From: a virus | Taxonomy: Duplodnaviria; Caudoviricetes | Strand: one strand, 5' to 3' | IMG/VR virus record: IMGVR_UViG_3300044638_005305 | Span: 1 to 63,855 of that record | Length of the DNA: 63,855 bases | Part shown: one piece after another, positions 1-63,855 of the stretch | Layout: the number at the start of each line of letters is the position of its first letter | How positions within the stretch are numbered: the stretch's first letter is position 1 | Made by a program: the position numbers and the translations under genes | The notes under the pieces: model-generated | Told to the model about the DNA's origin: nothing | Databases searched by the model: none | Seen by the model: the letters and a program-made list of their open reading frames with translations, nothing else

Positions 1-70
1 TATAGATTTAGACATACAGTCTTTAGGCAAATATTTCTTAATGCTTTCATAAAGCATTTCCGATGCTGTT

Positions 71-619
71 CTATTTTCCATTTAGTTCGATTTTACGTTT
101 AGTGAATAATGCCTTTGATTTGCTTTGCTCAACTGGAATTAAAGAATCGTAAAGCAGTCCTAATTCGTCAAGGTTATTGCATTTAGATAGCTTCTTTTGA
201 ATCTCAATTAAAACGATGTCATTTGCTGGCATAGATGCTTTATTGCCATCATCATCATCCGCTCCAACATTTAAGAATGATTGCATTCCGTAACGTCTTG
301 CATAAGTAATTCCGCTACCTTGCGACTGCGCATCATTTACCTTTGAATAAATTATTTCAGTTTCGCACGATAGCCATTCGCCACTCTCATGAATTAAAAT
401 GGTTTCTACATAGTTTCTGCCATCTATTGAAATAGTAGGCTGCAATAGTGTAATCTGATTAGCTAATAATGCTGGCATACACGCTTCTCTAATTGCGTTT
501 AAGTCTGCATATTTCGATTTAAAGAATGGATTTGCAGCGTCCTTTGTTGCCGTTCCCATTTCAGATTGAGCCTTTAGTAAGGCGGTTGAAATTTTGGTAA
601 TTGTTTGACTTGTTTTCAT
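71..619 (-). CDS. ERF-family single-strand annealing protein
   Basis: KDAANPFFKSKYADL, LIHESGEW, AQSQGSGITYARRY, DDDDG motifs; ATG at 619 preferred over the track's 709. Confidence 0.9.
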   Translation of the reverse strand: MKTSQTITKISTALLKAQSEMGTATKDAANPFFKSKYADLNAIREACMPALLANQITLLQPTISIDGRNYVETILIHESGEWLSCETEIIYSKVNDAQSQGSGITYARRYGMQSFLNVGADDDDGNKASMPANDIVLIEIQKKLSKCNNLDELGLLYDSLIPVEQSKSKALFTKRKIELNGK

Positions 620-624
620 TTGGT

Positions 625-729
625 TTATTTGATTAATGCTGCAATCAAGATTACAGCGGTGAATAATAAAAAGTAAATAGCTAATTGAGCAATCCAACCC
701 AGCGAGCAAAAGTAGTTTAGGAATCTCAT
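625..729 (-). CDS. Small membrane peptide (34 aa, not in ORF track)
   Basis: MRFLNYFCSLGWIAQLAIYFLLFTAVILIAALIK; ATGA overlap with upstream gene; fills the gap before ERF. Confidence 0.6.
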   Translation of the reverse strand: MRFLNYFCSLGWIAQLAIYFLLFTAVILIAALIK

Positions 730-992
730 ACTCCTAGTCTGAATGTTGAAGATGTGTTATCCTCTCTGTAATATTCCGTATTGGAATTAAGAATATCAAT
801 ATCTTCTTTGAACTCTTTTGCTAAATGCTTTTCAGCTATAAGGATTCTCCAACCCTCTTTTACTTCTATGAGTTCATCATCAATACCGCTTTCGAGCCAA
901 AGCCCTGAAATATCAACTCCATTTTTGCCAACTTCAAAGTCAGCCATGAATGCGAAGCCATCCATTTTAAAGAAATAGTCTGTTTTAATCAT
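726..992 (-). CDS. Hypothetical protein
   Basis: ORF in minus-strand operon. Confidence 0.65.
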   Translation of the reverse strand: MIKTDYFFKMDGFAFMADFEVGKNGVDISGLWLESGIDDELIEVKEGWRILIAEKHLAKEFKEDIDILNSNTEYYREDNTSSTFRLGV

Positions 993-1047
993 TGTTTTAG
1001 GTTTAGGATTCAAAAATACATTCTTTTTTGATAATTAAAAATAAATA

Positions 1048-1284
1048 TCAAATCTTTTTTTCAGTTAGTACTTCATGCTCCTGAATGTCGATGTAGTGCA
1101 TGATAATATTAAGGTTGGTCGCTTGTGTTAATTGTTGGTCATTGTTATCCAACCATCTTTGCAGAGTTCCCTCGCTGCACTCATTAGCGACCATTAGTTT
1201 GAGTTTTACGCTTCTATTCTTTCTGATTAGTGCGATTGTCTTTGCGCTCAATTCGAGCGGTTTTTCTGGTGTCTTTTTTTTCAT
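1048..1284 (-). CDS. Cro/HTH-like DNA-binding protein
   Basis: LMVANECSEGTLQRWL helix-turn-helix-like segment. Confidence 0.5.
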   Translation of the reverse strand: MKKKTPEKPLELSAKTIALIRKNRSVKLKLMVANECSEGTLQRWLDNNDQQLTQATNLNIIMHYIDIQEHEVLTEKKI

Positions 1285-1286
1285 TG

Positions 1287-1484
1287 TTATTTGTTTATTT
1301 TATGTATTCCTAGTAAGTTATTTAAAGCCCTTTGCTTCTTAGTAAATAAATAATGTGTAGTTACTACCCAAACATCCACATCATTTTTCCCATTTATTCT
1401 ACCATTATGTGTAAAAATTACATCAAACTCTTGCTTAATATAAGCAGAAATATCTTTAGCGGCAATTAGATAAGCCCCTTCCAT
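1287..1484 (-). CDS. Hypothetical protein
   Basis: Tightly packed ORF. Confidence 0.55.
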   Translation of the reverse strand: MEGAYLIAAKDISAYIKQEFDVIFTHNGRINGKNDVDVWVVTTHYLFTKKQRALNNLLGIHKINK

Positions 1485-1485
1485 G

Positions 1486-1719
1486 TCAGCTTAATTGATG
1501 GTGAAAGTGTTCTATCTCGTTAATAGGCTCAATAGATAGCGTTTCTATGCCGTACAAATAAGCCATTTCGCTAAAGGTATCAATTAGTTCTTTTCCTTTA
1601 AGATAGGCTGCAACTATTACTTTAGAGCCTTTTTTTGAAGTCCTTACTATTTTAGCAAGTCCAGTTATTTCTCTTTTTTTCATTTTGTGCGGTTGTGAGA
1701 GTGAATATAATTTGCCCAT
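1486..1719 (-). CDS. Hypothetical protein
   Basis: Tightly packed ORF; true start may be the ATG at 1683. Confidence 0.55.
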   Translation of the reverse strand: MGKLYSLSQPHKMKKREITGLAKIVRTSKKGSKVIVAAYLKGKELIDTFSEMAYLYGIETLSIEPINEIEHFHHQLS

Positions 1720-1889
1720 GCATTAAATTCTAATTGTTGTGAATTTTCACACGTTTTTGTTCCCATTGGTTCAAGTTCCGATTTTTCACTTTCACGCAAT
1801 TCGATTAGAATTAATTTAGTGAAAAGCGCAAAAAGTGAGCAAAAAAGCATGATTAGAAAGATTCCGAAAATGATGTGATGTGTTGTCAT
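1680..1889 (-). CDS. Hypothetical membrane protein
   Basis: N-terminal hydrophobic helix; TATCTTTG promoter just upstream. Confidence 0.6.
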   Translation of the reverse strand: MTTHHIIFGIFLIMLFCSLFALFTKLILIELRESEKSELEPMGTKTCENSQQLEFNAWANYIHSHNRTK

Positions 1890-1982
1890 TTGGTATTTAT
1901 TTGGTTAATAATAGGACAAAGATATATTTAATTCTGATAATCAAAAATAAATACAATAAAAAGTTATCCACATACATAAAAT

Positions 1983-2006
1983 AAAAAAGGCTGCATCTCT
2001 GCAACC
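1983..2006 (-). terminator. Intrinsic terminator
   Basis: GGTTGCA-GAGA-TGCAGCC hairpin followed by T6 on the minus strand. Confidence 0.65.
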
Positions 2007-2028
2007 CTTATAAAATAACGAAATTTAG

Positions 2029-2271
2029 TTATTCCCCTAAGTACTCTTCATCGGTTTCGGTCTCGTATATCTCGACTAATTTAAGAGCATCATTCACATT
2101 AGACCACGTTTTTAGATAGGGTATGCCCATTGCTTTAATCTTAGCAATAGCATTTAAGTAAGTATCTGTCATGACTGTTATGTTTATTCTTTCTCCACTA
2201 TCATCTTCAACATAAAATATCCACACATAATTACATTCCGTAGTCATAGTCTTTAGGTTTAAGCCATTCAA
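2029..2271 (-). CDS. Hypothetical protein
   Basis: ORF overlapping the upstream gene end. Confidence 0.6.
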   Translation of the reverse strand: MNGLNLKTMTTECNYVWIFYVEDDSGERINITVMTDTYLNAIAKIKAMGIPYLKTWSNVNDALKLVEIYETETDEEYLGE

Positions 2272-3490
2272 AATAAAATGTTGTAAGCCCTTTTTCGTTT
2301 TCGTTTAAATTCACGTCCATAATATTAAATCCGCTTCTACCTTTGCTAAAGTTAGTTTGCACCCACTCACTGGCAGGACTTAAAGCCAAATAATTATGAT
2401 AATCGCAGTTATCAATAGTCATATTATCTATTAACTGTAAATGGGTATCACCTTTCTCAAACGTGCAAAAGTATTGCTCTAATGAATGATGTTTAATATA
2501 CTCTTTTATCTTGTCCTTTTGCTTTGCATCTAATATCGGTTTGAAGCCAAATTTAAGGTTTTTGGCATCTTTTCCATGTGAAAGTATAAAACAATGCTTA
2601 CCTATGATATAGTGCCCTATAAAACGCTGATAAATGTGATACTCTATTTTTCCGTACTTAGCTTTTAAAATCTCTTTGGCTGAATAATTTATGATATAAT
2701 CAAAATCATTCGAGTGATTTGAATTGGTAATCGAATGAACTACTATTTTTGTTTTGAAAACTTGCAAAGCGTTAAACAATTCAACAAAAAAACTTACACC
2801 AACTTTGAACGCTTTTTTATTATCCATGTTTTGAGGCAGGTTGTGTCCTTTGCGCACTGTTTGACCGTCCCATCCATCCATAAAATCCCCCAAATTAATT
2901 AAGTGAATTTCTTTATACTGTTTACATTTTGTGAACTGTGATACTTTTTTCAATATCACGTCTACCCTATTGCCTAAAACCTTTTCATTCCACACTTCTC
3001 CATATAATCCGTTCCCATCTTCGTTAGTTTCCATGCCCACGTGAACGTCTGTTATAATAACTCTCAACAAGTTGTCAGACTTTACAGTTGGTAGTTTACT
3101 GTAAACCTTATTAATTTTGCTAAAGTCTAATTCCTTTAAACAGTCTTTAATTTCTTCAATTGTTATTTCTCGATTCTTTTCAGGCTCGGCAATTACCCAC
3201 TGTTGTTGTGTGTTTAGGTTTGTTGAAATCCGCTTAATTGCGAAGTTATCAGGAAAAGGTACAATATCAGATACTAACTTTTGCACCTCCGATGCAACCG
3301 CTCCGTTTTTGTCTAAAGTTCTTTTTGTGGTTTCAAATCGCTTTTTATTCCTTAGCAAAACGCTTTTAACGGATTCGGGAGTTATTGTATCACCATCCCT
3401 AAATGCCAACTCGGCAACCCTGCGACCATACTCCATTAAAGATTCAGATTCTAATTTCGGGTACTTAACAATGTAGTCACGAATTAGCAT
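2231..3490 (-). CDS. Calcineurin-like metallophosphoesterase with N-terminal extension
   Basis: DVHVG, LGDFMDG, SNH, SHG, GDTH motifs. Confidence 0.8.
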   Translation of the reverse strand: MLIRDYIVKYPKLESESLMEYGRRVAELAFRDGDTITPESVKSVLLRNKKRFETTKRTLDKNGAVASEVQKLVSDIVPFPDNFAIKRISTNLNTQQQWVIAEPEKNREITIEEIKDCLKELDFSKINKVYSKLPTVKSDNLLRVIITDVHVGMETNEDGNGLYGEVWNEKVLGNRVDVILKKVSQFTKCKQYKEIHLINLGDFMDGWDGQTVRKGHNLPQNMDNKKAFKVGVSFFVELFNALQVFKTKIVVHSITNSNHSNDFDYIINYSAKEILKAKYGKIEYHIYQRFIGHYIIGKHCFILSHGKDAKNLKFGFKPILDAKQKDKIKEYIKHHSLEQYFCTFEKGDTHLQLIDNMTIDNCDYHNYLALSPASEWVQTNFSKGRSGFNIMDVNLNENEKGLTTFYFEWLKPKDYDYGM

Positions 3491-3522
3491 ATTTTAGTTT
3501 TTGGTTAAGCGCAAAGGTAGAA

Positions 3523-4170
3523 TTATTTTCTTAATCGTATCTTTTCGGAAAATCTTATTCCAATCTCAGGCTGTAAAAATGAATTTAAACCGCCATTTAA
3601 GCCTATTAAATGCCTATCTGATATGATAGCATCAAAAGCAACGCCACCGCGATAATTACCTATTGTTTGCGCTTGTAAAGCAATTCCTGCATATAGCCCT
3701 GCATAAACTTTAACTAATGACTGTTTCTTTTCGATTGTATTTGTTCGTTCAACTATTTTAATTACATCAGGTTTCAAGTTCTGAAATTCAACTGCGACAT
3801 CAATTAATTCATTTGCCGTTACAGTTGCCGACATTCTTGCTCTAAAACTGTCAGGATAATGAGTAAGTGTTTCATAGTAATTAGTGTCAATACATTTGTT
3901 TACAGTAAACAAGTTAGTGTCAATATAAGCAGAATCTAAACCGCTTATTTGTGCATTATTTGCAGATTTAGTTTTTACTTTGGTAGGTTTTCCGCTTATT
4001 AGTGTTATAACCATCGTGTCCTTTAGCACTATTGAATCCCTTATTGATACAGTTTGAGAAAGTATTTCAGGGCATTTGTTGTACGTATAACCTCCGTAAA
4101 ATCCTATGCCCAAACCTAAAATAAATAGTAAACCAAAAATAATTAGCAGGTCGTAATTAAGTCTTTTCAT
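3523..4170 (-). CDS. Membrane-anchored lysis accessory (spanin-like) protein
   Basis: N-terminal TM helix, C-terminal beta-rich segment, directly after the endolysin. Confidence 0.5.
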   Translation of the reverse strand: MKRLNYDLLIIFGLLFILGLGIGFYGGYTYNKCPEILSQTVSIRDSIVLKDTMVITLISGKPTKVKTKSANNAQISGLDSAYIDTNLFTVNKCIDTNYYETLTHYPDSFRARMSATVTANELIDVAVEFQNLKPDVIKIVERTNTIEKKQSLVKVYAGLYAGIALQAQTIGNYRGGVAFDAIISDRHLIGLNGGLNSFLQPEIGIRFSEKIRLRK

Positions 4171-4660
4171 GTTTTTGTTTTAATTCGCTTGCAAAATAAT
4201 CAATATATCGAACTTGACCGTTTTTTAATTTTACCGCAACTAAAACTTCATTCTTTAAATTCTTTTCATCATATCCAATGTGTAGCCAACGTGGGTTGTT
4301 ATCATCACCAAATTCCCAAATTAACTTACTCCATTGTAAACCTGATTTGAGTAACCATTTAAAAACTTCGCCACTAATATTTACACCATCCTTAATAAAA
4401 GTTTCATCAAATGCTTTGCCTTGCAAATGTTCGCTCTTTTTAGCCCCTTTAACAGCGTTGTTTAACCTTTCGCATCTATAAGCCACTGTCGGACTGAATG
4501 AGCCAAATTTTGCCCTTATTGGTTCTGCTAAGTGTTGCGCTAATTTGCGAAGATTATCAACTATTTCTTTGGTCGGTTGGTATTGTTCAGCAAATCCGTT
4601 TTTCATTGCCGTTTCAGAAGTCGTAAATTCTGATAAAGAAAAGTTTGTAGTTAATTTCAT
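4157..4660 (-). CDS. Endolysin, peptidase M15A family
   Basis: NFSLSEF, YRCERLNNAVKGAKKSEHLQGKAFD, WLHIGY zinc-peptidase motifs. Confidence 0.9.
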   Translation of the reverse strand: MKLTTNFSLSEFTTSETAMKNGFAEQYQPTKEIVDNLRKLAQHLAEPIRAKFGSFSPTVAYRCERLNNAVKGAKKSEHLQGKAFDETFIKDGVNISGEVFKWLLKSGLQWSKLIWEFGDDNNPRWLHIGYDEKNLKNEVLVAVKLKNGQVRYIDYFASELKQKHEKT

Positions 4661-4693
4661 TTTCTTATATTTGTGCTTTCATTTGGTTTTGGT

Positions 4694-5002
4694 TTAGGAA
4701 AGGGAGTCTTCGGAGTCCCTTTTCTTTTTCCTATCAGAAAAGCTATTTACGCATAAGTACTGCTTAAAGTTACAATTTACGGACTTTTTTTTTGAATCTT
4801 GTGAAATAAAACTCATTCTTTCATAAATAATCGCTACATCTTTTTCAATATCGGATAATCTTTCTTCATGCTTTTCAATAATAGCACTTATTCTTTCGCT
4901 ATTTTTGATAGACATTTGATACAACGCTCCAGTAATGCCAATTATAATTGTAAGCATAACACCAAATACCGCTGCAAATATTTTATTCCAATCAATTTTC
5001 AT
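4694..5002 (-). CDS. TM plus coiled-coil lysis-module protein
   Basis: One TM helix then coiled coil; lies in the lysis cassette. Confidence 0.55.
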   Translation of the reverse strand: MKIDWNKIFAAVFGVMLTIIIGITGALYQMSIKNSERISAIIEKHEERLSDIEKDVAIIYERMSFISQDSKKKSVNCNFKQYLCVNSFSDRKKKRDSEDSLS

Positions 5003-5255
5003 CTTTTGATTCGTTTTTTTCTTTTCTTAATAAAAATGAATTGTACGCTCCATAGCCATACAATGTCGAACTCAATAAAACAATAGAACCAGTATCAAAC
5101 CCATCAACACACGCCACACAACATAGTCGTAAAGTCGCATAGGCAACTATAATTAATGTCGCACTTGTAAATGAAACAAAGCGTTCTATTTTCTTTGAAC
5201 TTAAATAACTTTTCTGTGCCGAAAAAGTTGCATATAAATCACTCCACAATCTCAT
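4992..5255 (-). CDS. Putative holin
   Basis: 87 aa, two TM helices, SSKKIERF motif, charged C-terminus, upstream of endolysin. Confidence 0.6.
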   Translation of the reverse strand: MRLWSDLYATFSAQKSYLSSKKIERFVSFTSATLIIVAYATLRLCCVACVDGFDTGSIVLLSSTLYGYGAYNSFLLRKEKNESKDEN

Positions 5256-5404
5256 TTTTCTTTATTTTTTCCGATAGTCATTCCGATGGTTTCTACTTTC
5301 GCATCTTCTACGTACCATTTGTTTATAGAATTATTTAATCTAAATTTATTAGTGTTTTTTCCGATGGTTATTAAGGCCTCATATAAATCACTCCACAATC
5401 TCAT
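5231..5404. repeat. 25-bp perfect direct repeat CATATAAATCACTCCACAATCTCAT
   Basis: Copies at 5231-5255 and 5380-5404. Confidence 0.95.
5252..5404 (-). CDS. 50-aa ORF sharing MRLWSDLY with the holin (not in ORF track)
   Basis: Open frame from the duplicated start; its TGA overlaps the holin ATG. Confidence 0.45.
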   Translation of the reverse strand: MRLWSDLYEALITIGKNTNKFRLNNSINKWYVEDAKVETIGMTIGKNKEK

Positions 5405-5570
5405 CTTCTATCGGTTGGTTTTTAATTAACTCATCATAAAATGCTTTTCTTTCTTGTTCGCTTTCAAAGAAATAGTATTTTTCGCCATCGAAATGACTGC
5501 CAAACTTTGTGTCGGCAATCTCTTTTGGGGAAAATCCGTTGTCTTTAAATATCGCTTCAATTATTATCAT
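5388..5570 (-). CDS. Small tail-fibre-associated protein
   Basis: ATGA overlap with the tail-fibre stop. Confidence 0.55.
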   Translation of the reverse strand: MIIIEAIFKDNGFSPKEIADTKFGSHFDGEKYYFFESEQERKAFYDELIKNQPIEDEIVE

Positions 5571-7366
5571 CTCTTTCTCAATTGAATTAATGTTCCATCG
5601 CCTGTGCAAGTAACTAATGCTCCTAAGCCACTTGCAAATCGAAAAGTAAAAGTACCTGCATTTGTAGTCTTTAAATATCCATAAACTCTAATAATACTCG
5701 CCCCTGCAAGTCTGCAATGTGCAGGAGATGATACTGCGCCACTTTCAGAAATAAAAGTATCTAATATTGCTGTCCCTCCTGTTGTTCTTCCAACCAAAGC
5801 AATACTTGCTGTTGCTCCTGATGGGCATGATACTGCAAATGTAGCACCTCCTGACCCTGCTGCAACTGATACATAAACTTCACCTACAATCCTATACACA
5901 CTATTTGCTTCGACAGAACAAGTCATACCTGTTATGTCAGACGGAGATGTTGATGATGTTGTAGGATTGCCTGTTGGTGTAATTTCCAACACTCCTAATA
6001 TACCCAATAATTGAGCCTTAGTATAGACATATAAAGTATCAAAATAAGTCTTTAAAAAAGCTTTTACATTAGTCCATGTTATTTTCTTTAATACACTACT
6101 TTCTACTGTTGCAACTAAATCTGTGTCATTTGGAGTAGCCGAAGTCGAACCATTTATTAAAGTTCCTACGTTATTAACCGTAATTGTATCTTGTTTGCCA
6201 TTAAAAGCTGACCAGTCTGCGCTACTCAATGCACCTCTATTTGTAGCACTTGCTGTTGGTAAATTAAATGTGTGTGTTGCTGTTGCTGAACTAATCGCAA
6301 AGTCAGTTCCGCTTGTGCCAACCGCTAAATTTTGCACTTGGTCAGTTAATCCATTTAAAGCCGTTATGCCTGTCGAAAAAGTAGTTATGATTTGAGAAAG
6401 GTGATTATTTTCGGTGTGCAATTTAATTGTTCGACCGCTATTGTTTACATATATCCTAACTGCTAATCTATCCGTTGCTAATAATGCTGTTTGAGGCACC
6501 GCTAAAGCACTTACATATAAATCAATAACTGTACCATTTGTAATACCTTCGGGAGTTGCTGAATTAGATGCAATTAAAGATAATGTCGTTCCGTTCCATT
6601 TGTATAATTCAAGATAAAAAGATGGCGAACCACCTCCACTTGATGCACTAAAATAGGTTTCAAAATTCCAATTTCCTGCTGGTATTTCTAAAAGGTTTGG
6701 AACATTTGCATCCGTTATAAAAGATTGAATATATCCGTTTGTGTTAATAGTAAAGTCAGTTCCCGCACCTAATATTGGAGTCCTATCCATTTCTTTAAAT
6801 GCAACACCGCCAAAAGTACCCTGACTTACCGAACCATTCAAATAAAATGATTGCGAAGCCCCTCCGCCTGTTGATGCTGGGAAATTAGCAAGGCTACCGT
6901 CCCCCCTTACATATTGGCTAATTAATCCTGCACCAGTTACCGCTATATCGCCACTTGAAGTAATAGGACTATTTGCAACCGAAAACGCACTTGGCATTGT
7001 CAATCCTACCGAAGTGACTGTTCCGCTAGGTATCGAAACAGGTATATCCGTAACAGATGTTACTCGCCCTTTTTGGTCAATTGTTATTTGTGGGATATTA
7101 GTAGCATCCCCGTATGTATTTGGAGTAACTGCGGTGTCTGTAATGTCTGCTGTCAATACCCCACTTGTAACATCTAGGTCAATATTTGCACTATCAAGAA
7201 TTGACGTAATAAACAAAGCGCCCGCTCCGCCAACTAGCGTACCACCTGCCGTTGTTCCATCACCTATAAATACTTGTTTTGTGTCTGTTGTGTATAGATA
7301 CTCACCCTCCTCCGGTGTTACCGAAGTCCTATCTGTTTCTAACCCTCTTCTTATTCTTATTGCCAT
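5567..7366 (-). CDS. Tail fibre / receptor-binding protein
   Basis: Mtd/hyaluronidase-like N-terminus (IRIRRG...PEEGE..YTTDTKQVFIGDG), ITIDQKGRVTS repeat, G/S/T-rich. Confidence 0.8.
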   Translation of the reverse strand: MAIRIRRGLETDRTSVTPEEGEYLYTTDTKQVFIGDGTTAGGTLVGGAGALFITSILDSANIDLDVTSGVLTADITDTAVTPNTYGDATNIPQITIDQKGRVTSVTDIPVSIPSGTVTSVGLTMPSAFSVANSPITSSGDIAVTGAGLISQYVRGDGSLANFPASTGGGASQSFYLNGSVSQGTFGGVAFKEMDRTPILGAGTDFTINTNGYIQSFITDANVPNLLEIPAGNWNFETYFSASSGGGSPSFYLELYKWNGTTLSLIASNSATPEGITNGTVIDLYVSALAVPQTALLATDRLAVRIYVNNSGRTIKLHTENNHLSQIITTFSTGITALNGLTDQVQNLAVGTSGTDFAISSATATHTFNLPTASATNRGALSSADWSAFNGKQDTITVNNVGTLINGSTSATPNDTDLVATVESSVLKKITWTNVKAFLKTYFDTLYVYTKAQLLGILGVLEITPTGNPTTSSTSPSDITGMTCSVEANSVYRIVGEVYVSVAAGSGGATFAVSCPSGATASIALVGRTTGGTAILDTFISESGAVSSPAHCRLAGASIIRVYGYLKTTNAGTFTFRFASGLGALVTCTGDGTLIQLRKR

Positions 7367-7369
7367 ATC

Positions 7370-7867
7370 CTATACAAATGAACCTGCATCAATTAAAGTA
7401 TTATCACTTGGCGCTAAAAATGTACCGCCATCTATCAAAACATTGTACGTTACTCCGCTTACCCCTCCATTGCTAACCGCAGTTAATCTACCCTTGCTAT
7501 CTACTGTTAAATTAGCATTTGTGTAGCTACCTGCCGTTACTGCTGTATCTACTAATTCCAAATCTCCCGATTCAGTAATTGTGGCATCTCCGCTTAAAGG
7601 AACACCAGTTGCTATATTTTGGCTATTTCCAACAAAAACGTATGTGCTTTTAAGCGTTTTAGATAAAAAACTCCCACTTGTGTTGGTTATTATCTTTTCA
7701 ATATCAGGCTTTAAAAGGTCTAAAATAGACTTCCATGAGCCATTAAATGAGTAGAAAACGCCTTTTCTTAATCGGTCAGCGGGAATAGGCGCAGATGCAA
7801 ATTGCTCTTGAATAAGCAATTCGTTGTCAATTGGTGCGGGCGTATTTTTAGTATTGACAATTACCAT
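7370..7867 (-). CDS. Fibre-related structural protein
   Basis: AVTAGSYTNANLTVDSKGRLTA repeat shared with the tail fibre; IDGG motif. Confidence 0.6.
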   Translation of the reverse strand: MVIVNTKNTPAPIDNELLIQEQFASAPIPADRLRKGVFYSFNGSWKSILDLLKPDIEKIITNTSGSFLSKTLKSTYVFVGNSQNIATGVPLSGDATITESGDLELVDTAVTAGSYTNANLTVDSKGRLTAVSNGGVSGVTYNVLIDGGTFLAPSDNTLIDAGSFV

Positions 7868-7909
7868 ATTACAAAAATACAATTTCTTTTAAATAATTAG
7901 ACATTTGGC

Positions 7910-7943
7910 AAAAAAAAGATAGGCTACCCGAAAGCAGCCTATC
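7910..7943 (-). terminator. Intrinsic terminator
   Basis: GATAGGCTGC/GTAGCCTATC hairpin plus T8 on the minus strand. Confidence 0.75.
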
Positions 7944-7994
7944 CTAAACCAAAATGAAAAATACACGAAAACGTTACAAAATTACACAAAAATA

Positions 7995-8276
7995 TCAGAA
8001 TGGAAAATTCGAATCGTCTTTTTTGTTTGCAAAACCTTGTTGCGGTTGCGCTGTTGAAGCTGTTGGCTTCCATGTGTCAAGTTGCACGCCCTTGTCGGTA
8101 AGGGTAAACTTCACTTGTTTGCCATACTTCTCATGCTCGGTAATAGCATCAGGATTTTCTTTGAGCCATGCAAATAGCTCGTTTGGTGAAATAACAAGGC
8201 TACCTATAATAAAATCAGGCGCGTTCTTGCTTGGTTTGAAAAATGAAATGCCTTTAGGATAAACTTTGTCTGCCAT
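7995..8276 (-). CDS. Putative single-stranded DNA-binding protein
   Basis: Small beta-rich domain, Q/P linker, acidic DDSNFPF C-terminus. Confidence 0.6.
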   Translation of the reverse strand: MADKVYPKGISFFKPSKNAPDFIIGSLVISPNELFAWLKENPDAITEHEKYGKQVKFTLTDKGVQLDTWKPTASTAQPQQGFANKKDDSNFPF

Positions 8277-8305
8277 AAAATAATGGTTTAATGATTAATA
8301 AAGCA

Positions 8306-8362
8306 CAAAGATAAAATATTTTTCCATTTATACTTGTTTTTTAATAATAAAGTTTATGTTTG
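8306..8362. promoter_or_regulatory. Divergent Bacteroidota sigma-A promoters
   Basis: TATCTTTG (minus, 8306-8313) and TATGTTTG (plus, 8355-8362) match TAnnTTTG. Confidence 0.6.
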
Positions 8363-8372
8363 TATCGTAATT

Positions 8373-8603
8373 ATGGCTAAGAAAGATAGAAAGTCTAATC
8401 CTCAATATGCTAATTCAGTTAGAAACGCAAGGCGAAAAAGGGGTGTGTCGCAAATTAATCTTTCAAAAAGATTAGGGTGTAGTTCGGTTAGTCTTTCTCA
8501 AATTGAAAACGGCAACGCCTATCCAAGTTTTAAGCTACTCAATAGGATTGCCGATAAGTTAAATTACAAACTGCAAATTCATGTTCGATTTTTAGAATGG
8601 TAA
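8373..8603 (+). CDS. XRE-family HTH regulator
   Basis: VRNARRKRGVSQINLSKRLGCSSVSLSQIENG...PS...LNRIADKL. Confidence 0.9.
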   Translation: MAKKDRKSNPQYANSVRNARRKRGVSQINLSKRLGCSSVSLSQIENGNAYPSFKLLNRIADKLNYKLQIHVRFLEW

Positions 8604-8619
8604 AACAAAAAACAATAAT

Positions 8620-9009
8620 ATGGAATTAACAACAGAAAATGTCGCTTTCGTAGCGTTAATTATTTGCACAGTAGTGCCTTTGGTTTATTTAGTTCATACT
8701 ATGTGGGATGCACGAAAAAAGACTAAGGTGGCAACCATTAAGTACGAACAACACACCGAGCAAGTTTGGAAAGAATACATGGGTGTAAGGTTTCCTTTGC
8801 TCAAATACGAACTTGGGATGTGGAATGGTATGTCGCCCGAAAGCAAAAGGGCGTGGATAAAGCAACTTAAAGCTGAAATAAAATCAGGCAAGAAAATCCC
8901 GATAAAAGACGACAAAGGTGTTGTTATTGGTTATGAAACCAAAGACAGGAAAGGAATTGCAAGGGAAAAGCAAATCGAAACAATAGTTAAAAAAGTACAT
9001 GGACTATGA
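8620..9009 (+). CDS. Membrane-anchored hypothetical protein
   Basis: N-terminal TM helix. Confidence 0.7.
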   Translation: MELTTENVAFVALIICTVVPLVYLVHTMWDARKKTKVATIKYEQHTEQVWKEYMGVRFPLLKYELGMWNGMSPESKRAWIKQLKAEIKSGKKIPIKDDKGVVIGYETKDRKGIAREKQIETIVKKVHGL

Positions 9010-9713
9010 TACAAACATCACTTGGAGAAAAACCGTTATCAGTATATTCTGACAGCGATTTTGAATCGCTTATGAATAGTACGTTATTAAGGGATACGCT
9101 TCTTTTGAAGATACCCGAAAATAGCAGAGTACATATTATGCCACATGGTGAAAAATTATATCTGCATACCGACCAAGTGGACGATATGCAGATGCAAGAC
9201 TGCGAGGGCGAAGTAATTAAGAAAGCAAAAGGCGCTCATGTTGAAGTAGGCGATTTGGTAATATTCCACTACCTATCACTAAACAATGGGCGTGATGGAA
9301 CTGGCGTAAACGTATTTACCTTTGCTTATAAAGGCTCATTATACCACCTTATCCCATACAATCAGATATTCTTTTCAATCAGAAATGGCGAACACATTTG
9401 CCATAATGGAAAATACTTGGTTGAATCAATACCCGATGATTTGGAAAATGTAGAAGTTGGGAAAGGCTCTGTATTTGCGAAGAAGTTATTAAGCGGAATT
9501 GTAGAATTGAAAAAAGATAAATACTTGCCAAATAAATGCAAGGTTGTTGCTACACCCAAAGATGCGAGATTTGAAGTGGGTGACATTGTGGTTACTTTTG
9601 GCTGTTGGGATGTGCCTATCAAGTCCGATACTATGAGAAAGAATGAGAAGCAGTATTTCAGATGCGAGGACGATAATTTAGTTTGCAAAGAAGAATTTAT
9701 AGCCAATGTTTGA
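9006..9713 (+). CDS. Tandem GroES-like domain protein
   Basis: Two repeats of the G.V...VEVGD.V.F pattern (EGEVIKK..VEVGDLVIFHY; SGIV...FEVGDIVVTF). Confidence 0.55.
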   Translation: MIQTSLGEKPLSVYSDSDFESLMNSTLLRDTLLLKIPENSRVHIMPHGEKLYLHTDQVDDMQMQDCEGEVIKKAKGAHVEVGDLVIFHYLSLNNGRDGTGVNVFTFAYKGSLYHLIPYNQIFFSIRNGEHICHNGKYLVESIPDDLENVEVGKGSVFAKKLLSGIVELKKDKYLPNKCKVVATPKDARFEVGDIVVTFGCWDVPIKSDTMRKNEKQYFRCEDDNLVCKEEFIANV

Positions 9714-10341
9714 CGTAAAAGAATTGCCATTAAGTAAGTCTGTATTGAAAGAATATGCCGAATTATCGGATATGTTCTACGATATGAAAAACCAATTAGG
9801 CTCATTTGAAACATTGACATCAGACCAAGTAGTGAGATACATTGTGCTTACTTACCACTTTCAATCGCCATTAGTTCAATCAAAAGCCGATTTGATGTGG
9901 AGAAAGAAACAGGCAATGCTTTTAGCAGGGGTAAAGACTAACAACGATGGCTTTTTTTGCGATGAAGCTATGAATGTCATAGCCAATAGAAACGCTGCTG
10001 CAATTGACCTTAAAATGCGTTTTATTAGATTTGAGAATAATTTAGATTGGGTGGAACTTTCAGCACTTACAGAAGTGTATTATGATTACATTAGGACTAT
10101 TTCAGATGAAAGTCAAAGCACCGCGAATAAAACCGCATCTGATATATTTAAGGTTAAACAAGCAATCATTAAGGAAAGCGAGGGATTGAAGAACAAAATT
10201 GACACGCTTTCATCTAAGGTTTTTAAGGGAGATATTGAATTAGCCAACTACATAGGAAGCACAATTGTAAAAGAGGAGAGGAGATTAAGGCTATCGCCAG
10301 AACTAAATGCTGAAATAAAATCACAAACCAATGGAAAATAA
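9706..10341 (+). CDS. Helical hypothetical protein (possible terminase small subunit)
   Basis: All-alpha with C-terminal coiled coil; function inferred only. Confidence 0.35.
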   Translation: MFDVKELPLSKSVLKEYAELSDMFYDMKNQLGSFETLTSDQVVRYIVLTYHFQSPLVQSKADLMWRKKQAMLLAGVKTNNDGFFCDEAMNVIANRNAAAIDLKMRFIRFENNLDWVELSALTEVYYDYIRTISDESQSTANKTASDIFKVKQAIIKESEGLKNKIDTLSSKVFKGDIELANYIGSTIVKEERRLRLSPELNAEIKSQTNGK

Positions 10342-10579
10342 TTTAATCATAGTCAAACCAAAGCAGAAAGAAGAAGTAACCAAATCAGGTATTATCATAT
10401 TTAATGAAAAGCCTAAGAAATACAGCGAGGGCGTAGTTGTTAAGGTGGGTGTTTTGGAGCAAGATATATCGGTTGGGGATACATTAGCCTATACAAACAA
10501 TGTAAATGCCAATGTAGATTTTAATGGCGAAAAATGCCATGTGATTAATGAGTTCTACGTTTTAGCTAAGATAGGATAA
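10331..10579 (+). CDS. groES: Co-chaperonin GroES (Cpn10)
   Basis: LIIVKP..EEVTKSGIII...EGVVVKVG...ISVGDTL...VLAKI. Confidence 0.88.
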   Translation: MENNLIIVKPKQKEEVTKSGIIIFNEKPKKYSEGVVVKVGVLEQDISVGDTLAYTNNVNANVDFNGEKCHVINEFYVLAKIG

Positions 10580-10593
10580 ACCAAAAATAATAC

Positions 10594-12312
10594 ATGGGAG
10601 TAATAATCACAATGGCAATTGGCAAACCTGTTTGGGGTGAATTAGCTTTAAATCTTTGCCTTTCCATTAAAGCCAACAACCCTAATCAAAAGGTAATGCT
10701 GATTCATGACGATACAGCAGTTAGTAGCATCCAGCCAATTCTAAGCAATTGCTTCGATACCCTTTATACTATTGGGCATAGTTATAAATCATGCCATAAC
10801 CTTGCCTTTAATCTTAAAACGCAGTTACACTCAATTGCCACAAAGGCTTGTGTTGATGAAACGAGGTTTCTTTATATTGATGCCGATTGCATATTTACCA
10901 CAAGTGCTTATAATCATGATTGGTTTAAAGAATTAGATGGTCAAGGCTTTGCAGCATGGAACAATGGGTGTTATGATTTTGAATCTAAAGAGCGAGTAGG
11001 TAAAGGATATACATTTTGGTTTGATGTGGAGCGAATAGGCGAGAAGTCTGGTAAGATACCTCAATTCAACACATCGTTCATATATTTTGAGCGATTTGGA
11101 ATAGCAAAGACTATTTTTCAGTTAGCGCAACAAGCAATGGAATCTTCTAATTATGGAGAAGTTCAGCTATACAAAGGCGCAACACCTGACGAGTACTGCT
11201 TTAATGTAGCTTGTTGGGAAGCGGATTTTATGCCTAAAGAAATCCCCTTTAAACCTATATTCTTTCAGTTTGCTAATGATTATCAAAACACATTCCACGT
11301 TCTACACAATTATAAGGTAATGGGATTTGCCGGAGAACACATCTTCTCAAAATGGTTTGTTCACCTATACAACGAATTATCTTACTACTATCGTGAATAC
11401 TTTGGGTTAAGACCTTATGACTATAAGCCAAAAAAGAAGCTATTAGACACCGAAATAATCAAATTGGATGCAGTTGTAACGGAATTAGCTAAAGCAGGGC
11501 AATATCCAAACAGCGATGGAGGAATATTCAACCCTGATGGGAAAATTTACGATGGTAAATTGGTAACGGTTTACAGAAAAGAGCGCAATCTTGATGCTTA
11601 CAAAAAAACATACACTCATAATACAGCCATTGCTTGTTTCAACAAAGATTTAGATGTGGAATCTTTGGCTAAGTATAGGGTAGAAGATTTTAGGCTATTT
11701 ACCTATAAGGGAGATTTGTGGACTAATTTCTCATGCGTAGGCAAGGATAAGACTTGGATAAGCATAAGCAAAGCAACTCCTATCGAAACGACATTTATGG
11801 AAATAGATGAAGTTAAGCTACCGATTGAAACTAATAAAGTCGAAAAGAATTGGGTGTTTTTTGAGCATGATAATCATTTATTTTGCATTTATTCTTTACA
11901 GCCATACATTGTATTCTGCAAAGATTATAAACTTTGGTATTCTTTTGGAGGGTTAAAAGAAGTGGTTTTTGACTGGTTTCACAAAGGTCATACAATCTGC
12001 AATAGCACCAACCCTATTGACATTGGCGAGTTTTACCTTATGTTTTTCCATACCAAAGAATCGGGAACATACTTTCATGGGGCAGTTTTAATTGACAAGG
12101 CGACCTTAAATATAAGGCACTACACATCAAAGCCTATACACATTATTGATGAATGCGATGGATTGCATGATGATTTGATTTATGTTTCAGGCAGTGTGTA
12201 TTTAGAAAGACAACAGATAATTAGATTGTACTTTGGCGCAGCCGATTCACATTCCATGTCAATAGATTTTAATAAATCTCAACTTGTTGAGGCAATTATA
12301 AATAACAAATGA
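10594..12312 (+). CDS. GT-A glycosyltransferase fused to a beta-propeller (GH130-like) domain
   Basis: FLYIDADC DxD motif and FNTSFIYF; C-terminal IFNP, VEDFRLF, EKNWVFF, YFGAAD motifs. Confidence 0.7.
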   Translation: MGVIITMAIGKPVWGELALNLCLSIKANNPNQKVMLIHDDTAVSSIQPILSNCFDTLYTIGHSYKSCHNLAFNLKTQLHSIATKACVDETRFLYIDADCIFTTSAYNHDWFKELDGQGFAAWNNGCYDFESKERVGKGYTFWFDVERIGEKSGKIPQFNTSFIYFERFGIAKTIFQLAQQAMESSNYGEVQLYKGATPDEYCFNVACWEADFMPKEIPFKPIFFQFANDYQNTFHVLHNYKVMGFAGEHIFSKWFVHLYNELSYYYREYFGLRPYDYKPKKKLLDTEIIKLDAVVTELAKAGQYPNSDGGIFNPDGKIYDGKLVTVYRKERNLDAYKKTYTHNTAIACFNKDLDVESLAKYRVEDFRLFTYKGDLWTNFSCVGKDKTWISISKATPIETTFMEIDEVKLPIETNKVEKNWVFFEHDNHLFCIYSLQPYIVFCKDYKLWYSFGGLKEVVFDWFHKGHTICNSTNPIDIGEFYLMFFHTKESGTYFHGAVLIDKATLNIRHYTSKPIHIIDECDGLHDDLIYVSGSVYLERQQIIRLYFGAADSHSMSIDFNKSQLVEAIINNK

Positions 12313-12968
12313 GAATAGCAGGATTTGACGTACAGCCCATTTTGCTTCATATACAAGGCGATGAAAAATATGAAGAAAGATTCACAAGAAGCAAACAGCA
12401 CTTGGAAGATAATGGCATAACCGATACAATATACGTTTCGGGGGCGAATGCAAAAGAGATGGGCATTATTGGCACGATGCCTTACGAGCATGATAAACCC
12501 GGTTCTGGTCACATGATAGGGCAAAAATATGTTGGCTCGTTTCTTTCTCAATACATGGTTTATAACATAATGAACTCGTTGCCAAATGAATACTATCTTT
12601 TTATGGAATGTGATATTTCGTTGCCTGAAAACTTTTTGAGAAAGTTAGAGTTTGAAATGTTTAATTTGCCAAGCGACTTTGACTTTCTATTTATTGAAAG
12701 TTGTTGCGCAATGGATAAGCCAAAAACTCACATTGGAGGGAATGTGCATAGGATTAAAAAAAGCAGAGGATACCCATGTATGTACCCTTTAGGTGGAGCG
12801 TGTTATATTGTATCTAAAAAATCTATACCACATATTATCAATACCCAAAGAGTAGCTTACGCCCCTGCCGACCTTTCATTAGGGATGCACAGCTTTTACG
12901 CAATGGATGTGTATGCTATCCTACCACGACTTGTAAATCAATTAGGAAACGAAAATCTACCATCATGA
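12309..12968 (+). CDS. Glycosyltransferase, GT25-like
   Basis: ERF, GSFLSQY, YLFMECDI, GGACYIVSKK, APAD motifs. Confidence 0.75.
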   Translation: MRIAGFDVQPILLHIQGDEKYEERFTRSKQHLEDNGITDTIYVSGANAKEMGIIGTMPYEHDKPGSGHMIGQKYVGSFLSQYMVYNIMNSLPNEYYLFMECDISLPENFLRKLEFEMFNLPSDFDFLFIESCCAMDKPKTHIGGNVHRIKKSRGYPCMYPLGGACYIVSKKSIPHIINTQRVAYAPADLSLGMHSFYAMDVYAILPRLVNQLGNENLPS

Positions 12969-13150
12969 TATTAGTAAAAGAAATGTTTGTTTTACAAAAA
13001 CATTTTGACGATGAAATATGGAAGGAAGCCTTATTCACAAAAGAAGAAGCTGAATTGGAAATACTAATTGCAGAAAAAGAAAATCAAGGTGTTTACAAAA
13101 TAATTCCATTAGAACAATATTTATCAGATTTAACATACTCATACTATTAA
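12965..13150 (+). CDS. Hypothetical protein
   Basis: Coupled ORF in operon. Confidence 0.6.
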   Translation: MILVKEMFVLQKHFDDEIWKEALFTKEEAELEILIAEKENQGVYKIIPLEQYLSDLTYSYY

Positions 13151-13152
13151 CT

Positions 13153-13908
13153 ATGAACCCACACTCTATTACCCAAGAATTTGAAAAGATGCTTGCCGAA
13201 TACACAGGCGCACCTTATGTTCTAACTTTTGACAACGCTTCATCAGCAATTTATCTTGCTTTATGCTATGAAAATATCAAAGGCAAGGTTATTTCCATGC
13301 CCGAAAGGACATACCCAAGCGCAGCGTGCGAAGTCATAAACGCAGGTGGTGAGATAAATTTCAAAAAAGTTGACGGCACAACCTTAAAAGGGGCGTATCA
13401 ATTTGAGCCTACAAGAGTTTGGGATTCCGCCCTATACTTCTCTGCCGATATGTACATACCAAACTCTATTATGTGTATATCGTTTACAGGGGCATATAAG
13501 ACGTTTAAGTTGTCGAAGGGTGGCGCAATATTGCTTGATGACAAAGATGCCTACGAATGGCTAAAAAGAGCAAGAAATTCAGGGCGTGGTGAATGTAGCT
13601 ACCATGTAGATAATTTCACGATGCTTGGCAAGAATAGCTACCTAATGCCCGAAATTGCAGCAAGGGGTATTTTGCTCATGCAACAATTTTACAACCTTGA
13701 TGGTAGTAAGAAATACAACGCTCCGCAAGAACTGCCATATCCAAATCTTAGCCAATTTCCGATATACCACAGAAGAAGTACCGAACAACAAGAAATCGAG
13801 TATTTAAGATTAGCCATGCACGAATATTCAATAGGGAATCCTACAAAGGGCAATGAATATAAATTAATGGCTGATGCTTGTAGAGAAAAAAGAAATTTTG
13901 ACCTATGA
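13153..13908 (+). CDS. DegT/DnrJ/EryC1/StrS-family sugar aminotransferase (compact)
   Basis: EFEKMLAEYTGAPY..NASSAIYLAL, DSA, SFTGAYK..KGGAI PLP-lysine motif. Confidence 0.85.
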   Translation: MNPHSITQEFEKMLAEYTGAPYVLTFDNASSAIYLALCYENIKGKVISMPERTYPSAACEVINAGGEINFKKVDGTTLKGAYQFEPTRVWDSALYFSADMYIPNSIMCISFTGAYKTFKLSKGGAILLDDKDAYEWLKRARNSGRGECSYHVDNFTMLGKNSYLMPEIAARGILLMQQFYNLDGSKKYNAPQELPYPNLSQFPIYHRRSTEQQEIEYLRLAMHEYSIGNPTKGNEYKLMADACREKRNFDL

Positions 13909-14507
13909 AACCATACATACTAATAATCGGTAGCGGAGGACACGCAGGAGTAGTAATTGATGCCATTGAAGAATGTGGCAAATTTCAGATAATCGGTCTA
14001 ATAGACGACTTCTTGCAGCCTAATGATATTCGACATTCATATCCAATAGTAGGCACAATCAATGAAGCATCGGACTTCATGAAAGAAAACAATTGCAAAT
14101 ACTACTTTATCGCTATTGGTAAAAACCGATACAGAAAACAAGCCTTTGAGAAAATGAGCATTGGTCTTGTTTCTCCAACCATATTCCATCCATCTGCATC
14201 TGTTTCCAAATCAGCAAAAATAGGCAATGGCTGCTACATTGGAGCAAATGCAAGTGTAAATAGAAATTGTATCATAGGCGATTTTTCTATTGTCAATACC
14301 AACGCAAGCCTTGACCATGATTCTAACTTAGGGAACTTTTCAAGCCTTAACCCAAACTCGGCTACTGGAGGTAATGTGAAAATTGGAAATGATGTTACTA
14401 TTGGAATGTCTGCAAGTATCAGAAATGGTATATCTATCGGTAACAACTCATTTATAAAAATGGGTGGTATAATTACAGAAGACGTAGAAAGCAATACGAA
14501 GATTTAG
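13905..14507 (+). CDS. NeuD/PglD-like sugar acetyltransferase
   Basis: IIGSGGHAGVVID, FIAIGKN..R, hexapeptide repeats with DHD. Confidence 0.9.
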   Translation: MKPYILIIGSGGHAGVVIDAIEECGKFQIIGLIDDFLQPNDIRHSYPIVGTINEASDFMKENNCKYYFIAIGKNRYRKQAFEKMSIGLVSPTIFHPSASVSKSAKIGNGCYIGANASVNRNCIIGDFSIVNTNASLDHDSNLGNFSSLNPNSATGGNVKIGNDVTIGMSASIRNGISIGNNSFIKMGGIITEDVESNTKI

Positions 14508-14683
14508 CTTTCCTTCTTTTTTGCTTTGGATATTCTTTGAGCAAAGAAAAACTCGTCTATCATTTCATCAATTCGCTCGTCATTTTTCTTTTTAAGTGCC
14601 GGGTATTTACAAGTCGTCACTCCATCTGAAATCGTTACCTGAAATCTGTTATTGATGTTTGTGATATTGACAACAATGCACAT
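14504..14683 (-). CDS. Hypothetical protein (59 aa, not in track)
   Basis: MCIVVNITNINNRF...; TAATG coupling to upstream ORF. Confidence 0.5.
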   Translation of the reverse strand: MCIVVNITNINNRFQVTISDGVTTCKYPALKKKNDERIDEMIDEFFFAQRISKAKKKES

Positions 14684-14799
14684 TACCCTTGACCCACATA
14701 AGACTTTTTCGATTCATGCTTATTAGGCTTCTTTTTAGCCCTTGATTTACCCCTCTTAGGTTTAGGTGTAAACTTATTGGTGTTTACCTGCTTTGCCAT
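14683..14799 (-). CDS. Small basic protein (38 aa, not in track)
   Basis: MAKQVNTNKFTPKPKRGKSRAKKKPNKHESKKSYVGQG. Confidence 0.55.
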   Translation of the reverse strand: MAKQVNTNKFTPKPKRGKSRAKKKPNKHESKKSYVGQG

Positions 14800-14800
14800 C

Positions 14801-15061
14801 TTACGGGGCTACATCTGTTTCCATAAATGCAAGAAGTATCGCATATCCGTTTGCTATTGTAGTTGCTCCGGTCAAAGATGTGATGTCATTTTCATTCCAT
14901 GAGCAAAGTTCTTTATATGGAACTGCTGCACTTGTAATCTTTAAAATATTAGGTGTTTCAAGTAGAATAGAAAGCTGACTTTTAGGATATACTGCTTTAT
15001 ATCCTGTTGCGGTGTTTTCTAATTCAAGTGAAAAGTCTTTGTCTGTTACGTCCCAAGCCAT
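14801..15061 (-). CDS. Hypothetical structural protein
   Basis: ORF at the end of the virion operon. Confidence 0.6.
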   Translation of the reverse strand: MAWDVTDKDFSLELENTATGYKAVYPKSQLSILLETPNILKITSAAVPYKELCSWNENDITSLTGATTIANGYAILLAFMETDVAP

Positions 15062-15096
15062 AATTGTTTATTTTATATTGTAAAAGTAGGTAATTT

Positions 15097-18000
15097 TTAA
15101 TTATTTCTTCGCTCTTTTTTCTTTTCAGCCTTTTCTTTTTGGCGCTCATCCATATTTGATTCCTTTAACCTTTCAAGGTTTTCTTTTGCGTACTTCCTTA
15201 ATATCCTTGCTTTTACTTCTTTCTCTTCATCAGTCTTAGCATTAAAATACTCTTTTGCTTTTCGGCTAAATGATTGGTAGTATCCAGAGCGATTTAATCC
15301 ATACTCATTTATGTAAGCCATAAAATCTTGAACTTCTTTGGAATTGTAAGCAGGGGTTTCTTTAAAAAAGCCTAAATCCGATATTCCAAACTTATTCTTG
15401 CTATTTTCTTTGCCTATGTCGGAAAGCTTTAATGCAGTTGAGCCATAATAAGAAAACTGCCCCTTAATAAAATGGTCTATTTTTCTTGCATCTATCCCAG
15501 ATACCTCTTGCAATGCTTGACCCGCCCTTGATGCGGTTTCCGTATTTCTCATTGCTAAGTTTAAGTTGTTTTCAGCAGGTGGAACTATCGCTTTATCTCT
15601 AAATAAATCATAATTCATTATGTTTTCAGCAACAGCAGGCGCAATAGGTATTAATACGTTTTGGTCAATAGGTATAACACTTTTGCCAACACTACCTAAA
15701 TATCCTTCAAACGCTTTTTCGTTTCCATAAAAGCCCATGCTCATAAGCCTATCTACAAAAGACCCTCCAAGACCTAATTCAAATGGCTTTGGTATAGATG
15801 CCCATTTATTTGTTCCTATCTTAAAGTTCCAAAATAAATCTTTTTGGTGTGATGGTAGCGCTTCGTATTCTTCTGCCGTTTCATCGTCTTTGTGGTTATA
15901 CATCCATAATAACATTTGTGGCAATATTGTGTATGCGAGTAATTTTGCTGTAAATGCTTTCGGGTTTTCTTTCCCTGCTATTGCGCTTCTCCTTAACCCT
16001 TGAACCGCAGCGTTTGAGAATGGGATTACTTGATTAATCCATTTCATTTGATTGCCAATAAGCGCGAAGTCCATCAAATCCCTTGACTGATAAGCTGCAT
16101 AGATAGATGCGTTATAATCATCCATCCCTTCATTTTTCGCTTTTTTAAAGGCAGCCCTATACTCTGCTACTCTATTTATAGATTCGGACTTAGAAAGCAA
16201 GTCCTTGTAAGATTGCCAACCTTTTTTGAAAGCATCACCATCAAGCAAAACAAACTTTTTGTTCTTTGATATATCGTGCATTGTTTGCTCCAAAAGTTCG
16301 TAATAATTTTCTTTTGAGTTTAGATAGTGACCTGCATTTAAACCTCCTGCAAAAGCTACATCGCTCACATCTTGCTTGTCGCCCGTAAGTTCTTTTACGC
16401 CACTACCCACCCTTGATTTAAGTATTCTTTCTTGAAAATCCCTAACAACGTTTCTTGCAGCAAATACTGGAAAGTGGGTAACTGTCCATCTAAGAGTTTT
16501 TGGGAATGCTGTAATTACAGGATGAAACTTAAACCCTTCTTCATTTAAACCTTTAATAGCATTGTAAATATCTTCTTGGAAAATCCAATGCTCTGGCTTC
16601 CCGTCTATAAAAATTGTAACAGAATTTTTATCACCTTGCTTTCCCTGAACGCCTATATCTGATAGTCTATTTGGCTCTCCATCGTGCATTTTTCTATTTC
16701 CAATAATCATGTTTCTAAAAGCAGCCAACACTTCATTTCTATCTGCTTCTTTCATTGATTTATTAAGCGAATCAAAAAGATTTAGATAAACATTATCAAT
16801 TTCTTTTGACGACCCTTTCACCTTGTTTATTGGCTCGCCTTTGCTTCCTAATCTTCCGCCTTTTGTATTTAATTCAATTTCTCTACCCGGCTCTGTTTCC
16901 ATTATCCTATTCATGGCTACATACTGCAAGTTGTTTTGCTTTATGTAATCATAGCCACCTATTAAATTTCCATCAGCATCTTCTATTTTTTGAGCAAGCC
17001 TTCCTTTTTCAACCATATACTTTAATATATCATCGGCAAATTCACGATACCTTTCGGCAGCTTCTTTTATCCTTGCGAGTTTATTTGGGTCGCCATTATT
17101 AAACTCATCTAATGCTTGTTGCGCTACATCTACATCCTTTATCATTCCGCCACCTGCTCCCGAAAGTCCACTTTCTCTACCAAGTTTTTTTGACAATTCA
17201 ACAGTTCTTTCAGCAACCATGTAAGCCATAACATCTTCCATATCTTGCTTAATGGTAGTTTTATCTGTATTATCTAACGGCTCTAAAAGCCAATTAAGAT
17301 TTTTTACTTTCCCATTATTATCCAATAGGACTTTATTTTGCCCATCGCGCATCCCATTCGCTAATACATCTTCAAACTTTGTATTTGCCCCTGCAAGAAG
17401 CCTTGCGCCTATTCTTGGGTCGTCTTTTGGCAAAACATTATCAACGCCTTTCTCATCCATTGCGAATTTAAAAGCCTTGTTAAATGCTTGTAGTGGGTCT
17501 AAGAAATTTTCTGCTAATCGGTCAACCCACGTCATATTAAACTCGCTATTTGTTTCTTTTGAGTTTAGTATTCTGCTTATTAAGCTATCGTTCTTTTTAG
17601 GCTCAAACCTTATATTGGCTTTTACTTTATCTACACTACTGCTACCCATAAATCTTCTAATGTCATTAGAAAATTCAGTTAGCGCTTTCTTGTATTCTTC
17701 GCTTACCTTAGTATTATATAGGTCGAATAATTCAGGCGCTTGAATTTTAGCCTCATTTGGATTTACAAGAAACGCCCTAACCCATTCAGCAAATCCTTCC
17801 ATCATTTCATAAGCCTTTGGATTCGGGTGATTTTTTGGTGGCTTACTTCCAAACGGAGAAAACTTAGCAAGTTCCGCTTCTATTGTTGGTGTAGGATTTT
17901 GAACTACATCCTTTAATACACCAAATAAGTCATCTATTGAATGCCCTATTTCGTGAGCCGTTACGTCTAAATCCCCATTGTATTTTATCTTAACCGCGCT

Positions 18001-19278
18001 ATTCCCCGAATTGTACGTTCCTGCGTATCCCCGTTCTGTTTTAGAGAAAAATAGCCTTTGCTTGATATTTTTAGTAACGTCAAATATTATTTCACTAATC
18101 TTTTTTTTGTTGCCACCTACTATTGGGTCTGTTACAATTCTGCCTGTTTGTGTGTTGGGCTTTGCCCCAGCAACGTCCTCATAAAACTTTTCTTTTGAAC
18201 CCGCAATCCCAACATCGCCTTTTGGCTTTTTGTAAATTGTACCGTCTTTGCCTTTTATTCTTAATGTGCCGTTTTCTAACTCTTCTATAACTACACCTTT
18301 TGTTTCCATGCCAGCGTGTAGGAATACAGCATCTTTGCCTACTACTTCACCTTCTCCAGTTTCCTTGTCAAGTTGTTGCTTCTCGGCTTCGGCTCTTGGC
18401 TCGTTGGATTTTCCGTCTTTTTCTCCGTCTTGTTTTCGTGCTTCTTTAGCACTTTCAACTTCATCATTCTTCTTGCTTTCTGTTCTGCTGTCGGAACTGT
18501 TGTCTTTTTCATATAGTAGTTTTTTGTTTTCTAATTCCTTTTCTGCATCGCTTAACGAATTATAGTAATCATCGTATTCTTTTGCTTGTTTATCAATTTC
18601 TTCTTTTGTTAAAATACCCTCATTGATATTGTTCAATTCATTAGCTACCAATCCCAAGTCTTCATCTTCTATTTTAGATAAATCGTCTTGGTCTAATTCG
18701 TACCTTTCTGCCATTTCAGCTTCTTGTTGGGCAATTATCCTATCTTCTCTATTAGAAAATACTTTGCCGTTTACGCTCATGCTTTCTTTCAGATTTGTAG
18801 ATAAATCTGATGGTGTGGTGTTTCGGTTTATTACATCAATAATCTCATCACGAATAGCACTATCTTCTAAATTGTCTCCGCCAAAATCATTCGCCCAATC
18901 TTCTTTAAATGTTTGAATCAAATCGTCCATTGTTGGCGCATCTGATGTGTGCATCCATATCCTTTTCCTCCATTCAGTAAGTCCCCTTATGCTTTCATCG
19001 TACCTACTTTTGCCTTTAAATCCAGTTTCATCGGTTAAGGACTTTGTTTGAATTTTACCACCACCTAAGAAATATTGCATGATAAGTTCGCGCATAGTAA
19101 GCGGTTCAGCTTTTAGCAACTCACTTCTTTCAAACTTATCTTGTGCTTTTGATTTAAGAACGGGCTTTACTTTTTTGTAAAGTTTATCATCCTCCAATAT
19201 CCGTTGCTTTAATTCAGCATCGGTTATCTCACGAATCTTCTTTCCGTTAGCATCTATTTCGTAGGTCTTACAAGCCAT
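15097..19278 (-). CDS. Large polyvalent/ejection protein with zincin (HExxH) and LPD38-like domains
   Basis: TAHEIGHSID...EGFAE metallopeptidase motif; C-terminal IPKPFELG, NYDLFRDKAIVP, KIDHFIKG. Confidence 0.7.
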   Translation of the reverse strand: MACKTYEIDANGKKIREITDAELKQRILEDDKLYKKVKPVLKSKAQDKFERSELLKAEPLTMRELIMQYFLGGGKIQTKSLTDETGFKGKSRYDESIRGLTEWRKRIWMHTSDAPTMDDLIQTFKEDWANDFGGDNLEDSAIRDEIIDVINRNTTPSDLSTNLKESMSVNGKVFSNREDRIIAQQEAEMAERYELDQDDLSKIEDEDLGLVANELNNINEGILTKEEIDKQAKEYDDYYNSLSDAEKELENKKLLYEKDNSSDSRTESKKNDEVESAKEARKQDGEKDGKSNEPRAEAEKQQLDKETGEGEVVGKDAVFLHAGMETKGVVIEELENGTLRIKGKDGTIYKKPKGDVGIAGSKEKFYEDVAGAKPNTQTGRIVTDPIVGGNKKKISEIIFDVTKNIKQRLFFSKTERGYAGTYNSGNSAVKIKYNGDLDVTAHEIGHSIDDLFGVLKDVVQNPTPTIEAELAKFSPFGSKPPKNHPNPKAYEMMEGFAEWVRAFLVNPNEAKIQAPELFDLYNTKVSEEYKKALTEFSNDIRRFMGSSSVDKVKANIRFEPKKNDSLISRILNSKETNSEFNMTWVDRLAENFLDPLQAFNKAFKFAMDEKGVDNVLPKDDPRIGARLLAGANTKFEDVLANGMRDGQNKVLLDNNGKVKNLNWLLEPLDNTDKTTIKQDMEDVMAYMVAERTVELSKKLGRESGLSGAGGGMIKDVDVAQQALDEFNNGDPNKLARIKEAAERYREFADDILKYMVEKGRLAQKIEDADGNLIGGYDYIKQNNLQYVAMNRIMETEPGREIELNTKGGRLGSKGEPINKVKGSSKEIDNVYLNLFDSLNKSMKEADRNEVLAAFRNMIIGNRKMHDGEPNRLSDIGVQGKQGDKNSVTIFIDGKPEHWIFQEDIYNAIKGLNEEGFKFHPVITAFPKTLRWTVTHFPVFAARNVVRDFQERILKSRVGSGVKELTGDKQDVSDVAFAGGLNAGHYLNSKENYYELLEQTMHDISKNKKFVLLDGDAFKKGWQSYKDLLSKSESINRVAEYRAAFKKAKNEGMDDYNASIYAAYQSRDLMDFALIGNQMKWINQVIPFSNAAVQGLRRSAIAGKENPKAFTAKLLAYTILPQMLLWMYNHKDDETAEEYEALPSHQKDLFWNFKIGTNKWASIPKPFELGLGGSFVDRLMSMGFYGNEKAFEGYLGSVGKSVIPIDQNVLIPIAPAVAENIMNYDLFRDKAIVPPAENNLNLAMRNTETASRAGQALQEVSGIDARKIDHFIKGQFSYYGSTALKLSDIGKENSKNKFGISDLGFFKETPAYNSKEVQDFMAYINEYGLNRSGYYQSFSRKAKEYFNAKTDEEKEVKARILRKYAKENLERLKESNMDERQKEKAEKKKERRNN

Positions 19279-19769
19279 TATTTACCCATTTCTTGTTCTA
19301 TTAATAGTATTCCGCATGAATCGTCAGATACAAGTTCTAATCGCGTTAAAAGGTCGCCATATTCGCCAACGGTCTTACGCTGTACTTCCACATAGAACAT
19401 CAAGTGCTGTAAGATTTCTGCATACTCTTGACCCTCTTCTTTAGCCATTTCTCTGTAATACTCCAATAAATCAAGTTCGGTTTCATAGGCAATATCCAAT
19501 GCTTGTTTTAACGACTTGACTTTTTCTGTCATGCCCGGCACTTGCGGTATGCTAATCGTAACGCCCATGTCATTCAAAAAGTCTATGTGCTTTTCAAAAT
19601 GAGATTGCTCTTCGGGAATTTCAGCAAGGAAAAACTTTTGCGCACCGAAATAACCTAACCCTTGCATTTGTGAAGCAAGGTGGCGATATGTTTGAGCGTG
19701 TAGCAATTCGTACTTACAAGCCTTTTCAAACTTCTGTACACAAGCGGAATCTAATAATGGCTTTTTCAT
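19278..19769 (-). CDS. Ferritin-like protein
   Basis: YE..Y...GYFGAQKFF...EEQSH, ALDIAYETE, VEVQ ferroxidase-type pattern. Confidence 0.85.
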   Translation of the reverse strand: MKKPLLDSACVQKFEKACKYELLHAQTYRHLASQMQGLGYFGAQKFFLAEIPEEQSHFEKHIDFLNDMGVTISIPQVPGMTEKVKSLKQALDIAYETELDLLEYYREMAKEEGQEYAEILQHLMFYVEVQRKTVGEYGDLLTRLELVSDDSCGILLIEQEMGK

Positions 19770-22700
19770 TAACATTCAATTTTTAAGTTAGTTATTTTTT
19801 TCTCGTCTATGAGTTGGGTAATCCGTTGCTTCATGGCATCAAAGTTATCAATTATTTCTCTAACTCTTTCAGCTTTTTCGGGATTAGCTTTGGCGTAGTC
19901 TTCAAGGACTTTATCTTGCTTAGATGCGCCTTTGGTTTCTTCGTAGGTTTGGAATACCGATTTTTCTTTCGGTGGTTCTATATTTTCAACTTCTGCCTTT
20001 TCTGCAACTATGGGAGTTTCGGGTTTTACTATTTGAGATACATCAAACACAACGGCAATATCAGATAATTCGGTATCATTCCCTTTTTCATCAAAAGAAA
20101 CTGAATCATATACGTTTTTAATTATAACACCATCGTGTCCTTCTTTTTTTGCTTGCTTTATAATTTTAGTCAATTCTATATTTTCCGCATAATCTTCATT
20201 TGCATCATAAACAAATGGATTTTTCATTTTTAATTTAACCTTAAATTGTTTGCCGATTTCAATGTAAGGCTCAAATTTTACACCTCTTTGCTGTAAATAT
20301 TTTTGCAATTTTTCGACATATTTATTCCTGTCGGGATAAAAACCTTGCGAATCTTCTTTAATATCATCTATTATATCATTTACTATATCTTTCTTATTAT
20401 AGCCTTCGTAATAAGACTTACTACGACCATGTAGTATTTTTTCAGAAAGCGAAATTAACTCTTCCGTTGTTAATTTATCTAATTGCTTTTCGGCTTCATT
20501 TATATTAGGATTGTCATATTTAGCTTGTTTACGATAACTTTCTGCTACATTTTTATTGTTTGAAAAAAATACTCCCTCTTTTGCTGATTCGGCATTAGTG
20601 TTCTTTCCAAGATTAGCCATGTCGAAATCTTCAAACTCAAAAGGCGTGCTATGATAAAAATCTATTTCCTTTCCTTTTTCATCTTTAACTATGGGAGTTT
20701 TGGGTGTTTGTTCTTTAGATAGTAGGGATTCTGCGGATTTAGCATTAACCATTTTTACCGTATTGTTTTTAGTAAAATGATTACTTAAACTTTGCTCTGT
20801 TGCATCTTCAACTATCTTGCCATTGATAATAGGGAAATACCCATTGTTCAAAAGCTCATAAGCTCTTCTCTCGCTTACTATTACGCTTCTGCCAATGTCG
20901 GATTTCTCTAATGTTTTTTTTGGAGATATTAAAAGTATGTTTGTGACGTAATTTTTATTGGCAATTCCGCTATCAGTAAACTCAACGCCTTCATAGCCTT
21001 GTTTTTTTAATTCGGAGTATAACTTCTTTACATTTTCTTCGCCTATGTAACTGTCTTCAAATCTTGGGTCAACTAATTCATGTATCATGTATTCATCAGG
21101 ATAGCCCATATCCTCCAATATTCCCCTCGCTACTTCCTCTTTGGCTATTTTTGACAAGTCTAATTTTGCGATAGAAACATGACCTTCGTTACCCTTTGAA
21201 TACGCAATAGCCTCCGATTCGGATTGTGTAACGAAAAAAGGTTCGTTTTCTGAAATAGAGTTTAAATCCGTAACACTTCCCCCATGATAAACCGTACTCT
21301 CTACCGAACCTAAAGCATCAGCTTCCTCCACTACTTCTGGCGCTACTTCATCAACTTTTACTTCGGTGTCTGCCTTTAGCTTTGATTCTATTTCATCTTT
21401 ATTATTTTTATAGAACTGCAAGTCTTCTGCTTCTGTAAACTTTTCCCCCGATTTCATTCTGTTTACAAATGAATCAATATCGTTTTTTTCTTTTTTAGGT
21501 TTAGGCTGTTTTACAAATTCTTCTTTTGTTGCATCCCATTTCTTTACTTCTCCGTCAAAAGAAATATAAAGTTGCCCATCTTTTAATTCACTCGCATTCT
21601 TACCTCCGCTATCTACATACTTGTTTGGAAATGGTATAGGTACTTGCTTCCTCGCTTCGTTTAATTCAGCTTCGATAAACGGCTTCGCCATATCATCCGC
21701 TTCTTTCAGTTTCAATTCAAGCGCAGAAATATTAGCTACCTTATCCACCATATCCACATCATTCACTACTTCGGGTGGCAAATTGTTTATAGCATCAATT
21801 CTTGGTTGTATAGCTGATGCAAGTCTTTCTCCTTGTGCTGCATCTACCGCACCTTTCATTACTGCATCAGAAATAGCGCTTTTAATCGTTACGCCTTTAT
21901 CCTCTTTTATGGAACTATCAATTAGCTTTTTAACTACTTTTATTTGAGATAGGGATGTCATTCCAACTCCCATTGCCAAAGTCAAAGCGCCAGTTTCTAA
22001 TAGTTGTTTTTTGTAGTCTTCTGCTGTATAGTCTTGAACTCCCAAATAATCATCAGTTCCCATTTGAGTTAAAGTAGTCAGCATTTCGCCACCTACTTCT
22101 TTCCCCATATCAATACCAATTTCCCTTAATCCTTGCGCTGCTGTTTTTTCAGCCAATTCTTTTGCCATTTGCTTTGCTGCGCCCTCTCCTGCTTGTTTAG
22201 CCGTTTCTTTTACCGCACCTCTTAATAAACCTTTTGCTATATTGAAGTTTTTAGAAAACACGCCAAATGTAGGCATTGTGCTAAATGCTGATTCTGCTGC
22301 GCCATAGGCTGTCGCCCTTGCTATTTTTTGCCTATTAGTCAAGTCTAAATCATCGCTACCTGCAAATTCAGAACTTGCGCCTACTGCTGCTAGTGTACCT
22401 AATGATGGCACAAGTCCTGCGCCTTGCGTTGCTGCAATCGAAGCCATGTAAGCTAATGATTCGGCAAACATATTAGCAGTCATTGATGATGCGTTTCCTA
22501 TGTTCCCATTTTTCACTTCATCTATAAATCCACCCTCATAGGCTCTAATTTTATCCCTTTCTTTGACAGCCATATCTTTCAATTTGTCCGCGCCAACTTC
22601 TGCCACAAACTCTGATGGGGATTTTTTCATGTCTTCAAATCCGGGTATTGTACGCATTAAATTTGCTGCATAGCTTTCTATACCTACTAATCCTGCTGCT

Positions 22701-23413
22701 AAATCCGTTGCTCCTGCCTTTAAGCTATTCCACGCATCGCCAACTCTTGTTCCCGCGTTTTTCTGTCTTTCAATTAAAAGGTTTAGTGATTCATCTTCTT
22801 TGGGTACAACAACTTCTGTTTGTCCGTTTTGCAACTTATCTACAAACTCGTCATCAAAAAGCATTTTATTGAGTTGGTCTGGTCTTACAGAAACTCCATC
22901 CACCTGATATTGCCCTGCTTGTGTTGCGCCCGTTGCACTTCTTGTTATATCGTTCAGGTCGCCCATCAAAGGCGCTTTGGGTAGGTTTATAGCAGCGTGC
23001 GTTCCTCTATCTCTCATTTCCTGCTGATTAGCAATAGGAACTTTAGATGTTTGAACAGCCATATCCTGCAAGTCGCTCATTAAGGGAGCTTTGCCAAAAT
23101 TGTCAATTTCCCTTTCTTTGGAAATGGCTATATCTGTTTGTGGCTGATTAGTCGCTTTTGTGCCACTCGTTTCGGTAGGCTGCAATTGCTGCCCTACACC
23201 CTGCATGGCACGCCCTAATAAATTTGCGCCACCATCTGCCGTTTGGGATTCTGATGGTGTAGTAGGCGCTTTTGCTTGACTTTTTTTTTTAATAAAATCA
23301 GTAGTGAATGATTCGATGTCTGTATCGCTTGCGCCCGCATCAATCATTTCAGATAAAAAAGAGTTCAACTCCTTATCGTCTTGCTCGCTTAGTTTTATTT
23401 GTTCGTTTGCCAT
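19769..23413 (-). CDS. Ejection/polyvalent protein with two ART-PolyVal-like domains
   Basis: Ala/Gly-rich membrane-active middle; VYHGG..FFVT..A..Y..GYEGV and FYHST..GVFFS..A.SY..MKNP..GHDGVII motifs. Confidence 0.65.
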   Translation of the reverse strand: MANEQIKLSEQDDKELNSFLSEMIDAGASDTDIESFTTDFIKKKSQAKAPTTPSESQTADGGANLLGRAMQGVGQQLQPTETSGTKATNQPQTDIAISKEREIDNFGKAPLMSDLQDMAVQTSKVPIANQQEMRDRGTHAAINLPKAPLMGDLNDITRSATGATQAGQYQVDGVSVRPDQLNKMLFDDEFVDKLQNGQTEVVVPKEDESLNLLIERQKNAGTRVGDAWNSLKAGATDLAAGLVGIESYAANLMRTIPGFEDMKKSPSEFVAEVGADKLKDMAVKERDKIRAYEGGFIDEVKNGNIGNASSMTANMFAESLAYMASIAATQGAGLVPSLGTLAAVGASSEFAGSDDLDLTNRQKIARATAYGAAESAFSTMPTFGVFSKNFNIAKGLLRGAVKETAKQAGEGAAKQMAKELAEKTAAQGLREIGIDMGKEVGGEMLTTLTQMGTDDYLGVQDYTAEDYKKQLLETGALTLAMGVGMTSLSQIKVVKKLIDSSIKEDKGVTIKSAISDAVMKGAVDAAQGERLASAIQPRIDAINNLPPEVVNDVDMVDKVANISALELKLKEADDMAKPFIEAELNEARKQVPIPFPNKYVDSGGKNASELKDGQLYISFDGEVKKWDATKEEFVKQPKPKKEKNDIDSFVNRMKSGEKFTEAEDLQFYKNNKDEIESKLKADTEVKVDEVAPEVVEEADALGSVESTVYHGGSVTDLNSISENEPFFVTQSESEAIAYSKGNEGHVSIAKLDLSKIAKEEVARGILEDMGYPDEYMIHELVDPRFEDSYIGEENVKKLYSELKKQGYEGVEFTDSGIANKNYVTNILLISPKKTLEKSDIGRSVIVSERRAYELLNNGYFPIINGKIVEDATEQSLSNHFTKNNTVKMVNAKSAESLLSKEQTPKTPIVKDEKGKEIDFYHSTPFEFEDFDMANLGKNTNAESAKEGVFFSNNKNVAESYRKQAKYDNPNINEAEKQLDKLTTEELISLSEKILHGRSKSYYEGYNKKDIVNDIIDDIKEDSQGFYPDRNKYVEKLQKYLQQRGVKFEPYIEIGKQFKVKLKMKNPFVYDANEDYAENIELTKIIKQAKKEGHDGVIIKNVYDSVSFDEKGNDTELSDIAVVFDVSQIVKPETPIVAEKAEVENIEPPKEKSVFQTYEETKGASKQDKVLEDYAKANPEKAERVREIIDNFDAMKQRITQLIDEKKITNLKIEC
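20006..20705. repeat. 19-bp direct repeat AACTATGGGAGTTTYGGGT flanking an ART-like domain
   Basis: Copies at 20006-20024 and 20687-20705, 681 bp (227 codons) apart. Confidence 0.85.
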
Positions 23414-23414
23414 A

Positions 23415-25079
23415 TTAAGGTAGTGGTGGCAAGTTTGCCTTTTTTCTAATTGCGTTTATTTTAGCTTTTTTCTCTGCATCTGCTTGGCTTGTTCCCGTAT
23501 TTGCTTTTGGCGCTGCTTGTGTTGCGCCCTTGTTTATCGTTGGCGCTGCTGTGCCTTTTGCCGTTTGCGGAGTGTTGCCTTGATAAGCATCTCTTTTTTT
23601 CCAAAAATCAGCATAATTTAGCTTGTACTTATTTGCTGTTGCTATGTTATCAACTACGCCTTGTGTTAATGGCTTCCATACAGTAGGCGATTGTAATGCT
23701 TCACTTGGTATCGCATCAGGAGCATATCCTGAATTTACGACTGATTCCGTTGAAGCGTAATATGGCTTGTAAATTGTTTGTCCATTCTTATCTGTACCAT
23801 CAGGCAAATACCTTACACCCAATACTACATTTTTGTAGTTCTTTACTTCTTTTTTAGGTGTGCCATTATCATTCATCAAAGGTATTCCATTTTGAAACAC
23901 TGGTTGTTCTACGCCTGCTGTTCCCATAAATGTACCATCAAGAGCATTTGATTCATAACCTTTAACCAAAGGCGACATTGGCATATTCACATTTGGTAGC
24001 ATTGTAGGAATAACGCCACCAATTTTACTCAAATCTCCATTTAGGGTATTTACCAACTGCTGGTATTTATACTCATCTTCCTCATGCTGAATATCATATC
24101 CTGCGCGTTTTAATGCAATACCTCTATTCAACTTGTCTTGACCGCTTTCAGCAAGCTCCCTTAGCGTTTCTTCTTCTCCACTTTTGTATGCTTTCGCTTG
24201 GTCACGCGCAAACAATTTCATAGGACTTACTTGTGGCATATCGGGATTCTGCGCTGCTTGTGCGTTATACTTGTCCGCAAGTACTTGGTATCTTGATACT
24301 TCTTCGGGCGCAATTCTATTGTAAGCATCCTCTACACTTGGCTTTAATTTAGGACTTGAAAGCATCATGTCTGCTGCATTTTCTAAGTCTTGTGGATTGT
24401 ACCCCTTTTTTATTACTTGGAAATATCTGCCATTTATTAGTCTTGTATCTCCAATGCTTGTTTCTTTTGATGGCTTAACTTCTTTTGTGGCTTCTCTGAT
24501 AGCTTCCATTATATCAGGCGTGGCTGAATGTAGCAATTGAACGCCAACCCTTTTGTTTCTTGCTGTTGGGTCAAGCCATAGTTTAGACGCTTCGTTGTAT
24601 TTTTCTTGGTTATATTTTGATGGGTTATCCAACAACTCTTTTTGCGCTGCTGCCCATAATTTCTTTTGCTCTGCCGATTGTTCGGCTTCAAGTTTTAACG
24701 CAGCCTTTCTGCCCTCTAATTGATTAAGCCTTTTTGCTGCATCAAGCGAAGTAAGGTCGCCATTGAAATCACTCATTATTTTTCCATACTCATCAACAAG
24801 TCCTTTGGTTTGCTCTTGAAAATACGGAACGTCAGGGTCAAATACTCCTTTTGTGTCAAGGTTTATACCATCAATAGCAGATAACTCTTTTGCTACTTGC
24901 TCTTTTCTTTTTGCAGCCTCTTGTTCGCCTCTTAATCTTGCATTGTTTTGTAGCGCTTGGAAAAGCATTTGCGCACCCGTATTGTCGGGTTTGTCAAATA
25001 TAACAGCGCCAACACCATTTCCTGTGCCACCTGTTTCACCTCCTAAATATCCTGCTTGTCCGCTTACTATTTGTGCCAT
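23415..25079 (-). CDS. Putative internal virion (ejection) protein
   Basis: Position among core-protein genes; helical, Q/A-rich. Confidence 0.55.
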   Translation of the reverse strand: MAQIVSGQAGYLGGETGGTGNGVGAVIFDKPDNTGAQMLFQALQNNARLRGEQEAAKRKEQVAKELSAIDGINLDTKGVFDPDVPYFQEQTKGLVDEYGKIMSDFNGDLTSLDAAKRLNQLEGRKAALKLEAEQSAEQKKLWAAAQKELLDNPSKYNQEKYNEASKLWLDPTARNKRVGVQLLHSATPDIMEAIREATKEVKPSKETSIGDTRLINGRYFQVIKKGYNPQDLENAADMMLSSPKLKPSVEDAYNRIAPEEVSRYQVLADKYNAQAAQNPDMPQVSPMKLFARDQAKAYKSGEEETLRELAESGQDKLNRGIALKRAGYDIQHEEDEYKYQQLVNTLNGDLSKIGGVIPTMLPNVNMPMSPLVKGYESNALDGTFMGTAGVEQPVFQNGIPLMNDNGTPKKEVKNYKNVVLGVRYLPDGTDKNGQTIYKPYYASTESVVNSGYAPDAIPSEALQSPTVWKPLTQGVVDNIATANKYKLNYADFWKKRDAYQGNTPQTAKGTAAPTINKGATQAAPKANTGTSQADAEKKAKINAIRKKANLPPLP

Positions 25080-25089
25080 TGATTATGTT

Positions 25090-25878
25090 TTATCCTCCAC
25101 CATTAGGGTTAAATGACATACCATAAGTTCCGCCTACTGTATTATTTGGAACATTATATGTTTGAATTTGTGATTGTTGAGTTGGCATTACATAAGACTG
25201 CGGTTGCGCAACAATAGGTCTGCTTGTTGGCGCTTGTGTTGGTTGTGATGCTTGTGATGAATTAGGCATTGCACTTCCTGCATACATCGCTGCGCCTTGC
25301 ATAGTTGCATTTGCAACTACATCATGAGCGCCCATTTTATTTGCCATAGCTGCTTTATCCAAAGCGCTTGCTTCTGCTAATATCAATTCTTTCTTGCGCT
25401 GTCTTTCTAACTCCAAATCTCTTTGTTTGTCGCCAATCATAGTCGTAGTCGCATACAATTGATTTAGCTTGTTTTGGCGCATTTCGCTATCTCTTAAAGA
25501 CAATTCATTTCTCGCATCAAGGCTTTTTGTATAAGCGCCCGATAATGCAGCCAATGAAGCGCCTCCGCTACTTCCTAATGCAGCAGCATCACGATTCATA
25601 TTCGCTACTGAATTATCTATATTCTGCTCATATCGGCTAATATTATTTAAGCCAAAATTAGACCCTATTTGTTGCGCATCACGAACTTGTTGATATTCAG
25701 GTCTTAATTGTTCTTTCGGAACGTATTTAGCGGTATTCCTTAATTCGCCCGCCTTTCTTGCTTGCTCTTTTGCACCTTTCATTCGCATTGCGCCTTGCAC
25801 AATACCTGCAACAGTAGTAACGGTTGCACCAATGCCACCTGCCATATTCGCCCCCATTGCGCCTCCCATTCCTGCCAT
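25090..25878 (-). CDS. Putative internal virion (ejection) protein
   Basis: Gly/Ala/Met-rich N-terminus with coiled coil, typical of the first ejection protein after the tail nozzle. Confidence 0.6.
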   Translation of the reverse strand: MAGMGGAMGANMAGGIGATVTTVAGIVQGAMRMKGAKEQARKAGELRNTAKYVPKEQLRPEYQQVRDAQQIGSNFGLNNISRYEQNIDNSVANMNRDAAALGSSGGASLAALSGAYTKSLDARNELSLRDSEMRQNKLNQLYATTTMIGDKQRDLELERQRKKELILAEASALDKAAMANKMGAHDVVANATMQGAAMYAGSAMPNSSQASQPTQAPTSRPIVAQPQSYVMPTQQSQIQTYNVPNNTVGGTYGMSFNPNGGG

Positions 25879-25919
25879 AATCTAATTTTTAATTGTTACA
25901 AAAATAATAAATTATCTTA

Positions 25920-28900
25920 TCAATATGCCTTACTTTCAATATATTCTGCTACTAATGCCTTTAATGTAAATTCATCAGTATAGTCGTTTTCAAATTCTAC
26001 TGTCAATGTCGTGCTTCGTAGCATCCTGCCATTTAAAATACGACTATTTACCGGAACTGTTACATCGCTCAAATCTCTCTTGAACGGATTCGACCAATGC
26101 TCTTCCTTTTTCACAAATGTTTGCGCTAATCTACTAAACTGATTATAGTCATTAGTTATTGATGGTGCGCTCCAATTGCTTTTTTGGTCTGTTTGAAACT
26201 GCTCTAATTTAGCAACTTCCCATACCTTTTTCTCTGATGTATTCTCGCCCGAAAAGACTGGCGTTATCTTACTATTGTGTTGAGCATCGTAGAAATTGTT
26301 TCTTACTTCATTTACATCATGCAACCATACTTCTCCGTTTAAGAATGATGCAAATTTCATTCCTACTATACCATAGTTTTCAGGTTTGAATGAGTAGAAA
26401 GTTATCCACTTATTCTTTTCTTCGCTCCATGAAATAGTTTCCGATTCGCCACGATACTTTATACTCGGATTACTTAATGTGAACTTTGAACTAAAGCCCT
26501 CAACAATAGGTGCTTCAACAATAACCTTATTGCCGTCTATTAATTTAATCGCTGTTCTGTAAGTTATTGTGCTTTGTGTTTGTGTGCTATAAAAAGAAAC
26601 ATCTATTGTTTCTCCAATTTGCAACGCAGGTAATTCATCGAACAAAATAGCTATATCAATACCCTCAAATGTAACGCTTTCCCCTGCCAAGAATACCGAT
26701 TTGGTAATAGTAATAATGTATTCGCTGTAATACCTATCCATCCCTCCAAAAATATCAAATACGCCATCTTTTAAGGCGTCTTTAAAATAAGACCTATTGT
26801 TTATAGCCGATATTTCAGTTGTGCCATTTTCAGCGTGTCGCCAAACTAACCCCCTATAAGCATCTACTCCGTAAACATTATTGTCTTGAACTATTACACT
26901 TTCTCCGTTCTGTGTTCCGTAATCTTTTTCTGTTGCTCTGTCAGTTCCTAAAAATTCATCGGCAATAGAAACCACGCCCGTATCCGATGCTGCTTCCGAT
27001 AGTATTCTCCTGCCTATGTAATTAGAAACCAGCTTGTTATGGCATACGCTGTAAAGCGTTTCTCCGATGTGTATTAACCTCTCTACCAACCCATAAGTCC
27101 TATCTAATTCCTTTGAGTTTAAGGATTCAAAATTGCTCAATCCGTTTACTTGCGTATCGGGAATAAACACATTAGATACGACATGAAGTGTCGGTCTGAA
27201 TTGTCTTACAAAATCTCTGTTTATTGTACCTATTCTACCAATATCGCTATCTTTTGATTCATAGAAATCTGATATTGATGAACTCTCGAATATGTAGCTA
27301 AATGTTCCTGTAAATTGCGTATCTACATCATTTACTAATATCGTTCTTGGATTCCAATAAGTATCTCCATTAGTAAACGGAGCGCTCGTTACGCTATAAT
27401 CGTTTGAATTGCTATCGGGCGCTGTGCAAGGGTAACATTCGCCTACTTCGTAGAATATCTGTCCCTTTTCATCTTCTAAATTTCTTCTGCTGAATACCTC
27501 GAATTGCGTTCCCGCTTTTATCTCTGGCGCACCAATATCGTTTTTGACAATAAGATAGCTGCCCGTTGTTTGGAAAGAAACGACTTCGTATTCAAACAAT
27601 CCCTCATAATAAGTGCCATCTTGTTTTCTGATTAATCTTATTTTATCTCCGGCTTGAAATTCATAAAACAAATTTGAATCGGGATATATCCTTTTGTATT
27701 GAGCAAGGTTGCTAATATCCAACATAATATTAGTTGCATCACCATTTGAATAAGATGTAACTATTTCAGGGTTATCCTCGTCTTGGAATGTTTTAGATAT
27801 GTACTTAACTGAATTGGTTATCCATGACAAATACGAAAGATAGTTGTTATCTCTTGTTCTCATCCATTGATAGGTGTAAGCCCATTCAGGAGGTTTGCCA
27901 AGTAGCTCCCAATTCAACGTAACTTTTCCGTTCTTGTATGTGTTTGGCGTTAAGTATTGGTCGGGCAAAACAGCATTTAAGTCCTCTGTAATAAAAGGTA
28001 TGTAAATGTTTAAGTTTGGCGCTGAAACAACGGAACACAAACGACCTCCGTAGTCATAATATCGTAATGCGTAAATATAGTTTCCACCCCTCTTATGGTC
28101 TTTGCCATACAAGTCATTCTGTATTGAAATTGTTGTAGGGTTTAGCGTTGCCGTAAATGGCTGGCTGATTGTATAAGTTGTACCTATCCCTATTATAGCA
28201 TTATTGAAATTATTATTGCTGAATGTAGCCGTAAAGCCATTAAGAATATAAATTACCGAATCATCTCTTTGTTGATATGGTTGAGATAGTGAATTTGCAT
28301 AAATAGGTATAGTCCAATCTCCATCATTATCAGACAATCCCACTCTACCCGTTCCCGTAAATACTACATTCACACCTGCCCAACCATCGCCATTTGTGTC
28401 GGCAACTTGACCATTTATAAATGTCTTTAATTGCGATGAAGATAATGGTAGAACGCATGGCATTAAAAACTGCTTATAAGAGTATTGGTTGCATCCAACC
28501 CACCCACCATCAAATGCTGTTATAGTGTATGGCGTTAGTCCTCCTGTGAAAATATCATTCAAAACGCTATCCGATTGATATGTTACGAGGCTATTTATAA
28601 GTATTTCATTTCCATTTACATCAAATCCTCTTGCGTATCTTGTACTTATCCTAAGATTTGTGATTGTATATGTAAACGCCAATGTTGGAGTACTTGCAAG
28701 TCCTTGATAAAGCCAATTTACTAGCCGCCAATCATCTCTCCTTGTAAATACAAAATACCCATTATGGTCTGTTGGTACAAAATTGCAAGCAGGCCTTATA
28801 TCCATACCATCAAAGTAAGGAAACTGAATATATGGTATGGCATCTTTTGCTACTGTAATACCAAGAGCATTCTTTAAGTCGCATTGCAAAGCAATTCCGA

Positions 28901-31184
28901 CCCATTGCTTTTCCATTGCTATTGCTGTTTTTAAATCAGCATCAGTATATTTGCCATCATTGTCAACCAAATAGCCTGAAACACCAATGCTGTGCCTATA
29001 CCCGCTATAATTCAAATCGCTTTGGTCGAATTGAGCGCCTTTTCTGAATTGATAGCAACTTGTTTGGTCTTCTATAAAAAACTCCCCTGCGTAAACGTTT
29101 CCGTTGTTTACAGTAACAACTAACTCAAATGTATTGTTTCTTATTGTGCCACCTGAATCTTTTACTGCAATTACATTTGTAGATGTCTTTTGAATCGCCC
29201 TTCTGTTATTCAAATTGTACATTTGCCCCTTGCCCAATTTATCTGTGGTTTCACCCGGATTAGGGAATGAACACCAATGCGATGCAAGGCGTAAAACATA
29301 AGTTCCATTTGGAACATCTGAAATAGTAAGCAAAGAATATACGTCAGAACCATTGTCTGTCATCACCTTTACTAAACCGCTATTTACATTTGGTACTTTA
29401 TATGATGGATAAGCAAGATAGCTTTTATCTACAAGCATATCCTGCCCATCAAACGCACCGCTATTACCCAATAAAGATGGAGTAAATGGAGATGTGAATA
29501 CTTGCTTTGAAACAGAAACAAAGTCTGTGCCAGCTAAATAGCCAACAAAGCCTCCTTCTGGAAGCCATTGCTCGTATTGTTGCCCTTGCTCGGTGTTAAA
29601 TGTTGAATTTCCATATGCGTTTTGATTTACTTGGGTAGGCAACCCTCCCCAAACAGGAATATCAAAAACGCCTTCTTGTGAAGGAAATTTTACTATCGCT
29701 CCTTTTATTTGCCTAATATCCAATAAATTTAATGCAGCATTGCCATTGTAACTTGGATTTACTATTCTGATTTTTGCTGTTATTTCAAATTTAGGCTCAA
29801 ATCCGTCCGAAAATTCTTGCGTAATCTTAGCATCCAAACATTCAGGCGCATCATAGTTTTGCGTAATACCCGCCATTACCAATCTGTTTTTCACATACTT
29901 TTGGCTTTGGTTTTTTATAGGCACATCATCATATAGCTTTGCCGCAAGTGCTGTATCTACTCCTTTGCTATTTACATCATTGTAAAACTTGTAATGAAAA
30001 TAAGGCAACCCATTTCGTACATCATAATATTCGCATGGGTCTAAATCTGCTATTTGTTGCCATTTGCCATCGTTTCTTTCTAATGCAAACACCCTAATCC
30101 ATTTTATAAGCGTCCAATTTCTTGGGTCTTCTAAATCAGGATTATTAAAATCTACATCAATATAGTTAAGCGAATTTGCTTGTGCCGAATTTACCGATAC
30201 ATTTCCTCCCGCTATTTGGCTTATAGGCGACAATGCGCTTTTCTCATTATCGTCATAAACGTATTGTAGTCGAAACTGAAATACCCTATTTCTTACATAG
30301 TTAAACTTTCGGCTTGTATCTTTTCGGTATATAGCCGTAGGATTGAAAGTAGGGGGGTATTTAACGATGTTTATATATCTATCGGTAAATACTTCGCCAT
30401 AATAGTTTTCGGGGTTTGTTACGCCATTTAAGCCCGTTAAAAGGACTTCTGTAATATCAGTTCCTATTTCAGTTATTTCTAACTTGCATTTACACGCTTC
30501 AAACTTAAACTTCGTAGAAAGTCCTTGATTCAATAATACCTCAATTTGCTTTACTGCTAAAGAAGCATCATCAAATGATTGTATTGAAAAATTAAATGTC
30601 TTGCCTATTCCGTTTTCTTTGTAGGTGAAGTTCAAGTTTCCTCCCGATGTAAACGGATTTGTTTTTGGATAGTGAACAACCCATGTTTTATGCTTGTCAA
30701 CCAATCCGGCTTTCTCAATATTTAGCTTTCTTGGCTGTACGTTATCTGTCCAATACAATAATTTGCCGTTTACTAAGTCAACGGATGTGATTTTTGTCCA
30801 TTGCGTCCAACCCATAGACATTAAACAAATCTGATGTATTTCCCCATAAGGGTTATTGGCATCTATTTTGTTTGGAAAGTATCGAAATATTTGGTCGTTA
30901 AATTGGCTGTTCTGAACAAAATAAATGATGCTGTCGCTTTGTTTATCTTCAAATGCTCCAATACACCTATTCCTACCTGTTGGCGCTGTTCCCGAATAAG
31001 AATAAATAGTCTTTACAACTTTTTTGTTCCCTTTTACATTTGTAGTTCCACCAAGTTTTTTGATATAGGATATTCCATTACGGATATTTAAAGCATAGCG
31101 ATAATCTTTGAAATCAATCAATCTGTTTTCGCTATCTGAATCTAATCCGCCTACTGGTAGGTTTAATATCCTTTGTCTTGCCAT
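25920..31184 (-). CDS. Tail nozzle/muzzle (stabilisation) protein
   Basis: GGLDSDSENRLI..YRYALNIR, LLYWTDN.QPRKLNI, FQFRLQYVYDDNEKSALSP, TISWSE...WITFYSFKPE pattern of Bacteroidota podovirus nozzles. Confidence 0.75.
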   Translation of the reverse strand: MARQRILNLPVGGLDSDSENRLIDFKDYRYALNIRNGISYIKKLGGTTNVKGNKKVVKTIYSYSGTAPTGRNRCIGAFEDKQSDSIIYFVQNSQFNDQIFRYFPNKIDANNPYGEIHQICLMSMGWTQWTKITSVDLVNGKLLYWTDNVQPRKLNIEKAGLVDKHKTWVVHYPKTNPFTSGGNLNFTYKENGIGKTFNFSIQSFDDASLAVKQIEVLLNQGLSTKFKFEACKCKLEITEIGTDITEVLLTGLNGVTNPENYYGEVFTDRYINIVKYPPTFNPTAIYRKDTSRKFNYVRNRVFQFRLQYVYDDNEKSALSPISQIAGGNVSVNSAQANSLNYIDVDFNNPDLEDPRNWTLIKWIRVFALERNDGKWQQIADLDPCEYYDVRNGLPYFHYKFYNDVNSKGVDTALAAKLYDDVPIKNQSQKYVKNRLVMAGITQNYDAPECLDAKITQEFSDGFEPKFEITAKIRIVNPSYNGNAALNLLDIRQIKGAIVKFPSQEGVFDIPVWGGLPTQVNQNAYGNSTFNTEQGQQYEQWLPEGGFVGYLAGTDFVSVSKQVFTSPFTPSLLGNSGAFDGQDMLVDKSYLAYPSYKVPNVNSGLVKVMTDNGSDVYSLLTISDVPNGTYVLRLASHWCSFPNPGETTDKLGKGQMYNLNNRRAIQKTSTNVIAVKDSGGTIRNNTFELVVTVNNGNVYAGEFFIEDQTSCYQFRKGAQFDQSDLNYSGYRHSIGVSGYLVDNDGKYTDADLKTAIAMEKQWVGIALQCDLKNALGITVAKDAIPYIQFPYFDGMDIRPACNFVPTDHNGYFVFTRRDDWRLVNWLYQGLASTPTLAFTYTITNLRISTRYARGFDVNGNEILINSLVTYQSDSVLNDIFTGGLTPYTITAFDGGWVGCNQYSYKQFLMPCVLPLSSSQLKTFINGQVADTNGDGWAGVNVVFTGTGRVGLSDNDGDWTIPIYANSLSQPYQQRDDSVIYILNGFTATFSNNNFNNAIIGIGTTYTISQPFTATLNPTTISIQNDLYGKDHKRGGNYIYALRYYDYGGRLCSVVSAPNLNIYIPFITEDLNAVLPDQYLTPNTYKNGKVTLNWELLGKPPEWAYTYQWMRTRDNNYLSYLSWITNSVKYISKTFQDEDNPEIVTSYSNGDATNIMLDISNLAQYKRIYPDSNLFYEFQAGDKIRLIRKQDGTYYEGLFEYEVVSFQTTGSYLIVKNDIGAPEIKAGTQFEVFSRRNLEDEKGQIFYEVGECYPCTAPDSNSNDYSVTSAPFTNGDTYWNPRTILVNDVDTQFTGTFSYIFESSSISDFYESKDSDIGRIGTINRDFVRQFRPTLHVVSNVFIPDTQVNGLSNFESLNSKELDRTYGLVERLIHIGETLYSVCHNKLVSNYIGRRILSEAASDTGVVSIADEFLGTDRATEKDYGTQNGESVIVQDNNVYGVDAYRGLVWRHAENGTTEISAINNRSYFKDALKDGVFDIFGGMDRYYSEYIITITKSVFLAGESVTFEGIDIAILFDELPALQIGETIDVSFYSTQTQSTITYRTAIKLIDGNKVIVEAPIVEGFSSKFTLSNPSIKYRGESETISWSEEKNKWITFYSFKPENYGIVGMKFASFLNGEVWLHDVNEVRNNFYDAQHNSKITPVFSGENTSEKKVWEVAKLEQFQTDQKSNWSAPSITNDYNQFSRLAQTFVKKEEHWSNPFKRDLSDVTVPVNSRILNGRMLRSTTLTVEFENDYTDEFTLKALVAEYIESKAY

Positions 31185-31987
31185 TATCGTTTAACTCCTT
31201 GATGAATATTTTTTCTCATTAAATACAACCATTCGCTTTGCGTCAAGGCATTATCTCTTAATACCATTGACATTGCAGCATTTTGGAAACTTTGCTTATG
31301 CTCATTTACCATTTGTCTATCTACTTGGTTTGTAGAAAATTTACATCTTTGATAATGTACCCAAGATGATAACGCTTCTATTGCGCCATCTTGAACAAAT
31401 GCTGTTCCGTCATCTGCAATTCCGCTACTTCTGTATTCCAAAAGTATCTTATCTACATCAATGTAGCTGTCAAATACTATCCTTCCGCTTCCTATATCAA
31501 TACGATAACCACCCCCATAGTATCCCGAACCCGCTCCATAAACACCTGCGGTATAAACGCCATTATTTACTCTCGAATCCATGTAAGTCCACGCTACATT
31601 AGCATTAAGACCCAATCCCATATCGGTTAATTCCGATGTGTTTAGCCTTGATGAAATTCCTTGTATATCAGCTTCTATTACTGATGAATCACAAGGGCAT
31701 TTTTCTTCTCCTGCTAAACAAATATCTTTGTTCAAATCAAAATTCATTACATACCCATTGATACAAAGCCCTATTTTTAGGTAGTCTATGTAATCAGTTG
31801 GTAGCGGTGCGCTATTAGTATTCTTGTCAATTTCCAAATAAACAGTCTTAACTGTTGGCATCACACTATGTAAGTTCAATTTACGATAGCCGTCTATTGC
31901 CCATTTTAGAAAACGGATATAATGCTTCTCGTCTGAAACATTCAAATCGGTCATTACCGATGCTACTATGTATGCTAAAGTTTTCAA
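31184..31987 (-). CDS. Tail ring/adaptor protein
   Basis: LPTDYIDYLKIG, ILLEYRSSG, AIEAL..WVHY; position. Confidence 0.6.
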   Translation of the reverse strand: MKTLAYIVASVMTDLNVSDEKHYIRFLKWAIDGYRKLNLHSVMPTVKTVYLEIDKNTNSAPLPTDYIDYLKIGLCINGYVMNFDLNKDICLAGEEKCPCDSSVIEADIQGISSRLNTSELTDMGLGLNANVAWTYMDSRVNNGVYTAGVYGAGSGYYGGGYRIDIGSGRIVFDSYIDVDKILLEYRSSGIADDGTAFVQDGAIEALSSWVHYQRCKFSTNQVDRQMVNEHKQSFQNAAMSMVLRDNALTQSEWLYLMRKNIHQGVKR

Positions 31988-32388
31988 ATCTCTTTTATGT
32001 CTATATTGTAAAACGCTTTCATGAGTTTACATTTAATCCTATAAGCAGGTAATTTTCTTGTCATTTCAGATTTTACATCTTCTACAACTTCTTTGCCATT
32101 CTTATTATAGGTAAAGTCTGCTATGTACGAACATATTTTTACGTCATTGTGCGCGAACTTAAATGTTACTTGCTCATGCAATTCACTTATTTCGTCACGC
32201 GCTTCCATTTGTTTCAACTCTAAGTATCTATTCTTTTCCTTAGTAGAATCAAACTTCTTGCCATCAGCAACGGATTTTACATTTCCGTACTTTGCCTTTT
32301 TCACCATTTCAGGATTAGCTTTGCCTACTGACAAATACTCTCTATACTGATTTGGCGACCATACCTCCCCATGATTAGTTAGACACAT
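31984..32388 (-). CDS. DUF1064-like PD-(D/E)xK nuclease
   Basis: KYGN...DGKKFDSTKE..RY, YIADFTY, VVEDVKS, YRIKCKL. Confidence 0.85.
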   Translation of the reverse strand: MCLTNHGEVWSPNQYREYLSVGKANPEMVKKAKYGNVKSVADGKKFDSTKEKNRYLELKQMEARDEISELHEQVTFKFAHNDVKICSYIADFTYNKNGKEVVEDVKSEMTRKLPAYRIKCKLMKAFYNIDIKEI

Positions 32389-32983
32389 TGTTTGAGTTTT
32401 TATCTTCTGGTGTAATTTTTTGCTCTCTCAATACCTGCATAATAAGGTTAATCAAATCACCCTCTATTACGCTTGGAATCGCCAATTGTTCGCTGTCTGA
32501 TACTCCCGAAATAGTTGGCACATACTTCACTAAAACATGAGTATATACGCCATCAGGGATATTCACAAACCATATTCTGTTTTGCTCTAATCTGTATCCT
32601 ATTCTACCGCCTAATCCGCCTACTTCTAAATTACTTATAATGGCTTGTTGACCATTCTTTATTGCTACAAATGTTGTAGTTTCATCTTGAATATCTCCGA
32701 TTTGGCGAATTGTTGAATAACCGGGAAAGGTCAATGCAGGTGTAGGTATATCAGCGTATCTTTGTTTTCTTCGTGAATTGTATTTTAATTCAGATTCTTT
32801 AACTGTTATGAAGTTTTCGAGTGCTTCATCTATGCCAAATCCGTATGTTTTAGCGTAGTTGTCAATTAATTGCGGCATAATCCTATCGGCAACAAACCAA
32901 ACCAATCTTCGGTCAAGTTTTTTGTCTTGGGAGTTATAACCCATAAGTAAAATAATACCGTCTGCTAATTCTACTCTTGTCAT
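32375..32983 (-). CDS. Tail ring/adaptor protein
   Basis: Size and position between ring-protein genes. Confidence 0.5.
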   Translation of the reverse strand: MTRVELADGIILLMGYNSQDKKLDRRLVWFVADRIMPQLIDNYAKTYGFGIDEALENFITVKESELKYNSRRKQRYADIPTPALTFPGYSTIRQIGDIQDETTTFVAIKNGQQAIISNLEVGGLGGRIGYRLEQNRIWFVNIPDGVYTHVLVKYVPTISGVSDSEQLAIPSVIEGDLINLIMQVLREQKITPEDKNSNNVSN

Positions 32984-32985
32984 AT

Positions 32986-33696
32986 CTACTGACCCGCCAT
33001 CTGACGAGTTGTTGCAAAGTTAATCAAATCTCCGTCTTTTAAATTAATTCCGAAATATTTTGCTACAATAATTGCAAAATCATTGTGCATAATATCAGGA
33101 TATTCCAAATCCACAGAGCCAATCGGGTTAAATATATTCTCATCGTTTGGCGTAATTGTGTAATTCCTAAATGGTTTATTTGGCTTTCTAACATAAGTTA
33201 GTTTTATTGTATCGATATCCTTTGGAAACACTTTAATTCCTTGTTGATAAAAAGCGCATATTGGAAAGTCTAATGTAGGGGGTACAATCGTATTGCTTGT
33301 CCTTATCGCTAACTCTCCATCCGTTACTGCTTCTATAAAATTATCTTGCACAATAGGCTCTGCATTGCATCCATCTCCCGCTTCTACATAAATGTATCTG
33401 ATAGATGAAAATGCCACATAGTTTGCAGGTATAGTAAAAAAGCCTTGCGAATTTTTATTAACATCAGCTTCTAAAATAAACCTTTGTACATCATCGGTTA
33501 TTGTTTGGCTTACTTGGTATGATTGTGGCGCTGTTGGTTGCCCTACTTGATATAGTTCGGGTAACCCTAATTTTATCTTCAATGGCTCTAAATACAAGGC
33601 ATCTAAGCATAAGTTAAACTCATCGGGACTAATCGCACCCGATTGCTGCTTATTGCTCATGAAATTAATCCATTGATATAATGCGTCTATTGTCAT
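32986..33696 (-). CDS. Tail ring/adaptor protein
   Basis: NKQQSGAISPDEFN, LTYVRKP, SVDLEYP motifs. Confidence 0.65.
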   Translation of the reverse strand: MTIDALYQWINFMSNKQQSGAISPDEFNLCLDALYLEPLKIKLGLPELYQVGQPTAPQSYQVSQTITDDVQRFILEADVNKNSQGFFTIPANYVAFSSIRYIYVEAGDGCNAEPIVQDNFIEAVTDGELAIRTSNTIVPPTLDFPICAFYQQGIKVFPKDIDTIKLTYVRKPNKPFRNYTITPNDENIFNPIGSVDLEYPDIMHNDFAIIVAKYFGINLKDGDLINFATTRQMAGQ

Positions 33697-33699
33697 TTA

Positions 33700-34746
33700 T
33701 TATGCTGTTCTTGTGTAGTCAATACTAATTTGAGCATTTCCGCCATCGCTGCCCGATGCTGCAAATGTCAATACATCGCCCGCAACAAAGGTGTTGTTAG
33801 CTGTTGGAGTTGATGTTTCTGCCGTTCCAATTACATCTCCCGATGTGAATGTAATTTCTCCATCAGTCATTGTAGTTCCTGCATTATTCTTTGGTGTGAT
33901 TACGCCATCCCCCGTTCCAATTGTTCCGCCAACGCAAGCATATATTCCCGTAATAGTTCCTGTAAAATTCACCCTTATTTTAAATGGTCTATCGCCTGCG
34001 CCAAATACAACACCCGCATACAATGTTCCTGTTATCGCTCCAACACTTGCCGTTCCCGAACTATACTTTAAAAATCCCGTTGCACTTGAATTATCTATTC
34101 CCGTTCCACCTAAAGCTGGAGTTAATTGTGCTGCTGATGAAAGATTGCCACTGCCATCATTTACGATAACGTGGTTAGCTGAACCTGCAAGAATTTTAGT
34201 CCTTGCTATGCTTCCTACCAACATTGTGTTTGTAACCTTTGCTGAACCGATAGCTGTTACACCCGTATTCGATATTGTTACATCTCCTGTTGGCGTAACT
34301 GCTGTTGGAACACCGCTTCCATTACCTACTATAATTTGCGCGCTTGTAAGTCCGCCTAATTTATCCAAATCCACCGAGCCGTCAATTAATACTTGACCAT
34401 CTACCGTGCTTGCTATTTGTGGTATGCTTTCGTTGTAATATGTTAGTCCGTTATATACAACAAACTTATAAATGCAATAGTCGCTCAATAGTTGTGCTGC
34501 GCTTACAAAATATCCGAAAAGGCTTACGTTGTACGAGTTCAAGTCAACAGTTGACAATTTCAACCCTATTTCTATAACTGTCCCATCCGCAGGTTGGCTA
34601 TCCCATCCTACTATTAAATCGTTTGTAAGCGAGAATGTTGCGTCTGTATAAAGACCTATAAAGTCGGGGAAAGGCAATATCGTGGGGTCAATGTTTATTG
34701 TACCACCAATGTTCGTTACCTCATAGTTTATTGCGTTTTGTGCCAT
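33700..34746 (-). CDS. Fibre-like structural protein
   Basis: QIIVGNGSGVPTAV, TGDVTISNTGVTAI, GGTG fibre repeats. Confidence 0.6.
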   Translation of the reverse strand: MAQNAINYEVTNIGGTINIDPTILPFPDFIGLYTDATFSLTNDLIVGWDSQPADGTVIEIGLKLSTVDLNSYNVSLFGYFVSAAQLLSDYCIYKFVVYNGLTYYNESIPQIASTVDGQVLIDGSVDLDKLGGLTSAQIIVGNGSGVPTAVTPTGDVTISNTGVTAIGSAKVTNTMLVGSIARTKILAGSANHVIVNDGSGNLSSAAQLTPALGGTGIDNSSATGFLKYSSGTASVGAITGTLYAGVVFGAGDRPFKIRVNFTGTITGIYACVGGTIGTGDGVITPKNNAGTTMTDGEITFTSGDVIGTAETSTPTANNTFVAGDVLTFAASGSDGGNAQISIDYTRTA

Positions 34747-34752
34747 TGTCTT

Positions 34753-36837
34753 CTATATTTTTTTGTAATGAATAACTTGGAATAATTCACAGGTTATCGG
34801 ATAACCCCCTGCGTCATTTGCGTACACTTGTACGTTAATGGTATTTGCCCATGTAGGCGTATAGGAGCTTTGTGATGTAATAAATCCAGAATTTGCTGTA
34901 CCCGAAAAATTAGAAACATAAGCAACGCCCCACGCTTTTGCGCCCGTTGCGCCCGTTCTTGTAATGCTTGCTTCTAATATAACCGTCTTGGTGTTTCCTT
35001 GCATTAGCGATGCCAAAATTGGCACTCCATCAAAATATACATAAGCCAATTTGAATAGATTATCAGAATCGGGAACTGTAAACCTTGCCTTGATTTGCAA
35101 AATATCATCATTTGCCATTTTCGCTGCTGGTAAAACATAGGTTTTTAGCAACTCTAAGGCATTTGTAGATGTAGTAGAATCCGTTACTGAATTATACAAT
35201 ACCGCAGCGCCATCTTGACCCGCAGCGCCATCTGCTCCTTTGATATTAAATGACAATACCCAAACTCCCGATGTTTTCAAGTAAACATCTCCATTGTCGC
35301 TATCCAAGTACGAATCTCCATTTACGCCATCTGCATTTGACGGAACTCCGCTTCCTTGTATAAAAGATAGTCCATTCAAACCTACTATTGTTGAAAAGTC
35401 GTAAAGGGTAGTCCACCCTCCGCCCGGATACCTTGATTGAAACAAATCGCTTTCTACCCTAAATTCAGGTGTCAATCCGTTTTGCCCATCTGCTCCATTA
35501 ATTACCGATGTTGGAACTACTGGCGAATTTTCATCTTTGCAGCAATCACAATTAGGGTCTGCGCCCGTCCAATCGTAAAAATCATTTACATATTGCGCCA
35601 CCCTTGTTTCATCGCTGCATAATCGCGCTTGTTTTGCCATATTATAGGCAAATGTGCCTTTAAGCAATGCTGATTGTATTTGATTAGCCTTTGCGCTATT
35701 GATGCCTAAATTGTATTTAAAATCGGTGTATAGCTTCTTTAAAGAGCAATAAAGATTACAAAGCAAATCATCGCAAATTACTGTTTGTTCTGTATTTGTA
35801 CTTAGCCTTGTAATTATAGTGCAATCGCCTTTTACCAAAGTAACAATTACTGAAAGTGTTATTTGGTATGTTCCCGTCCATAATTGATTGTCAGGCGCAC
35901 CAAGAAGTATTGTTTCTGCATCTGCTGATACAGAGTTTTGATTACTTGCTATTGGAGGGTAAACAATATGCGTTCTTTCAATTTCTGTTACCGAATATCC
36001 ATTTGCGCATCCATTAAAGCAGTAGTTGCTTGTATCTACCGATTTGTATGTTGCTGTTGCGCAATCCCACGTTTCTGTTAAAGCCAATGTAGGGTTTACA
36101 TCTTTTGGCAAATCAAACAAAAATGTTTTTTCTGTATTGATTAGCGTATATGGGTTCAATTGAGTATAAGTGCAAGTTAAGGTAAAAGGCGTATTATTAG
36201 TTGAAGCCGTAAACAATACGCTTTCATCTAAAAAAGATTGTACAATATCTTGACTCCAATCGCTTGACGGATTTGCTGCTCTATACGTTTGTATTTCGCC
36301 TACAAGTCCAACCGCAGCCATTTCTAAATCATCGCCAAGTTGAATTGTATATGATATGCTTACTCCTGAATAAGTAGCTGTCCATACATCACCTACCGCA
36401 ATAGTCCCCGATAGTGTACTTGTAGTGATTTGCTTTTGAGATACACCCGCGTTTTGAGTTATAGATGTATTTATTTGCCCACTTGACCCTTGTATTACCC
36501 GTACCTTAAAAATATATTGATAAGCCCCGTTTATAGGGTTGTTTGTTCCTGTGAATGTTGGCAATGTAAAATCATTTGCCGTTGAACTTGTTAGCGTCAT
36601 ATCAGGTGAGCTAAAGTCGTTAGTTGCAAAACCTGCGTTTTCATAAGGCACTCCACCAATAGGGGAAATTACCTTGCAGATTATATCAACTGTGTCGCCA
36701 TTTGAAGCTAAAATGCCTAATGCTGTCCAATCCGTAATATCCTCATAAATACTTATGTTTATTGGAGATGTTAGATTGTAAATATCAAACAGATTGCTTA
36801 CTCTTAAAGCGTTGTTTACTTGTTGAACGGTTGCCAT
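34753..36837 (-). CDS. Structural protein with Cys-rich and collagen-like segments
   Basis: NCDCC, GADGQNG, GSGVPSNADGVNGDSYLD, KGADGAAGQDG. Confidence 0.6.
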   Translation of the reverse strand: MATVQQVNNALRVSNLFDIYNLTSPINISIYEDITDWTALGILASNGDTVDIICKVISPIGGVPYENAGFATNDFSSPDMTLTSSTANDFTLPTFTGTNNPINGAYQYIFKVRVIQGSSGQINTSITQNAGVSQKQITTSTLSGTIAVGDVWTATYSGVSISYTIQLGDDLEMAAVGLVGEIQTYRAANPSSDWSQDIVQSFLDESVLFTASTNNTPFTLTCTYTQLNPYTLINTEKTFLFDLPKDVNPTLALTETWDCATATYKSVDTSNYCFNGCANGYSVTEIERTHIVYPPIASNQNSVSADAETILLGAPDNQLWTGTYQITLSVIVTLVKGDCTIITRLSTNTEQTVICDDLLCNLYCSLKKLYTDFKYNLGINSAKANQIQSALLKGTFAYNMAKQARLCSDETRVAQYVNDFYDWTGADPNCDCCKDENSPVVPTSVINGADGQNGLTPEFRVESDLFQSRYPGGGWTTLYDFSTIVGLNGLSFIQGSGVPSNADGVNGDSYLDSDNGDVYLKTSGVWVLSFNIKGADGAAGQDGAAVLYNSVTDSTTSTNALELLKTYVLPAAKMANDDILQIKARFTVPDSDNLFKLAYVYFDGVPILASLMQGNTKTVILEASITRTGATGAKAWGVAYVSNFSGTANSGFITSQSSYTPTWANTINVQVYANDAGGYPITCELFQVIHYKKI

Positions 36838-36850
36838 TCCTTGTTATATT

Positions 36851-36882
36851 AAAAAAGCCGTTGCCATTTACTGACAACGGCT
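36851..36882 (-). terminator. Intrinsic terminator
   Basis: AGCCGTTGTCA/TGGCAACGGCT hairpin plus T-run. Confidence 0.75.
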
Positions 36883-36905
36883 CTATTTGTTATTAAAAGT
36901 TGTTT

Positions 36906-37787
36906 TTAATTTTTCGCATCAACTTCTTTTTTTATCTCTGCAAATACTCCCGTATCGTCTTTGAATTTTAAGAAATTAATCAAAACCTCTACCGCCTCTT
37001 TATCATCTTTGCCATTTGGTATCTTGCAAATCAATGGCTGATTGTAAGACTTTTGCGTAGTTCCCCACACATAGCCTTTTGCATTTCTTACGATAACACC
37101 ATGCTTAATTGCATCGCTTATCAATACTCTCACATCGGCAAGACCATCTTCAAAAATTGCAAAGAAGTCTTGTGGTCTTTCCATTGCCAACTTCTGCAAT
37201 ACCGCTCTCATGTGAGCGTAATCTTCATTAGCAACTGCCAATTCTGCATCTTGGTATCCTCCGGCTCTGTATAGCTTACAAAGTTTTGCTTCGTCAACTT
37301 TTGAATCGTCTGTGATAATTGACATAGCTTTCGCTACCAATTGTCCTCTTTCAAGTTCTTTTTTGTTTTCAGTAGCAAAGTTCTTGATTCTGAAAATAGG
37401 CTTTAGTTCGTGGTCATACTTGCCTTTGTACATTGGATTATCGGCACAATACTTCGAGTTTATCAAAGCGTAGATTAATTCAGCATCCTTTTCTCTGTCC
37501 TTGATAATTTCTCCTTTTATAGAGAATACTTCGGGCTGAAATGATGGGTTTACATGACCATTTACAAAAGGCACTTGATTTTCAGAGTAGATTATTTCTA
37601 CCGAAACGCCCGTATTTGGATTTGTAATGTGGTATCTCATTGGAATACCAAACGTTGAATTAGCTGGCTTGAAACCGCTTGGCGTTAGCCTCCTGCCTTT
37701 GTACTGATTAACCAACTCAAACACCACCTTTTTAGGTAGGTTGCTTGGCAATTCTGCTTGTTTTTTTAATCCGTCAACTAAGAGCAT
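36906..37787 (-). CDS. Conserved hypothetical protein downstream of the capsid gene
   Basis: ORF and position. Confidence 0.7.
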   Translation of the reverse strand: MLLVDGLKKQAELPSNLPKKVVFELVNQYKGRRLTPSGFKPANSTFGIPMRYHITNPNTGVSVEIIYSENQVPFVNGHVNPSFQPEVFSIKGEIIKDREKDAELIYALINSKYCADNPMYKGKYDHELKPIFRIKNFATENKKELERGQLVAKAMSIITDDSKVDEAKLCKLYRAGGYQDAELAVANEDYAHMRAVLQKLAMERPQDFFAIFEDGLADVRVLISDAIKHGVIVRNAKGYVWGTTQKSYNQPLICKIPNGKDDKEAVEVLINFLKFKDDTGVFAEIKKEVDAKN

Positions 37788-37815
37788 ATATTTGTTTATT
37801 TGATTACTTACTATG

Positions 37816-37848
37816 AAAAGGACACCCCTTTTATTGAGGTGTCCTTTT
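37816..37848 (-). terminator. Intrinsic terminator after the capsid gene
   Basis: AAAAGGACACC...GGTGTCCTTTT hairpin. Confidence 0.75.
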
Positions 37849-37859
37849 GTTTTAGGATA

Positions 37860-39263
37860 TTAGAAAGGATTTACCAAAGCCCATCTTTCTGGGATGAAGT
37901 ACTCTCCACCAACATCAGATAGCAAGTGGTATGTCTGCTCATCCAAGTTGTTAGTTTGGTTTGGCGCATTCGCTCCCGTTCTGCTCAATCTGATATACTC
38001 CTTAGAGTTGTTTCTTGGCAAGTATCTCATCTTGATTAGAGATGTAGGTTTAGCTAGTCCGCTTCCATTTACTTTCTCCTTGTCAATTGGGATACATACT
38101 CCTAAGAAGTCTGTTCCTACCGGATTTCCTACTGAATTTGTAACGTTCAATGTAGGGTCAGAGAATTGAGGAATTGAAGTAAAGTGGAAAGTTCTTGTAT
38201 TTGACTTGTATGAATTTACGTTGAACTCTACTTGGCTACCATCTGTTTGTGCCATGTTACCCGACAACAATGAATTGAAACTTGACCCTGCATCTTTATT
38301 CAAGTATGACATAGAGTTGCTTGCCAATGTGTTGTTAAGCGCATCGTTTGTATCTCTTGCAAGTCCAAGACCTTGTGCAAAGATATACTGCTTGTTACAG
38401 AAGTACTTATCCAAGAACGCTTCGATTTGACGGAACGTAGATGGAGTGAAAGAACCCGGAGTGTAAGGCAATACATAAGCACCAGAAGTCATTAACCAAT
38501 CAATCAAACCTTGCATAGAACCTCTTTGTCCTGTTGGAACTACCGAAGTGTTAGTTGTTGGAGATTCAAACCACATAGCCTTAGATATGTTCATCCAGTG
38601 GTCGTAAGTAGCGTTGAAAATGTTTCTTGAAAACGCTCTTGCATCTTCTCCTGTATTGTACTTGTCATACCATTTACGGATAGCTTCTGCTGTACCTGTG
38701 ATAGAAGTAGTTGTAGAGATTATTTGCAATGGGAAAGAGAATTTCTCTGGCGCACGATACGCTGATTTTCTTTCACCATTCACCTCATTCTGTCTGTTTG
38801 AGATAATTGCGATTTGCTCTCCTGCTGCTACTGCCGGGATAACCGATGTTGCATATCTTGGCGCGATAGTTAATACTGGCGCTGATGGAGTTGTTACGTC
38901 TATTGCTGTAATTTCACCAATCACTCCGTTACCGAAACGTACAGTATCTTGCACTTGTGCATAGAACTGATTTGTTCCTGAATAAAGTCCCGATGGGGCA
39001 ATAGTAAAGTTTACAGAAGCACCTGCTGCGCCCGCACTCGTCAACGCAAGGTTTACGATTGGTGAGTTAAGGTAGTCTTCTTCAAAGTGTTCAACATTTA
39101 CGTTTTCAGCTACTTCAACTGCGTGAAGAGCCAAAAGCATTTGAACTAATGTTAGGTCATAGCCATTCTTTTTATATAAGATATTGCTAATCGCTGGCTT
39201 CTCAATCCCAAATAGGGAGTTGAGTAAGTGTGATTCTTGTGAAACCGAAATTGCTGTATTCAT
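37860..39263 (-). CDS. Major capsid protein
   Basis: 467 aa after portal and scaffold, followed by a strong terminator; HK97-like P-domain pattern (QIISTTTSITGTA, MQGLIDW). Confidence 0.75.
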   Translation of the reverse strand: MNTAISVSQESHLLNSLFGIEKPAISNILYKKNGYDLTLVQMLLALHAVEVAENVNVEHFEEDYLNSPIVNLALTSAGAAGASVNFTIAPSGLYSGTNQFYAQVQDTVRFGNGVIGEITAIDVTTPSAPVLTIAPRYATSVIPAVAAGEQIAIISNRQNEVNGERKSAYRAPEKFSFPLQIISTTTSITGTAEAIRKWYDKYNTGEDARAFSRNIFNATYDHWMNISKAMWFESPTTNTSVVPTGQRGSMQGLIDWLMTSGAYVLPYTPGSFTPSTFRQIEAFLDKYFCNKQYIFAQGLGLARDTNDALNNTLASNSMSYLNKDAGSSFNSLLSGNMAQTDGSQVEFNVNSYKSNTRTFHFTSIPQFSDPTLNVTNSVGNPVGTDFLGVCIPIDKEKVNGSGLAKPTSLIKMRYLPRNNSKEYIRLSRTGANAPNQTNNLDEQTYHLLSDVGGEYFIPERWALVNPF

Positions 39264-39296
39264 TTTATTTGAATTTTTTTTGCTTTTTTAAATAAT

Positions 39297-40445
39297 TTAC
39301 CCGACTAATGAATCAAGTTCTCTAAGAAGTTGTACATCTGATTTAACGCTTCCGCCTTGAACAGCACCTTGATTTAATCTTGGTGGAGTTTCATTATGAA
39401 GATACTTTTTGTTTTGCTCGTTGATATATGAGGTTGCGTTATTAACCGCCCCTTGTACTATCTTGCTAAAATTGTCAATAATGAACTTGTTTTGTATGAC
39501 TTGTCTTACAAATTCTTGACCTTGAGCGTCCGTTGTCGCATTTGTCATGTATGGCAATTCGCTTTTCAAGAAAGATTCCATTTCAGCTTTATCTTTTGCT
39601 GTAACAGGAACTTTAATTGAAACCTCTTGCTCTCTTGGCGTTCCATCATAAGAAACATTGATTTTAGCCTTTGTTTCTATATGAGTAAAAGATTCTGTAA
39701 CCTTTTTTGCCAAGCCTGATTCCCATGCTTTAACTCTAACTTGCTCATTAGCTTGAACATCGGATTGTTGTCTTTCCGCAGGTGTTTGTAATGCAGTAAT
39801 CTTTAAGCCATCAAGTTCTTTCCTTGCAGCCTCCGCATCTTGCATCATTTTAAATGCACCCGCTTGTTTTTCCCTCTCCAAAAAGTCTTCACCTTGCTTG
39901 TACGTTTCTTCAAGAAAAGCCTGTCGTTGCTCTGCTGTTGCATTTGGGTACTTCAACTGCATCTGATAATCTAAAACTTGTAGGTCATCAGACTTGCTCA
40001 AATCCTTCATTGCAACATTAAAAATAACGTCCGGGCTTACACCCTTGTTGAACAATTCATCAAATAACTTTCCTTGTTCAGTTTTGTATGTGCTTTGCTC
40101 TGCCGTTTCCGTAGATTGTGATAGCTTTTGCTTTGCCGTTTCGAGGTCAATCCCAAACTCTTTGGAAAACCTTTCTTGAAACTTGCTATCAAAATCGTCA
40201 GTATTGTTTTCAGTTTGCGCTTGCACCGATGGCTGCGCTTCCGTTGGTGCATCCTGAATAACAAACTCTATCGGAGCATCAACCGTAGTTTGTTGTACAT
40301 TCTCTTGTGGCGTTTCCGTAACAGCAGGTTCAGTTGAAACAACTTCGGTTTCTACTGATTGCTGAACAGGCGTATCACTAAGGATGTTTTCCCATTCTGC
40401 TAATTGATTTGCTTCGCTTACATTTACTTGTTCTGCTTCTGGCAT
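39297..40445 (-). CDS. Scaffolding protein
   Basis: Acidic disordered N-terminus with helical body, between portal and capsid. Confidence 0.65.
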   Translation of the reverse strand: MPEAEQVNVSEANQLAEWENILSDTPVQQSVETEVVSTEPAVTETPQENVQQTTVDAPIEFVIQDAPTEAQPSVQAQTENNTDDFDSKFQERFSKEFGIDLETAKQKLSQSTETAEQSTYKTEQGKLFDELFNKGVSPDVIFNVAMKDLSKSDDLQVLDYQMQLKYPNATAEQRQAFLEETYKQGEDFLEREKQAGAFKMMQDAEAARKELDGLKITALQTPAERQQSDVQANEQVRVKAWESGLAKKVTESFTHIETKAKINVSYDGTPREQEVSIKVPVTAKDKAEMESFLKSELPYMTNATTDAQGQEFVRQVIQNKFIIDNFSKIVQGAVNNATSYINEQNKKYLHNETPPRLNQGAVQGGSVKSDVQLLRELDSLVG

Positions 40446-40512
40446 AAAGTTAATTTGTTGTTACAAAAATAATTATAGTATATCACTTAAACAAATTTTT
40501 TACCATTTATTT

Positions 40513-42903
40513 CTAAGTGGTTGTATTTGAATCAATTATAGCCTTGTGAGTGGCTTCATTTTTCTTCAAATCAGATTTTTGTTCGTTGATAATGTATTTT
40601 TCTTGCGCTTTTCCAGAGTTTTTCTGTGCATCTATTTGCGCTTCTGCTTGCAATAATGCTAAATCATTCTGCAATTGCTTATCCATTAACGCTACTTTTT
40701 GCTGGAATAAAGCATCATCTCTTTGCATATTGCCCTCTGATTGCGCTTGTATTGATTGTTGTTGCATTGCTGCTTGTCTTTGTAGGTTTCTCTTAACCAA
40801 ATAGCCAAATACTAATTGCGTTAATTTGAAATTTACGGGGCTATCAATAAGGTTGCAGATATAGAAGTAGTCATCATAATTTAAACCACCCTTAATAGGG
40901 TCTGATGTGTTTATTAATGCGGATTTTGCAGCTTCTTTTAATTCTGCCCTTTGCTCTATTGTTGGTCGCGCTTGTAGCATAAAGCCAAATGTATGTGGCG
41001 TAATTTCGCTACCAATTAGTCTAACTGATGCGCTACCGATGCTTTGTTCCAATACTGTTATATCGCCATATTTTACAAGTATCTGTAATTTTTGCGCTAT
41101 CTCCTCTGCCATTCTTGAACTTAGAAACGTAAGCGCGTAAACAAGTTGCGATAAAGCATTTTGTGTTCCTTGTACAGATAACCTTGCCACTCCCGATAAA
41201 GTCCTGTCGTTTTGCGTAGTTGCGTCTGTTGCTGCATTTAATCCAATAACTTCGCGCATCATATTGTAGTTATATGCTAAGTCATTGAGCCAATCTTGGT
41301 AATCTTTTCCAAGTCCGTTTTCTATTGTTTGGATGGGCTTATACCCAACCATATTATCGGGTTGTAAAAAGTTTCTTGATGCCCATACTAAATTACCCGT
41401 TTGGTCGTATATCTGAATAGCTTTATCCAATGTCATATCTTTGCTATCCACTTTTAGGTTAGCTAATGCCGATACGTCAATTGAATATCCTGTTGGTCTT
41501 GCGGATGCTTTTGCTGCTTGCATTTTTAACCATGCGAGGTTTGCCGCTTCATCAAATACCCTTAATCTGTCAATCATTGAAATATGGTCAACGACATAGT
41601 ATTTTAGCGGACACATAGCCAATTTGCTCTTTGACAGAGAACGCGCTTGATTTGGCACTTTCCCGTAGTCAAATACAATATCAGAGCCTATAATCCAATG
41701 CACTTGATGGTAAAAGTGAACGTCCGTTGCTTCTACTTTCTTTTTTGCCTTAAATTGTTTCCCTGCCGATTTTCTCGTTTCGTTGTATTCTGATTCGCCA
41801 ATAGGGGTACTTGGGTCAACCCACATCACCTTTTTGTCAAATTCTCTTTGCTTTGTTTCCGACTTTAATCTATCGGTTGCCTCAAAGTACAACTTAAACA
41901 CAGGCACATTATATGCCAATAAGGCATTAAATGTAGCATCTGTATTGTATATTGTGGTTTGTGGTGTTTGGTATGTAGGATTGCCAAATCGAGAAGAATA
42001 CCTTTGCGCGAGTTCCATTGCTTTCTCTGGCGTTATTTGCCCTTCGGGTGTAGATGCCATTAATTGAGCAACTGTTATAGTGTAGAAATATCCGCACATT
42101 TCAGGGTATTCCATAAAATGCCCTCTAAATTCAGGTAGCACAGCGTTTACTATATCTACATACCTCAACTCAACTCTGCCATCAATAGGATTTTGAACAG
42201 GGTCAACGCAAAACCTACCTAAATCAAAAGCGTCTTCTATAAGTAGCTTTTTAAGCATATCCCATCTATTGTCCTCCACTACATACTTAATTCCAAGTTC
42301 TATACTTGTTTCGTAGGCGTGCTTAAATTCTATGCCCATGTATAGGTCTAAATCCCTTTTAGTTTCAATCGGGATTTCTGTTTCAGCCTTTTGGTATAAT
42401 TGAACACCTGCGATAGATTCCATCATTTTTATCCACTCCGCTTGTTGCGTTTCAGCCCATATCTTATTCTTAATGGCTTCTTTTTCTGCTCCTGCTTCGG
42501 GGTTTATTGCTGTTGCCACAAAATCAAATTCCAATTCTTCGATTTTGCCTATCATAATATCTCGGAACTTTGACACTAACTTCAAACCCTCCCAATCAAG
42601 GTTTACTAAATTCACATCCGATTCGCCATCCTTTTTTTTGCCGTATGTTCCTTTTATCTTTTTAACAAGAGGCGCAATACTATTTCTGCCTGTTGCAATT
42701 AATCTATTTTGGATAAATTCTTGCCTACGCACATTTGTCATATAGCCATTTCCTGCATTTAAGCAGTTGTAATAAAAAGCTGCTTTTACTTGATTTAAGT
42801 AATAGTCTTTATCCTCTCCTGATGGAGAAACGGGTCTTTTAAAGAATTTATGCTTTGCTAAGTCCTCGTCTTTTGACAAGCCTTGAAGGTCTTTTAAATC
42901 CAT
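40513..42903 (-). CDS. Portal protein
   Basis: 796 aa; KFRDIMIGKI, ATAINP, MMREVIGLNAATDAT, Q-rich C-terminal coiled coil. Confidence 0.8.
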   Translation of the reverse strand: MDLKDLQGLSKDEDLAKHKFFKRPVSPSGEDKDYYLNQVKAAFYYNCLNAGNGYMTNVRRQEFIQNRLIATGRNSIAPLVKKIKGTYGKKKDGESDVNLVNLDWEGLKLVSKFRDIMIGKIEELEFDFVATAINPEAGAEKEAIKNKIWAETQQAEWIKMMESIAGVQLYQKAETEIPIETKRDLDLYMGIEFKHAYETSIELGIKYVVEDNRWDMLKKLLIEDAFDLGRFCVDPVQNPIDGRVELRYVDIVNAVLPEFRGHFMEYPEMCGYFYTITVAQLMASTPEGQITPEKAMELAQRYSSRFGNPTYQTPQTTIYNTDATFNALLAYNVPVFKLYFEATDRLKSETKQREFDKKVMWVDPSTPIGESEYNETRKSAGKQFKAKKKVEATDVHFYHQVHWIIGSDIVFDYGKVPNQARSLSKSKLAMCPLKYYVVDHISMIDRLRVFDEAANLAWLKMQAAKASARPTGYSIDVSALANLKVDSKDMTLDKAIQIYDQTGNLVWASRNFLQPDNMVGYKPIQTIENGLGKDYQDWLNDLAYNYNMMREVIGLNAATDATTQNDRTLSGVARLSVQGTQNALSQLVYALTFLSSRMAEEIAQKLQILVKYGDITVLEQSIGSASVRLIGSEITPHTFGFMLQARPTIEQRAELKEAAKSALINTSDPIKGGLNYDDYFYICNLIDSPVNFKLTQLVFGYLVKRNLQRQAAMQQQSIQAQSEGNMQRDDALFQQKVALMDKQLQNDLALLQAEAQIDAQKNSGKAQEKYIINEQKSDLKKNEATHKAIIDSNTTT

Positions 42904-42924
42904 CAGATATGTAGTTAATTACCA

Positions 42925-42979
42925 CAAAAGTAAAATATTTTAGTTAAAGTATTACTTTAAGTATTTTTTTTTACCTTTG
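42925..42979. promoter_or_regulatory. Divergent promoters with a central 17-bp palindrome
   Basis: TACTTTTG (minus, 42925-42932), TACCTTTG (plus, 42972-42979), TTAAAGTATTACTTTAA at 42944-42960. Confidence 0.6.
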
Positions 42980-43012
42980 TATCTAAATTTACAGAATCTT
43001 AAAAATAAGAAA

Positions 43013-43522
43013 ATGGCAAACAAAATTTCTCTTTATGGTCTAATCTCCGTTAATGGAGTTTACGCTACACCATCAGCGCAAGGCGACAGCAATCCTACTG
43101 CTATTGACCTTACATCTGAAAAAATTGCTTATGTATCTGTGGTTAAAGCCGTTACTCAAAGCGGTGCAACCGTTGATGCGTTTGAAATTGTATGCAGCAA
43201 CCTTAAAGGCGCAACACCTGACAAATACCTTTTGAAAGTAACTTCCAATTGCGCAACTATTGATGCGTTTTTTACAGGACTTTCTACTGTAACGTCTGAT
43301 ACTACTTTTACAAAATACACAAGCGTATTGAGCATTGGTGGTTCTGCTATCCAAACGCCAAAGTCGGTTATCATAAACGACTTGCACACAAAAAACAGAA
43401 GATATGTTCCACAAAGAGGAACTATTGTTTTTGTTGACATTCACAATGCCTACCAAGCATTAGAATTTGTGTTTTCTGGCGACCAGACAGTAGCAGGAAA
43501 TTATACTTACTTCCCCGCTTAA
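43013..43522 (+). CDS. Hypothetical (probably structural) protein
   Basis: Own promoter and terminator; beta-rich. Confidence 0.65.
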   Translation: MANKISLYGLISVNGVYATPSAQGDSNPTAIDLTSEKIAYVSVVKAVTQSGATVDAFEIVCSNLKGATPDKYLLKVTSNCATIDAFFTGLSTVTSDTTFTKYTSVLSIGGSAIQTPKSVIINDLHTKNRRYVPQRGTIVFVDIHNAYQALEFVFSGDQTVAGNYTYFPA

Positions 43523-43545
43523 TAAAGCGTAGAAATAAATCAGTC

Positions 43546-43573
43546 AGCGCATCTCAAATCGAATGCGCTTTTT
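43546..43573 (+). terminator. Intrinsic terminator
   Basis: AGCGCAT/ATGCGCT hairpin plus T-run. Confidence 0.55.
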
Positions 43574-43589
43574 CTGTTTAAATTATATT

Positions 43590-45767
43590 ATGCTGAAAAC
43601 AAAGTTTAGCGGATACCAAGATGCAGAAACGAAAATAACGCTCTGCAAGGATATTGAATTGATATATCCTTATGATATTACACTTCCCGACCCACCGCCT
43701 GCCGAGCAAATAATAAATTTTGGACTTCCAATTGAAGAGCAATATTTTAAACGAATAGAGCAGCCAAAAGGGCTTATTGACTTATGCAAACTTGATGATG
43801 TCAATGTAGCCAAAGCAAGATTAAAAGCAAATGATGATTTAGCTTACTTTGTAGATTCTGTTTGGGATTTATGGGAAACGGGACAATGGCAATACATAAG
43901 AGGCGTTCCAACCTATATTACTGGCGATTACCTTATGTATCTTTCGTTTAATAGAATTGACGTGGGGCTACCCGCTTACAGAAGTTGGGATAAAGATAAA
44001 TTTCAATGGTGGGAGTTTGCTGTAAAAAACAATCCTTATTGTTTCGGAGGTATAGAAATGACAAGAAGGCGCGTAGGTAAATCTTATATCGCAGGGTTTT
44101 TGGCTAATTCATCCACAATCAGAAATAAAAATCGCAACGCAGGACTACAATCTAAAGACGACCAATCGGCAGGCGTCTTTTTTAAAACAAGCGTTAGGAA
44201 TCCATTAAAGTCTTTCCCTTTCTATTTAAGACCGCAAACAAGCACCAATTTCAACACTAAGGGCAATAAGATAGAGTTTGATATGCCCGATGCTTCATTT
44301 AGCGCAAATGAGCTTGATTCTTGGATTGAATATGGTACATCTGAAAGCAAGTTCTTTGATGGTCGAAAATTACATTATTACGCTAATGATGAGTGTGGTA
44401 AAAATACCAACGCCAATGTTTATGAAACGCTTGAAATAGTTAGACCATGTCTAACAGAAGATGAAGCGATTATCGGAAAGTGTTTATTTACATCTACCGT
44501 TGAGGAAATGGAGAAAAAAGGGGGCGCTAACTTTAAGCGTATATGGGATGATAGCGACAGAAATCCTAAAAATCCACCCGATTTACTAAAAATAGACGAG
44601 AATGGTCGTACAATTTCAGGTTTATACCAATGGTTTACGCCTGCCACTCACAACTATATTTGCGACCAATATGGAAACGCTATTATTAACGCTCCCAAAG
44701 AATACCAAGTAGAGTATCGAATCGAATATCTTAAAAAGCTGAATCTTAATACCGATGAAGCGTATAAAGGCGGGAAAGAGCTTGTTGATGAAAGAATTAA
44801 TAAACAACCGCAAGGGAGTAAAAGGCAATCTGAAATCAGAAAGTATCCGCGCGGTATTAGAGAAGCATTCCGTTCATCAAATACCGAGTGCCATTTCAAT
44901 ATCGAAATCCTTAATAAGCGACTTGATGACTTTATCTATGGCGACAATCCGCATATTGCTTACTATAATTTAGAGTGGAAAGATGACATTGAAGGTGGTA
45001 TGGTAGACGGCAAATGGGTGGATAGCGAAGTAATAGCTAAAGCTGCCACAGAAGCTACTGGTAAATTTAAAATAGCATGGCTGCCATTAGCCGATTACCG
45101 AAATCGCTTTGAAATGAAATATGGTGAGCGTTGTCCTAAGTTCTCTTACTTAGGTTGCGCAGGTAGCGATACATTCAAATTTGACCGAGTAGTTGATGAT
45201 TCGCGCAAATCTATGGGAACGGGATATGTTTATTGGGGATTTGACCCTAATGTAGATGCGGGTGTTATGAATGATGCCAATTGGACTACTGCCGACTATG
45301 TTTGCGAATACATAAACCGACCACCTACCGTTGAGAAATATTGCGAGGATATGCTTAAAATGTGCATTTTCTATTCGGTAGAAATGTACCCGGAGTATAA
45401 CGTTGACCATGTTACCAAGTGGTTTATCAAAAGGGGGTATGCCGGATACTTAAAGTTTGGTACAAAAACAAAAAAGAAGAATGGCGTAATTGTAGAAGAA
45501 GAAAATATCCAAGCAGGAGCGCATACTACCGAAAGAATGAAGCCTACAATTTTTAAGGCTATGACGCGATATGTCGAAACAACCGCTTTTAGATGCAGGT
45601 TTCCAAGATTACTTGAAGATTTAAGAGATGTAGATTACCACGATTTAACCCCATACGACAGCTTTATGGGCGCAGCATATGCAATTATGGGTTATCATGA
45701 AGGGATTGATAAAAAGCCTACTTCTGATGAAAAGGTGGATATTGGAAACTTTTTGCGTTCTTATTAA
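43590..45767 (+). CDS. terL: Terminase large subunit
   Basis: Walker A RRRVGKS, Walker B YANDECGK, FTST coupling motif, nuclease GSD...D. Confidence 0.92.
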   Translation: MLKTKFSGYQDAETKITLCKDIELIYPYDITLPDPPPAEQIINFGLPIEEQYFKRIEQPKGLIDLCKLDDVNVAKARLKANDDLAYFVDSVWDLWETGQWQYIRGVPTYITGDYLMYLSFNRIDVGLPAYRSWDKDKFQWWEFAVKNNPYCFGGIEMTRRRVGKSYIAGFLANSSTIRNKNRNAGLQSKDDQSAGVFFKTSVRNPLKSFPFYLRPQTSTNFNTKGNKIEFDMPDASFSANELDSWIEYGTSESKFFDGRKLHYYANDECGKNTNANVYETLEIVRPCLTEDEAIIGKCLFTSTVEEMEKKGGANFKRIWDDSDRNPKNPPDLLKIDENGRTISGLYQWFTPATHNYICDQYGNAIINAPKEYQVEYRIEYLKKLNLNTDEAYKGGKELVDERINKQPQGSKRQSEIRKYPRGIREAFRSSNTECHFNIEILNKRLDDFIYGDNPHIAYYNLEWKDDIEGGMVDGKWVDSEVIAKAATEATGKFKIAWLPLADYRNRFEMKYGERCPKFSYLGCAGSDTFKFDRVVDDSRKSMGTGYVYWGFDPNVDAGVMNDANWTTADYVCEYINRPPTVEKYCEDMLKMCIFYSVEMYPEYNVDHVTKWFIKRGYAGYLKFGTKTKKKNGVIVEEENIQAGAHTTERMKPTIFKAMTRYVETTAFRCRFPRLLEDLRDVDYHDLTPYDSFMGAAYAIMGYHEGIDKKPTSDEKVDIGNFLRSY

Positions 45768-46189
45768 TTTCCTCTATTGACAATATTGAGATTTATCCAA
45801 TACTTACCTATCTGTTCGCTTTTGGCTAATATGTTTGAATTGCATAATTCTTTTACACCTCTGCTAAATCTTGTCCGACTTATTTTGTATTCTTTTTCGT
45901 ATCCTTCACTCCAACTTAGCCAAATATAGCTTTTTCCATAATCCATCTCATTAACAAGTATGATGAACATTATTATCCCAGCAGAATTTAGAGATGCAAG
46001 GCAAGTCATTTCTTCTACATAAAACTTGACAAATTTCTTTTTGTCATACCTTTCCTCTCTTTTGATAAATACATTATCCCTTATTAATTCGCCCTCATTG
46101 GTAACGCCACTAACACCTTCTACGGAAACGTATCTGCTTCTTGTTCCAATATATCGTTCTCTGTCAAAAGGGCTTTCTTTGTGCTTCAT
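45764..46189 (-). CDS. RepL-like winged-helix replication protein
   Basis: KFVKFY, SRTRFSRGVKEL...ILAK...GKYWIN. Confidence 0.55.
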   Translation of the reverse strand: MKHKESPFDRERYIGTRSRYVSVEGVSGVTNEGELIRDNVFIKREERYDKKKFVKFYVEEMTCLASLNSAGIIMFIILVNEMDYGKSYIWLSWSEGYEKEYKISRTRFSRGVKELCNSNILAKSEQIGKYWINLNIVNRGN

Positions 46190-46202
46190 AAGTAGTTAAG
46201 TA

Positions 46203-46326
46203 TGTTGGGATTTGCCAACAATGTAGATTAGTTTACAGGAATAATGTCGGGGAATATCAACATTTGCAAAAACGCAATCTTTGATTATCAATGATTTATG
46301 TCAAAACTTCTCTTAGCCAGTAGTTA
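46203..46326 (+). other. Composite attI/attP-like cassette docking site A
   Basis: TGTTGG-N6-CCAACA (46203), TGTCGG-N6-TCAACA (46245), IHF consensus TATCAATGATTTA (46286), core TTCTCTTAGCCAGTAG|TTA. Confidence 0.75.
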
Positions 46327-46536
46327 TGAGAAATGTTTTGTCAGAGTATCCTCCAACAATTCTATTGCGGTTTCTAATCCACTTTCCATACCATCTCTCC
46401 ATCTTGCTTCACCATCATCAAATGATTGTGTCAGTTGCCTACTTCTTTCAAGTTGGCTTCGTAAATCTACCAAAACACTTCTCATAACAACAGGTTGTTG
46501 CAATGCGGTTTCGGTACTATGTGTTACATCTTCCAT
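46324..46536 (-). CDS. Cassette-encoded hypothetical protein
   Basis: Starts in the attC loop; the stop is the TTA of the core site. Confidence 0.7.
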   Translation of the reverse strand: MEDVTHSTETALQQPVVMRSVLVDLRSQLERSRQLTQSFDDGEARWRDGMESGLETAIELLEDTLTKHFS

Positions 46537-46605
46537 TTTATTTAGTTTTATCTGTTAATAATAGTTTAGTTCATTTAATCCGCACTGACAACAACCTGCG
46601 GTACG
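46324..46605 (+). mobile_element. Gene cassette A1 with attC-like hairpin (46482-46611)
   Basis: Start GTTATGAGAAATGTTTTG is complementary to CAAAACACTTCTCATAAC (46471-46488); arms CAGGTTGTTGCAATGCGG / CCGCACTGACAACAACCTG; closing GTTA at 46605. Confidence 0.8.
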
Positions 46606-46615
46606 TTACAGCCCC

Positions 46616-46852
46616 CTAAAACCCAACATCATACTTGATGCCATGCTTCTCAAACACTTGCTTCATCTTCTCCACAGATACGCCATTAAATCTTATTGGA
46701 CTACTTACCACTTCCTCCTGACACTTCATTAAGTCATCAAGCATTTCGCATTGATGCTTTAATACAATCCCAATAGCTAAATCAGAAAACGCTTCTTTAG
46801 GCATTTCCTCTTTACTTGCAATAGCAAACAAGTTGGCTAATTCCTCTTTCAT
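46616..46852 (-). CDS. Hypothetical protein
   Basis: ATGA-coupled ORF. Confidence 0.65.
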   Translation of the reverse strand: MKEELANLFAIASKEEMPKEAFSDLAIGIVLKHQCEMLDDLMKCQEEVVSSPIRFNGVSVEKMKQVFEKHGIKYDVGF

Positions 46853-47151
46853 GATTCTTTGTTTATGTAGTTATCTAATCGAGTAATTTTACTTTCCTTA
46901 ATCTCATCTACACTCCTATCCAACCCATGAAGCATCAGCCTTAACTGACTACACATTATCTCTACATCAGCTACCTCCTCTGCTATATTTCCCATCCCAA
47001 TAGACGGATTCCTTCTCCACTTATTAATGGCTTGTATCAATTCAGCACATTCCTCTATCGCCATATCCATTTGCGCTCGAACACCAAACTTAAAAATAGC
47101 TTTCTTGTAAATTGTTTCGGAACTATTTTTCATGCCATTTGGTTTTCTCAA
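46849..47151 (-). CDS. MazG-like nucleotide pyrophosphohydrolase
   Basis: AIEECAELIQAINK...IAEEVADVEIM. Confidence 0.85.
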   Translation of the reverse strand: MRKPNGMKNSSETIYKKAIFKFGVRAQMDMAIEECAELIQAINKWRRNPSIGMGNIAEEVADVEIMCSQLRLMLHGLDRSVDEIKESKITRLDNYINKES

Positions 47152-47951
47152 AACAAAGATAATGACTTAACCCAAATAAACAACTAAAATTGCGGAATTT
47201 GTCAAAATAATTGCAGAATCCGCAATTCGTTTCTAATGATACCAACGCTTTGAGGTACGCTATATCTTAGAGTGTATTAAGATTGACCACTTTTACCCTA
47301 TTCCAATCCCATTTTGTCCTTCTTTCCCCCTCCAACACACCCTCATTTTACACCCCTCTACCATGCAATTTACACCCTATTTCTGTTAAGTATTGTTAAT
47401 GATAAGTATTTTAACAATTTTCCTTTAGTTAGCCATATCAACAATTTACCCAATCCCTTGCGCAATCTACATCTTAGCTGTTTTTATGTAAGCAATTTGG
47501 TCGTGCTGATGTGATGGTTACCTTTTACCCCACCCCCTCCATTTTTTTTGGCAAGCCCGTTTTTTTTGCGCCCCCTCCCTCTCGAATTTAATGGATTCCT
47601 TAAAGTTCCGGTTCAATTTATAAACCTGATGCAGCGCGTGCATAATCTAATATAATTCTAATAGAATTAATACATACTAATGTTGGCGCGTGTCTTGTGG
47701 TTTATGTGTTTATTTTGTAGTGTATCAATCTATTTATTGTATGTTATAACATCTATTCTACTGCATCAAGGTAGGATAAGTATGCGCAACATATTATAAT
47801 TTAGTTTAAATTAAACTAATTAGCGAAATTTCGTTGGATACATAATTTACTTATGCTTCTGGTGAAGCAATTATCCAACAACAAACATTTACAAATTGAT
47901 TTTTTGATTAACTTAGCATTAACGCGCGCGGGCGTATGTCGAACAGGTTAT

Positions 47952-48293
47952 ATGAGTAGAACAGAATTGAATCAAAGTTTAACGGGCGGATATTGCTTGT
48001 ATTTAGTTCGCAGGAAGTTCCCGCAGCTTAGTTGGTTCGGATGCTCAATTTGCGCTTTAATTGGCATTTATGGGCGCTGTACGGCAAAGGTTGCAAGTGA
48101 GCTAACGGGCAACAAAGGAGCGCGAAATAAATTATCTAAATTAGTTGATTCTGGATATATTATAAAGCGGTCAAACTTCTATTATTTAGATAATAAGGGG
48201 CGCGAAGTGTTTAATGAGTATTTTAGCTTGTATAATAGCCGGATGCAAGCAATCAACAAACATTTAGCTGATGAAGTACTAAAGGAGCTTTGA
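47952..48293 (+). CDS. Winged-helix protein
   Basis: LSKLVDSGYIIKR...YYLDNKGRE. Confidence 0.55.
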   Translation: MSRTELNQSLTGGYCLYLVRRKFPQLSWFGCSICALIGIYGRCTAKVASELTGNKGARNKLSKLVDSGYIIKRSNFYYLDNKGREVFNEYFSLYNSRMQAINKHLADEVLKEL

Positions 48294-48553
48294 TAGCCAT
48301 GTACTAAAGGAACGCCAATTTTATCTAATTGGCTGTATTAAGGAATTTTTTTTTAGATTATTTGGGCGGAAATTGCTTAATTTTCATGCTGCTATTTTTG
48401 TGCTATTTATTAGCTATGATTATAACTATTTATTTCTTTTAACTTTTTTTAACATTAGCTTATATCCTTTGGTATTACTACGTTTCATAAATTAGTCTTG
48501 CCTAATTTCATGCTATTTACTTTTTCAATGTTTGTATGTTTGGTTTATGTTTC

Positions 48554-48561
48554 TACCTTTG
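48554..48561 (+). promoter_or_regulatory. Early-region promoter -7 box
   Basis: TACCTTTG about 50 bp before ardA. Confidence 0.55.
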
Positions 48562-48609
48562 ATTTCAGATAGCGCAATTGCTATCAATTAAACCACTAAA
48601 ATAAACAAC

Positions 48610-49182
48610 ATGAAAACGACAACAACAGGCACAGCGCCACAACTATTTTTAACTGATTATGCAAGTTATAACAACGGCAGCCAGTTTGAGTTTGGGCATT
48701 GGGTTGATTTAACGCAATTTTCAGACGCGGACGAGCTTATGGAATACATAGAAACACACTTCGCGGAATGTGACGAAAAAAGCCCGCTCGATAGCCCACG
48801 CGAGGAAATTATGTTCACAGACTTTGAAGGTTTCCCGAAGTGTTTTTATTCAGAAAGTATGGATACGGATACAATGGAAAAACTTTTTGAATTTATAGGC
48901 ATGGATGAGGACGATAGAAAGTTAATTGAAATGTACGCGGACGCAACAGGATACGATATTTCAGATATTGAACTTTCGCACGCGCAAAATAATTTTCATG
49001 GCACAGCGGACAGCGAAGCGGAATTCGCGGAACGTATGGCGGAGGAATGTGGCGAAATTCCAAAGGATATTCCGGCATGGATAGTAATAGACTGGGAAGC
49101 GTCTTGGAACTGTAATTTGCGCCATGATTATATGACAGCAACAGACGAGGACGGAACGATATATTTTTTCCTTAATCATTAA
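48610..49182 (+). CDS. ardA: Antirestriction protein ArdA
   Basis: YASYNNGS..GHWVDL, EEIMFTDFEGFP, FHGTADSEAEFA, IDWE; highly acidic DNA mimic. Confidence 0.88.
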   Translation: MKTTTTGTAPQLFLTDYASYNNGSQFEFGHWVDLTQFSDADELMEYIETHFAECDEKSPLDSPREEIMFTDFEGFPKCFYSESMDTDTMEKLFEFIGMDEDDRKLIEMYADATGYDISDIELSHAQNNFHGTADSEAEFAERMAEECGEIPKDIPAWIVIDWEASWNCNLRHDYMTATDEDGTIYFFLNH

Positions 49183-49281
49183 AACCATCCGCGCTCCTTT
49201 AGTGGTATGCATCGAATGCAGGCGCGGAGCTAATTTATAAACCAAATGACAGGCGCAGTCAATAACAGGCGTAAAACCAAT

Positions 49282-49806
49282 ATGAGAACAGCAAGATTAA
49301 AAGTCTTTAAATTCAATGAATTGACAGACGAAGCAAAAAAGACAGCGATTGAAAAACTTAGCACAATTAACGTTGATTATGACTGGTGGGAATTAACCTA
49401 TGAAGACGCGGAGCAAATAGGACTTAAAATAACTTCTTTTGACCTTGACAGAAACAGACAGGCAAAGGGAATGTTTTTAGATAATGGCATTAGTTGCGCA
49501 AAACTAATTTTAGAGAATCATGGCGAAACGTGCGAAACATACAAGACGGCAAAAAGTTTTTTAGCTGAAATAGAGCAAATAGAAACTAATTTTGAAAGTG
49601 TTGATACTTCGGACTTTGACAACATACAAGAAAAGGAGGACGCAATACAGGACGCTGAATCTGATTTTTTAAACTCAATTTTAGAGGACTATTCTATAAT
49701 ACTGCAAAACGAGTGCGAATATTTGCAAAGCGATGAAGCTATAACTGAAACTATTATAGCCAACGACTACGAATTTACACAGGACGGGAAAATATTTAAT
49801 TCATAA
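49282..49806 (+). CDS. Acidic early hypothetical protein
   Basis: FKFNELTDEAKKTAIE...YLQSDEAITETIIANDYEFTQDG. Confidence 0.75.
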   Translation: MRTARLKVFKFNELTDEAKKTAIEKLSTINVDYDWWELTYEDAEQIGLKITSFDLDRNRQAKGMFLDNGISCAKLILENHGETCETYKTAKSFLAEIEQIETNFESVDTSDFDNIQEKEDAIQDAESDFLNSILEDYSIILQNECEYLQSDEAITETIIANDYEFTQDGKIFNS

Positions 49807-49852
49807 CAAAACCGTAAAAAAAACTATTTTCTATAACCTACAAAAAACCAAT

Positions 49853-50125
49853 ATGAAAGATTTATTTTCAACACCGGAGCTTATCCCCTCAGAAATAATG
49901 GCAATTTTAAACACATTCGAAGACGAAACCTATTCAGAATGTGAGCGGGTAAAATTAGAAATTGAGCAACATGGCTACACTTTTGACTATTATTTAGACG
50001 CACAGCCATATAATCTAAGGAAAGCAAAAACTAAAAAGCCCTGTAATATTTCAGACGATTGCGGAGCTTTTAAAGCGGTTGAAGCTGAACTATTAAGCCC
50101 AAATGGAATAAAAATAGGTTGGTAA
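49853..50125 (+). CDS. Early hypothetical protein
   Basis: ORF with A-rich RBS. Confidence 0.65.
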   Translation: MKDLFSTPELIPSEIMAILNTFEDETYSECERVKLEIEQHGYTFDYYLDAQPYNLRKAKTKKPCNISDDCGAFKAVEAELLSPNGIKIGW

Positions 50126-50207
50126 TATGAAAGCCAAAATTTACAAAACTAATTCCGGGTATTAAGATACATAGAATTAAGATATTTAAACCACTTAATA
50201 AACTAAC

Positions 50208-50453
50208 ATGATAAATATAAGCCCAAACCTATTCAACGCGGATATTTTAGAAGTATTCGCGGACGGGGAGCAAATCGGAACTATTAAAATAGTGCGGGAG
50301 CTTGAAGAGTATGAAGCAAAACCAAAGGACGGGCAACCCGTAACGCTTCGCACTTTAAACCTTTGTAAAAACTATTTTCAAAACTTATGCAAGGGACGGG
50401 AGCGGAAAACAGAAACTAATTCAGAACCACAAAACCAATTGAATTTATTTTAA
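50208..50453 (+). CDS. Early hypothetical protein
   Basis: Ends in QLNLF, a beta-clamp-binding-like motif. Confidence 0.65.
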   Translation: MINISPNLFNADILEVFADGEQIGTIKIVRELEEYEAKPKDGQPVTLRTLNLCKNYFQNLCKGRERKTETNSEPQNQLNLF

Positions 50454-50473
50454 AAACTAAAAACCAATAAAAA

Positions 50474-51013
50474 ATGAAAATTTTAAAAAATTGCAGCGTA
50501 ACTAAACTAAAAGAGTATAGCCGCTCATACGGAAATCCTGAAACAGTATCTTTTGCTTATATTTTTGAGCATGATAAAATAATCATTTGCCTTGATGAAA
50601 TAGGCAGAAACATCCGAACATTTAACAAAGGCACAAAAGTATTGATAAGTTACAAAGGGACTGAAATTTCAGAACGCAGCTTTAAAATAGCGACAAATAA
50701 GGCAGTAAAAGCACATGAGGAAAGGAAAGCCCAAGACAAACTAATACAGGAGGCGCAAATGGCAAAAGAAAGCGAAATAAACGCGCTCCAGTTAGCTAAG
50801 TGGGAGGACTTTTTGAAATCCAATACAGAAAAGCTCAATCAATATGCTGAAATAGTAAGGACAAGACCGAGCAATGCAAGCAGGAGCGGAAATTGGAGAA
50901 GAATTTTAAAACTCAAATTTGCTAAAAATTGCAATTCTGAAAGTTTTGAAAATTGCCCATCACCGGCACAATTAAACGAAACTATTTTTAAACTCATAAA
51001 TCAAACAGCATGA
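50474..51013 (+). CDS. Early hypothetical protein
   Basis: ORF with A-rich RBS. Confidence 0.7.
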   Translation: MKILKNCSVTKLKEYSRSYGNPETVSFAYIFEHDKIIICLDEIGRNIRTFNKGTKVLISYKGTEISERSFKIATNKAVKAHEERKAQDKLIQEAQMAKESEINALQLAKWEDFLKSNTEKLNQYAEIVRTRPSNASRSGNWRRILKLKFAKNCNSESFENCPSPAQLNETIFKLINQTA

Positions 51014-51291
51014 AAAAACCATTAAACAAAACAAGCGAAGCAGTAGGAGCAACAACGGAAACTGATGTTATATTCTACTATCATGAAGCAAACGATGATT
51101 TATTTGCCTTCTTTCCTTCTGATAATTACGACAGCAACGGACTAATGAAAACAAGCTATTCACACATTGGACAGCATTCAGGATGCAGCCCGGAATACAC
51201 AACCGAAGCAAGAAAAGCAACGCCAAAGGAATACGCGGAACTAAAAGCGGAACTAATACAGATAGGCTATTCATTAAACATTTTAAACTAA
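51010..51291 (+). CDS. Early hypothetical protein
   Basis: LFAFFP...SYSHIGQH...ATPKEYAELKAELIQIGY. Confidence 0.7.
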   Translation: MKKPLNKTSEAVGATTETDVIFYYHEANDDLFAFFPSDNYDSNGLMKTSYSHIGQHSGCSPEYTTEARKATPKEYAELKAELIQIGYSLNILN

Positions 51292-51295
51292 TATC

Positions 51296-51481
51296 ATGCA
51301 AAACACATACGGAGTATTAATAGACGGAGCGCATATAGACGTTTCAAAAACGGAACGAGGCGCAAAAACTTATGCTACAAAACATGGATACAGCATTGTA
51401 ACAATCCGGTACAATTGCGGATATGTAGCGGAGCAAATAGCGGAAAAGATTAATAACAAGTGGGTAACCATCAAAATCTAA
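51296..51481 (+). CDS. Early hypothetical protein
   Basis: Packed ORF. Confidence 0.6.
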   Translation: MQNTYGVLIDGAHIDVSKTERGAKTYATKHGYSIVTIRYNCGYVAEQIAEKINNKWVTIKI

Positions 51482-51485
51482 TATC

Positions 51486-51641
51486 ATGCACGATTTATTT
51501 GAAAAACCAATAAGACAAAGGAAAGTAAGGAAAAGGGTTTATGCTTATCAGTACAGAAATGGAGTGATAAACATAAACGGAACTAAGTATCTCGAATACT
51601 CAATAACTGATGCTATCAAAGCATGGAGAAAAGCAAACTAA
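51486..51641 (+). CDS. Early hypothetical protein (51 aa, not in track)
   Basis: MHDLFEKPIRQRK...; same TAATATCATG junction as the previous gene. Confidence 0.55.
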   Translation: MHDLFEKPIRQRKVRKRVYAYQYRNGVININGTKYLEYSITDAIKAWRKAN

Positions 51642-51667
51642 TTAATAAACCAATAAAAACTAAAAAC

Positions 51668-51961
51668 ATGGTCAGAGTACACGAAATTCAAAAAGAAGCG
51701 CAAAGCATAATGCCATTTATTGACCTATATGGCAGCGTCCTTCTGTTCACTATTTTAAAGCAATATCCATTTGTAAGCTGGAGGGACAAAACTATTCCAC
51801 AAGAAGGCAGCCCCACAAGACTAACAAAGGATATTGAAATGGAAAAAGCAAAAGCGCTCAATGTCAAAAAACTAATCGCGCACAAGGACGGAAAAACTAC
51901 CATCTTCACAGATAAGGGAGTATATCAATTTTTCGCAGCAGGACAACAAGTAAAAAATTAA
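51668..51961 (+). CDS. Early hypothetical protein
   Basis: ATG after A-rich RBS. Confidence 0.6.
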   Translation: MVRVHEIQKEAQSIMPFIDLYGSVLLFTILKQYPFVSWRDKTIPQEGSPTRLTKDIEMEKAKALNVKKLIAHKDGKTTIFTDKGVYQFFAAGQQVKN

Positions 51962-51981
51962 TCAAAATAAAAACTAACATC

Positions 51982-52164
51982 ATGAAAAATGAACTAAAAA
52001 AAGCAATCATTGACTTCATTTTTGAAAATGAAAAGGAATTTCAACTACCAAACAAAACGATGGAGAAATTTCGCGCCTACATCTATGACAGCTCCGGCAG
52101 CTATTTAATAGGCGGAAACGAAGTAAGAGATTTTATTATTAACGCTATAAAACTAATAAGCTAA
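51982..52164 (+). CDS. Early hypothetical protein
   Basis: Packed ORF. Confidence 0.6.
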   Translation: MKNELKKAIIDFIFENEKEFQLPNKTMEKFRAYIYDSSGSYLIGGNEVRDFIINAIKLIS

Positions 52165-52349
52165 TGGAACAGACATACAGACAACAAGAAAAGGAAATCC
52201 GAGTACTTCTGGGCAGAATCAAACAGAAAACAAGAGGCTTTGTGATGCAAACCAAAGACCCATACTTTGAAGATTTGCAGAAAGTAAAGGCAGATTTGAC
52301 CGAAATAGACGCTTTTTTAAGTGATAAGTACTTGACAAGCAAAAAGTAA
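52164..52349 (+). CDS. Early hypothetical protein
   Basis: TAATG-coupled ORF. Confidence 0.6.
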   Translation: MEQTYRQQEKEIRVLLGRIKQKTRGFVMQTKDPYFEDLQKVKADLTEIDAFLSDKYLTSKK

Positions 52350-52374
52350 TTTTAAACCAATAAACAAAAAAACC

Positions 52375-52686
52375 ATGAAAAACTACATAATACAAGACAG
52401 AGAAGCCGGAAATGAAATTGAATCATTCTCTACCATTCAAGAAGCTCAAAAAACATTGCTTCAATATGAGCAAACCGATAAAAGAGAAGGCAACTACACG
52501 CCCGGCTTCTATGAGATAAAAACCGCTACATTCTCAAATCTAAAATCATTCTACATCGAATTTTTGAATAAAAAGAAAGGCTATTCAAAAGATGTAGCCT
52601 ACTTTGAAACCTATGATAAGGCAATTAGCTGGGGACGCGAATTTTTAGAAAACTTCAATAGTGACATGATAAAGATAAGTTTATGA
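52375..52686 (+). CDS. Early hypothetical protein
   Basis: Packed ORF. Confidence 0.65.
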   Translation: MKNYIIQDREAGNEIESFSTIQEAQKTLLQYEQTDKREGNYTPGFYEIKTATFSNLKSFYIEFLNKKKGYSKDVAYFETYDKAISWGREFLENFNSDMIKISL

Positions 52687-52967
52687 AAGCGCAAATCTAC
52701 AAAACCAATAACGGATATGAAGTGCTAACAAGCGATAGGCGACTATACTTGATTGACACAACGCAAACTAAGTTATTCAAACTGCTTATAGGGCAAGTTG
52801 GCTCATCATGGCAAAGTACTGGAAAACTAATTTACGGAGCGATACCCAACAGAATCAAAACAATATTTTTTCAAATTCAAAAACAAAGCCAAAATGAAAG
52901 CAATACAAGCGGGCACAACAATTGTACCATACGACAAAGTTGTATCTATCCAACTATTAAGCAGTGA
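52683..52967 (+). CDS. Early hypothetical protein
   Basis: ATGA-coupled ORF. Confidence 0.55.
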   Translation: MKAQIYKTNNGYEVLTSDRRLYLIDTTQTKLFKLLIGQVGSSWQSTGKLIYGAIPNRIKTIFFQIQKQSQNESNTSGHNNCTIRQSCIYPTIKQ

Positions 52968-53064
52968 CAAAGATAGCGCAGCGATTTTTTACGACACATT
53001 AGGGATGCTACATAGATGTTCAAACATTGAATACCAAGCGTTTATTAATCGCCTTAAAAACTAA
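52894..53064 (+). CDS. Early hypothetical protein (56 aa, not in track)
   Basis: MKAIQAGTTIVPYDKVV...; fills the gap to the next ATG. Confidence 0.5.
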   Translation: MKAIQAGTTIVPYDKVVSIQLLSSDKDSAAIFYDTLGMLHRCSNIEYQAFINRLKN

Positions 53065-53065
53065 G

Positions 53066-53239
53066 ATGATAACAGAATTTGACATCATTCACATTAAATC
53101 TTTGATACACAAACGGAAAAGCCGTTTAAGGTCGTATATCAATATGTCATCGAGGGCTGATGTAAATAGCGAAATAAACCAATTAGAAACAGACATTCAA
53201 TCCCTTGAAAGGATATTATCGGTAATTCAAAAAAACTAA
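53066..53239 (+). CDS. Coiled-coil hypothetical protein
   Basis: ATG immediately after the previous stop. Confidence 0.55.
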   Translation: MITEFDIIHIKSLIHKRKSRLRSYINMSSRADVNSEINQLETDIQSLERILSVIQKN

Positions 53240-53263
53240 TTTGGTAATTTAAAACGTTCTTTG

Positions 53264-53420
53264 TATTTTTGTTGCAGTTGATTTAACACGAGGTAAGAGT
53301 CGGGGGATGAATCATATCGAAACTAAATTGCACATTTCAATATTTTTCCTTGCCTATCAGGCAGAAAACGTCCCGAAACTCTTACCATAAGCTAAAAACT
53401 TATGCCTTCGGGCGTTTTTT
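53264..53420 (+). promoter_or_regulatory. Promoter plus leader/attenuator-like structure upstream of the integrase
   Basis: TATTTTTG; GGTAAGAGT pairs with ACTCTTACC; alternative AAAACGTCCCGAA/TTCGGGCGTTTT terminator-like stem. Confidence 0.55.
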
Positions 53421-53766
53421 CAATGGTGGTGCTTAAACTTGTTTCGCCCACACAGCTATCCTAAACTGTCAATGAAAGTAGTAAGTTGAGCAGATTAAAC
53501 CTTTTCAGTTGGTAACTTGGCTGAATCGGAAAACATTAAACGGGCAAAGTGTTGGCAATGTATCAAGAGGCGACAACCAACGACAAATGCAAGATGAAAT
53601 AAGCTACCCGTTTACCCCTATGGATGGCGGACGCTGTACTCGGCTATGAAGTTGTAAGGAATCTAATATAGGCAACTGAAATCTATACAAGCTATTAAGA
53701 TAACTTGCATGGATATAAGCCTCTTTATCTAAAAATTAAACTATTCAAACAAAATAAAACTAAATC

Positions 53767-54981
53767 ATGAGCATCAGAATCAAACTAAGAAAGGACGCGC
53801 CAAACAAACAAGGTCAATATCCAATAGTTTTGGTATATCAAAAAGGCAGGAAAGAAACTATTTTCAGCACAGGCAAATACACCAATGCTGAATTTTTTAC
53901 CCAAGATACACAGAATCCGCTTTCCAGTGGGCAAGACTACAAAGCCAATAACATACTTATCAGAAACTTATACTCAAAACTGAATAACATAGCAGATGGC
54001 TATTTTATGGCAAATAACGAGTATCCGAGCAACGAGTGGGTAAAGTTACAATGGAACACTAAAAACGCTCCAAATCAGCCTGTATTTGATTTCTACGATA
54101 GGTTTATGCAATATCAGCAGACGAGGGGAGCAAGTTCGGTAAGTTATGGTACAGCCATAAACTATAAAAACGTAAAAAATAAACTAATCGGATACGAAAG
54201 AAAGTCCGGGCATCCGATAGCCTTTGAATCATTCAATGAATCTTTTGCCAATAAATTCAGCCAATATCTGATTAAGGAACACGACCTATTACCTAATTCA
54301 GTAGGCGAGAAACTAAAAATCGTAAAAACTTTCCTACGTTGGTGCATAAAACAAGGCGTGAGAATCCCATCAGCTAATTTAGAGGCATTTAGGGGCGGAA
54401 ATGATAAAACATGGAAGCTACATCTAACTATTGAAGATTTGAAGGCTCTTGCCCAAACTAATACGCAATACGAAGAAACTAAAGATGGTTTCCTTTTGCA
54501 ATCTTGTCTTGGAGTGAGGTATTCCGACCTGCAAACTATCGTTTCAACTAAAATAATCAAGGAGGGCGAAGACTTCTACTACATAACCAATACTCAAAAA
54601 ACCAATAAGTTGATTAAGGTGAAGTTGATTGACATGGCTAAAGAGATATTGAACAGAAGAAGCGGAAACTGGATACCATCTAATATCCAAATGAATACAG
54701 AATTAAAACTAATTTTTAAATCTATACGAGGATTTGATGAAATGGTAAGTGTATCGCAGGGTAGTGGAAACTTAAAAAGGGAGCATACAAAACCGAAATA
54801 TGAATTTGTATCAACCCATACAGCAAGGATAAGCTATATCAATATCATGAGAAACTTAGGTGTGGATGATTTTACTATTTCAAACATTACCGGGCAAAGC
54901 CTATCTACTTTGAGAGGATATTATCATTCATCAGCCAAAGATACAGATTCAGCTATGAATGCGCTTAATTTAGCTTTTTGA
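53767..54981 (+). CDS. int: Tyrosine recombinase/integrase (Bacteroidota type: arm-binding, SAM-like and catalytic domains)
   Basis: N-terminal YPIVL..STG arm domain; GVRYSD, TQKT, STHTAR, ITGQ..LRGYY. Confidence 0.92.
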   Translation: MSIRIKLRKDAPNKQGQYPIVLVYQKGRKETIFSTGKYTNAEFFTQDTQNPLSSGQDYKANNILIRNLYSKLNNIADGYFMANNEYPSNEWVKLQWNTKNAPNQPVFDFYDRFMQYQQTRGASSVSYGTAINYKNVKNKLIGYERKSGHPIAFESFNESFANKFSQYLIKEHDLLPNSVGEKLKIVKTFLRWCIKQGVRIPSANLEAFRGGNDKTWKLHLTIEDLKALAQTNTQYEETKDGFLLQSCLGVRYSDLQTIVSTKIIKEGEDFYYITNTQKTNKLIKVKLIDMAKEILNRRSGNWIPSNIQMNTELKLIFKSIRGFDEMVSVSQGSGNLKREHTKPKYEFVSTHTARISYINIMRNLGVDDFTISNITGQSLSTLRGYYHSSAKDTDSAMNALNLAF

Positions 54982-54997
54982 ATTGTCTTGGATTCCA

Positions 54998-55099
54998 TGT
55001 TGCTATTTACCGACTTTTGCTTTTTAAATGTTGGCTTTTACCGACATTTGTTTTTATAAGTTATTGATTATCATTGAAACTTCTCTTAGCCAATAGTTA
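54998..55099 (+). other. Composite attI/attP-like cassette docking site B
   Basis: TGTTGC-N6-CCGACT (54998), TGTTGG-N6-CCGACA (55029), IHF consensus on minus strand (55057-55069), core TTCTCTTAGCCAATAG|TTA; starts 17 bp after the int stop. Confidence 0.78.
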
Positions 55100-55348
55100 G
55101 CGGTCATTGCCTTTCGACCTTGACAGCATATCTGTTATTGCTTTACAATTATTATCAAACTCTTCATCGGACATTTCAGCTATTTCTCTACCTATTTTAT
55201 GTATTTCGCTATTCTCGTCATCTAATGGGTCAATAGATGGCAACGAACCGCTAACACTAAATAAAAGCAATAGCTCGCTTAGTGCTTGTTGAACAGGCAT
55301 CGTGCCTTCATCAACCTTTATCAATATATTTTCAATTTGTTCTTTCAT
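55097..55348 (-). CDS. Cassette-encoded hypothetical protein
   Basis: Starts in the attC loop, reads through the arm (LLLLFSVSGSLP), stops on the core TTA. Confidence 0.7.
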   Translation of the reverse strand: MKEQIENILIKVDEGTMPVQQALSELLLLFSVSGSLPSIDPLDDENSEIHKIGREIAEMSDEEFDNNCKAITDMLSRSKGNDR

Positions 55349-55375
55349 ATCGCTACTGCTTTTATTATTTTACCG
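55097..55375 (+). mobile_element. Gene cassette B1 with attC-like hairpin (55249-55381)
   Basis: GTTAGCGGTCATTGCC vs GGCAACGAACCGCTAAC (55239-55255); arms AATAAAAGCAATAGC / GCTACTGCTTTTATT; GTTA at 55375. Confidence 0.8.
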
Positions 55376-55755
55376 TTATAAGCAAACGGTAGCTACTTTG
55401 AAACAGTCTGATTAATTTTCCTTATAGTCATTACTACTTCATTCCATTCATTATTTAATTCAGGGCAAATTTTAGCTATATCTATTCCTTTTAATGCACA
55501 TTCGTTAAATAATGGCGCTAATTCTTTTTCTCTGCTTTCTAATGATTTTAAAGCCCATCCTTTAGTAAACATATCTACTTCGCTTTGCTCATCGTTTAAT
55601 ATTTTAATTGAATATTCTATCCAGTCTTTCATATTTTTATTGTTTTTTAAATTAATTTTTCATAGTAACATTCGTAACCGTCAGCTTATAACAGCACCTA
55701 ATAAACAGGCGGACATCTACTAGGTTTCCACCGCCCGTCTATTAGCTGCAAAACG
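55376..55755 (+). mobile_element. Gene cassette B2 with attC-like hairpin (55686-55761)
   Basis: GTTATAAGCAAACGGT vs ACCGTCAGCTTATAAC (55677-55692); arms CTAATAAACAGGCGG / CCGCCCGTCTATTAG; GCAAAACGTTA at 55755. Confidence 0.82.
55393..55632 (-). CDS. Cassette-encoded hypothetical protein
   Basis: Entirely inside cassette B2. Confidence 0.7.
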   Translation of the reverse strand: MKDWIEYSIKILNDEQSEVDMFTKGWALKSLESREKELAPLFNECALKGIDIAKICPELNNEWNEVVMTIRKINQTVSK

Positions 55756-55771
55756 TTATCTGAATGACTTC

Positions 55772-55832
55772 TCATACCTTATCGGGTATAATTCAAGCTA
55801 ATGAATGATATATCATACCCGTCAGGGTATAA
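55772..55832. repeat. Pair of palindromic boxes TCATACC-N6-GGTATAA
   Basis: 55772-55791 and 55813-55832, 41 bp apart. Confidence 0.7.
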
Positions 55833-55889
55833 ACTGCAGATTTTTATCCAAATACTGAATCCCTATCTTTAAATCTGCTTATCCATAAC

Positions 55890-57689
55890 TCAAAAGCACC
55901 AGTCTGGATAATCTTCATCTTTTTTGTTTTCAATTAGCTTTGCCATAGGGTCACCACTTTCAAATACAAACCTCCTAAATCCTCTATGAAGATTAAAAAT
56001 AGCAATTCCTTTTTTACCTACTACTTTTTGCCGTCTTATTTTTTTAGTGTGAAACTCGCAGACCGTTGAATCTGGATTCTTTTGGTGTTCTGGTCTGTGA
56101 TATACCAATATATTATCCATTTTATTATTCCACATCGCTCCATCCGCAATATCAAATACATCTGGACATGGATAATTGCCAGTTGAATCCTTAACCATCA
56201 TTTTTGGGTGCGCTACAATAAAAAAGTAAATATTGTTTTGTTGAGCAAATCGGCTGCAATCAGCTAAAAAGGTTTCTAAATATTTATCAGAGCGACCTCC
56301 GCTTTTTGCGTATTCATTTGTCATTTGATTAAAAGGGTCAATTATGCATCCGCTAACCTTTTCCTTAATCACTAATTCCAAAAATCTTTCTTTGATGTAT
56401 TCAGGGGTCGGACTTATTTCTTTTGGATATACGTAGAAAAAATGCTTTGATAGTTCGTCATAAATCCGCTCGTATTCGCTTCTGCTAACTCTGTAATTTG
56501 AATCGGGTGTTAATTTCATTCCGCAATATATTTCTACTAAATCATGATAAAATTCATGAGCGGGGTTATCCTCTGGAGAAAACAATGCAAATTTTTCCTT
56601 ATATAGGATAACCCTCATAAGCATATACCACTTCAAAAAAGTTGATTTTCCATAGTTTCCTATTCCAGTCAATAAAGTTATTTCACCTCTTTTTAGCTTA
56701 AAATGACTATCAATATCCTCAACTCCTATTCCATACAATTGTTCATAACCACTGTCATAAATTTTCAAAGCATCAGCCTTCACATCTTCGCCAAAAATTA
56801 CATCTTTAGGTTTTATGTCAGGATTAAAAATATCAGCATCAATTTCTATTTCTTTTCGATTAACCTTTTCAACAAGCACTTCTCTTTCAAATTGAGCCGT
56901 TCCATATTTGGATTTGTTTTGTCGGTATGCAGATTTTACTACTCTTTCTAATTCTGAAAATGGAAAAGAATCACCACCGATTTGAAATTCAAAAGCGCAT
57001 AAAGAAATAGTATCACTTTCGGCTATTCCAAACCTACAACAAGCCCCAGCAAGTTTAAAAAGGAATATATTTCTTTCACCAGTTGCAAATGCGTTCCCTT
57101 TGTTTATTTGCCATTTTAATAACTTTTGGAAACTTTCTGCATAATTACTCCGCTCATAGGTTGTTTGTTGCTCTATTGCCTTAATTTTGCGAAACACGCT
57201 TGGGTTTTCAGCTATGTATATTTCAGGGTCGTAACTTTCATAACACACACGAGATTCATTTATGCCTGAATTGTCTATTTCAGTGAATAATTCTTTTAAT
57301 GCCTGAAAATGCTCACGATGCTTTTTGCCGTCCGCTATTTTTACAAGCGCCTTTAATCCGTTTCCACTTGGTGAAATCCAACAAGCATAAATAAACTCAT
57401 TTGCACACAATAAAGATTTTTCATGATTAACATCATCTAAATTATCAAAGTCTAAACAAATTAGCTTTGAATGATTAATCAGTCCAATATCCGTTCTTTC
57501 TTTAAATTCGCCTGAGAAACAAACACTCGGTAGGTTCTGTTTTAGCTTATTGCTACGCTCTTTGTCAAGTTGCGTTCTAATTTCATCAATCTTTTCTTTT
57601 GACTTACCAATTCTTATTCGCTCCAAAGCCTTTTCAACTGGAATGTAATTTGGTGTTTTGTCAAAAATGTTTTTGTATATAGTTACCAT
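55890..57689 (-). CDS. Primase-helicase (BT4734/VirE-N primase, PriCT, DnaB/Twinkle-like helicase)
   Basis: ICLDFD, ISPSGNGLK, GERN, TGIGNYGKST, IIDPFN, VAHP. Confidence 0.9.
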   Translation of the reverse strand: MVTIYKNIFDKTPNYIPVEKALERIRIGKSKEKIDEIRTQLDKERSNKLKQNLPSVCFSGEFKERTDIGLINHSKLICLDFDNLDDVNHEKSLLCANEFIYACWISPSGNGLKALVKIADGKKHREHFQALKELFTEIDNSGINESRVCYESYDPEIYIAENPSVFRKIKAIEQQTTYERSNYAESFQKLLKWQINKGNAFATGERNIFLFKLAGACCRFGIAESDTISLCAFEFQIGGDSFPFSELERVVKSAYRQNKSKYGTAQFEREVLVEKVNRKEIEIDADIFNPDIKPKDVIFGEDVKADALKIYDSGYEQLYGIGVEDIDSHFKLKRGEITLLTGIGNYGKSTFLKWYMLMRVILYKEKFALFSPEDNPAHEFYHDLVEIYCGMKLTPDSNYRVSRSEYERIYDELSKHFFYVYPKEISPTPEYIKERFLELVIKEKVSGCIIDPFNQMTNEYAKSGGRSDKYLETFLADCSRFAQQNNIYFFIVAHPKMMVKDSTGNYPCPDVFDIADGAMWNNKMDNILVYHRPEHQKNPDSTVCEFHTKKIRRQKVVGKKGIAIFNLHRGFRRFVFESGDPMAKLIENKKDEDYPDWCF

Positions 57690-58273
57690 CCTGTATCTCC
57701 TTCTAAAATTGATTTTGCAATATTGCTTTTCGGTGTTATAGAATCAGACTTTATCCATTCAGCATTGAATCCTGACCAACTCTTATTTACACACATATAT
57801 AAAACATAATCTACACTCATGCCACTTTTTTCTATTTCAGACAAAAAAGAATTTAAAGCTGTTTTAGTGTTTGTAGCCTTTTTGGTTTTCCTCACTCTCA
57901 ACCAATCCTCTACTAAATCTTTATTTTCTGCAAGTTTTAATAATTCAGACTTAAAATTAAACATATCTTTCTCTTTCTCTTTCTCTTTCTCTTTCTCTTG
58001 TAGCAAAGGGTCTTGTGTACCCCCTTGCGCACCCCCTTGCGTAGGGGTTAATTTTATTCCACTCTTGTCTTCATAACCTTTTACTTGGGAATCAATATTA
58101 TGCTTTTGAGATATGTATGCAAACTTAGCCATTCCATTTAAAATAGGCTCGATACCAAAAAATTGTTTATTAATTACAGCATCATAAAAAGCAAGTCTAT
58201 CTTTATCAGATAACTCGTTGGCTACATCCATATAACTTTTAAAAAATTTGAAAGCTAATCTATGTGTTGTCAT
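57683..58273 (-). CDS. Phage replication initiator (DUF6291-like N-terminus)
   Basis: FKFFKSY..LSDKDRLAFYDAV, EKEKEK linker, C-terminal WLRVRK...WSGF; precedes the helicase. Confidence 0.7.
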   Translation of the reverse strand: MTTHRLAFKFFKSYMDVANELSDKDRLAFYDAVINKQFFGIEPILNGMAKFAYISQKHNIDSQVKGYEDKSGIKLTPTQGGAQGGTQDPLLQEKEKEKEKEKDMFNFKSELLKLAENKDLVEDWLRVRKTKKATNTKTALNSFLSEIEKSGMSVDYVLYMCVNKSWSGFNAEWIKSDSITPKSNIAKSILEGDTGW

Positions 58274-58378
58274 ATAATAAAAAAGCCCCCTTTGTAGTAG
58301 TGCTTACATTGGGGGCATTAGAGCCTAAAATCAAATTCCATCAGGCACTACTCTCATGGAAATCTTATTGCAAATATA
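58274..58378 (-). promoter_or_regulatory. Promoter plus attenuator-like leader of the replication genes
   Basis: TATATTTG; GCCCCC/GGGGGC+T6 terminator whose loop GCACTACT is complementary to an upstream loop AGTAGTGC. Confidence 0.65.
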
Positions 58379-58382
58379 ACTT

Positions 58383-58661
58383 TTATTCTTTAGTATCTAA
58401 ATTTTTATCCAAAAAAGATTTATAAATAATTGAATACCCAGCTAAATCTTTCAAAGTATCTGCTATGCTTTCGTTCTTAGCTTGTTTACCTTGCAAATTT
58501 CGCAGCCTTGCAACTTTAATAGCTATCATTACCATAAAGACCTTTTCCACGTCTATTTGGGCATAATCAGCAGCAAATTCAAATACTTCAAATTCTTTGC
58601 CGTAGTCGTGACCTTTTGAAAGTAAGGTCGCTTCGAGTTGTTTTAGGTTTTCTGCTATCAT
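58383..58661 (-). CDS. Nucleotide-modification-associated (DUF1599/Nmad-like) protein
   Basis: KGHDYG...KVARL...ESIADTLKDLAGY. Confidence 0.75.
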   Translation of the reverse strand: MIAENLKQLEATLLSKGHDYGKEFEVFEFAADYAQIDVEKVFMVMIAIKVARLRNLQGKQAKNESIADTLKDLAGYSIIYKSFLDKNLDTKE

Positions 58662-59065
58662 TTTGTTTGCATTTGCAACTCTTCGCCAGTTAAAGCAAAG
58701 TAAATGTTTTGAAGTTGGTGTAAGTATTGGATTTTAGATGCACAACTAAACCAGTTTAAATTATCTTTATTTTCTTGAATAAATAAATTTGTTTTAAGGT
58801 TTTTATCTGCAAAAATAGCAATACTATCTTTAATAAAACTGCCATCTAAATCTTTTTCAAACCTGAACTTCAAAAGCCATTCATCTGTTACTGGAATGGG
58901 CTTTATTTGCTTTAGGCTAAAACAGCCAATACTTTTATTGTCCTTTAATAACCTAACAGTATTATCACATTGTAAGCTATGTATTGGTAAATCAAATTCC
59001 ATGTACTCATCGTTTATTATACAAAGTGTAACAAGATTACCAATTCGAAATTCGTTTAATTTCAT
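58658..59065 (-). CDS. Hypothetical protein
   Basis: EFRIGN..IKPIPVTDEWLLKF..IQYLHQLQNIYFALTGEEL. Confidence 0.8.
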   Translation of the reverse strand: MKLNEFRIGNLVTLCIINDEYMEFDLPIHSLQCDNTVRLLKDNKSIGCFSLKQIKPIPVTDEWLLKFRFEKDLDGSFIKDSIAIFADKNLKTNLFIQENKDNLNWFSCASKIQYLHQLQNIYFALTGEELQMQTK

Positions 59066-59073
59066 ATATTTTT

Positions 59074-59310
59074 TTATTTGGTTAAGTATTCAAGTTCTTT
59101 AATTCGATTCTCAATAGTGTTTCTTAACCCGCTACTAAATCGGAATTTAAATGTCATTTGGCGCAGTCGGTTACAATCTGTAACTTCCGATAGCTTAACT
59201 CCTTTTAAATCGCCAAAATCAAAAACAAAGTCGGATTTTAGATTTTCGATTTCGTTGCCAATTACATCAAAGGCAATTAGCTTGTTGGAAATTCTTTTGA
59301 CTTTATACAT
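59074..59310 (-). CDS. Hypothetical protein
   Basis: Packed ORF; FGDLKGVKLSEV. Confidence 0.6.
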   Translation of the reverse strand: MYKVKRISNKLIAFDVIGNEIENLKSDFVFDFGDLKGVKLSEVTDCNRLRQMTFKFRFSSGLRNTIENRIKELEYLTK

Positions 59311-59725
59311 TGTGTTTTTTTTGTTTGTCTAAAAACCATTGAGGGATTTCTCGGGATGCGTTTTCGTACTTTTTCACTCCCATAGAGTTAATGACTTTTT
59401 CATCATCGCCTATATACAATACAATCTTATATACCAATTGATTATCATTTTCATCATCCCAAAAATAAGCCATTTCACCAATTTGTAACGGAGGTTCTGC
59501 ATCTATTGGAGTAAATCCGCCTTTTTCGAGTGAGTATTCAAACAAAGATAATATAGGAGATTTTGAACCCAAATGAGTACGTCCTGTTTCATCATAAATA
59601 TCATCAAGCCCCATATCATCAAACCACACTAAATAAGAGTAATCCTCTTCATAGTGATTGAGTTTTACCTCACCCCATCCATACCTCACATCAAATACCT
59701 TAGTTCCGATTTCTAATTTCTTCAT
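59303..59725 (-). CDS. Hypothetical protein
   Basis: GTKVFDVRYGWGEV SH3-like start. Confidence 0.7.
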   Translation of the reverse strand: MKKLEIGTKVFDVRYGWGEVKLNHYEEDYSYLVWFDDMGLDDIYDETGRTHLGSKSPILSLFEYSLEKGGFTPIDAEPPLQIGEMAYFWDDENDNQLVYKIVLYIGDDEKVINSMGVKKYENASREIPQWFLDKQKKHNV

Positions 59726-59726
59726 T

Positions 59727-59984
59727 TTATTTTGTTTTAGTTGTGAATAATTTTCTTAATGATTTCCTATCAGTAGATTTCATTTGATACTCATAATAAT
59801 ATCCTGCAGTTCCGTATCTGGTCTTAAATTTAATCTTTTTTCTTTTGCAGTAAAATTTGTGTTTGCGCTCCAGTTCGTCAATTCGAGTTGGCAGTTTGAC
59901 AGTTCCAAATTCTTTGACTCCTTTTAAAGTTGTTAACACTTCGCCCGAAAGCAAGGCGTTGAAAATCGCTTGTTTTTGTGTCAT
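59727..59984 (-). CDS. Winged-helix protein
   Basis: ALLSGEVLTTL...LPTRIDELE. Confidence 0.65.
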   Translation of the reverse strand: MTQKQAIFNALLSGEVLTTLKGVKEFGTVKLPTRIDELERKHKFYCKRKKIKFKTRYGTAGYYYEYQMKSTDRKSLRKLFTTKTK

Positions 59985-60242
59985 TTAATTGATTTTATGG
60001 TTTAAAAATATGTCTATTGAAAGTTTATCCGAATAATTAAAAAGCATTTCCAAATCCATCTTTTTTTTCGATTCAAATTCTATGATTCTCCACCTGCCAA
60101 CATTTAACCAGTTAGCCATAAATGATTGTGTGAATCCTGCACTATCTCTTAAATGTCGGCAATCGTCAACAATCTTGTTGTAATTATCTTTGAATTGTTG
60201 GTAATTCTCGACATGGTTATTTTCTAAATCGTTGGTATCCAT
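59985..60242 (-). CDS. XRE-like HTH protein overlapping docking site C
   Basis: LRDSAGFTQSFMANWLNVGRWRIIEFES. Confidence 0.7.
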   Translation of the reverse strand: MDTNDLENNHVENYQQFKDNYNKIVDDCRHLRDSAGFTQSFMANWLNVGRWRIIEFESKKKMDLEMLFNYSDKLSIDIFLNHKIN

Positions 60243-60278
60243 AGGTTTGGTTTAAAACATTCTCTTACCCAATAGTTA
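60154..60278 (+). other. Composite attI/attP-like cassette docking site C
   Basis: TGTCGG-N6-TCAACA (60154), TGTTGG-N6-TCGACA (60196), IHF-like box (60225-60237, one mismatch), core TTCTCTTACCCAATAG|TTA. Confidence 0.75.
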
Positions 60279-60665
60279 GCGGAAATGCCGTTTTTAGGCA
60301 TCCCACTTTATTAAGTCCTTCACTTCTTCAATGGCTTGTTCTAAAGTTTCTCCGTTACCTAAAAATGCTTCTGTATTATAGGTTCGTCCAAACTCCGCAA
60401 CTATTCTTATTACTTGCTCTTTAGAAAAAACGGCACTATCCGCTAACATAGGGTTGGAAGAAATTTTAAATGCTTTCAGTGCTTCGATTACCGCCTTTGC
60501 TTCATTGTAGCTAATCAAAATACCTTCTTGCATTCCCCAGCTTACATCATGCATATTCTCGCCTTCTTTTTCCGCAAAGGCTACGCTTTTCTCTAATCTT
60601 TTAATTAAGTGTTCCATATTTATATTTTTGTTAAGCATTTAAAACTATCTCCAACCCTCGTAACG
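60276..60665 (+). mobile_element. Gene cassette C1 with attC-like hairpin (60441-60671)
   Basis: GTTAGCGGAAATGCCGTTTTT vs AAAAACGGCACTATCCGCTAAC (60426-60447); arms AGGGTTGGAAGAAATTTTAAATGCTT / AAGCATTTAAAACTATCTCCAACCCT; GTTA at 60665. Confidence 0.82.
60294..60617 (-). CDS. Cassette-encoded hypothetical protein
   Basis: Starts in the attC loop and reads through the arm (NPMLADSAV). Confidence 0.7.
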   Translation of the reverse strand: MEHLIKRLEKSVAFAEKEGENMHDVSWGMQEGILISYNEAKAVIEALKAFKISSNPMLADSAVFSKEQVIRIVAEFGRTYNTEAFLGNGETLEQAIEEVKDLIKWDA

Positions 60666-60887
60666 TTATAAGCCATTTTGTAAATCCTTACACATCATTT
60701 CACAAGCCTTGCCAAATCCTACTGCAAAGCTATTTGCTTTCTCTTGTGCCATTTCATCACTACCATACAAGCTAACAAAGTGCTTTTGTAGTTTAATCAA
60801 ATTTTCACCAGAAAAACGGCTTATAACATCAGTTATAAGTAATGGCTGGCTTTGTGGTTTATCAATGTTTTTTGCTTCTATTGTCAT
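60666..60887 (-). CDS. Cassette-encoded hypothetical protein
   Basis: Starts in the attC loop (PLLITDVISRF); stop on the core TTA. Confidence 0.7.
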   Translation of the reverse strand: MTIEAKNIDKPQSQPLLITDVISRFSGENLIKLQKHFVSLYGSDEMAQEKANSFAVGFGKACEMMCKDLQNGL

Positions 60888-60943
60888 TTGTTCTAAATTT
60901 AAAGTGAGTAGTTCTAATCAGCCACTACTCATAGCTGTAACCG
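60666..60943 (+). mobile_element. Gene cassette C2 with attC-like hairpin (60821-60949)
   Basis: GTTATAAGCCATTTT vs AAAAACGGCTTATAAC (60812-60827); arms CAGTTATAAGTAATGGCTG / CAGCCACTACTCATAGCTG; GTTA at 60943. Confidence 0.82.
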
Positions 60944-60959
60944 TTACATCGAAATCCGC

Positions 60960-61394
60960 TTAATTAATACTCGCCACTATCTCACCAATATAATCTCTAA
61001 TCTTCTCGGTGTATTTGCCATCGAATTTTAAATCTGCTGCTATCCTATCTCTGCCATTAATCACACTTGCATGATGTCTATTATTTAATTTTCCTAATTC
61101 AGTAACAGTCAATCCGCAATGCTTATAAGCAAGATAAAAGTGGATATGTCTTGCCATTACAATATTAGTAAGCCTTGATGTACCTTTTAATTTTTCAAGT
61201 GAAATTTCGGTAACTTTTGAAACAATCTTTAGTAACTCATCATGCTTTACGACATTGTTTTTTACGTCTTTTGGCTGTGGCTTTTTTTTGCCAACCATAA
61301 AATGGATATGTGAAAATGTCTTAGGCTCAAATTCCTTTTCGTAGAATCTTGAAAATGTTACTTGTTTACGTCTGTTTATGATTTGCATACCCAC
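60960..61394 (-). CDS. DnaA C-terminal (domain IV)-like HTH protein
   Basis: LKGTSRLTNIVMARHIHFYLA...LTVTELGKLNNRHHASVING. Confidence 0.85.
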   Translation of the reverse strand: MGMQIINRRKQVTFSRFYEKEFEPKTFSHIHFMVGKKKPQPKDVKNNVVKHDELLKIVSKVTEISLEKLKGTSRLTNIVMARHIHFYLAYKHCGLTVTELGKLNNRHHASVINGRDRIAADLKFDGKYTEKIRDYIGEIVASIN

Positions 61395-62116
61395 GCTGTT
61401 TTATCGTTAATAATTACTTCACCATCCCAGTTCACCCAGTTAATGTCTTTTAGCTTTTGATACCTTTTTTTACTAACAAACTGCATGTAAAAAAATTCAT
61501 CTTCATCCATTATTTTGGCGTTCCTTAATAGTTCATCTGCAACTCCGATTAAAGGATATTTTTCTTCACACGTTGCTAAAATCTTATCGCACGTTTCTTC
61601 ATCTTTTGGAACTTCATGAATGTAAAACCTTTCTTCCAAAGGGAACGGATATTCACTCCAATCATCTTGCCCGAATTCTTCTGGCTTAGTTAAATAGTTA
61701 ATCAGATAACCATAATCAACATTCAATGCCATCATTTGAACTTGTAATTGAAGATAGTACTTTTTAGCCAATTTATCGCACTGTTCAAAGTAGTTGAATA
61801 TTGAGTATTGACATTTAGAATCTGCAACCCATTTGCCCTCTAAAATAGCGTCAGGCGTAGCTCCAAGTTTATCATTCACTTTATAAAATGTTTGATTTGG
61901 CTCACCCCCATAAATAGAGGTGAGTATTTCAATTGCCGTTACTTCATTTACTATTCCATGCAACATTGGTTTTGTGCTGATTTCTTTTTTAAGTCCGTTT
62001 AAGTTTTCGGCTATTTCAAAGATATAGTTCAAAGCTGTTTTACCTTGACCACCTGCCATTAAATCCCCGATTCTACTTGCACTAAAGAAACCTTTTTTAT
62101 TATTTTGATTTATCAT
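61376..62116 (-). CDS. YqaJ/lambda-exonuclease-like recombination nuclease
   Basis: FSASRIGDLM, MLHGIVNE, LGATPDA, DSKC, YYLQLQVQM. Confidence 0.85.
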   Translation of the reverse strand: MINQNNKKGFFSASRIGDLMAGGQGKTALNYIFEIAENLNGLKKEISTKPMLHGIVNEVTAIEILTSIYGGEPNQTFYKVNDKLGATPDAILEGKWVADSKCQYSIFNYFEQCDKLAKKYYLQLQVQMMALNVDYGYLINYLTKPEEFGQDDWSEYPFPLEERFYIHEVPKDEETCDKILATCEEKYPLIGVADELLRNAKIMDEDEFFYMQFVSKKRYQKLKDINWVNWDGEVIINDKTAWVCKS

Positions 62117-62675
62117 GTTTGCTTCTTTTATTATTTTTCATCATTGACAAATAGCCTTTTGAAACCTTATAAATTTTCATTATTTCAGATGGCTTAATTT
62201 TTTCTAAAATCATTCTTTTCATATTTTCAATTTCGCAATCTTTAAATTTATGAAAGTTGCATTTTTCGCCTTTTCGTGGATTCCTAAACAATCCCATCCC
62301 TTTTGTGCATTTACCTAACACTATATACGAATGCTTTTCATTTTCAGAATAAGTAACCCATTCCAAATTTTCAACCCTATTATCTGTTTTTATGCCATTT
62401 ATATGATTCACACATGGTTTATTTTCAGGATTTATTATAAAAGATTGAGCAACAAGCCTATGTACATTTTTTGTGTTTTTTTTACCCAAACAACAAGCTA
62501 AATATGTATTTTTTGTCCTTAGGGATAATTTTAGTATCTTTTCTTTTGACTTTCTAAAAAAGTTATTTTTGGTTTTAATAAATCGGGATAACGATTTTAT
62601 CCTTCCTAAATTACTAACCTCGTACTTGCCTTCATATCCTAAAATAGGCTTCCAAATTTCTTTTTGTTTTTTCAT
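62100..62675 (-). CDS. NUMOD4-HNH homing endonuclease
   Basis: EIWKPILGYEGKYEVSNLGRIKS, VHRLVA, VNHINGIKTDNRVENLEW. Confidence 0.92.
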   Translation of the reverse strand: MKKQKEIWKPILGYEGKYEVSNLGRIKSLSRFIKTKNNFFRKSKEKILKLSLRTKNTYLACCLGKKNTKNVHRLVAQSFIINPENKPCVNHINGIKTDNRVENLEWVTYSENEKHSYIVLGKCTKGMGLFRNPRKGEKCNFHKFKDCEIENMKRMILEKIKPSEIMKIYKVSKGYLSMMKNNKRSKHDKSK

Positions 62676-62792
62676 AAAAAATACCCACAAACATTACAAA
62701 GGCAATCCAGTCGAGCAGATACGCTCAAAAGGCAATGTAACGAATGTGGGATTTTTTAAATGTTTTCATAACTGGATTGCATTGCAAATATA
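62676..62792 (-). promoter_or_regulatory. Promoter plus attenuator-like leader of the HNH gene
   Basis: TATATTTG; GCAATCCAGT/ACTGGATTGC pairing competes with the long CCCACA/TGTGGG stem ending in T6 at the ATG. Confidence 0.6.
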
Positions 62793-62840
62793 GCAAAAGT
62801 ATTTATAAATACAAGAAATGAAGCCGTAAACATTCCTTTT

Positions 62841-63062
62841 TTATTTTCCATTGCATTCAGGGTTTTCGTTAAAAGACCTCCAGTTAGCTCCATTTACCAT
62901 TCTTTCCTCTATGCCATTTAGATAGTATGATTTTTGCATTAAAATTTCGTATTCAATAGCGTTTTCAACATAAAAATCAATTATAGATTTAGACATACAG
63001 TCTTTAGGCAAATATTTCTTAATGCTTTCATAAAGCATTTCCGATGCTGTTCTATTTTCCAT
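62841..63062 (-). CDS. Hypothetical protein
   Basis: Overlaps the SSAP stop; its 5' part is repeated at 1-81. Confidence 0.65.
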   Translation of the reverse strand: MENRTASEMLYESIKKYLPKDCMSKSIIDFYVENAIEYEILMQKSYYLNGIEERMVNGANWRSFNENPECNGK

Positions 63063-63855
63063 TTAGTTCGATTTTACGTTTAGTGAATAATGCCTTTGAT
63101 TTGCTTTGTTCAACAGGAAGTAAAGAATCGTAAAGCAGTCCTAATTCGTCAAGGTTATTGCATTTTGATAGCTTTTCTTTTATCAGTTCTAAATCAACTT
63201 CTACTTCAATCATTGGCAAATCTTCACCTGAGTAGATATAAAGCCCAAGTCCAAACATTGCAAGATTCTTAACTAAGCATCTCATAATTGCTGTGTTAAT
63301 ATCAAACATTGTGGCAGGGGTAACATCCTTATTAAATTTCTGATATACAACGTGCTTTTGCGCTCTGTTCGCGCCATCCATTACGGGCAATTGCATCGGG
63401 ATTGTTTCGCCATCAATAGTTACTTCTGTTTGAACCAAGTACCCTAAGTTTTCATCGAATAGGTAAGGTTTGCCATCAAAGTTTACAACTCTGTAATTTG
63501 CAGTTGCATAGCGTTTTTTGACCTCATTCCATGCCCACGACCAGCTAAGGTAAGAGAGTCCGTTTTTCTTTTCAATTTTGTCGGCACAATCTACCGAGCC
63601 TAATGTTTCAAATACTGTTTTCATTTGGTTTATTTGATTAATGCTGCAATCAAGATTACAGCGGTGAATAATAAAAAGTAAATAGCTAATTGAGCAATCC
63701 AACCCAACGAGCAAAAGTATTTAAGGAATCTCATACTCCTGGTCTAAATGTATCGGAAGTATTACACTCTCTGTAATATTCCGTATTGGAATTAAGAATA
63801 TCAATATCTTCTTTGAACTCTTTTGCTAAATGCTTTTCAGCTATAAGGATTCTCC
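62982..63855. repeat. Imperfect terminal overlap, copy 2 (Sak/Rad52-like allele)
   Basis: Same flanks as 1..850 with a different central gene body. Confidence 0.95.
63052..63624 (-). CDS. Sak/Rad52-like (DUF1071) single-strand annealing protein
   Basis: IEKKNGLSYLSWSWAW, LPVMD, DINTAIMRCLVKNLAMFGLGLYIYSGEDLP. Confidence 0.9.
   Translation of the reverse strand: MKTVFETLGSVDCADKIEKKNGLSYLSWSWAWNEVKKRYATANYRVVNFDGKPYLFDENLGYLVQTEVTIDGETIPMQLPVMDGANRAQKHVVYQKFNKDVTPATMFDINTAIMRCLVKNLAMFGLGLYIYSGEDLPMIEVEVDLELIKEKLSKCNNLDELGLLYDSLLPVEQSKSKALFTKRKIELNGK

Follow-up and report, generated by a model that had tools for sequence, protein, structure and literature searches.

Integrons and CALINs carry one-gene cassettes in head-to-tail arrays, each cassette with one imperfect palindrome that has AAC...GTT feet, an unpaired spacer, conserved mismatches and an inverse core matching the cassette's own start. 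Integron cassettes enter at a docking site that adjoins a tyrosine recombinase gene, while CALINs are orphan arrays that lack the enzyme. Xer/dif elements, among them the folded attP of CTX phage and the pdif modules of Acinetobacter plasmids, are moved by host XerCD acting at dif-like sites. Related sites have been described in phages: the portions of Qi et al. (2023; PMC9892861) drawn on here report 17 CALINs and a total of 21 phages with integron components, show that IntI1 recombined five of six phage attC sites, including one of two from Polaribacter phage P12002L, and treat the attC sites of virulent phages as bacterial integron components. PeSL cassettes of T4-type phages, as presented in the parts of two reports used here (PMC2839356, PMC4122927), are small accessory genes bounded by a repeated stem-loop of promoter and terminator motifs and shuffled between relatives by homology. 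Here, a 63,855-nt stretch of viral DNA (the window; IMG/VR record IMGVR_UViG_3300044638_005305) was analysed, in which five small units are probably mobile cassettes, each with one gene, that belong to an integron-like system of site-specific recombination circulating among Bacteroidota phages. We found no description of this system as such in print.

Results

Three dispersed loci with a common core, seen earlier by inspection of the letters, were confirmed by exact matching: TTCTCTTASCCARTAGTTA, a 16-nt core followed by TTA, occurs at 46308-46326, 55081-55099 and 60260-60278, all on the plus strand (3 found, 0.06 expected; none of 100 shuffles reached 3), with no additional copy in the window when up to 3 mismatches were allowed. 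Palindromic boxes of the form TGTYGG-N6-YCRACA lie at six places in the window, five of them at the three docking sites (12 matches with both strands counted, 1.07 expected). The box at docking site B was also called as a terminator-like hairpin on the plus strand, and those at docking site C fall within the 5' part of an ORF at 59985-60242. Outside the window, 10 of 14 exact-core matches lack a cassette signature and look like chance; in L001 and L152 the core is followed by a verified cassette, and no TGTYGG-N6-YCRACA boxes accompany the identical core in either.

Table 1. Docking sites, cores, cassettes and recombinase gene in the window (a slash marks the junction).
Feature	Position	Strand	Details
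Docking site A, two palindromic boxes	46203-46262	.	TGTYGG-N6-YCRACA at 46203-46220 and 46245-46262; motif count
Core A (attI-like)	46308-46323	+	Junction G46323/T46324
Cassette w1	46324-46605	+	282 nt; folded attC-like site 46474-46605
w1 ORF	46324-46536	-	70 aa; no family match
P0001	53767-54981	+	Divergent arm-type tyrosine recombinase, 404 aa; ends 100 nt before core B
Docking site B, one exact palindromic box	55029-55046	.	Motif count
Core B (attI-like)	55081-55096	+	Junction G55096/T55097
Cassette w2a	55097-55375	+	279 nt; folded site 55241-55375
w2a ORF	55097-55348	-	83 aa
Cassette w2b	55376-55755	+	380 nt; folded site 55678-55755
w2b ORF	55393-55632	-	79 aa
Docking site C, two palindromic boxes	60154-60213	.	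60154-60171 and 60196-60213; motif count
Core C (attI-like)	60260-60275	+	Junction G60275/T60276
Cassette w3a	60276-60665	+	390 nt; long folded site ~60433-60665
w3a ORF	60294-60638	-	114 aa
Cassette w3b	60666-60943	+	278 nt; folded site 60813-60943
w3b ORF	60666-60887	-	73 aa

The layout proposed earlier, with units of 282 nt after core A, 279 + 380 nt after core B and 390 + 278 nt after core C that start at G/TTA and end in a hairpin, also held. All five units start with TTA after a G and end in ...(A/C)CG before TTA. Their hairpins are imperfect, 78-233 nt long, and have an asymmetric internal loop (5' side 1-2 nt, 3' side 5-6 nt); as modelled, each forms an attC-type imperfect palindrome (R''-L''-loop-L'-R') with AAC/GTT triplets and unpaired bases, as do three units of the relative G001. 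The R' boxes are GTTATGA, GTTAGCG, GTTATAA, GTTAGCG and GTTATAA, none of which fits GTTRRRY. All five ORFs are antisense to the integron attI-to-attC direction, with the minus-strand start inside the hairpin in four. The w2b site belongs to a widespread AGCACCTA...TAGCTGCAAAACG subtype (covariance model: 68.7 bits, E 2.5e-15). Our covariance model of one subtype found one of the five window sites, which are thus heterogeneous; an automated unit detector recovered three of the five units, with 0-4 false matches (mean ~1.5) per shuffled window at its loosest setting. The hairpins had also been likened to the Flavo-1 RNA motif (RF01705), which occurs in Bacteroidetes (PMC2864571, in the part cited), but this was not borne out: at the gathering score neither Flavo-1 nor any other Rfam family matched the window or 13 related loci, and none matched 45500-61500 at E up to 10.

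Complementarity was scanned with an ungapped 15-mer, comparing each inverse core with its own unit's start and with the next unit's start. Own starts matched at 14/15 positions for w1 (next start 8/15), 10/15 for w2a (8/15), 13/15 for w2b (10/15) and 14/15 for w3b (8/15). The scan missed cassette w3a (9/15, next start 10/15), since the inverse core of this unit has a 1-nt indel and is 233 nt away from the end of the unit; this core, spotted by eye at ~60433-60448, is paired in the predicted fold. The earlier claim that all five inverse cores pair with their own starts stands for four units by scan and for five by fold. When the five window units and three units of the relative G001 were folded (ViennaRNA, RNA parameters), sites joined to their own start were more stable by 7.4-14.8 kcal/mol than those with the real downstream bases, and the own start ranked first of 12 alternative starts in 8/8 units.

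The same signature extends beyond the window. Of 67 subtype elements, 28 have 1500 nt or more of flanking sequence on each side. A match to GTTA followed by the complement of the 10 nt that precede TAAC (at most 2 mismatches) lies upstream in 17 of these; no match lies downstream or at the next unit's start, and none was obtained with another element's bases; the upstream matches directly follow another site's end or a ...TAG core. The inner stem covaries: among 40 sequences, three of its base pairs have changed on both sides in 12, 23 and 14 cases. In phages P12002L and Freya the fourth base covaries with the inverse core of its own unit, which locates the junction within GTT. As in integrons, the first bases of a cassette are complementary to its own inverse core, implying a G/TT crossover in the circle.

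One cassette occurs in unrelated contexts, and breakpoints between relatives fall precisely at G/TTA. Cassette w2a recurs at 98-100% identity in five other viral contigs (L131-L135), which represent four other contexts and where homology is limited to 55094/55096-55380/55399 and ends at G/TTA on both sides, with different left and right neighbours. At site C the window has two cassettes, G001 three and L159 two; the sets differ, all begin at the G/TTA of the core, and homology to G001 and to L159 stops at core C. A G001 cassette at this site encodes a Mom-family protein (E 4e-69). Cassette w3a has no relative among viral contigs. Different cassettes with G/TTA breakpoints, which the earlier note had predicted among relatives, were thus seen at site C and for w2a; the empty docking sites that it named as the other expected outcome were not, nor was any circle or excision joint. 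Together, the folds and the exact breakpoints support its reading of the units as discrete cassettes of attC-like geometry at several attI-like sites.

Natural array variants are present in cultured Polaribacter phages. Freya_10 consists of Freya_1 and an additional 4,942 nt placed exactly behind the G of a site beside an Xer-like recombinase gene, with flanks 100% identical over 5,362 and 2,576 nt. Across five Freya isolates, differences begin only at the G/TT beside the recombinase gene, and four different first cassettes follow the common ...GGGGTG/TT; as in integrons, the newest block lies beside the docking site. P12002L has units with the own-start signature around its methyltransferase genes.

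Arrays of this kind are associated with an Xer-like recombinase in other phages. An Xer-like tyrosine recombinase of 276-298 aa is encoded in seven of 50 virus records that bear the elements, and in all seven (six distinct) a G/TTA junction and cassettes begin 20-70 nt from its start codon; these arrays include w2b-type sites, and the ORFs of 7/7 run towards the recombinase gene. The enzymes score 155-187 bits against the IntI model (cut-off 265 bits) and align to it in two pieces, skipping profile positions ~181-238, which are the IntI-specific insert. Neither an Xer-like nor an IntI recombinase was found in 10 of 11 near-complete element-bearing genomes, no protein family is common to more than five of 12 such genomes, and six Xer-like loci in four Bacteroidota metagenome-assembled genomes (MAGs) lack any array up to 1.5 kb away. 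PF00589 and TIGR02249 have no match in the window, which contains neither an IntI-type nor an Xer-like recombinase; its arrays are thus orphans, like CALINs. No IntI gene lies beside any window core, and the absence of a classical intI-attI-Pc unit, as first stated, holds for the window but not for the other phages, which have an integrase-attI unit with the Xer-like enzyme. That statement also needs amending in that the window does hold a tyrosine recombinase, P0001.

P0001 has Arm-DNA-bind_5 and Phage_int_SAM_5 domains and matches XerC weakly (E 4e-4). R, K, H, R, Q and Y are kept in seven relatives (43-62% identity), with Gln at the usual second His position throughout the clade. L165 (52% identity), the only viral-contig relative found, has a docking core and cassette ~430 nt past the stop codon.

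A search with a pattern specified by 28 nt located the hairpin subtype in 64 viral-contig stretches and in 8 stretches of 185,579 species genomes, the latter all in MAGs (seven labelled Bacteroidota-type). The window belongs to a lake-water phage, and its arrays are part of a widespread integron-like shuffling system of Bacteroidota phages.

Discussion

In the mechanism that we propose, each cassette would have one recombination site that is complete only in the circular form, where an inverse core ending in TAAC would be followed by an inner stem-loop, a 5-6-nt unpaired spacer and G/TTA with ~10 further bases; once integrated, these last bases lie at the opposite end of the unit. A tyrosine recombinase would join the site, folded as a single strand, to a docking site ...TAG/TTA with crossover within GTT, adding or removing cassettes at three places in the window genome. 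The window phage, lacking an Xer-like enzyme, may itself capture cassettes, its arrays being served by an enzyme of the host or of a co-infecting phage, acting in trans, or may have just inherited them.

More tentatively, and with somewhat less than even confidence, we suggest that the Bacteroidota phages have their own integron analogue, in which a short Xer-like enzyme without the IntI insert would act on folded cassette sites and serve a cassette pool, including anti-restriction genes, that unrelated virulent phages exchange at co-infection; genomes like that of the window phage would hold several docking sites ready, with the enzyme supplied in trans. If true, this would amount to a second way, independent of the first, of capturing genes as integrons do, mainly in phages, using an enzyme without the insert held necessary for recombining folded attC sites. 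It would offer unrelated phages a route to share small accessory or counter-defence genes, such as the Mom-family cassette at site C of the relative. The "integrase" of flavobacterial phages, read as a sign of a temperate lifestyle in the part of Bartlau et al. (PMC8776804) cited here, would need rereading, since in Freya it adjoins a variable cassette array; the cultured Polaribacter phages would provide a bench-testable system. Like Xer/dif elements, this system has an Xer-family recombinase and moves DNA modules by short sites (one a folded single strand there), but it differs in the phage-borne enzyme of some genomes and in the long attC-like hairpin on each cassette.

It is unlikely, though the best placed of the alternatives, that the phage is self-sufficient, with P0001 as the cassette recombinase acting on the three composite docking sites and the TGTYGG-N6-YCRACA boxes perhaps guiding it. 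Every docking site has at least one such box, hardly any lie elsewhere, the P0001 gene ends close to core B, its R, K, H, R and Y positions are kept in the seven relatives, and L165 has a similar arrangement past its stop. However, two cases of a P0001-type gene near a core are too few, the 50 element-bearing records hold no P0001 homologue, the boxes are missing beside the same core in L001 and L152, and the clade has Gln for the second His. Arm-type integrases, moreover, normally serve lysogeny and usually have attP right there.

We regard it as improbable that the units are ordinary integron cassettes (CALINs) from host chromosomal integrons moved by host IntI, the reading of Qi et al. (2023). 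The IntI1 assays cited above favour it, as do the P12002L units with the same own-start signature, the comparison being made at the level of the phage rather than of single sites. P12002L, a flavobacterial phage without an integrase and with attC-type sites around its methyltransferase genes, is a close known case, but the parts of PMC9892861 used here describe no Xer-like recombinase, docking sites or multi-locus arrays. Against this reading, viral contigs have the tested subtype far more often than genomes do, and the array-side recombinases fall below the IntI cut-offs and lack the insert. Unlike integrons, the phage sites have R' boxes of GTTA plus variable bases, an asymmetric spacer and an outer stem of ~14 bp with a fixed 2-nt mismatch, the phage ORFs are reversed and often start in the site, and one phage genome can hold several docking sites.

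That the hairpins are regulatory RNA or PeSL-like promoter-terminator modules, with genes shuffled by homologous recombination, is very improbable. They do lie between co-directional small genes in an early region, and PeSL cassettes are a phage precedent. Yet no hairpin foot is followed by a T run, no Rfam family matched, none of the five sites was flagged with a promoter or terminator signal, and the region is near expectation for promoters (54, 61.6 expected; the scan covers the sigma-70 type, not the Bacteroidota type) and terminators (12, 9.8 expected). Homologous exchange in a shared hairpin, further, would not keep inverse cores matched to the starts of their own units, and the breakpoints here lie at one phosphodiester position, and the exact junctions carry a circular-permutation signature. 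Least credible of all, to the point of near-dismissal, are transposons that an HUH (Y1) transposase moves as single strands, as in the IS200/IS605 and REP kinds. Such elements would fit folded-hairpin sites, a fixed short boundary word and small units, but need two subterminal hairpins in the IS200/IS605 type where each unit has one, and sit poorly with head-to-tail arrays at docking sites beside tyrosine recombinase genes and with a window that has no Y1 transposase (PF01797) or serine recombinase match, in family searches that also missed P0001.

Integron-like cassette exchange, the reading preferred here, is not the sole source of mosaicism in this region: the window and G001 are also set apart by three indels whose breakpoints show neither GTTA nor a hairpin. 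At locus 2, homology to G001 resumes ~90-100 nt past the last G/TTA.

Description

The five units of the window belong to an integron-like system as its cassettes; in the window genome they are orphans. A pattern scan of the window places TTCTCTTASCCARTAGTTA at 46308, 55081 and 60260, on the + strand only and with no further copy at up to 3 mismatches. The expected count is 0.06 and none of 100 shuffles reached 3 matches, which confirms the claim of an earlier note that three loci share this core followed by TTA; we refer to these as docking (attI-like) sites A, B and C. That note had also divided the sequence behind the cores into five units starting at G|TTA (table), and the window sequence agrees, with all five boundaries reading ...(A/C)CG|TTA. 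Genes near the units are all on the minus strand, and each unit holds one ATG-started ORF, which in four of five cases starts inside the site and reads through its 5' arm. PHROG and Pfam gave no matches for the five ORFs. The window stretch is present in 24 lake-water sequencing runs.

Units of the window, their ORFs, and matches of the inverse core to unit starts (ungapped 15-mer comparison)
Unit	Position	Placement	Minus-strand ORF (aa)	Own-start match	Next-unit-start match
w1	46324-46605	after core at 46308	70	14/15	8/15
w2a	55097-55375	after core at 55081	83	10/15	8/15
w2b	55376-55755	directly after w2a	79	13/15	10/15
w3a	60276-60665	after core at 60260	114		
w3b	60666-60943	directly after w3a	73	14/15	8/15

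Near the 3' end (+ strand) of each unit lies an inverse core of ~14 nt ending in TAAC, the reverse complement of G plus the first bases of the same unit. TAAC is followed by 1-2 bases that stay unpaired, then by a long inner stem-loop, a further 5-6 unpaired bases (often AAAAC) and G|TTA. The arm before TAAC pairs with its own unit's start, as the earlier note had described, in w1, w2a, w2b and w3b by 15-mer comparison and in w3a by fold; the w3a inverse core sits 233 nt before the unit end with a 1-nt indel, visible in the fold and missed by the ungapped scan. In folding energies computed with RNA parameters, joining to the own start beats the real downstream bases by 7.4-14.8 kcal/mol in 5/5 window units and in 3/3 units of G001, a related viral contig, and the own start ranks first among 12 alternative starts in all eight. 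We infer circles and a choice of strand. A scan for sigma-70-type promoters and intrinsic terminators shows no excess of either, with 0/5 sites flagged. The suggested identity with the Flavo-1 RNA motif (RF01705) falls away, as neither it nor any other Rfam family matches.

Exact breakpoints are seen at site C. The 22-kb contig G001 is collinear with window 55844..63181..1..7024 at 86-97% identity; homology ends at 60278 (core plus TTA) and restarts at 60960, and the G001 insert consists of three different units with the window's architecture, the first encoding a Mom-family protein (E 4e-69). This Mom-family DNA-modification gene, at L014 (G001) 8172-8957, is a cassette at the relative's site C. 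A metagenome contig, L159, shares left flank, core and right-hand gene with the window, and between core and gene it carries two units that are different again. Window, G001 and L159 differ after core C and thus represent three alleles with one left breakpoint at G|TTA, as had been predicted for relatives carrying different cassettes. On the right side, ...AAAACG| of G001 abuts the stop codon of a DnaA-C-like gene, and the window has 16 extra bases. Three other window-G001 indels are without such features, one being an HNH endonuclease gene. This NUMOD4 plus HNH gene (window 62100-62690), absent from G001 with breakpoints clean at gene boundaries, is probably a homing endonuclease. A CTTTCT/TCTCTT repeat run at 57965-58000 borders a segment replaced by unrelated sequence in G001.

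Neither the w3a ORF nor the 141-aa ORF next to site A has relatives in viral contigs, which leaves site A without any relative to compare. At site B the sole relative, G001, differs in gene content, with a break that does not fall at G|TTA. A verified cassette follows the window's 16-nt core in four of 14 external matches (L001, L004, which is G001, L152 and L159); the remaining 10 are without the cassette signature and look like chance. Empty docking sites, one of two outcomes that the earlier note expected in relatives, were not found among these 14 matches. Among 50,697 deposited phage records, the search for near relatives gave a single 129-nt match only, and a 90-nt site query had no match.

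Unit w2a is mobile between viral genomes. Five viral contigs, from records of 33.8 to 169 kb, carry its 83-aa ORF at 100% identity, and DNA homology of these copies to the window is limited to 55094/55096-55380/55399, at 98-100%. To their left the copies adjoin another ...TAG core or one of three site ends that differ from each other, and to their right three other unit starts. Eight more contigs match only 55243-55385, the site part of w2a, at 88-95%, so that the site plus the first 33-44 codons is itself a shared module.

The w2b site subtype was searched by its two conserved boxes, 15-45 nt apart, which turn up in 64 stretches of viral contigs (67 copies with 40 distinct sequences) and in only 8 stretches of a one-genome-per-species set covering 185,579 species. 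All 8 of the latter come from MAGs, and 7 carry the label Bacteroidetes, Bacteroidota, Flavobacterium or Sphingobacteriales. The inner stem of the subtype covaries. Flanks of 1500 nt or more on each side are available for 28 of the 67 copies; 17 of these 28 have the own-start complement upstream (with at most 2 mismatches in 10), compared to 0/28 in each of three controls. Near-complete genomes show chained arrays when scanned with a simple detector; G029, for example, has arrays of 5 and 4 units with the same core ahead of each. Covariance model R1, built on one site subtype, recovers only w2b in the window and is too narrow for site counting.

Elsewhere, the sites are linked to Xer-like recombinases. 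Of 50 element-bearing virus records, 7 (1/11 near-complete) encode a 276-298-aa recombinase (PF00589, E 1e-34 to 1e-45), and in 7/7 the G|TTA junction and cassettes start 20-70 nt from its start codon. These proteins fall below the cut-offs for XerA, XerC, XerD and IntI, and align to the IntI model in two pieces, skipping profile positions ~181-238. Six Xer-like loci in 4 Bacteroidota MAGs, a small sample, have no array within 1.5 kb. A single shared phage-encoded enzyme was rejected, as no protein family is common to more than 5 of 12 near-complete element-bearing genomes (BLASTP).

Searches of the window with PF00589, the IntI model, Y1 transposase and resolvase gave no match; an enzyme serving the window phage is something we infer. 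ORF 53767-54981 (P0001) nevertheless has the domains Arm-DNA-bind_5 and Phage_int_SAM_5 and matches XerC weakly over the full length; the gene stops 100 nt short of core B. In the seven closest relatives of P0001, at 43-62% identity, the residues R, K, H, R and Y are kept and Gln replaces the usual second His. As a single query against viral contigs P0001 found no relatives, and the 50 element-bearing records hold no homologues. One viral contig, L165, encodes a relative of P0001 and has a docking core ~430 nt beyond the stop of that gene. In both available contigs (window and L165) the P0001-type gene is closely followed at its 3' end by a docking core. P0001, the proteins P0002-P0008 and L165 1351-2559 form a small arm-type integrase clade whose catalytic domain escapes PF00589.

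The Xer-like recombinase type that adjoins arrays in the virus records also occurs in cultured phages, at ~30% identity: Polaribacter phages Freya and Leef and Cellulophaga phage Ingeline have it under the annotation 'integrase'. In Freya and Leef, rows of small genes lie ahead of the 'integrase' with the same junction logic. Freya_10 equals Freya_1 plus 4,942 nt that sit exactly between the G of the recombinase-side site and the TT of Freya_1's first cassette, with 100% identical flanks. Behind an identical ...GGGGTG|TT, the first cassette comes in four different forms among Freya_1, 5, 6, 8 and 10. The ten Freya isolates (L162 and L166-L170 among them) are 44.0-48.9 kb in size, and in the five compared the cassette array beside the 'integrase' accounts for the size range. 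Units with the own-start signature also occur in Polaribacter phage P12002L, whose small-gene region has a Mom-like gene and several methyltransferases. The only earlier work found on attC sites in phages is Qi et al. 2023 (PMC9892861), in which P12002L attC sites were assayed with IntI1. The main text of Bartlau et al. 2021 (PMC8776804) has 0 mentions of integron, cassette, attC, hairpin, indel, insertion or variable region, and the supplements of both papers may bear on the point.

Palindromic boxes (TGTYGG-N6-YCRACA) are found at all three docking sites (46203-46262, 55029-55046 and 60154-60213), with an extra box at 7617-7634 (one mismatch). In L001 and L152 the same core has no such boxes next to it; the boxes probably serve as operators for the phage's own regulator. 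A regulator-like protein of 85 aa is encoded at 59985-60242. Two ATACC-N5/6-GGGTAT palindromes lie at 55770-55830, in the interval that separates the last site B cassette from the primase gene; G001 does not share this stretch. Window 1-850 and 62982-63855 repeat each other at 95-96% and G001 spans the join of the window's ends, so either the genome is circularly permuted or the record joins two variants. An ERF-family annealing protein is encoded by ORF 71-709, which has a counterpart at 63052-63714.

Follow-up and report, generated by a model that had tools for sequence, protein, structure and literature searches.

Integrases that carry an arm-binding domain need repeated accessory sites, and an attP must exist somewhere for them. 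Sets of scattered sites are also known as phage repressor operators, such as the C1 operators of P1, one of which controls the repL replicon, and the three CI operators of TP901-1. Among the integrases of Bacteroidota, IntDOT of CTnDOT and IntN1 of NBU1 are enzymes of three domains, including an arm-binding and a SAM-like core-binding domain. These Bacteroidota integrases are classified as the IntCTnDOT subgroup in the portions of Smyshlyaev et al. (2021; PMC8138268) used here, where arm-binding domains are described as accompanying mobility integrases, not simple resolvases. The gene for a similarly built enzyme, int, lies in a lake-water Bacteroidota phage, whose relatives form a family of roughly 60-70 kb, beside one (B) of three composite sites, A, B and C. 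The whole stretch of 63,855 nucleotides, here called the window, was analyzed; it was present in 24 lake-water runs, with no RNA run among those listed. A preliminary description had asked whether the encoded integrase, Int, was a cassette recombinase or a bystander. The comparison with relatives favored the bystander part of that question and went against its premise of hairpin cassette recombination.

Table 1. Coordinates of the features discussed in the window (nucleotides unless marked aa).
Feature	Position	Strand	Evidence or remark
RepL-like ORF	45764..46189	-	ESM Atlas lead only: feature score 0.96, structure TM 0.78
Site A	46203..46326	-	dyads 46203-46220 and 46245-46262, 19-mer 46308-46326
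Conserved non-coding stretch upstream of int	53241..53745	+	promoter, hairpin/terminator, RNA candidate
Bacteroidota-type promoter	53241-53271	+	promoter scan, TTG-N20-TATTTTTG
Long hairpin and terminator	about 53290-53420	+	upstream of int
Structured RNA candidate, roughly 300 nt	53425-53745	+	covariation
Tyrosine integrase gene (int)	53767..54981	+	ORF of 404 aa
Arm-binding domain of Int	aa 5-78, nt 53779-54000	+	Pfam Arm-DNA-bind_5 (PF17293), E 8.3e-8
SAM-like core-binding domain of Int	aa 106-198, nt 54082-54360	+	Pfam Phage_int_SAM_5 (PF13102), E 6.9e-11
Catalytic domain of Int	about aa 222-404	+	diverged; R251, K278, H351, R354, Q377, Y385
Site B	54998..55099	-	dyads B1 54998-55015 and B2 55029-55046, AT-rich spacer, 19-mer 55081-55099
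83-aa ORF	55097..55348	-	last gene of leftward primase/replication block; converges on int
XRE-like HTH gene, 85 aa	59985..60242	-	phrog_1373 transcriptional regulator, E 5.2e-4
Site C	60154..60278	-	dyads 60154-60171 and 60196-60213, 19-mer 60260-60278
Homologous-recombination module	61379..63714	-	YqaJ exonuclease, NUMOD4/HNH endonuclease, Sak
YqaJ exonuclease	61379-62116	-	part of the module
NUMOD4/HNH endonuclease	62103-62690	-	part of the module
Sak single-strand-annealing protein	63055-63714	-	E 2.8e-47

The int ORF encodes a full-length tyrosine integrase of three domains (Table 1). The arm-binding domain scored 33.1 bits with PF17293, against a cut-off of 22.6, and residues 2-83 formed a three-strand sheet and a helix in the model of the protein (AlphaFold2, mean pLDDT 91). 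The core-binding domain was also matched by the structure of a "putative phage integrase" (PDB 2KEY, E 1.6e-4) in a search with the clade profile, and the ORF was matched by phrog_1, integrase (7.6e-18). The tyrosine-recombinase catalytic fold was present: 45 PDB chains matched the model at E<=0.001, those listed being tyrosine recombinases, and the best Foldseek matches were the Tn1549 integrase (4.6e-8) and the full-length lambda integrase (1.9e-7). At the level of sequence, the Pfam catalytic model PF00589 gave no match to Int at E<=0.1 and none in the six frames of the window at E<=1, and a sequence search against solved structures found none matching the catalytic domain. PF00589 was precomputed for none of eight clade members, whereas almost every one of the listed, more distant homologues had it. 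By HMM scores, domain content and fold ranks, Int is an arm-binding (heterobivalent) integrase of a class typical of Bacteroidota mobile elements; the matches to PF17293 and PF13102 bear out the preliminary description, which had called it a phage/ICE-type integrase with an N-terminal arm-binding domain. It had also seen no obvious IntI-specific insertion, and rightly so, since the NCBIfam library, which we take to include an IntI model, returned only XerC (TIGR02224) at E<=0.1. With 19.8 bits against an equivalog cut-off of 335.15, a XerC/XerD identity was rejected.

The catalytic residues R251, K278, H351, R354 and Y385 (R, K, H-x-x-R, Y) are kept in Int and were invariant in all eight clade members. 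The full RKHRH pentad is broken at one column, where the second His is replaced by Gln377 (ITGQS, nt 54895-54897), a substitution that had been correctly read beforehand. Among 75 more distant homologues this column was His in 67, with W in four, I and N in one each and a gap in two, and it therefore tolerates change. It was Gln in eight of eight close relatives. An exhaustive search of 1.84 billion representatives gave 24 best-aligned proteins, 17 of which had Q or K in this column (Q 15, K 2, H 6, I 1); in that search, every match with E<=1e-32 had Q or K. Gln is thus a trait of the clade, and decay was rejected as its cause. Int belongs to a small, deep-branching, phage-borne clade with Gln, sometimes Lys, as the second His, and this unusual enzyme is probably catalytically competent. 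These arm-bearing tyrosine recombinases keep Gln or Lys where the family pentad has His or Trp. As the standard Pfam model of the catalytic domain does not detect the clade, pipelines that annotate by PF00589 will miss such integrases and may call their phages non-temperate. A single-protein scan of IMG/VR gave no close relative of Int and a profile scan gave one (L008); of the 16 loci returned by a metagenome scan, 14 belonged to the clade, and each of these 14 had phage context.

In the window, int closes a rightward run of small genes and converges on a leftward primase operon, and it likewise ends the plus-strand block and converges on the primase block in three relatives (G001:C21, L123 and L127). 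The 83-aa ORF had no match in Pfam or PHROGs, and the RepL-like ORF had no family match in either. Int had been called the only recombinase of the genome. This stands for site-specific enzymes, the six frames of the window giving no PF00589 or PF00239 match, a search in which another equally diverged recombinase would be missed since PF00589 also misses Int. It does not stand for recombination at large, as the phage also encodes Sak and YqaJ.

The 3' end of int lies 17 bp before site B, as had been stated (stop codon ending at 54981, first dyad starting at 54998), and site B is not a product of chance but one of three composite sites. The 19-mer TTCTCTTASCCARTAGTTA was found three times with <=3 mismatches, where 0.03 occurrences were expected, and none of 100 shuffles reached three. 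Dyads of the pattern TGTYGG-N6-YCRACA, which was derived from the sites themselves, occurred six times, only at A, B and C, against 0.1 in 200 shuffles. The six boxes, with a dyad symmetry of about 8-6-8, form three pairs in helical register: the box-to-box spacing at A, B and C was 42, 31 and 42 bp, and the distance from box to 19-mer was 63, 52 and 64 bp, so that site B is shorter by 11 + 11 bp, one helical turn each. Only the boxes and the 19-mer are conserved between the three sites, and not the DNA in between. All six dyad spacers differ, dyad B1 is degenerate (TGTTGC..CCGACT), and the half-sites differ at the Y position in five of the six boxes, leaving no consistent strand that would pair.

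The 19-mer is asymmetric and starts at the stop codon of the preceding gene at each site. Site A sits between the stop of an ORF at 46324-46536 (minus strand) and the ATG (46189) of the RepL-like ORF. At site C, the 19-mer is 17 nt upstream of the ATG of the HTH gene and the dyads are inside about codons 10-30 of this gene. At site B, the last three bases of the 19-mer are the TAA stop of the 83-aa ORF; no gene follows on the minus strand, and the site points into the 3' end of int.

The dyads were present at none of the 17 Int-clade loci outside the window. TGTYGG/CCRACA hexamers were absent from the 500 bp upstream of int in 14 of 14 loci examined and from the 200 bp downstream in 13 of 14, the remaining one (L010) having a single hexamer. 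Near int, the 19-mer was detected only in L008, with 3 mismatches, where two ORFs and a distance of 430 bp separate it from the int stop. The complete circular relative G001:C21 has no intergenic DNA at all between int and the gene that follows. The arm domains of the Int relatives are only 44-51% identical, so their arm sites could differ.

The IMG/VR scan for the dyad pair returned, besides the window, only three records (G003, G005 and G673; CheckV completeness 51%, 15% and 100%, the last rated complete). All three carried site C, with both dyads, the 19-mer and the 42/64 spacing, a conservation that is partly coding constraint since the boxes of this site lie inside coding sequence. None of them contained Int by tblastn or protein search, or any PF00589/PF13102 match. 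Of 95 primase relatives found, 80 were kept; tblastn (E<=1e-5) detected int in none of these, and the 19-mer (<=3 mismatches) or dyad pair was absent except in L019 (the same as G005), both at site C. With the box pattern relaxed to N5-7, the primase relatives showed six matches, each single and unpaired. Sites A and B share with int a segment of ~10 kb (45764-55844) that this genome does not have in common with G003, G005 or G673, so that in this single genome the additional sites do occur together with int. Outside the window, co-occurrence of int with the sites, which the preliminary description had named among its checks and refuting conditions, was not observed from either side. The closeness of int to site B is particular to this genome, with no sign of a recombination relationship, and the idea that the recombinase is stationed at a docking site for cassettes fails on comparison with relatives.

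The sites had further been described as hairpin cassette sites with XerD-like right arms. Neither claim was confirmed. Folding of single-stranded DNA gave z-scores of only -0.19 to -1.00 for A, B and C on both strands, no better than shuffles, and the supposed right arms, which differ at B (TTAGCGGTCAT), are coding ends of minus-strand ORFs, made up of their final codons and the TAA stop. By hand count, left and right bases around the 19-mer were complementary at 8 of 11 positions at A, 5 of 11 at C and 4 of 11 at B, and no dyad symmetry was found within the 19-mer. A dif-like site, with two inverted 11-bp arms and a centre of 6-8 bp, was rejected for lack of a consistent dyad, its right part being a coding end. 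The 19-mer (<=1 mismatch) was absent from 401 sampled Bacteroidota genomes, and with the folding signal missing as well, there was no pointer to a host IntI or Xer enzyme acting in trans.

Two further readings, of the 19-mer as a promoter and of the boxes as a terminator, were discarded. The 19-mer lacks a Bacteroidota -33/-7 pair, and a sigma-70 scan gave 7 sites versus 8.7 expected. The canonical promoter TTG-N17-22-TAnnTTTG had no match at A, B or C, its nearest occurrences being at 62814-62785 (minus strand), 47183-47154 (minus) and 53241-53271 (plus). Dyad B2 followed by TTTGTTTTT matched a terminator-like scan on the plus strand, which yielded 2 sites in the region versus 1.4 expected; a terminator reading of the boxes was rejected, as only B2 has a T-run and A and C are without one. 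No conserved RNA hairpin around the 19-mer was seen on inspection.

We consider it fairly probable that Int is a bystander and that A, B and C are putative sites of a phage-encoded dimeric DNA-binding protein, with B as an orphan copy. Each composite site consists of two dyad boxes whole helical turns apart, an AT-rich stretch and the 19-mer at the stop codon of the preceding gene, and the three would act as double-stranded binding sites for this protein. We infer both the box binder and the regulatory role of the sites. The first candidate binder would be the 85-aa HTH protein encoded over site C, other candidates being a neighboring HTH_39-like (winged-helix) 85-aa ORF at 59727-59984 (E 9.3e-4, below the cut-off), a DnaA_C-domain protein (60960-61394), the RepL-like ORF and the arm domain of Int. 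On the minus strand, site A would serve in front of the RepL-like gene and site C in front of the HTH gene. Site B, a putative orphan copy that closes the replication operon, might at most terminate or insulate the converging int and replication transcripts. The three-site system merits study for itself, as one of DNA binding or regulation. Several points count against this reading: site B is the only non-coding DNA adjoining int besides the upstream RNA-like region, and an attP is needed somewhere; A and B coincide with int in this genome; the divergent arm domains of the relatives could read other sites; no canonical promoter lies at the sites; and PF00589 does not see the catalytic domain.

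That site B is the attP of Int, or part of it, appears unlikely. The dyads would then be arm- or core-type sites and the 19-mer or the intervening DNA the crossover, with A and C as similar sequences to which the same arm domain binds in a regulatory role, or as pseudo-sites. The distance of 17 bp from the int stop is in keeping with the commonest place of an attP, as are the arm-binding domain of Int, the location of A and B in the same genome-specific segment as int, and the 8-6-8 dyad, a layout typical of tyrosine-recombinase core sites; moreover, one relative (L129) has two palindromes of another sequence about 40 bp apart right after int. Nevertheless, the dyads are missing from the int loci of all 17 relatives, records that lack any tyrosine recombinase still have site C, and the 19-mer is without a bacterial match in the 401 genomes. 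Three directly repeated substrates would be expected to delete the primase region or the int block, and so permit the loss of essential genes, and the six differing spacers would block strand exchange by most members of the tyrosine-recombinase family, IntDOT reportedly being an exception to the requirement for spacer identity. No attP, bacterial attachment site or integrated form was found in the collections searched. With one genome for each of 185,579 species, the Int clade profile retrieved only a 1.2-kb fragment and the contig G001:C21, a free and complete phage that had been sorted into a Chitinophagales MAG. BLAST of 53240-53766 against 300 Chitinophagales genomes and G001 gave matches in 33 of 301 at E<=0.01, all of 21-45 nt, G001 itself aside; these were rejected as attB and ascribed to chance, the two inspected being within coding sequence with no tRNA nearby. 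The window and seven relatives (L004, L007-L010, L114 and L120) contained no tRNA or tmRNA genes. The lack of an integrated copy in any collection searched would also fit an integrase that, like Cre, resolves multimers or circularizes a plasmid-like prophage or replicating genome at some other site, as would the assembly of relatives as free circular or terminally redundant genomes and the RepL-like gene (an Atlas lead). This is decidedly improbable, since arm-binding domains, in the portions of PMC8138268 used here, go with mobility integrases and not simple resolvases, and missing lysogens mean little because the hosts are likely to be lake bacteria that have not been cultured and whose MAGs are fragmented.

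Two observations would fit an exchange of gene cassettes. A slot of variable gene content has its right edge exactly at the 19-mer: the window, G003 and G005 have unrelated inserts there (0.68, 2.2 and 0.64 kb, respectively), each of which stops at the start of TAACTA. The other is a gene cassette of 340 bp that is duplicated in G001:C21 and has ...CATAACTATTGG as its end, a motif-like sequence; the second copy is circularly permuted, with the neighbor gene on the other side. It is highly improbable, however, that the sites are docking sites for the insertion and excision of cassettes by Int or by a host IntI- or Xer-type enzyme. The hairpin signal and, by hand count, dyad symmetry in the 19-mer are lacking, Int and sites do not co-occur, Int has no IntI features, and the 19-mer is in 0 of 401 Bacteroidota genomes. 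A conserved control region beside an accessory-gene slot would give the same picture, homology between mosaic phages also breaks elsewhere, at or near gene ends, without the 19-mer there, and the Sak/YqaJ system of the phage could itself recombine short shared sequences. On account of the unrelated inserts ending at the motif and the permuted cassette duplicate, another reading was kept, very unlikely in our estimate, in which the 19-mer (lead-in ...ATTKC-N3-TAAC) and the dyads would form a portable "slot boundary" where accessory genes are swapped in early regions, either by the Gln-pentad integrase clade or by Sak/YqaJ. If true, such a boundary would be the phage counterpart of an integron docking site, double-stranded instead of hairpin.

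Upstream of int, the alignment of the RNA candidate had 96.3% of its cells paired, and 11 pairs changed on both sides. Shuffles gave 4.3 +/- 1.6 such two-sided changes, none of 500 reaching 11, and slid controls gave 0-2. The candidate had no Rfam match at the gathering score or at E<=1, and its conserved 24-mer had no exact match in IMG/VR. This covarying RNA of ~300 nt and the slot-edge 19-mer are two by-products possibly worth more than the main finding.

Int resembles the IntCTnDOT-subgroup enzymes in its domains, and the named more distant homologues are all Bacteroidota integrases with PF17293, PF13102 and PF00589. Both depart from the catalytic pentad, the subgroup at the first Arg, according to the same portions of PMC8138268, and Int at the second His. 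They differ in that Int is at most 29% identical to IntCTnDOT-type proteins, has a catalytic domain unseen by PF00589, one residue fewer between the second-His position and Tyr and a beta-hairpin before Lys that is 4 residues longer, and is carried by phages instead of ICEs. The best structural matches of the model were the lambda (1Z1G, 5J0N) and Tn1549/Tn916 (6EMY) integrases, and the lambda match covered the arm domain (411 aligned columns). Sequence identity to these was 13-16%. The domains are arranged differently relative to one another, which keeps the whole-chain TM-score at about 0.5. IntI (2A3V), XerH and XerA share the catalytic fold (Foldseek E 1.3e-5, 5.6e-6 and 2.2e-6, respectively), the IntI structure ranking 22nd behind lambda, Tn1549, Xer and Cre. 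Int has an arm domain, which to our knowledge Xer and IntI do not, and the sites beside it are neither attC-like in folding nor dif-like dyads. Compared with the operator sets of P1 and TP901-1, sites A, B and C are without a canonical promoter, the boxes of C are within coding sequence, each site carries a conserved asymmetric 19-mer starting at the stop of the previous gene, and the binders are candidates only. As in those sets, however, several copies of one type of site lie kilobases apart, one in front of a RepL-like gene and another at the gene of the putative regulator itself, with boxes paired at whole helical turns.

Int, the product of the int gene, was a variant within the known class of tyrosine integrases. 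Pfam recognized two domains in Int, one for arm-DNA binding (PF17293, aa 5-78, E 8.3e-8) and one of the SAM-like core-binding type (PF13102, aa 106-198, E 6.9e-11), and did not detect the catalytic family PF00589. PHROGs also assigned Int to the integrases (phrog_1, 7.6e-18), and the sole NCBIfam match was XerC, at 19.8 bits vs a cut-off of 335. When the AlphaFold2 model (83 homologues as input; mean pLDDT 91) was searched against the PDB with Foldseek, the top ranks were taken by the Tn1549 integrase (4.6e-8) and full-length lambda integrase (1.9e-7), followed by XerA, XerH and Cre, the integron integrase 2A3V appearing only at rank 22. The solved relative by sequence, 2KEY, matched the core-binding domain only. 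In alignments with homologues, R251, K278, H351, R354 and Y385 were retained, and Gln377 occupied the position of the second His. The preliminary description, which had placed Int among arm-bearing integrases outside IntI and had noted Gln at the second His, was correct in this and largely right as a whole; its link to the sites was not supported.

Coordinates of the features in the window and in related genomes and loci
Feature	Record	Position	Strand or orientation	Remarks
Conserved non-coding region	window	53241-53745	+	promoter, hairpin and terminator, structured RNA candidate
int	window	53767-54981	+	404 aa ORF
Slot insert	window	60279-60959		0.68 kb; unrelated to G003 and G005 inserts
Slot insert	G003	8161-10368		2.2 kb; unrelated to window and G005 inserts
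Slot insert	G005 (L019)	2717-3358		0.64 kb; unrelated to window and G003 inserts
Duplicated cassette	G001:C21	6341-6968 and 40447-39785	inverted	loci L102, L103, L104
Palindromes	L129	1255-1320		TATACC..GGTATA
Mtd_N gene	window	5567-7366	-	599-aa protein
Direct repeats	window	5231-5258 and 5380-5407		28 nt each, 149 bp apart
NUMOD4/HNH_3 gene	window	62103-62690	-	homing-endonuclease-like
Terminase large-subunit gene	G005 (L019)	8742-9839

Sites A, B and C each combine two dyads (boxes) with a 19-mer, and no dyad was found in any of the 17 loci carrying Int relatives, namely L008/G002 (53% identity), L009 (54%), L010 and 14 metagenome loci (45-59%). In the 14 loci examined for the hexamers TGTYGG/CCRACA, none was present in the 500 bp upstream of int and one in the 200 bp downstream. 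L009 is G001:C21, a relative of 71 kb that is complete and circular, its ends overlapping by 39 nt; in this genome, int overlaps the end of the next gene. Among the Int relatives, a diverged 19-mer (3 mismatches) was observed in L008 only, 430 bp off and behind two small ORFs. At locus L129, two palindromes about 40 bp apart directly follow the stop of the Int relative; their layout resembles site B and their sequence is unrelated.

Furthermore, the dyad-pair pattern was detected over 2.9 million IMG/VR contigs in the related genomes G003, G005 and G673 only, and each time at site C. Neither Int (protein search; tblastn on G673) nor PF00589 and PF13102 were found in these three genomes; the absences in G003 and G005 weigh less because these are rated only 51% and 15% complete (G673, 100%). 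The primase relatives (80 kept of 95, 53-60% identity) all lacked int, and they also lacked the sites, with the exception of L019, which is G005. The proposed link was thus unsupported, the int loci lacking dyads and the site-C records lacking Int, and the missing co-occurrence of int and sites across phages told against a role of Int, being a result that the preliminary description had named as refuting one.

The 19-mer TTCTCTTASCCARTAGTTA was present in three copies in the window vs 0.03 expected, and the six dyads of the form TGTYGG-N6-YCRACA, a pattern defined post hoc, were confined to the sites. The three sites share one orientation and, besides their boxes and 19-mer, only a short TGATTATCA-like stretch was conserved among them. 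The spacing was 42, 31 and 42 bp from box to box in A, B and C, and 63, 52 and 64 bp from the second box to the 19-mer; thus, site B is one helical turn shorter per interval. In minus-strand reading, the 19-mer starts with the TAA stop of the gene before it in A and B, and lies approximately 10-15 nt past the preceding stop in C and at locus L004. In both C and L004, an XRE-like HTH gene has its ATG 17-22 nt past the 19-mer. Both dyads of site C fall within codons ~10-30 of this gene, those of site A lie immediately upstream of an ORF whose likeness to RepL is an Atlas lead, and on the minus strand only the int 3' end follows site B. Single-strand folding of the sites gave z-scores of only -0.19 to -1.00. 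The Y position differed between half-sites in five of the six boxes, with no single strand favored. Together with the weak folding, this argues that a dimer would recognize the boxes as double-stranded DNA, and argues against hairpins.

Upstream of int, a non-coding stretch (53240-53766) showed 73-74% identity to G001:C21 and to locus L121, vs 65-67% for the int coding sequence. It contains a canonical Bacteroidota promoter and then, up to ~53420, a terminator and a long hairpin in which compensatory changes were seen. A candidate structured RNA of ~300 nt follows, in which 96.3% of cells pair and 11 of 72 pairs were changed on both sides, vs 4.3 ± 1.6 in shuffles (0/500 reached 11) and 0-2 in slid controls; this covariation comes from three sequences, two of them nearly alike, from which the structure itself was derived. 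Judging by its many G-U pairs, the RNA would lie on the + strand. No Rfam family matched the region upstream of int, and homologues of the tabulated region were seen in G001:C21 and L121 only.

The adjacency of Int to site B, whose first dyad starts 17 bp past the int stop, is most probably a coincidence or, at most, of regulatory significance. The second dyad of this site (55029-55046) and a T-run also match a terminator pattern for int. Four observations were counted against a simple bystander: a ~10-kb segment (45764-55844) that is not shared with G003, G005 and G673 holds sites A and B and int together, attP was not located, the arm domains of Int relatives are only 44-51% identical, and no promoter was assignable to sites A, B and C. 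Because of these, two alternatives were retained, namely that site B is part of attP, which is unlikely, and that the role of Int is non-integrative, which is quite improbable.

That the 19-mer sites are dedicated docking sites for cassettes has a very low probability. In the otherwise near-identical early regions of the window, G003 and G005, a hypervariable slot lies between a DnaA_C-domain gene and the HTH gene. On the right, all three inserts stop precisely where the 19-mer begins, and each of the three comparisons shows homology restarting exactly at TAACTA, making the 19-mer a mosaic edge. Additionally, a cassette of 340 bp that encodes a Cys-rich ORF of 80 aa is duplicated in G001:C21, the copies being inverted relative to each other and 97% identical. 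The cassette terminates in a motif-like ...CATAACTATTGG, and an 83-aa neighbor gene is found on opposite sides of it: following one copy, in degenerate form, and preceding the other. Nevertheless, several further homology breaks between these phages lack the motif and are located at or near gene ends according to the ORF table. The identical pattern would arise if a slot for accessory genes adjoined a conserved control region, and the phage-encoded Sak and YqaJ could recombine short shared sequences.

The window, 63,855 bp in length, is an entire IMG/VR virus record. Its ends (1-850 and 62982-63855) repeat each other with 95-96%, not 100%, identity, and the close relative G003 is continuous across the end-to-start junction; therefore, the genome is circularly permuted or terminally redundant. 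The imperfect repeat reflects either a terminal redundancy whose assembly drew on two strains or a circular assembly of mixed strains. The record is labeled linear in IMG/VR. The closest primase/helicase matches (identity ≤38%) came from phages of Flavobacterium, which made up 177 of the 210 matching records, and from phages of Cellulophaga, Tenacibaculum and Maribacter; Bacteroidota-type TTG..TAnnTTTG promoters were found at operon starts, and the int-region stretch was present in 24 lake-water metagenome runs. Other features of these genomes were a gene with an Mtd_N (major tropism determinant N-terminal) domain near two direct repeats, also present in G003, and a NUMOD4/HNH_3 gene between the YqaJ and Sak genes that is missing at the matching G003 position, where homology skips from 62101 to 62835. 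In G005, judged by translation alone, the terminase gene appears to be split by an intein-like insert directly after the Walker A region.

A word-indexed search yielded seven more clusters (P0002-P0008) with 43-62% identity to Int, all with ITGQS, beyond which identity fell to ≤29%. An exhaustive search covering 1.84 billion representatives gave 14 proteins at E≤1e-30. Among its best 24 aligned, the second-His column held Q 15, K 2, H 6 and I 1, with Q or K in each match down to 1e-32; in 75 more distant homologues it held H 67, W 4, I 1, N 1 and gap 2. Other integrase subgroups carry altered pentad residues (Smyshlyaev et al., PMC8138268), among which the second His is not mentioned in the passages available from that article. 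Therefore, Gln at this position is an old, conserved clade trait and no lesion. In Cre and Flp, the position of the second His is occupied by Trp.

Follow-up and report, generated by a model that had tools for sequence, protein, structure and literature searches.

The DNA analysed here, referred to as the window, is the whole of record IMGVR_UViG_3300044638_005305 (63,855 nt), whose source is lake-water metagenomes. Its phage appears to be of the Flavobacteriia type, as suggested by a primase weakly similar to those of Flavobacterium, Cellulophaga and Maribacter phages (all below 60% identity, 26-38% among the matches listed). Five small genes sit in five cassettes that form three short arrays, at 46323-46605 (cassette A), 55096-55755 (B and E) and 60275-60943 (C and D). 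Each cassette consists of two units: H1, in which cargo lies between arms complementary to each other (GTTR... and ...YAAC, 10-24 nt), and H2, an attC-like stem-loop with imperfect arms L'' and L'. On the plus strand the order is TT, H1, H2, a spacer (about AAAC) and a G that forms the next G/TT junction, where the slash marks the crossover. In its common long form, H2 measures 112-122 nt, and its loop holds the start codon and an N-terminal module of 25-35 aa. A conserved 20-nt motif ending in ...TAG/TTA precedes every array; its three copies in the window compare with 0.01 expected, none of 100 shuffles reached three, and array starts in related contigs have the same ...TAG/TT junction. The features are as follows.

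46307-46326, plus: array-start motif copy A (CTTCTCTTAGCCAGTAG/TTA), the attI-like left junction of array 1; one mismatch against copy B
46323-46605, plus: cassette A; H1 46323-46488 (arms GTTATGAGAAATGTTTTG and CAAAACACTTCTCATAAC), H2 46489-46604, L'' 46491-46511, L' 46577-46598, junction G 46605
46324-46536, minus: ORF A, 70 aa; starts in the H2 loop, runs through L'' and the TAAC core (..QQPVV/MRSV..), stops on the core TTA
53767-54981, plus: tyrosine integrase of the Bacteroidota phage/CTn type (Arm-DNA-bind_5 and Phage_int_SAM_5), adjoining array 2; not an integron integrase
55006-55050, plus: two direct repeats TTTACCGAC(T/A)TTTG (55006-55019 and 55037-55050) between the integrase and motif copy B
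55080-55099, plus: array-start motif copy B, from the motif search
55096-55375, plus: cassette B; H1 55096-55255 (arms GTTAGCGGTCATTGCC and GGCAACGAACCGCTAAC), H2 55256-55374, L'' 55260-55274, L' 55352-55366, junction G 55375
55097-55348, minus: ORF B, 83 aa; N-module (aa 1-33) in the H2 loop and L'' arm, 'VSG' at the core GTTAGCGG, C-module in the cargo, stop on the core TTA
55375-55755, plus: cassette E; H1 55375-55692 (arms GTTATAAGCAAACGGT and ACCGTCAGCTTATAAC), short H2 55693-55754 (62 nt), last junction G 55755
55393-55632, minus: ORF E, 79 aa; wholly in the cargo, clear of the hairpin at 55693-55754
60259-60278, plus: array-start motif copy C; kept in relatives L009, L011 and L015, just upstream of the ATG of an 85-aa gene (59985-60242)
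60275-60665, plus: cassette C; H1 60275-60447, long H2 60448-60664, L'' 60450-60475, L' 60633-60658
60294-60638, minus: ORF C, 114 aa; starts in the L' arm rather than the loop proper, reads the core in another frame (..M/LADS..)
60665-60943, plus: cassette D; H1 60665-60827 (arms GTTATAAGCCATTTT and AAAACGGCTTATAAC), H2 60828-60942, L'' 60830-60848, L' 60919-60937
60666-60887, minus: ORF D, 73 aa; starts in the H2 loop, crosses the core (..DV/ISRF..), stops on the core TTA

An initial annotation, made from the letters alone, had described all five ORFs as minus-strand frames that run against the usual polarity of cassettes and in the direction of the phage operons. The coordinates of A, B, E, C and D bear this out, and the four peptides that it singled out lie on the minus strand at 46474-46500 (QQPVVMRSV), 55238-55267 (LLFSVSGSLP), 60429-60455 (NPMLADSAV) and 60813-60839 (LITDVISRF). 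The stretch it had delimited, 55097-55755, is exactly cassettes B and E, from the first T after G 55096 to the last-junction G 55755. Four ORFs were said to start in the attC loop, which is right for A, B and D; ORF C begins inside the L' arm. All four do cross the L'' arm and the ...TAAC core, and A, B and D stop on the core TTA, as proposed. The recombination structure is thus also coding sequence, and the observation of antisense ORFs that read through attC-like hairpins is confirmed. One statement fell, namely that the site where a cassette integrates determines its stop: the TTA, or a stop located 12-25 nt deeper, sits on the cassette side of G/TT (offset 1 for ORFs A, B and D; 19 nt for C and 18 nt for E inside the cassette). 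Because the crossover is at G/TT, the stop codon is cassette-borne and travels with the cassette.

Cassette anatomy and strand bias

The window has 16 arm pairs anchored on GTTR and YAAC; in 20 shuffles the mean was 3.6 and the maximum 11. With an added hairpin test, 6/16 pass, five being the cassettes that adjoin the motif. The sixth, 60453-60655, was dropped because its apparent arms are the L stem of the hairpin in cassette C itself. None of nine arm pairs elsewhere in the genome passes. Our wider catalogue holds 43 non-redundant cassettes from 17 sequences and is conditional on our own detector (arm score at least 10, L-stem score at least 8). AAC and GTT boxes are present at 43/43 sites by construction of the detector, and were confirmed independently by homology breakpoints. 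The core is GTTA at 38 sites and GTTG at 5; the boxes match GTTR and YAAC only, not the full GTTRRRY and RYYYAAC, and positions 5-7 depart from RRY or RYY (e.g., GTTAGCG, GTTATAA). L stems scoring at least 8 occur at 43/43 sites with asymmetric spacers (5', 1-4 nt; 3', 5-8 nt), and classical extrahelical G or T bases were not identified as such at any of the 43. Rfam searches returned no match anywhere in the window.

The arms of a cassette pair with each other, with a mean score of 12.1 over 41 distinct pairs, compared to 4.7 with the arms of another cassette (1% reaching 10) and 4.4 between R'' and the R' of the next cassette. Arrays open with H1 and close with H2: H1 is followed by H2 48 times, versus 26 in the reverse reading, a control that is informative only at array ends and cannot tell the strands apart inside arrays because H1 and H2 alternate there. 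The minus-strand ORF is the longer one in 37/43 cassettes, crosses the YAAC core in 32/43, ends within 25 nt of G/TT in 39/43 and stops on the core TTA in 14/43.

Both stem types are biased towards pairing of the minus strand. R stems contain 36 A.C mismatches on the plus strand, equivalent to G.T on the minus strand, versus 2 plus-strand G.T, and 28 of the 36 occur at position 11; among L stems, mismatches that favour minus-strand pairing outnumber the converse by 50 to 16. DNA folding energy is lower for the minus strand at 4/4 sites, with a large margin only at cassette E (-17.7 kcal/mol, z -4.9, versus -8.4, z -1.2), the sole fold beyond all 200 shuffles; at cassette A the values are -16.4 and -13.7 kcal/mol. 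Since the minus strand is the mRNA strand too, the G.T bias is equally compatible with RNA structure and with bottom-strand DNA.

Cassette exchange and the recombinase

Related contigs lose homology to the window exactly at G/TT junctions, precise to the base and with only 4-8 bases shared. For relatives L009-L016, the breaks fall at 55753, 60278 and 60939-60960, and homology with L016 resumes at 55753, near the end of cassette E. Slot 3 is empty in L014 and elsewhere holds one to four other cassettes. Homology breakpoints, the empty slot and the order at array ends place the crossover between G and TT of R', as at attC. Cassette B, a 286-nt unit, recurs at 98-100% identity in five contigs (L017-L021), one of which is a complete phage of 169 kb that has direct terminal repeats. 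Homology starts at 55094/55096 and ends at 55380-55399, with breakpoints at 55096 and 55375-55381, and cassette B is the sole cassette-region DNA that these loci of about 5 kb have in common with the window; L021 additionally matches window 57829-57926 over 99 nt (76%). The exact breaks, the empty slot and the shared cassette sustain the initial view of the units as mobile cassettes with attC-like sites. GenBank phages gave a single match to window 55000-61400 (129 nt) and contained no relative of ORF B, and GTDB genomes contained neither a relative of the 144-aa backbone gene nor an exact match to a 32-nt N-module pattern.

Two other roles for the start motif were considered and rejected. Reading its three copies as attL/attR-type repeats of an integrated element leaves the hairpins and slot 3 unexplained, and may still hold for the 46.3-55.1 kb block; as a promoter, the motif did not fit, by eye, the Bacteroidetes -33/-7 consensus.

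The H1 units could themselves be miniature terminal-inverted-repeat elements or invertible segments that act at inverted GTTR boxes, with H2 a mere target or spacer. Their ends are indeed 10-24-nt inverted arms starting with GTTR, and H1 is exchangeable without its H2, as in cassette C, which has H1 in common with L015 (60275-60467, 84%) next to a different H2. L029 likewise carries the arms of cassette D, identical and around cargo of the same 163-nt length that is unrelated in sequence. However, arm sequences vary between units (41 distinct pairs), we saw neither a transposase nor a target duplication, arrays always close with H2, and cassette B moves as H1 plus H2, its six copies (the window's included) keeping one orientation throughout. 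We therefore regard elements of this kind as distinctly unlikely and continue with cassettes exchanged as whole units at G/TT.

In NCBIfam, the window integrase matched only XerC, at 19.8 bits. Neither the 5 other cassette-bearing records nor the 32 fetched loci contain a homologue of it, and in L016 a NinG-like gene takes its place while one direct-repeat copy and the motif are kept. The direct repeats at 55006-55050 are possibly arm-type sites. In 5 cassette-bearing records, of which two are complete, the integron integrase model TIGR02249 gave no match above cut-off; one Xer-like match in G004 scored 78 bits. With PF00589, even the integrase of the window went undetected in a scan of five records, so that its negatives are uninformative. 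No intI lies beside the attI-like motif in the window, the arrangement that defines a complete integron. The contrast with a typical integron drawn in the initial annotation stands for the reversed gene polarity and needs qualifying otherwise, an integron integrase not having been found.

These observations also bear on a conventional account in which the ORFs are ordinary small phage genes with mRNA structures and mosaicism arises through homologous or short-homology Sak/YqaJ recombination, with no site-specific cassette mechanism. The better-folding strand is the transcribed one and its wobbles are G.U-compatible, the 5' UTR contains the L' arm directly before the ATG, the phage codes for a Sak annealing protein and a YqaJ exonuclease, and no dedicated recombinase emerged from the records and loci searched with TIGR02249 and the window integrase. 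Against it, the G/TT junctions are exact to the base, and their 4-8 shared bases would be too short for annealing-type recombination; the unit of 286 nt is common to otherwise unrelated DNA, and one slot is empty. Each arm pairs with one at the opposite end of its own cassette, so that the stem encloses half of the coding sequence, and a role in the mRNA hardly accounts for such an arrangement. Finally, the integron integrase IntI1 recombined one attC site of Polaribacter phage P12002L, a published phage CALIN (cluster of attC lacking integrase; Qi et al. 2023, PMC9892861), which has the same anatomy in our own scan, although the recombined site may not be one of the scanned H2 units. On balance we consider the conventional account unlikely and a site-specific cassette mechanism the better explanation.

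Minus-strand coding and module combinations

The five cassette ORFs have no Pfam or PHROG family match, and plus-strand ORFs exceed the minus-strand ones in cassettes A (86 versus 70 aa) and D (84 versus 73 aa), as they do in 6/43 catalogued cassettes. On these grounds, the minus-strand ORFs might not be genes at all, the sites being non-coding attC and the real genes lying on the plus strand. Nucleotide changes, however, are in excess at third positions of the minus frame. Variable sites in the ORF-B N-module are distributed 2/3/8 over codon positions, with 7/12 variable codons synonymous, and differences between the cargo of cassette C and L015 are distributed 10/3/20, patterns that support translation of the minus-strand ORFs. 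Relatives or clusters with conservative changes were found for ORFs B (103), A (62) and E (15 representative clusters at E<=1e-3), and an Atlas search with ORF C gave sub-threshold leads only. The plus-strand ORF of D is riddled with stops in L029. In relatives, every long cassette gene (206-293 aa) is encoded by the minus strand, and the larger cassettes there carry a gene that reads as a DNA methyltransferase. Plus-strand coding thus seems hardly credible, and we take the minus-strand ORFs to be the genes.

If the core joins two coding parts, homologues should be mosaic there, a check that had been set beforehand for the TAAC junction. The outcome was large-scale mosaicism: among 103 relatives of ORF B, 70 have the N-module, 45 the C-module and 13 both. 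The N-module is joined to 28 unrelated C-terminal groups and the C-module to 18 N-terminal groups, always at 'VSG' (GTTAGCGG), and all 28 C-terminal partner groups are in frame, each running to a stop in its own R' arm. The C-module of ORF A, with 62 database relatives, is joined to at least 10 different N-termini. These combinations are recombination of existing, conserved modules. An AF2 model of ORF B consists of two helical hairpins with a lower-confidence linker at the junction (pTM 0.37).

Most relatives come from short-read metagenome contigs, those of ORF B mostly of 0.5-5 kb, and B-type H2 is 88-95% identical between different cassettes. Some module combinations could therefore be assembly chimeras at the repeated H2. 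Were the combinations, as distinct from the cassettes, largely assembler misjoins across this repeat of about 118 nt, they would hardly recur as they do, several mosaic proteins being present on many contigs (e.g., 22, 12, 10 and 5), nor would all 28 partner groups be in frame up to a stop in their own R' arm. The isolate P12002L provides further evidence against misjoins, as its genes gp37, gp42 and gp60 start in H2 and cross the core, with related junction peptides in gp58 and gp60. We judge a predominantly artefactual origin to be very improbable and the module combinations to be largely genuine.

Proposed mechanism and comparison with known systems

Taken together, the data make it likely that the five small genes sit in integron-like mobile cassettes with reversed polarity, hairpin-coded N-modules and module shuffling. 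We propose that whole cassettes would be exchanged at G/TT beside the attI-like motif (...TAG/TTA), with recombination presumably acting on the folded bottom strand, as at attC. Since the bottom strand carries the gene, its 5' end is where the attC-like hairpin is found. Translation would begin in the H2 loop and proceed through the L'' arm and the core into the C-module of the cargo, ending at a stop inside the cassette's own R' arm. H2 types are common to many cassettes and homology breaks at the YAAC core, hence the many combinations of N- and C-modules; the predicted outcome is a DNA-level, in-frame shuffling of modules in small phage accessory proteins. Exchanges at the YAAC core may be rarer events that involve the other strand or the other R box, the enzyme could be supplied by the host or be an unrecognised phage protein, and the cassette proteins are perhaps accessory or counter-defence factors.

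The polarity is reversed here, and the hairpin belongs to the gene, which receives from it a start codon and a folded N-terminal module. Cassette biology would thereby generate combinatorial protein diversity directly, as illustrated by one N-module with 28 partner groups and one C-module with 18. In addition, attC-type cassettes would represent an abundant mobile gene pool in phages of a phylum, the Bacteroidetes, in which integrons have been reported to be rare (PMC9024848, available text), which raises the question of the moving enzyme. More tentatively, and with a confidence that falls somewhat short of probable, we suggest that Flavobacteriia phages run a hairpin-guided recombination with two junctions and without an integron integrase, in which cassettes are exchanged at G/TT and N- and C-modules are swapped in frame at the YAAC core. 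If true, these phages would have a natural 'exon shuffling' at the DNA level, one that keeps producing new small proteins of two modules, with a probable role in host takeover or counter-defence and with the core fixed in them as a linker of the 'V-S-G' type.

The usual description of an integron cassette is a gene that lacks a promoter and has a non-coding recombination hairpin behind it. The window resembles integrons and CALINs in its hairpin boxes (..AAC and GTT..), its G/TT crossover and its arrays beside a common junction site, as well as in cassette starts that are complementary to their own inverse core and a bottom strand that folds better. In contrast to the integron arrangement, in which the ORF is on the top strand and upstream of attC, 5/5 window ORFs are on the bottom strand, as are the genes of 37/43 catalogued cassettes, and the loop codes for the start codon and N-terminal module. 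The sites differ from integron attC in R pairing over 10-24 bp, a conserved G.T at position 11 and the retention of GTTR and YAAC only. Sedentary chromosomal integrons, such as those with the Vibrio cholerae repeats, hold many cargos, each with a near-identical, lineage-specific attC, and a conserved attC of this type is by itself enough to make homology break sharply at the inverse core. That attC is, however, non-coding and 3' of the gene, whereas H2 in the window provides the 5' UTR, the start codon and about 33 residues. Because H2 supplies protein residues, cassettes with a common attC type here also have a protein module in common.

For a recombination site that doubles as coding sequence, a precedent exists in ORF-11 and ORF-18 of the class 1 integron attI1, where, in the text available to us, a short frame spans the crossover and the GTTRRRY core of the inserted cassette gives the stop (PMC8876359). 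As described there, these are sense-strand leaders of 11-18 aa in attI that couple translation of the first cassette, rather than fused modules or parts of attC. In T4-type phages, PeSL stem-loop repeats flank small variable genes of hyperplastic regions and have been proposed to mediate modular shuffling (PMC2839356, PMC4122927). The accessible portions of these papers present PeSLs as intergenic promoter and terminator motifs and report them neither in coding sequence nor with G/TT junctions; the window stems, mostly inside coding sequence, fit this model poorly. Within the openly accessible articles that we covered, we found no description of antisense genes coded through attC or of shuffling at the inverse core.

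The CALIN phages of PMC9892861 and the present cassette family both have DNA methyltransferases among their cargo, according to the available part of that paper, which describes no antisense genes, coding through the site or module shuffling. In our scan of the cultured P12002L (NC_028924), the same anatomy appears as 9 H1 units at about 29.2-40.8 kb, where all annotated CDS are on the minus strand. With a cultured phage-host pair of the same anatomy, the acting recombinase, possible circular cassettes and the predicted fusion proteins are therefore testable at the bench.

Cassette plan and mobility

The window contains three cassette arrays, at 46323-46605 (cassette A), 55096-55755 (B and E) and 60275-60943 (C and D). 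A 20-nt motif, CTTCTCTTAGCCAATAG|TTA, occurs three times in the window (46307, 55080 and 60259; 0.01 copies expected), and variable DNA follows directly after each copy. Read on the plus strand, every unit begins with a common G|TTR, and its first 10-24 nt pair with a downstream stretch ending in YAAC to form the arms that bound the cargo (H1, the R stem). An imperfect, attC-like stem-loop, L''/L' (H2), lies 1-4 nt past H1, and a spacer of 5-8 nt, mostly ending in AAC, ACC or TAC, leads from L' to the next G|TT. Since arrays always begin with H1 on the motif side and finish with H2 (48, against 26 in the reversed reading), we define the cassette as H1 plus H2 on the plus strand. This is the layout of a canonical top-strand integron cassette, but here the gene occupies the opposite strand:

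46324-46536, minus strand: ORF A
55097-55348, minus strand: ORF B
55393-55632, minus strand: ORF E
60294-60638, minus strand: ORF C
60666-60887, minus strand: ORF D

The initial annotation, centred on 55097-55755 (a range containing two minus-strand ORFs, B and E), had described antisense genes built into the recombination hairpin, and its counts were correct: four of the five ORFs start in the hairpin and cross the core, and three stop on the core TTA. Starts fall in the H2 loop (A, B and D), in the L' arm (C) or inside H1 (E); A, B and D stop on the core TTA, C and E 19 and 18 nt further in. Its suggestion that the integration position fixes the stop proved wrong, because the stop lies on the cassette side of G|TT and thus travels with the cassette rather than being set by the landing site.

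For a wider catalogue, a detector (GTTR/YAAC-anchored arms scoring at least 10, followed by an L stem scoring at least 8 and ending 1-9 nt before GTTR) was applied to the window and 16 further loci, leaving aside L019 and L028 (duplicates of L018 and L027), L013 (which repeats L012), and L010 and L014 (no filled slot). Removing two spurious matches and four exact duplicates from 49 left 43 cassettes, a set conditional on the detector. The spurious matches lay at window position 60453, where the L stem of cassette C's hairpin had been taken as arms, and at L021:614. Elsewhere in the window, none of nine arm pairs passed the L-stem test. The reversed gene polarity noted initially turned out to be general: the minus-strand ORF exceeds any plus-strand ORF in 37 of the 43 cassettes, and all nine units of phage P12002L share this polarity. 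The ORF crosses the YAAC core in 32 cassettes, takes up 70% or more of the cassette in 35, and stops no further than 25 nt from G|TT in 39, using the core TTA itself in 14. Starts are located in the H2 loop (24), H1 (11), the L' arm (3), L'' or the spacer (3), or beyond L' (2). H2 measures 112-122 nt in 29 cassettes, with unrelated sequences; in 12 it is exactly 118 nt. Core-crossing ORFs occur in 27 of 31 cassettes with a long H2 versus 5 of 12 with a short one. The arms are cassette-specific: pairs score 12.1 on average with their own partner and 4.7 with the arm of another cassette (1% reaching 10), and R'' scores 4.4 against the start of the next cassette, equivalent to the 4-base core alone.

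Comparisons, most of them with metagenome contigs, indicate that the cassettes are genuinely mobile. The neighbouring 144-aa DnaA_C-like gene led to eight related virus contigs that have the window's backbone in common; their homology to the window ends precisely where junctions were predicted (55753, 60278 and 60939-60960). These breakpoints are independent of the detector. Slot 3, the site of the third array, is empty in L014 (..TAGCCAGTAA|TTAATTAATACTC). Reading gave cassette counts for this slot of one (L016), two (L011), three (L009, L015) and four (L012), where the detector caught 1, 2, 3, 3 and 2, respectively. The slot-3 ORFs include three minus-strand ones with products of 206, 261 and 293 aa, the last of which, judged by eye, looks like a C5 DNA methyltransferase. 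The whole of cassette B (55096-55381) recurs at 98-100% identity in five other contigs (L017-L021), one of them a record of 168,934 bp that is rated complete and has direct terminal repeats. Across the ca. 5-kb loci around these copies, B is the sole cassette-region DNA in common with the window, and its neighbours differ in each context; L021 additionally has one 99-nt stretch at 76% to 57829-57926.

Two short stretches adjoin the arrays. Positions 55756-55842, after the last array-2 junction, begin TTATCTGAATGAC and form a small hairpin; the stretch recurs at 85% in slot 3 of L012/L013 between two G|TT, like a tiny gene-less cassette. The window copy lacks a clear G|TT on its right. The other stretch, 16 bases long (TTACATCGAAATCCGC, 60944-60959) and possibly a cassette remnant, separates the final G|TT of array 3 from backbone TTAATTAATACTCG. 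It also occurs in L011; in L009, L015 and L016 G|TT is joined straight to backbone.

Coding modules and their exchange at the core

The minus-strand ORFs behave as real genes by several indications. Across eight copies of the hairpin-encoded N-terminal part of ORF B (the N-module), 2 variable sites fall in first, 3 in second and 8 in third codon positions, with synonymous changes in 7 of 12 variable codons, and the cargo of cassette C differs from its L015 homologue at 10, 3 and 20 sites, respectively. The protein collection holds 103 relatives of ORF B, 62 of ORF A and, for ORF E, 15 representative clusters; Pfam and PHROGs gave no match for any of the five. An AlphaFold2 model of ORF B built from 17 aligned relatives (mean pLDDT 84, pTM 0.37) places helices at residues 2-14 and 19-29 and, after a lower-confidence stretch, at 48-58 and 61-77, a prediction of two modules with the linker at the recombination core.

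The idea that ORF halves shuffle at the TAAC junction was borne out when this check was run, with N-modules and cargo-encoded C-modules of B relatives variously combined. Among the 103 relatives, the N-module of B occurs in 70, the C-module in 45 and both in 13; 28 unrelated C-terminal groups, many with CxxC...CxxC, follow the N-module, and 18 N-terminal groups precede the C-module, an HTH_17 domain being present in one. Every join reads VSG(S), that is GTT AGC GG, the core on the minus strand. Likewise, at least 10 different N-termini precede the C-module of ORF A (VMRSVL...), with the joint at ..QQP(V/A)|V. In cassette C the core is translated in another frame (M-L-A-D); what stays constant is thus the site in the DNA and not a linker in the protein.

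The same exchange is visible in the DNA. Cassette B, the first L012 cassette and the L016 slot-2 cassette have H2 and the first ca. 33 codons in common, with unrelated cargos between matched arms of their own (GTTAGCGG/CCGCTAAC, GTTAGTGG/CCACTAAC and GTTGTAGG/CCTACAAC, respectively), and seven more loci match the window only at 55243/50-55379/85 (88-95% identity). L015 retains H1 of cassette C with a different H2, and L029 has the arms and exact length of cassette D around an unrelated cargo. In chromosomal integrons many cargos share one attC type, and part of the mosaic would follow simply from this arrangement. What appears new is that a common attC type is at the same time a common protein module. 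For a single cargo to be combined with many H2 types, exchange at the core or close to it is required; this might occur through recombination of the other strand or at the other R box.

Folding strand, integrase and phage setting

Mismatches in the stems are biased. Besides 596 Watson-Crick pairs, 41 distinct R stems contain 36 A.C oppositions on the plus strand (G.T wobbles on the minus strand) versus 2 G.T, and 28 of the 36 fall at position 11 from the stem base, a near-constant minus-strand G.T. In 39 L stems the corresponding numbers are 635, 50 and 16. In DNA folding, the minus strand came out lower in energy than the plus strand at each of the four sites tried (difference 1.2 to 9.3 kcal/mol), with a large margin only at cassette E's site (minus -17.7 kcal/mol, z -4.9; plus -8.4, z -1.2), where the minus-strand fold pairs the core boxes, followed by a 4-nt bulge and the L stem. 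Such a bias would be expected if, as at attC, the bottom strand were the substrate. An mRNA structure would account for it just as well, the minus strand being also the sense strand.

The integrase encoded in the window is of the Arm-binding Bacteroidota type, not IntI, and lies in a block with further genes:

46849-47151: MazG-like gene
48610-49182: anti-restriction-like gene (phrog_2059)
53767-54981: integrase

Homologues of the integrase were absent both from five other cassette-bearing records (two of them complete) and from all 32 loci, 250 kb in all. A TIGR02249 search of five cassette-bearing records returned one sub-threshold Xer-like gene, in G004, and nothing else. Integrons are reportedly rare in Bacteroidetes (PMC9024848). 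The motif copies before A and B, together with a preceding TTGATTATCA(A/T)TGA, form ca. 40-nt direct repeats (46296-46326 and 55060-55099) enclosing an 8.8-kb block (46.3-55.1 kb) that ends in the integrase and two arm-like repeats. Possibly the block is an element that inserted at the motif; in L016 and L004 a NinG-like gene replaces the integrase.

The 63,855 bp are the entire virus record (GC 36%; IMG/VR class linear, 90% complete), and public runs with this region are lake-water metagenomes. Its ends match each other (1-193 and 611-850 versus 62982-63174 and 63616-63855, 95-98% identity; the middle part of the repeats, 1-850 and 62982-63855, is divergent). Because of this repeat and a related contig that continues from ca. 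63.2 kb into position 1, the genome may be circularly permuted or terminally redundant, or two population variants may have been joined by assembly. Genes outside the cassettes include:

55890-57689, minus strand: primase-like protein (BT4734-like_N and PriCT_1 domains)
60960-61394: DnaA_C-like HTH protein (144 aa), adjoining array 3
61376-62116: YqaJ-type exonuclease, beside array 3
62100-62690: HNH homing endonuclease ORF (NUMOD4 and HNH_3)
63052-63714: Sak single-strand annealing protein, beside array 3

The nearest named relatives of the primase-like protein come from Flavobacterium, Cellulophaga, Maribacter and Tenacibaculum phages, none reaching 60% identity (26-38% among the matches listed). 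It and a second minus-strand ORF (5567-7366) are each exactly 599 aa, with no mutual DNA similarity. The DnaA_C-like, YqaJ-type and Sak genes make up a module for phage recombination that neighbours the cassette slots. The related contig behind L007/L009 lacks segment 62101-62823, in keeping with a homing insertion.

Relation to known systems

Qi et al. 2023 report 17 CALINs in phages, one in Polaribacter phage P12002L, for which they note “attC sites with divergent directions” and recombination of one attC site by IntI1 on the bottom strand only (PMC9892861). Our scan of P12002L (NC_028924) gave nine H1 units between 29.2 and 40.8 kb that show the window's arm pattern, seven followed by an H2 hairpin. 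The annotated CDS are on the minus strand; those of gp37, gp42 and gp60 begin within H2 and read through the core. A 77-nt repeat (29172-29248 and 37198-37274; 97% identity) precedes two separate cassette arrays, resembling the three motif copies in the window. The junction peptide AFSLN(A/G)V is common to gp58 and gp60. Given the same H1/H2 anatomy, the window system appears to be of the same kind as the published phage CALIN.

Precedents exist for parts of this design: ORF-11/ORF-18 of attI1 for a coding frame across an integron crossover with a core-supplied stop (PMC8876359), and PeSLs of T4-type phages for stem-loop-mediated shuffling of small phage genes. In the literature searched, no account was found of antisense genes whose coding sequence runs through attC, or of modules being shuffled at the inverse core. 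The original observation is confirmed and its interpretation largely right, reaching further than could be seen from the sequence alone; for the proposed creation of de novo genes we found no evidence. The data point to a known kind of element, the phage-borne attC cassette, here with reversed gene polarity and a coding hairpin that would yield combinatorial two-module proteins.
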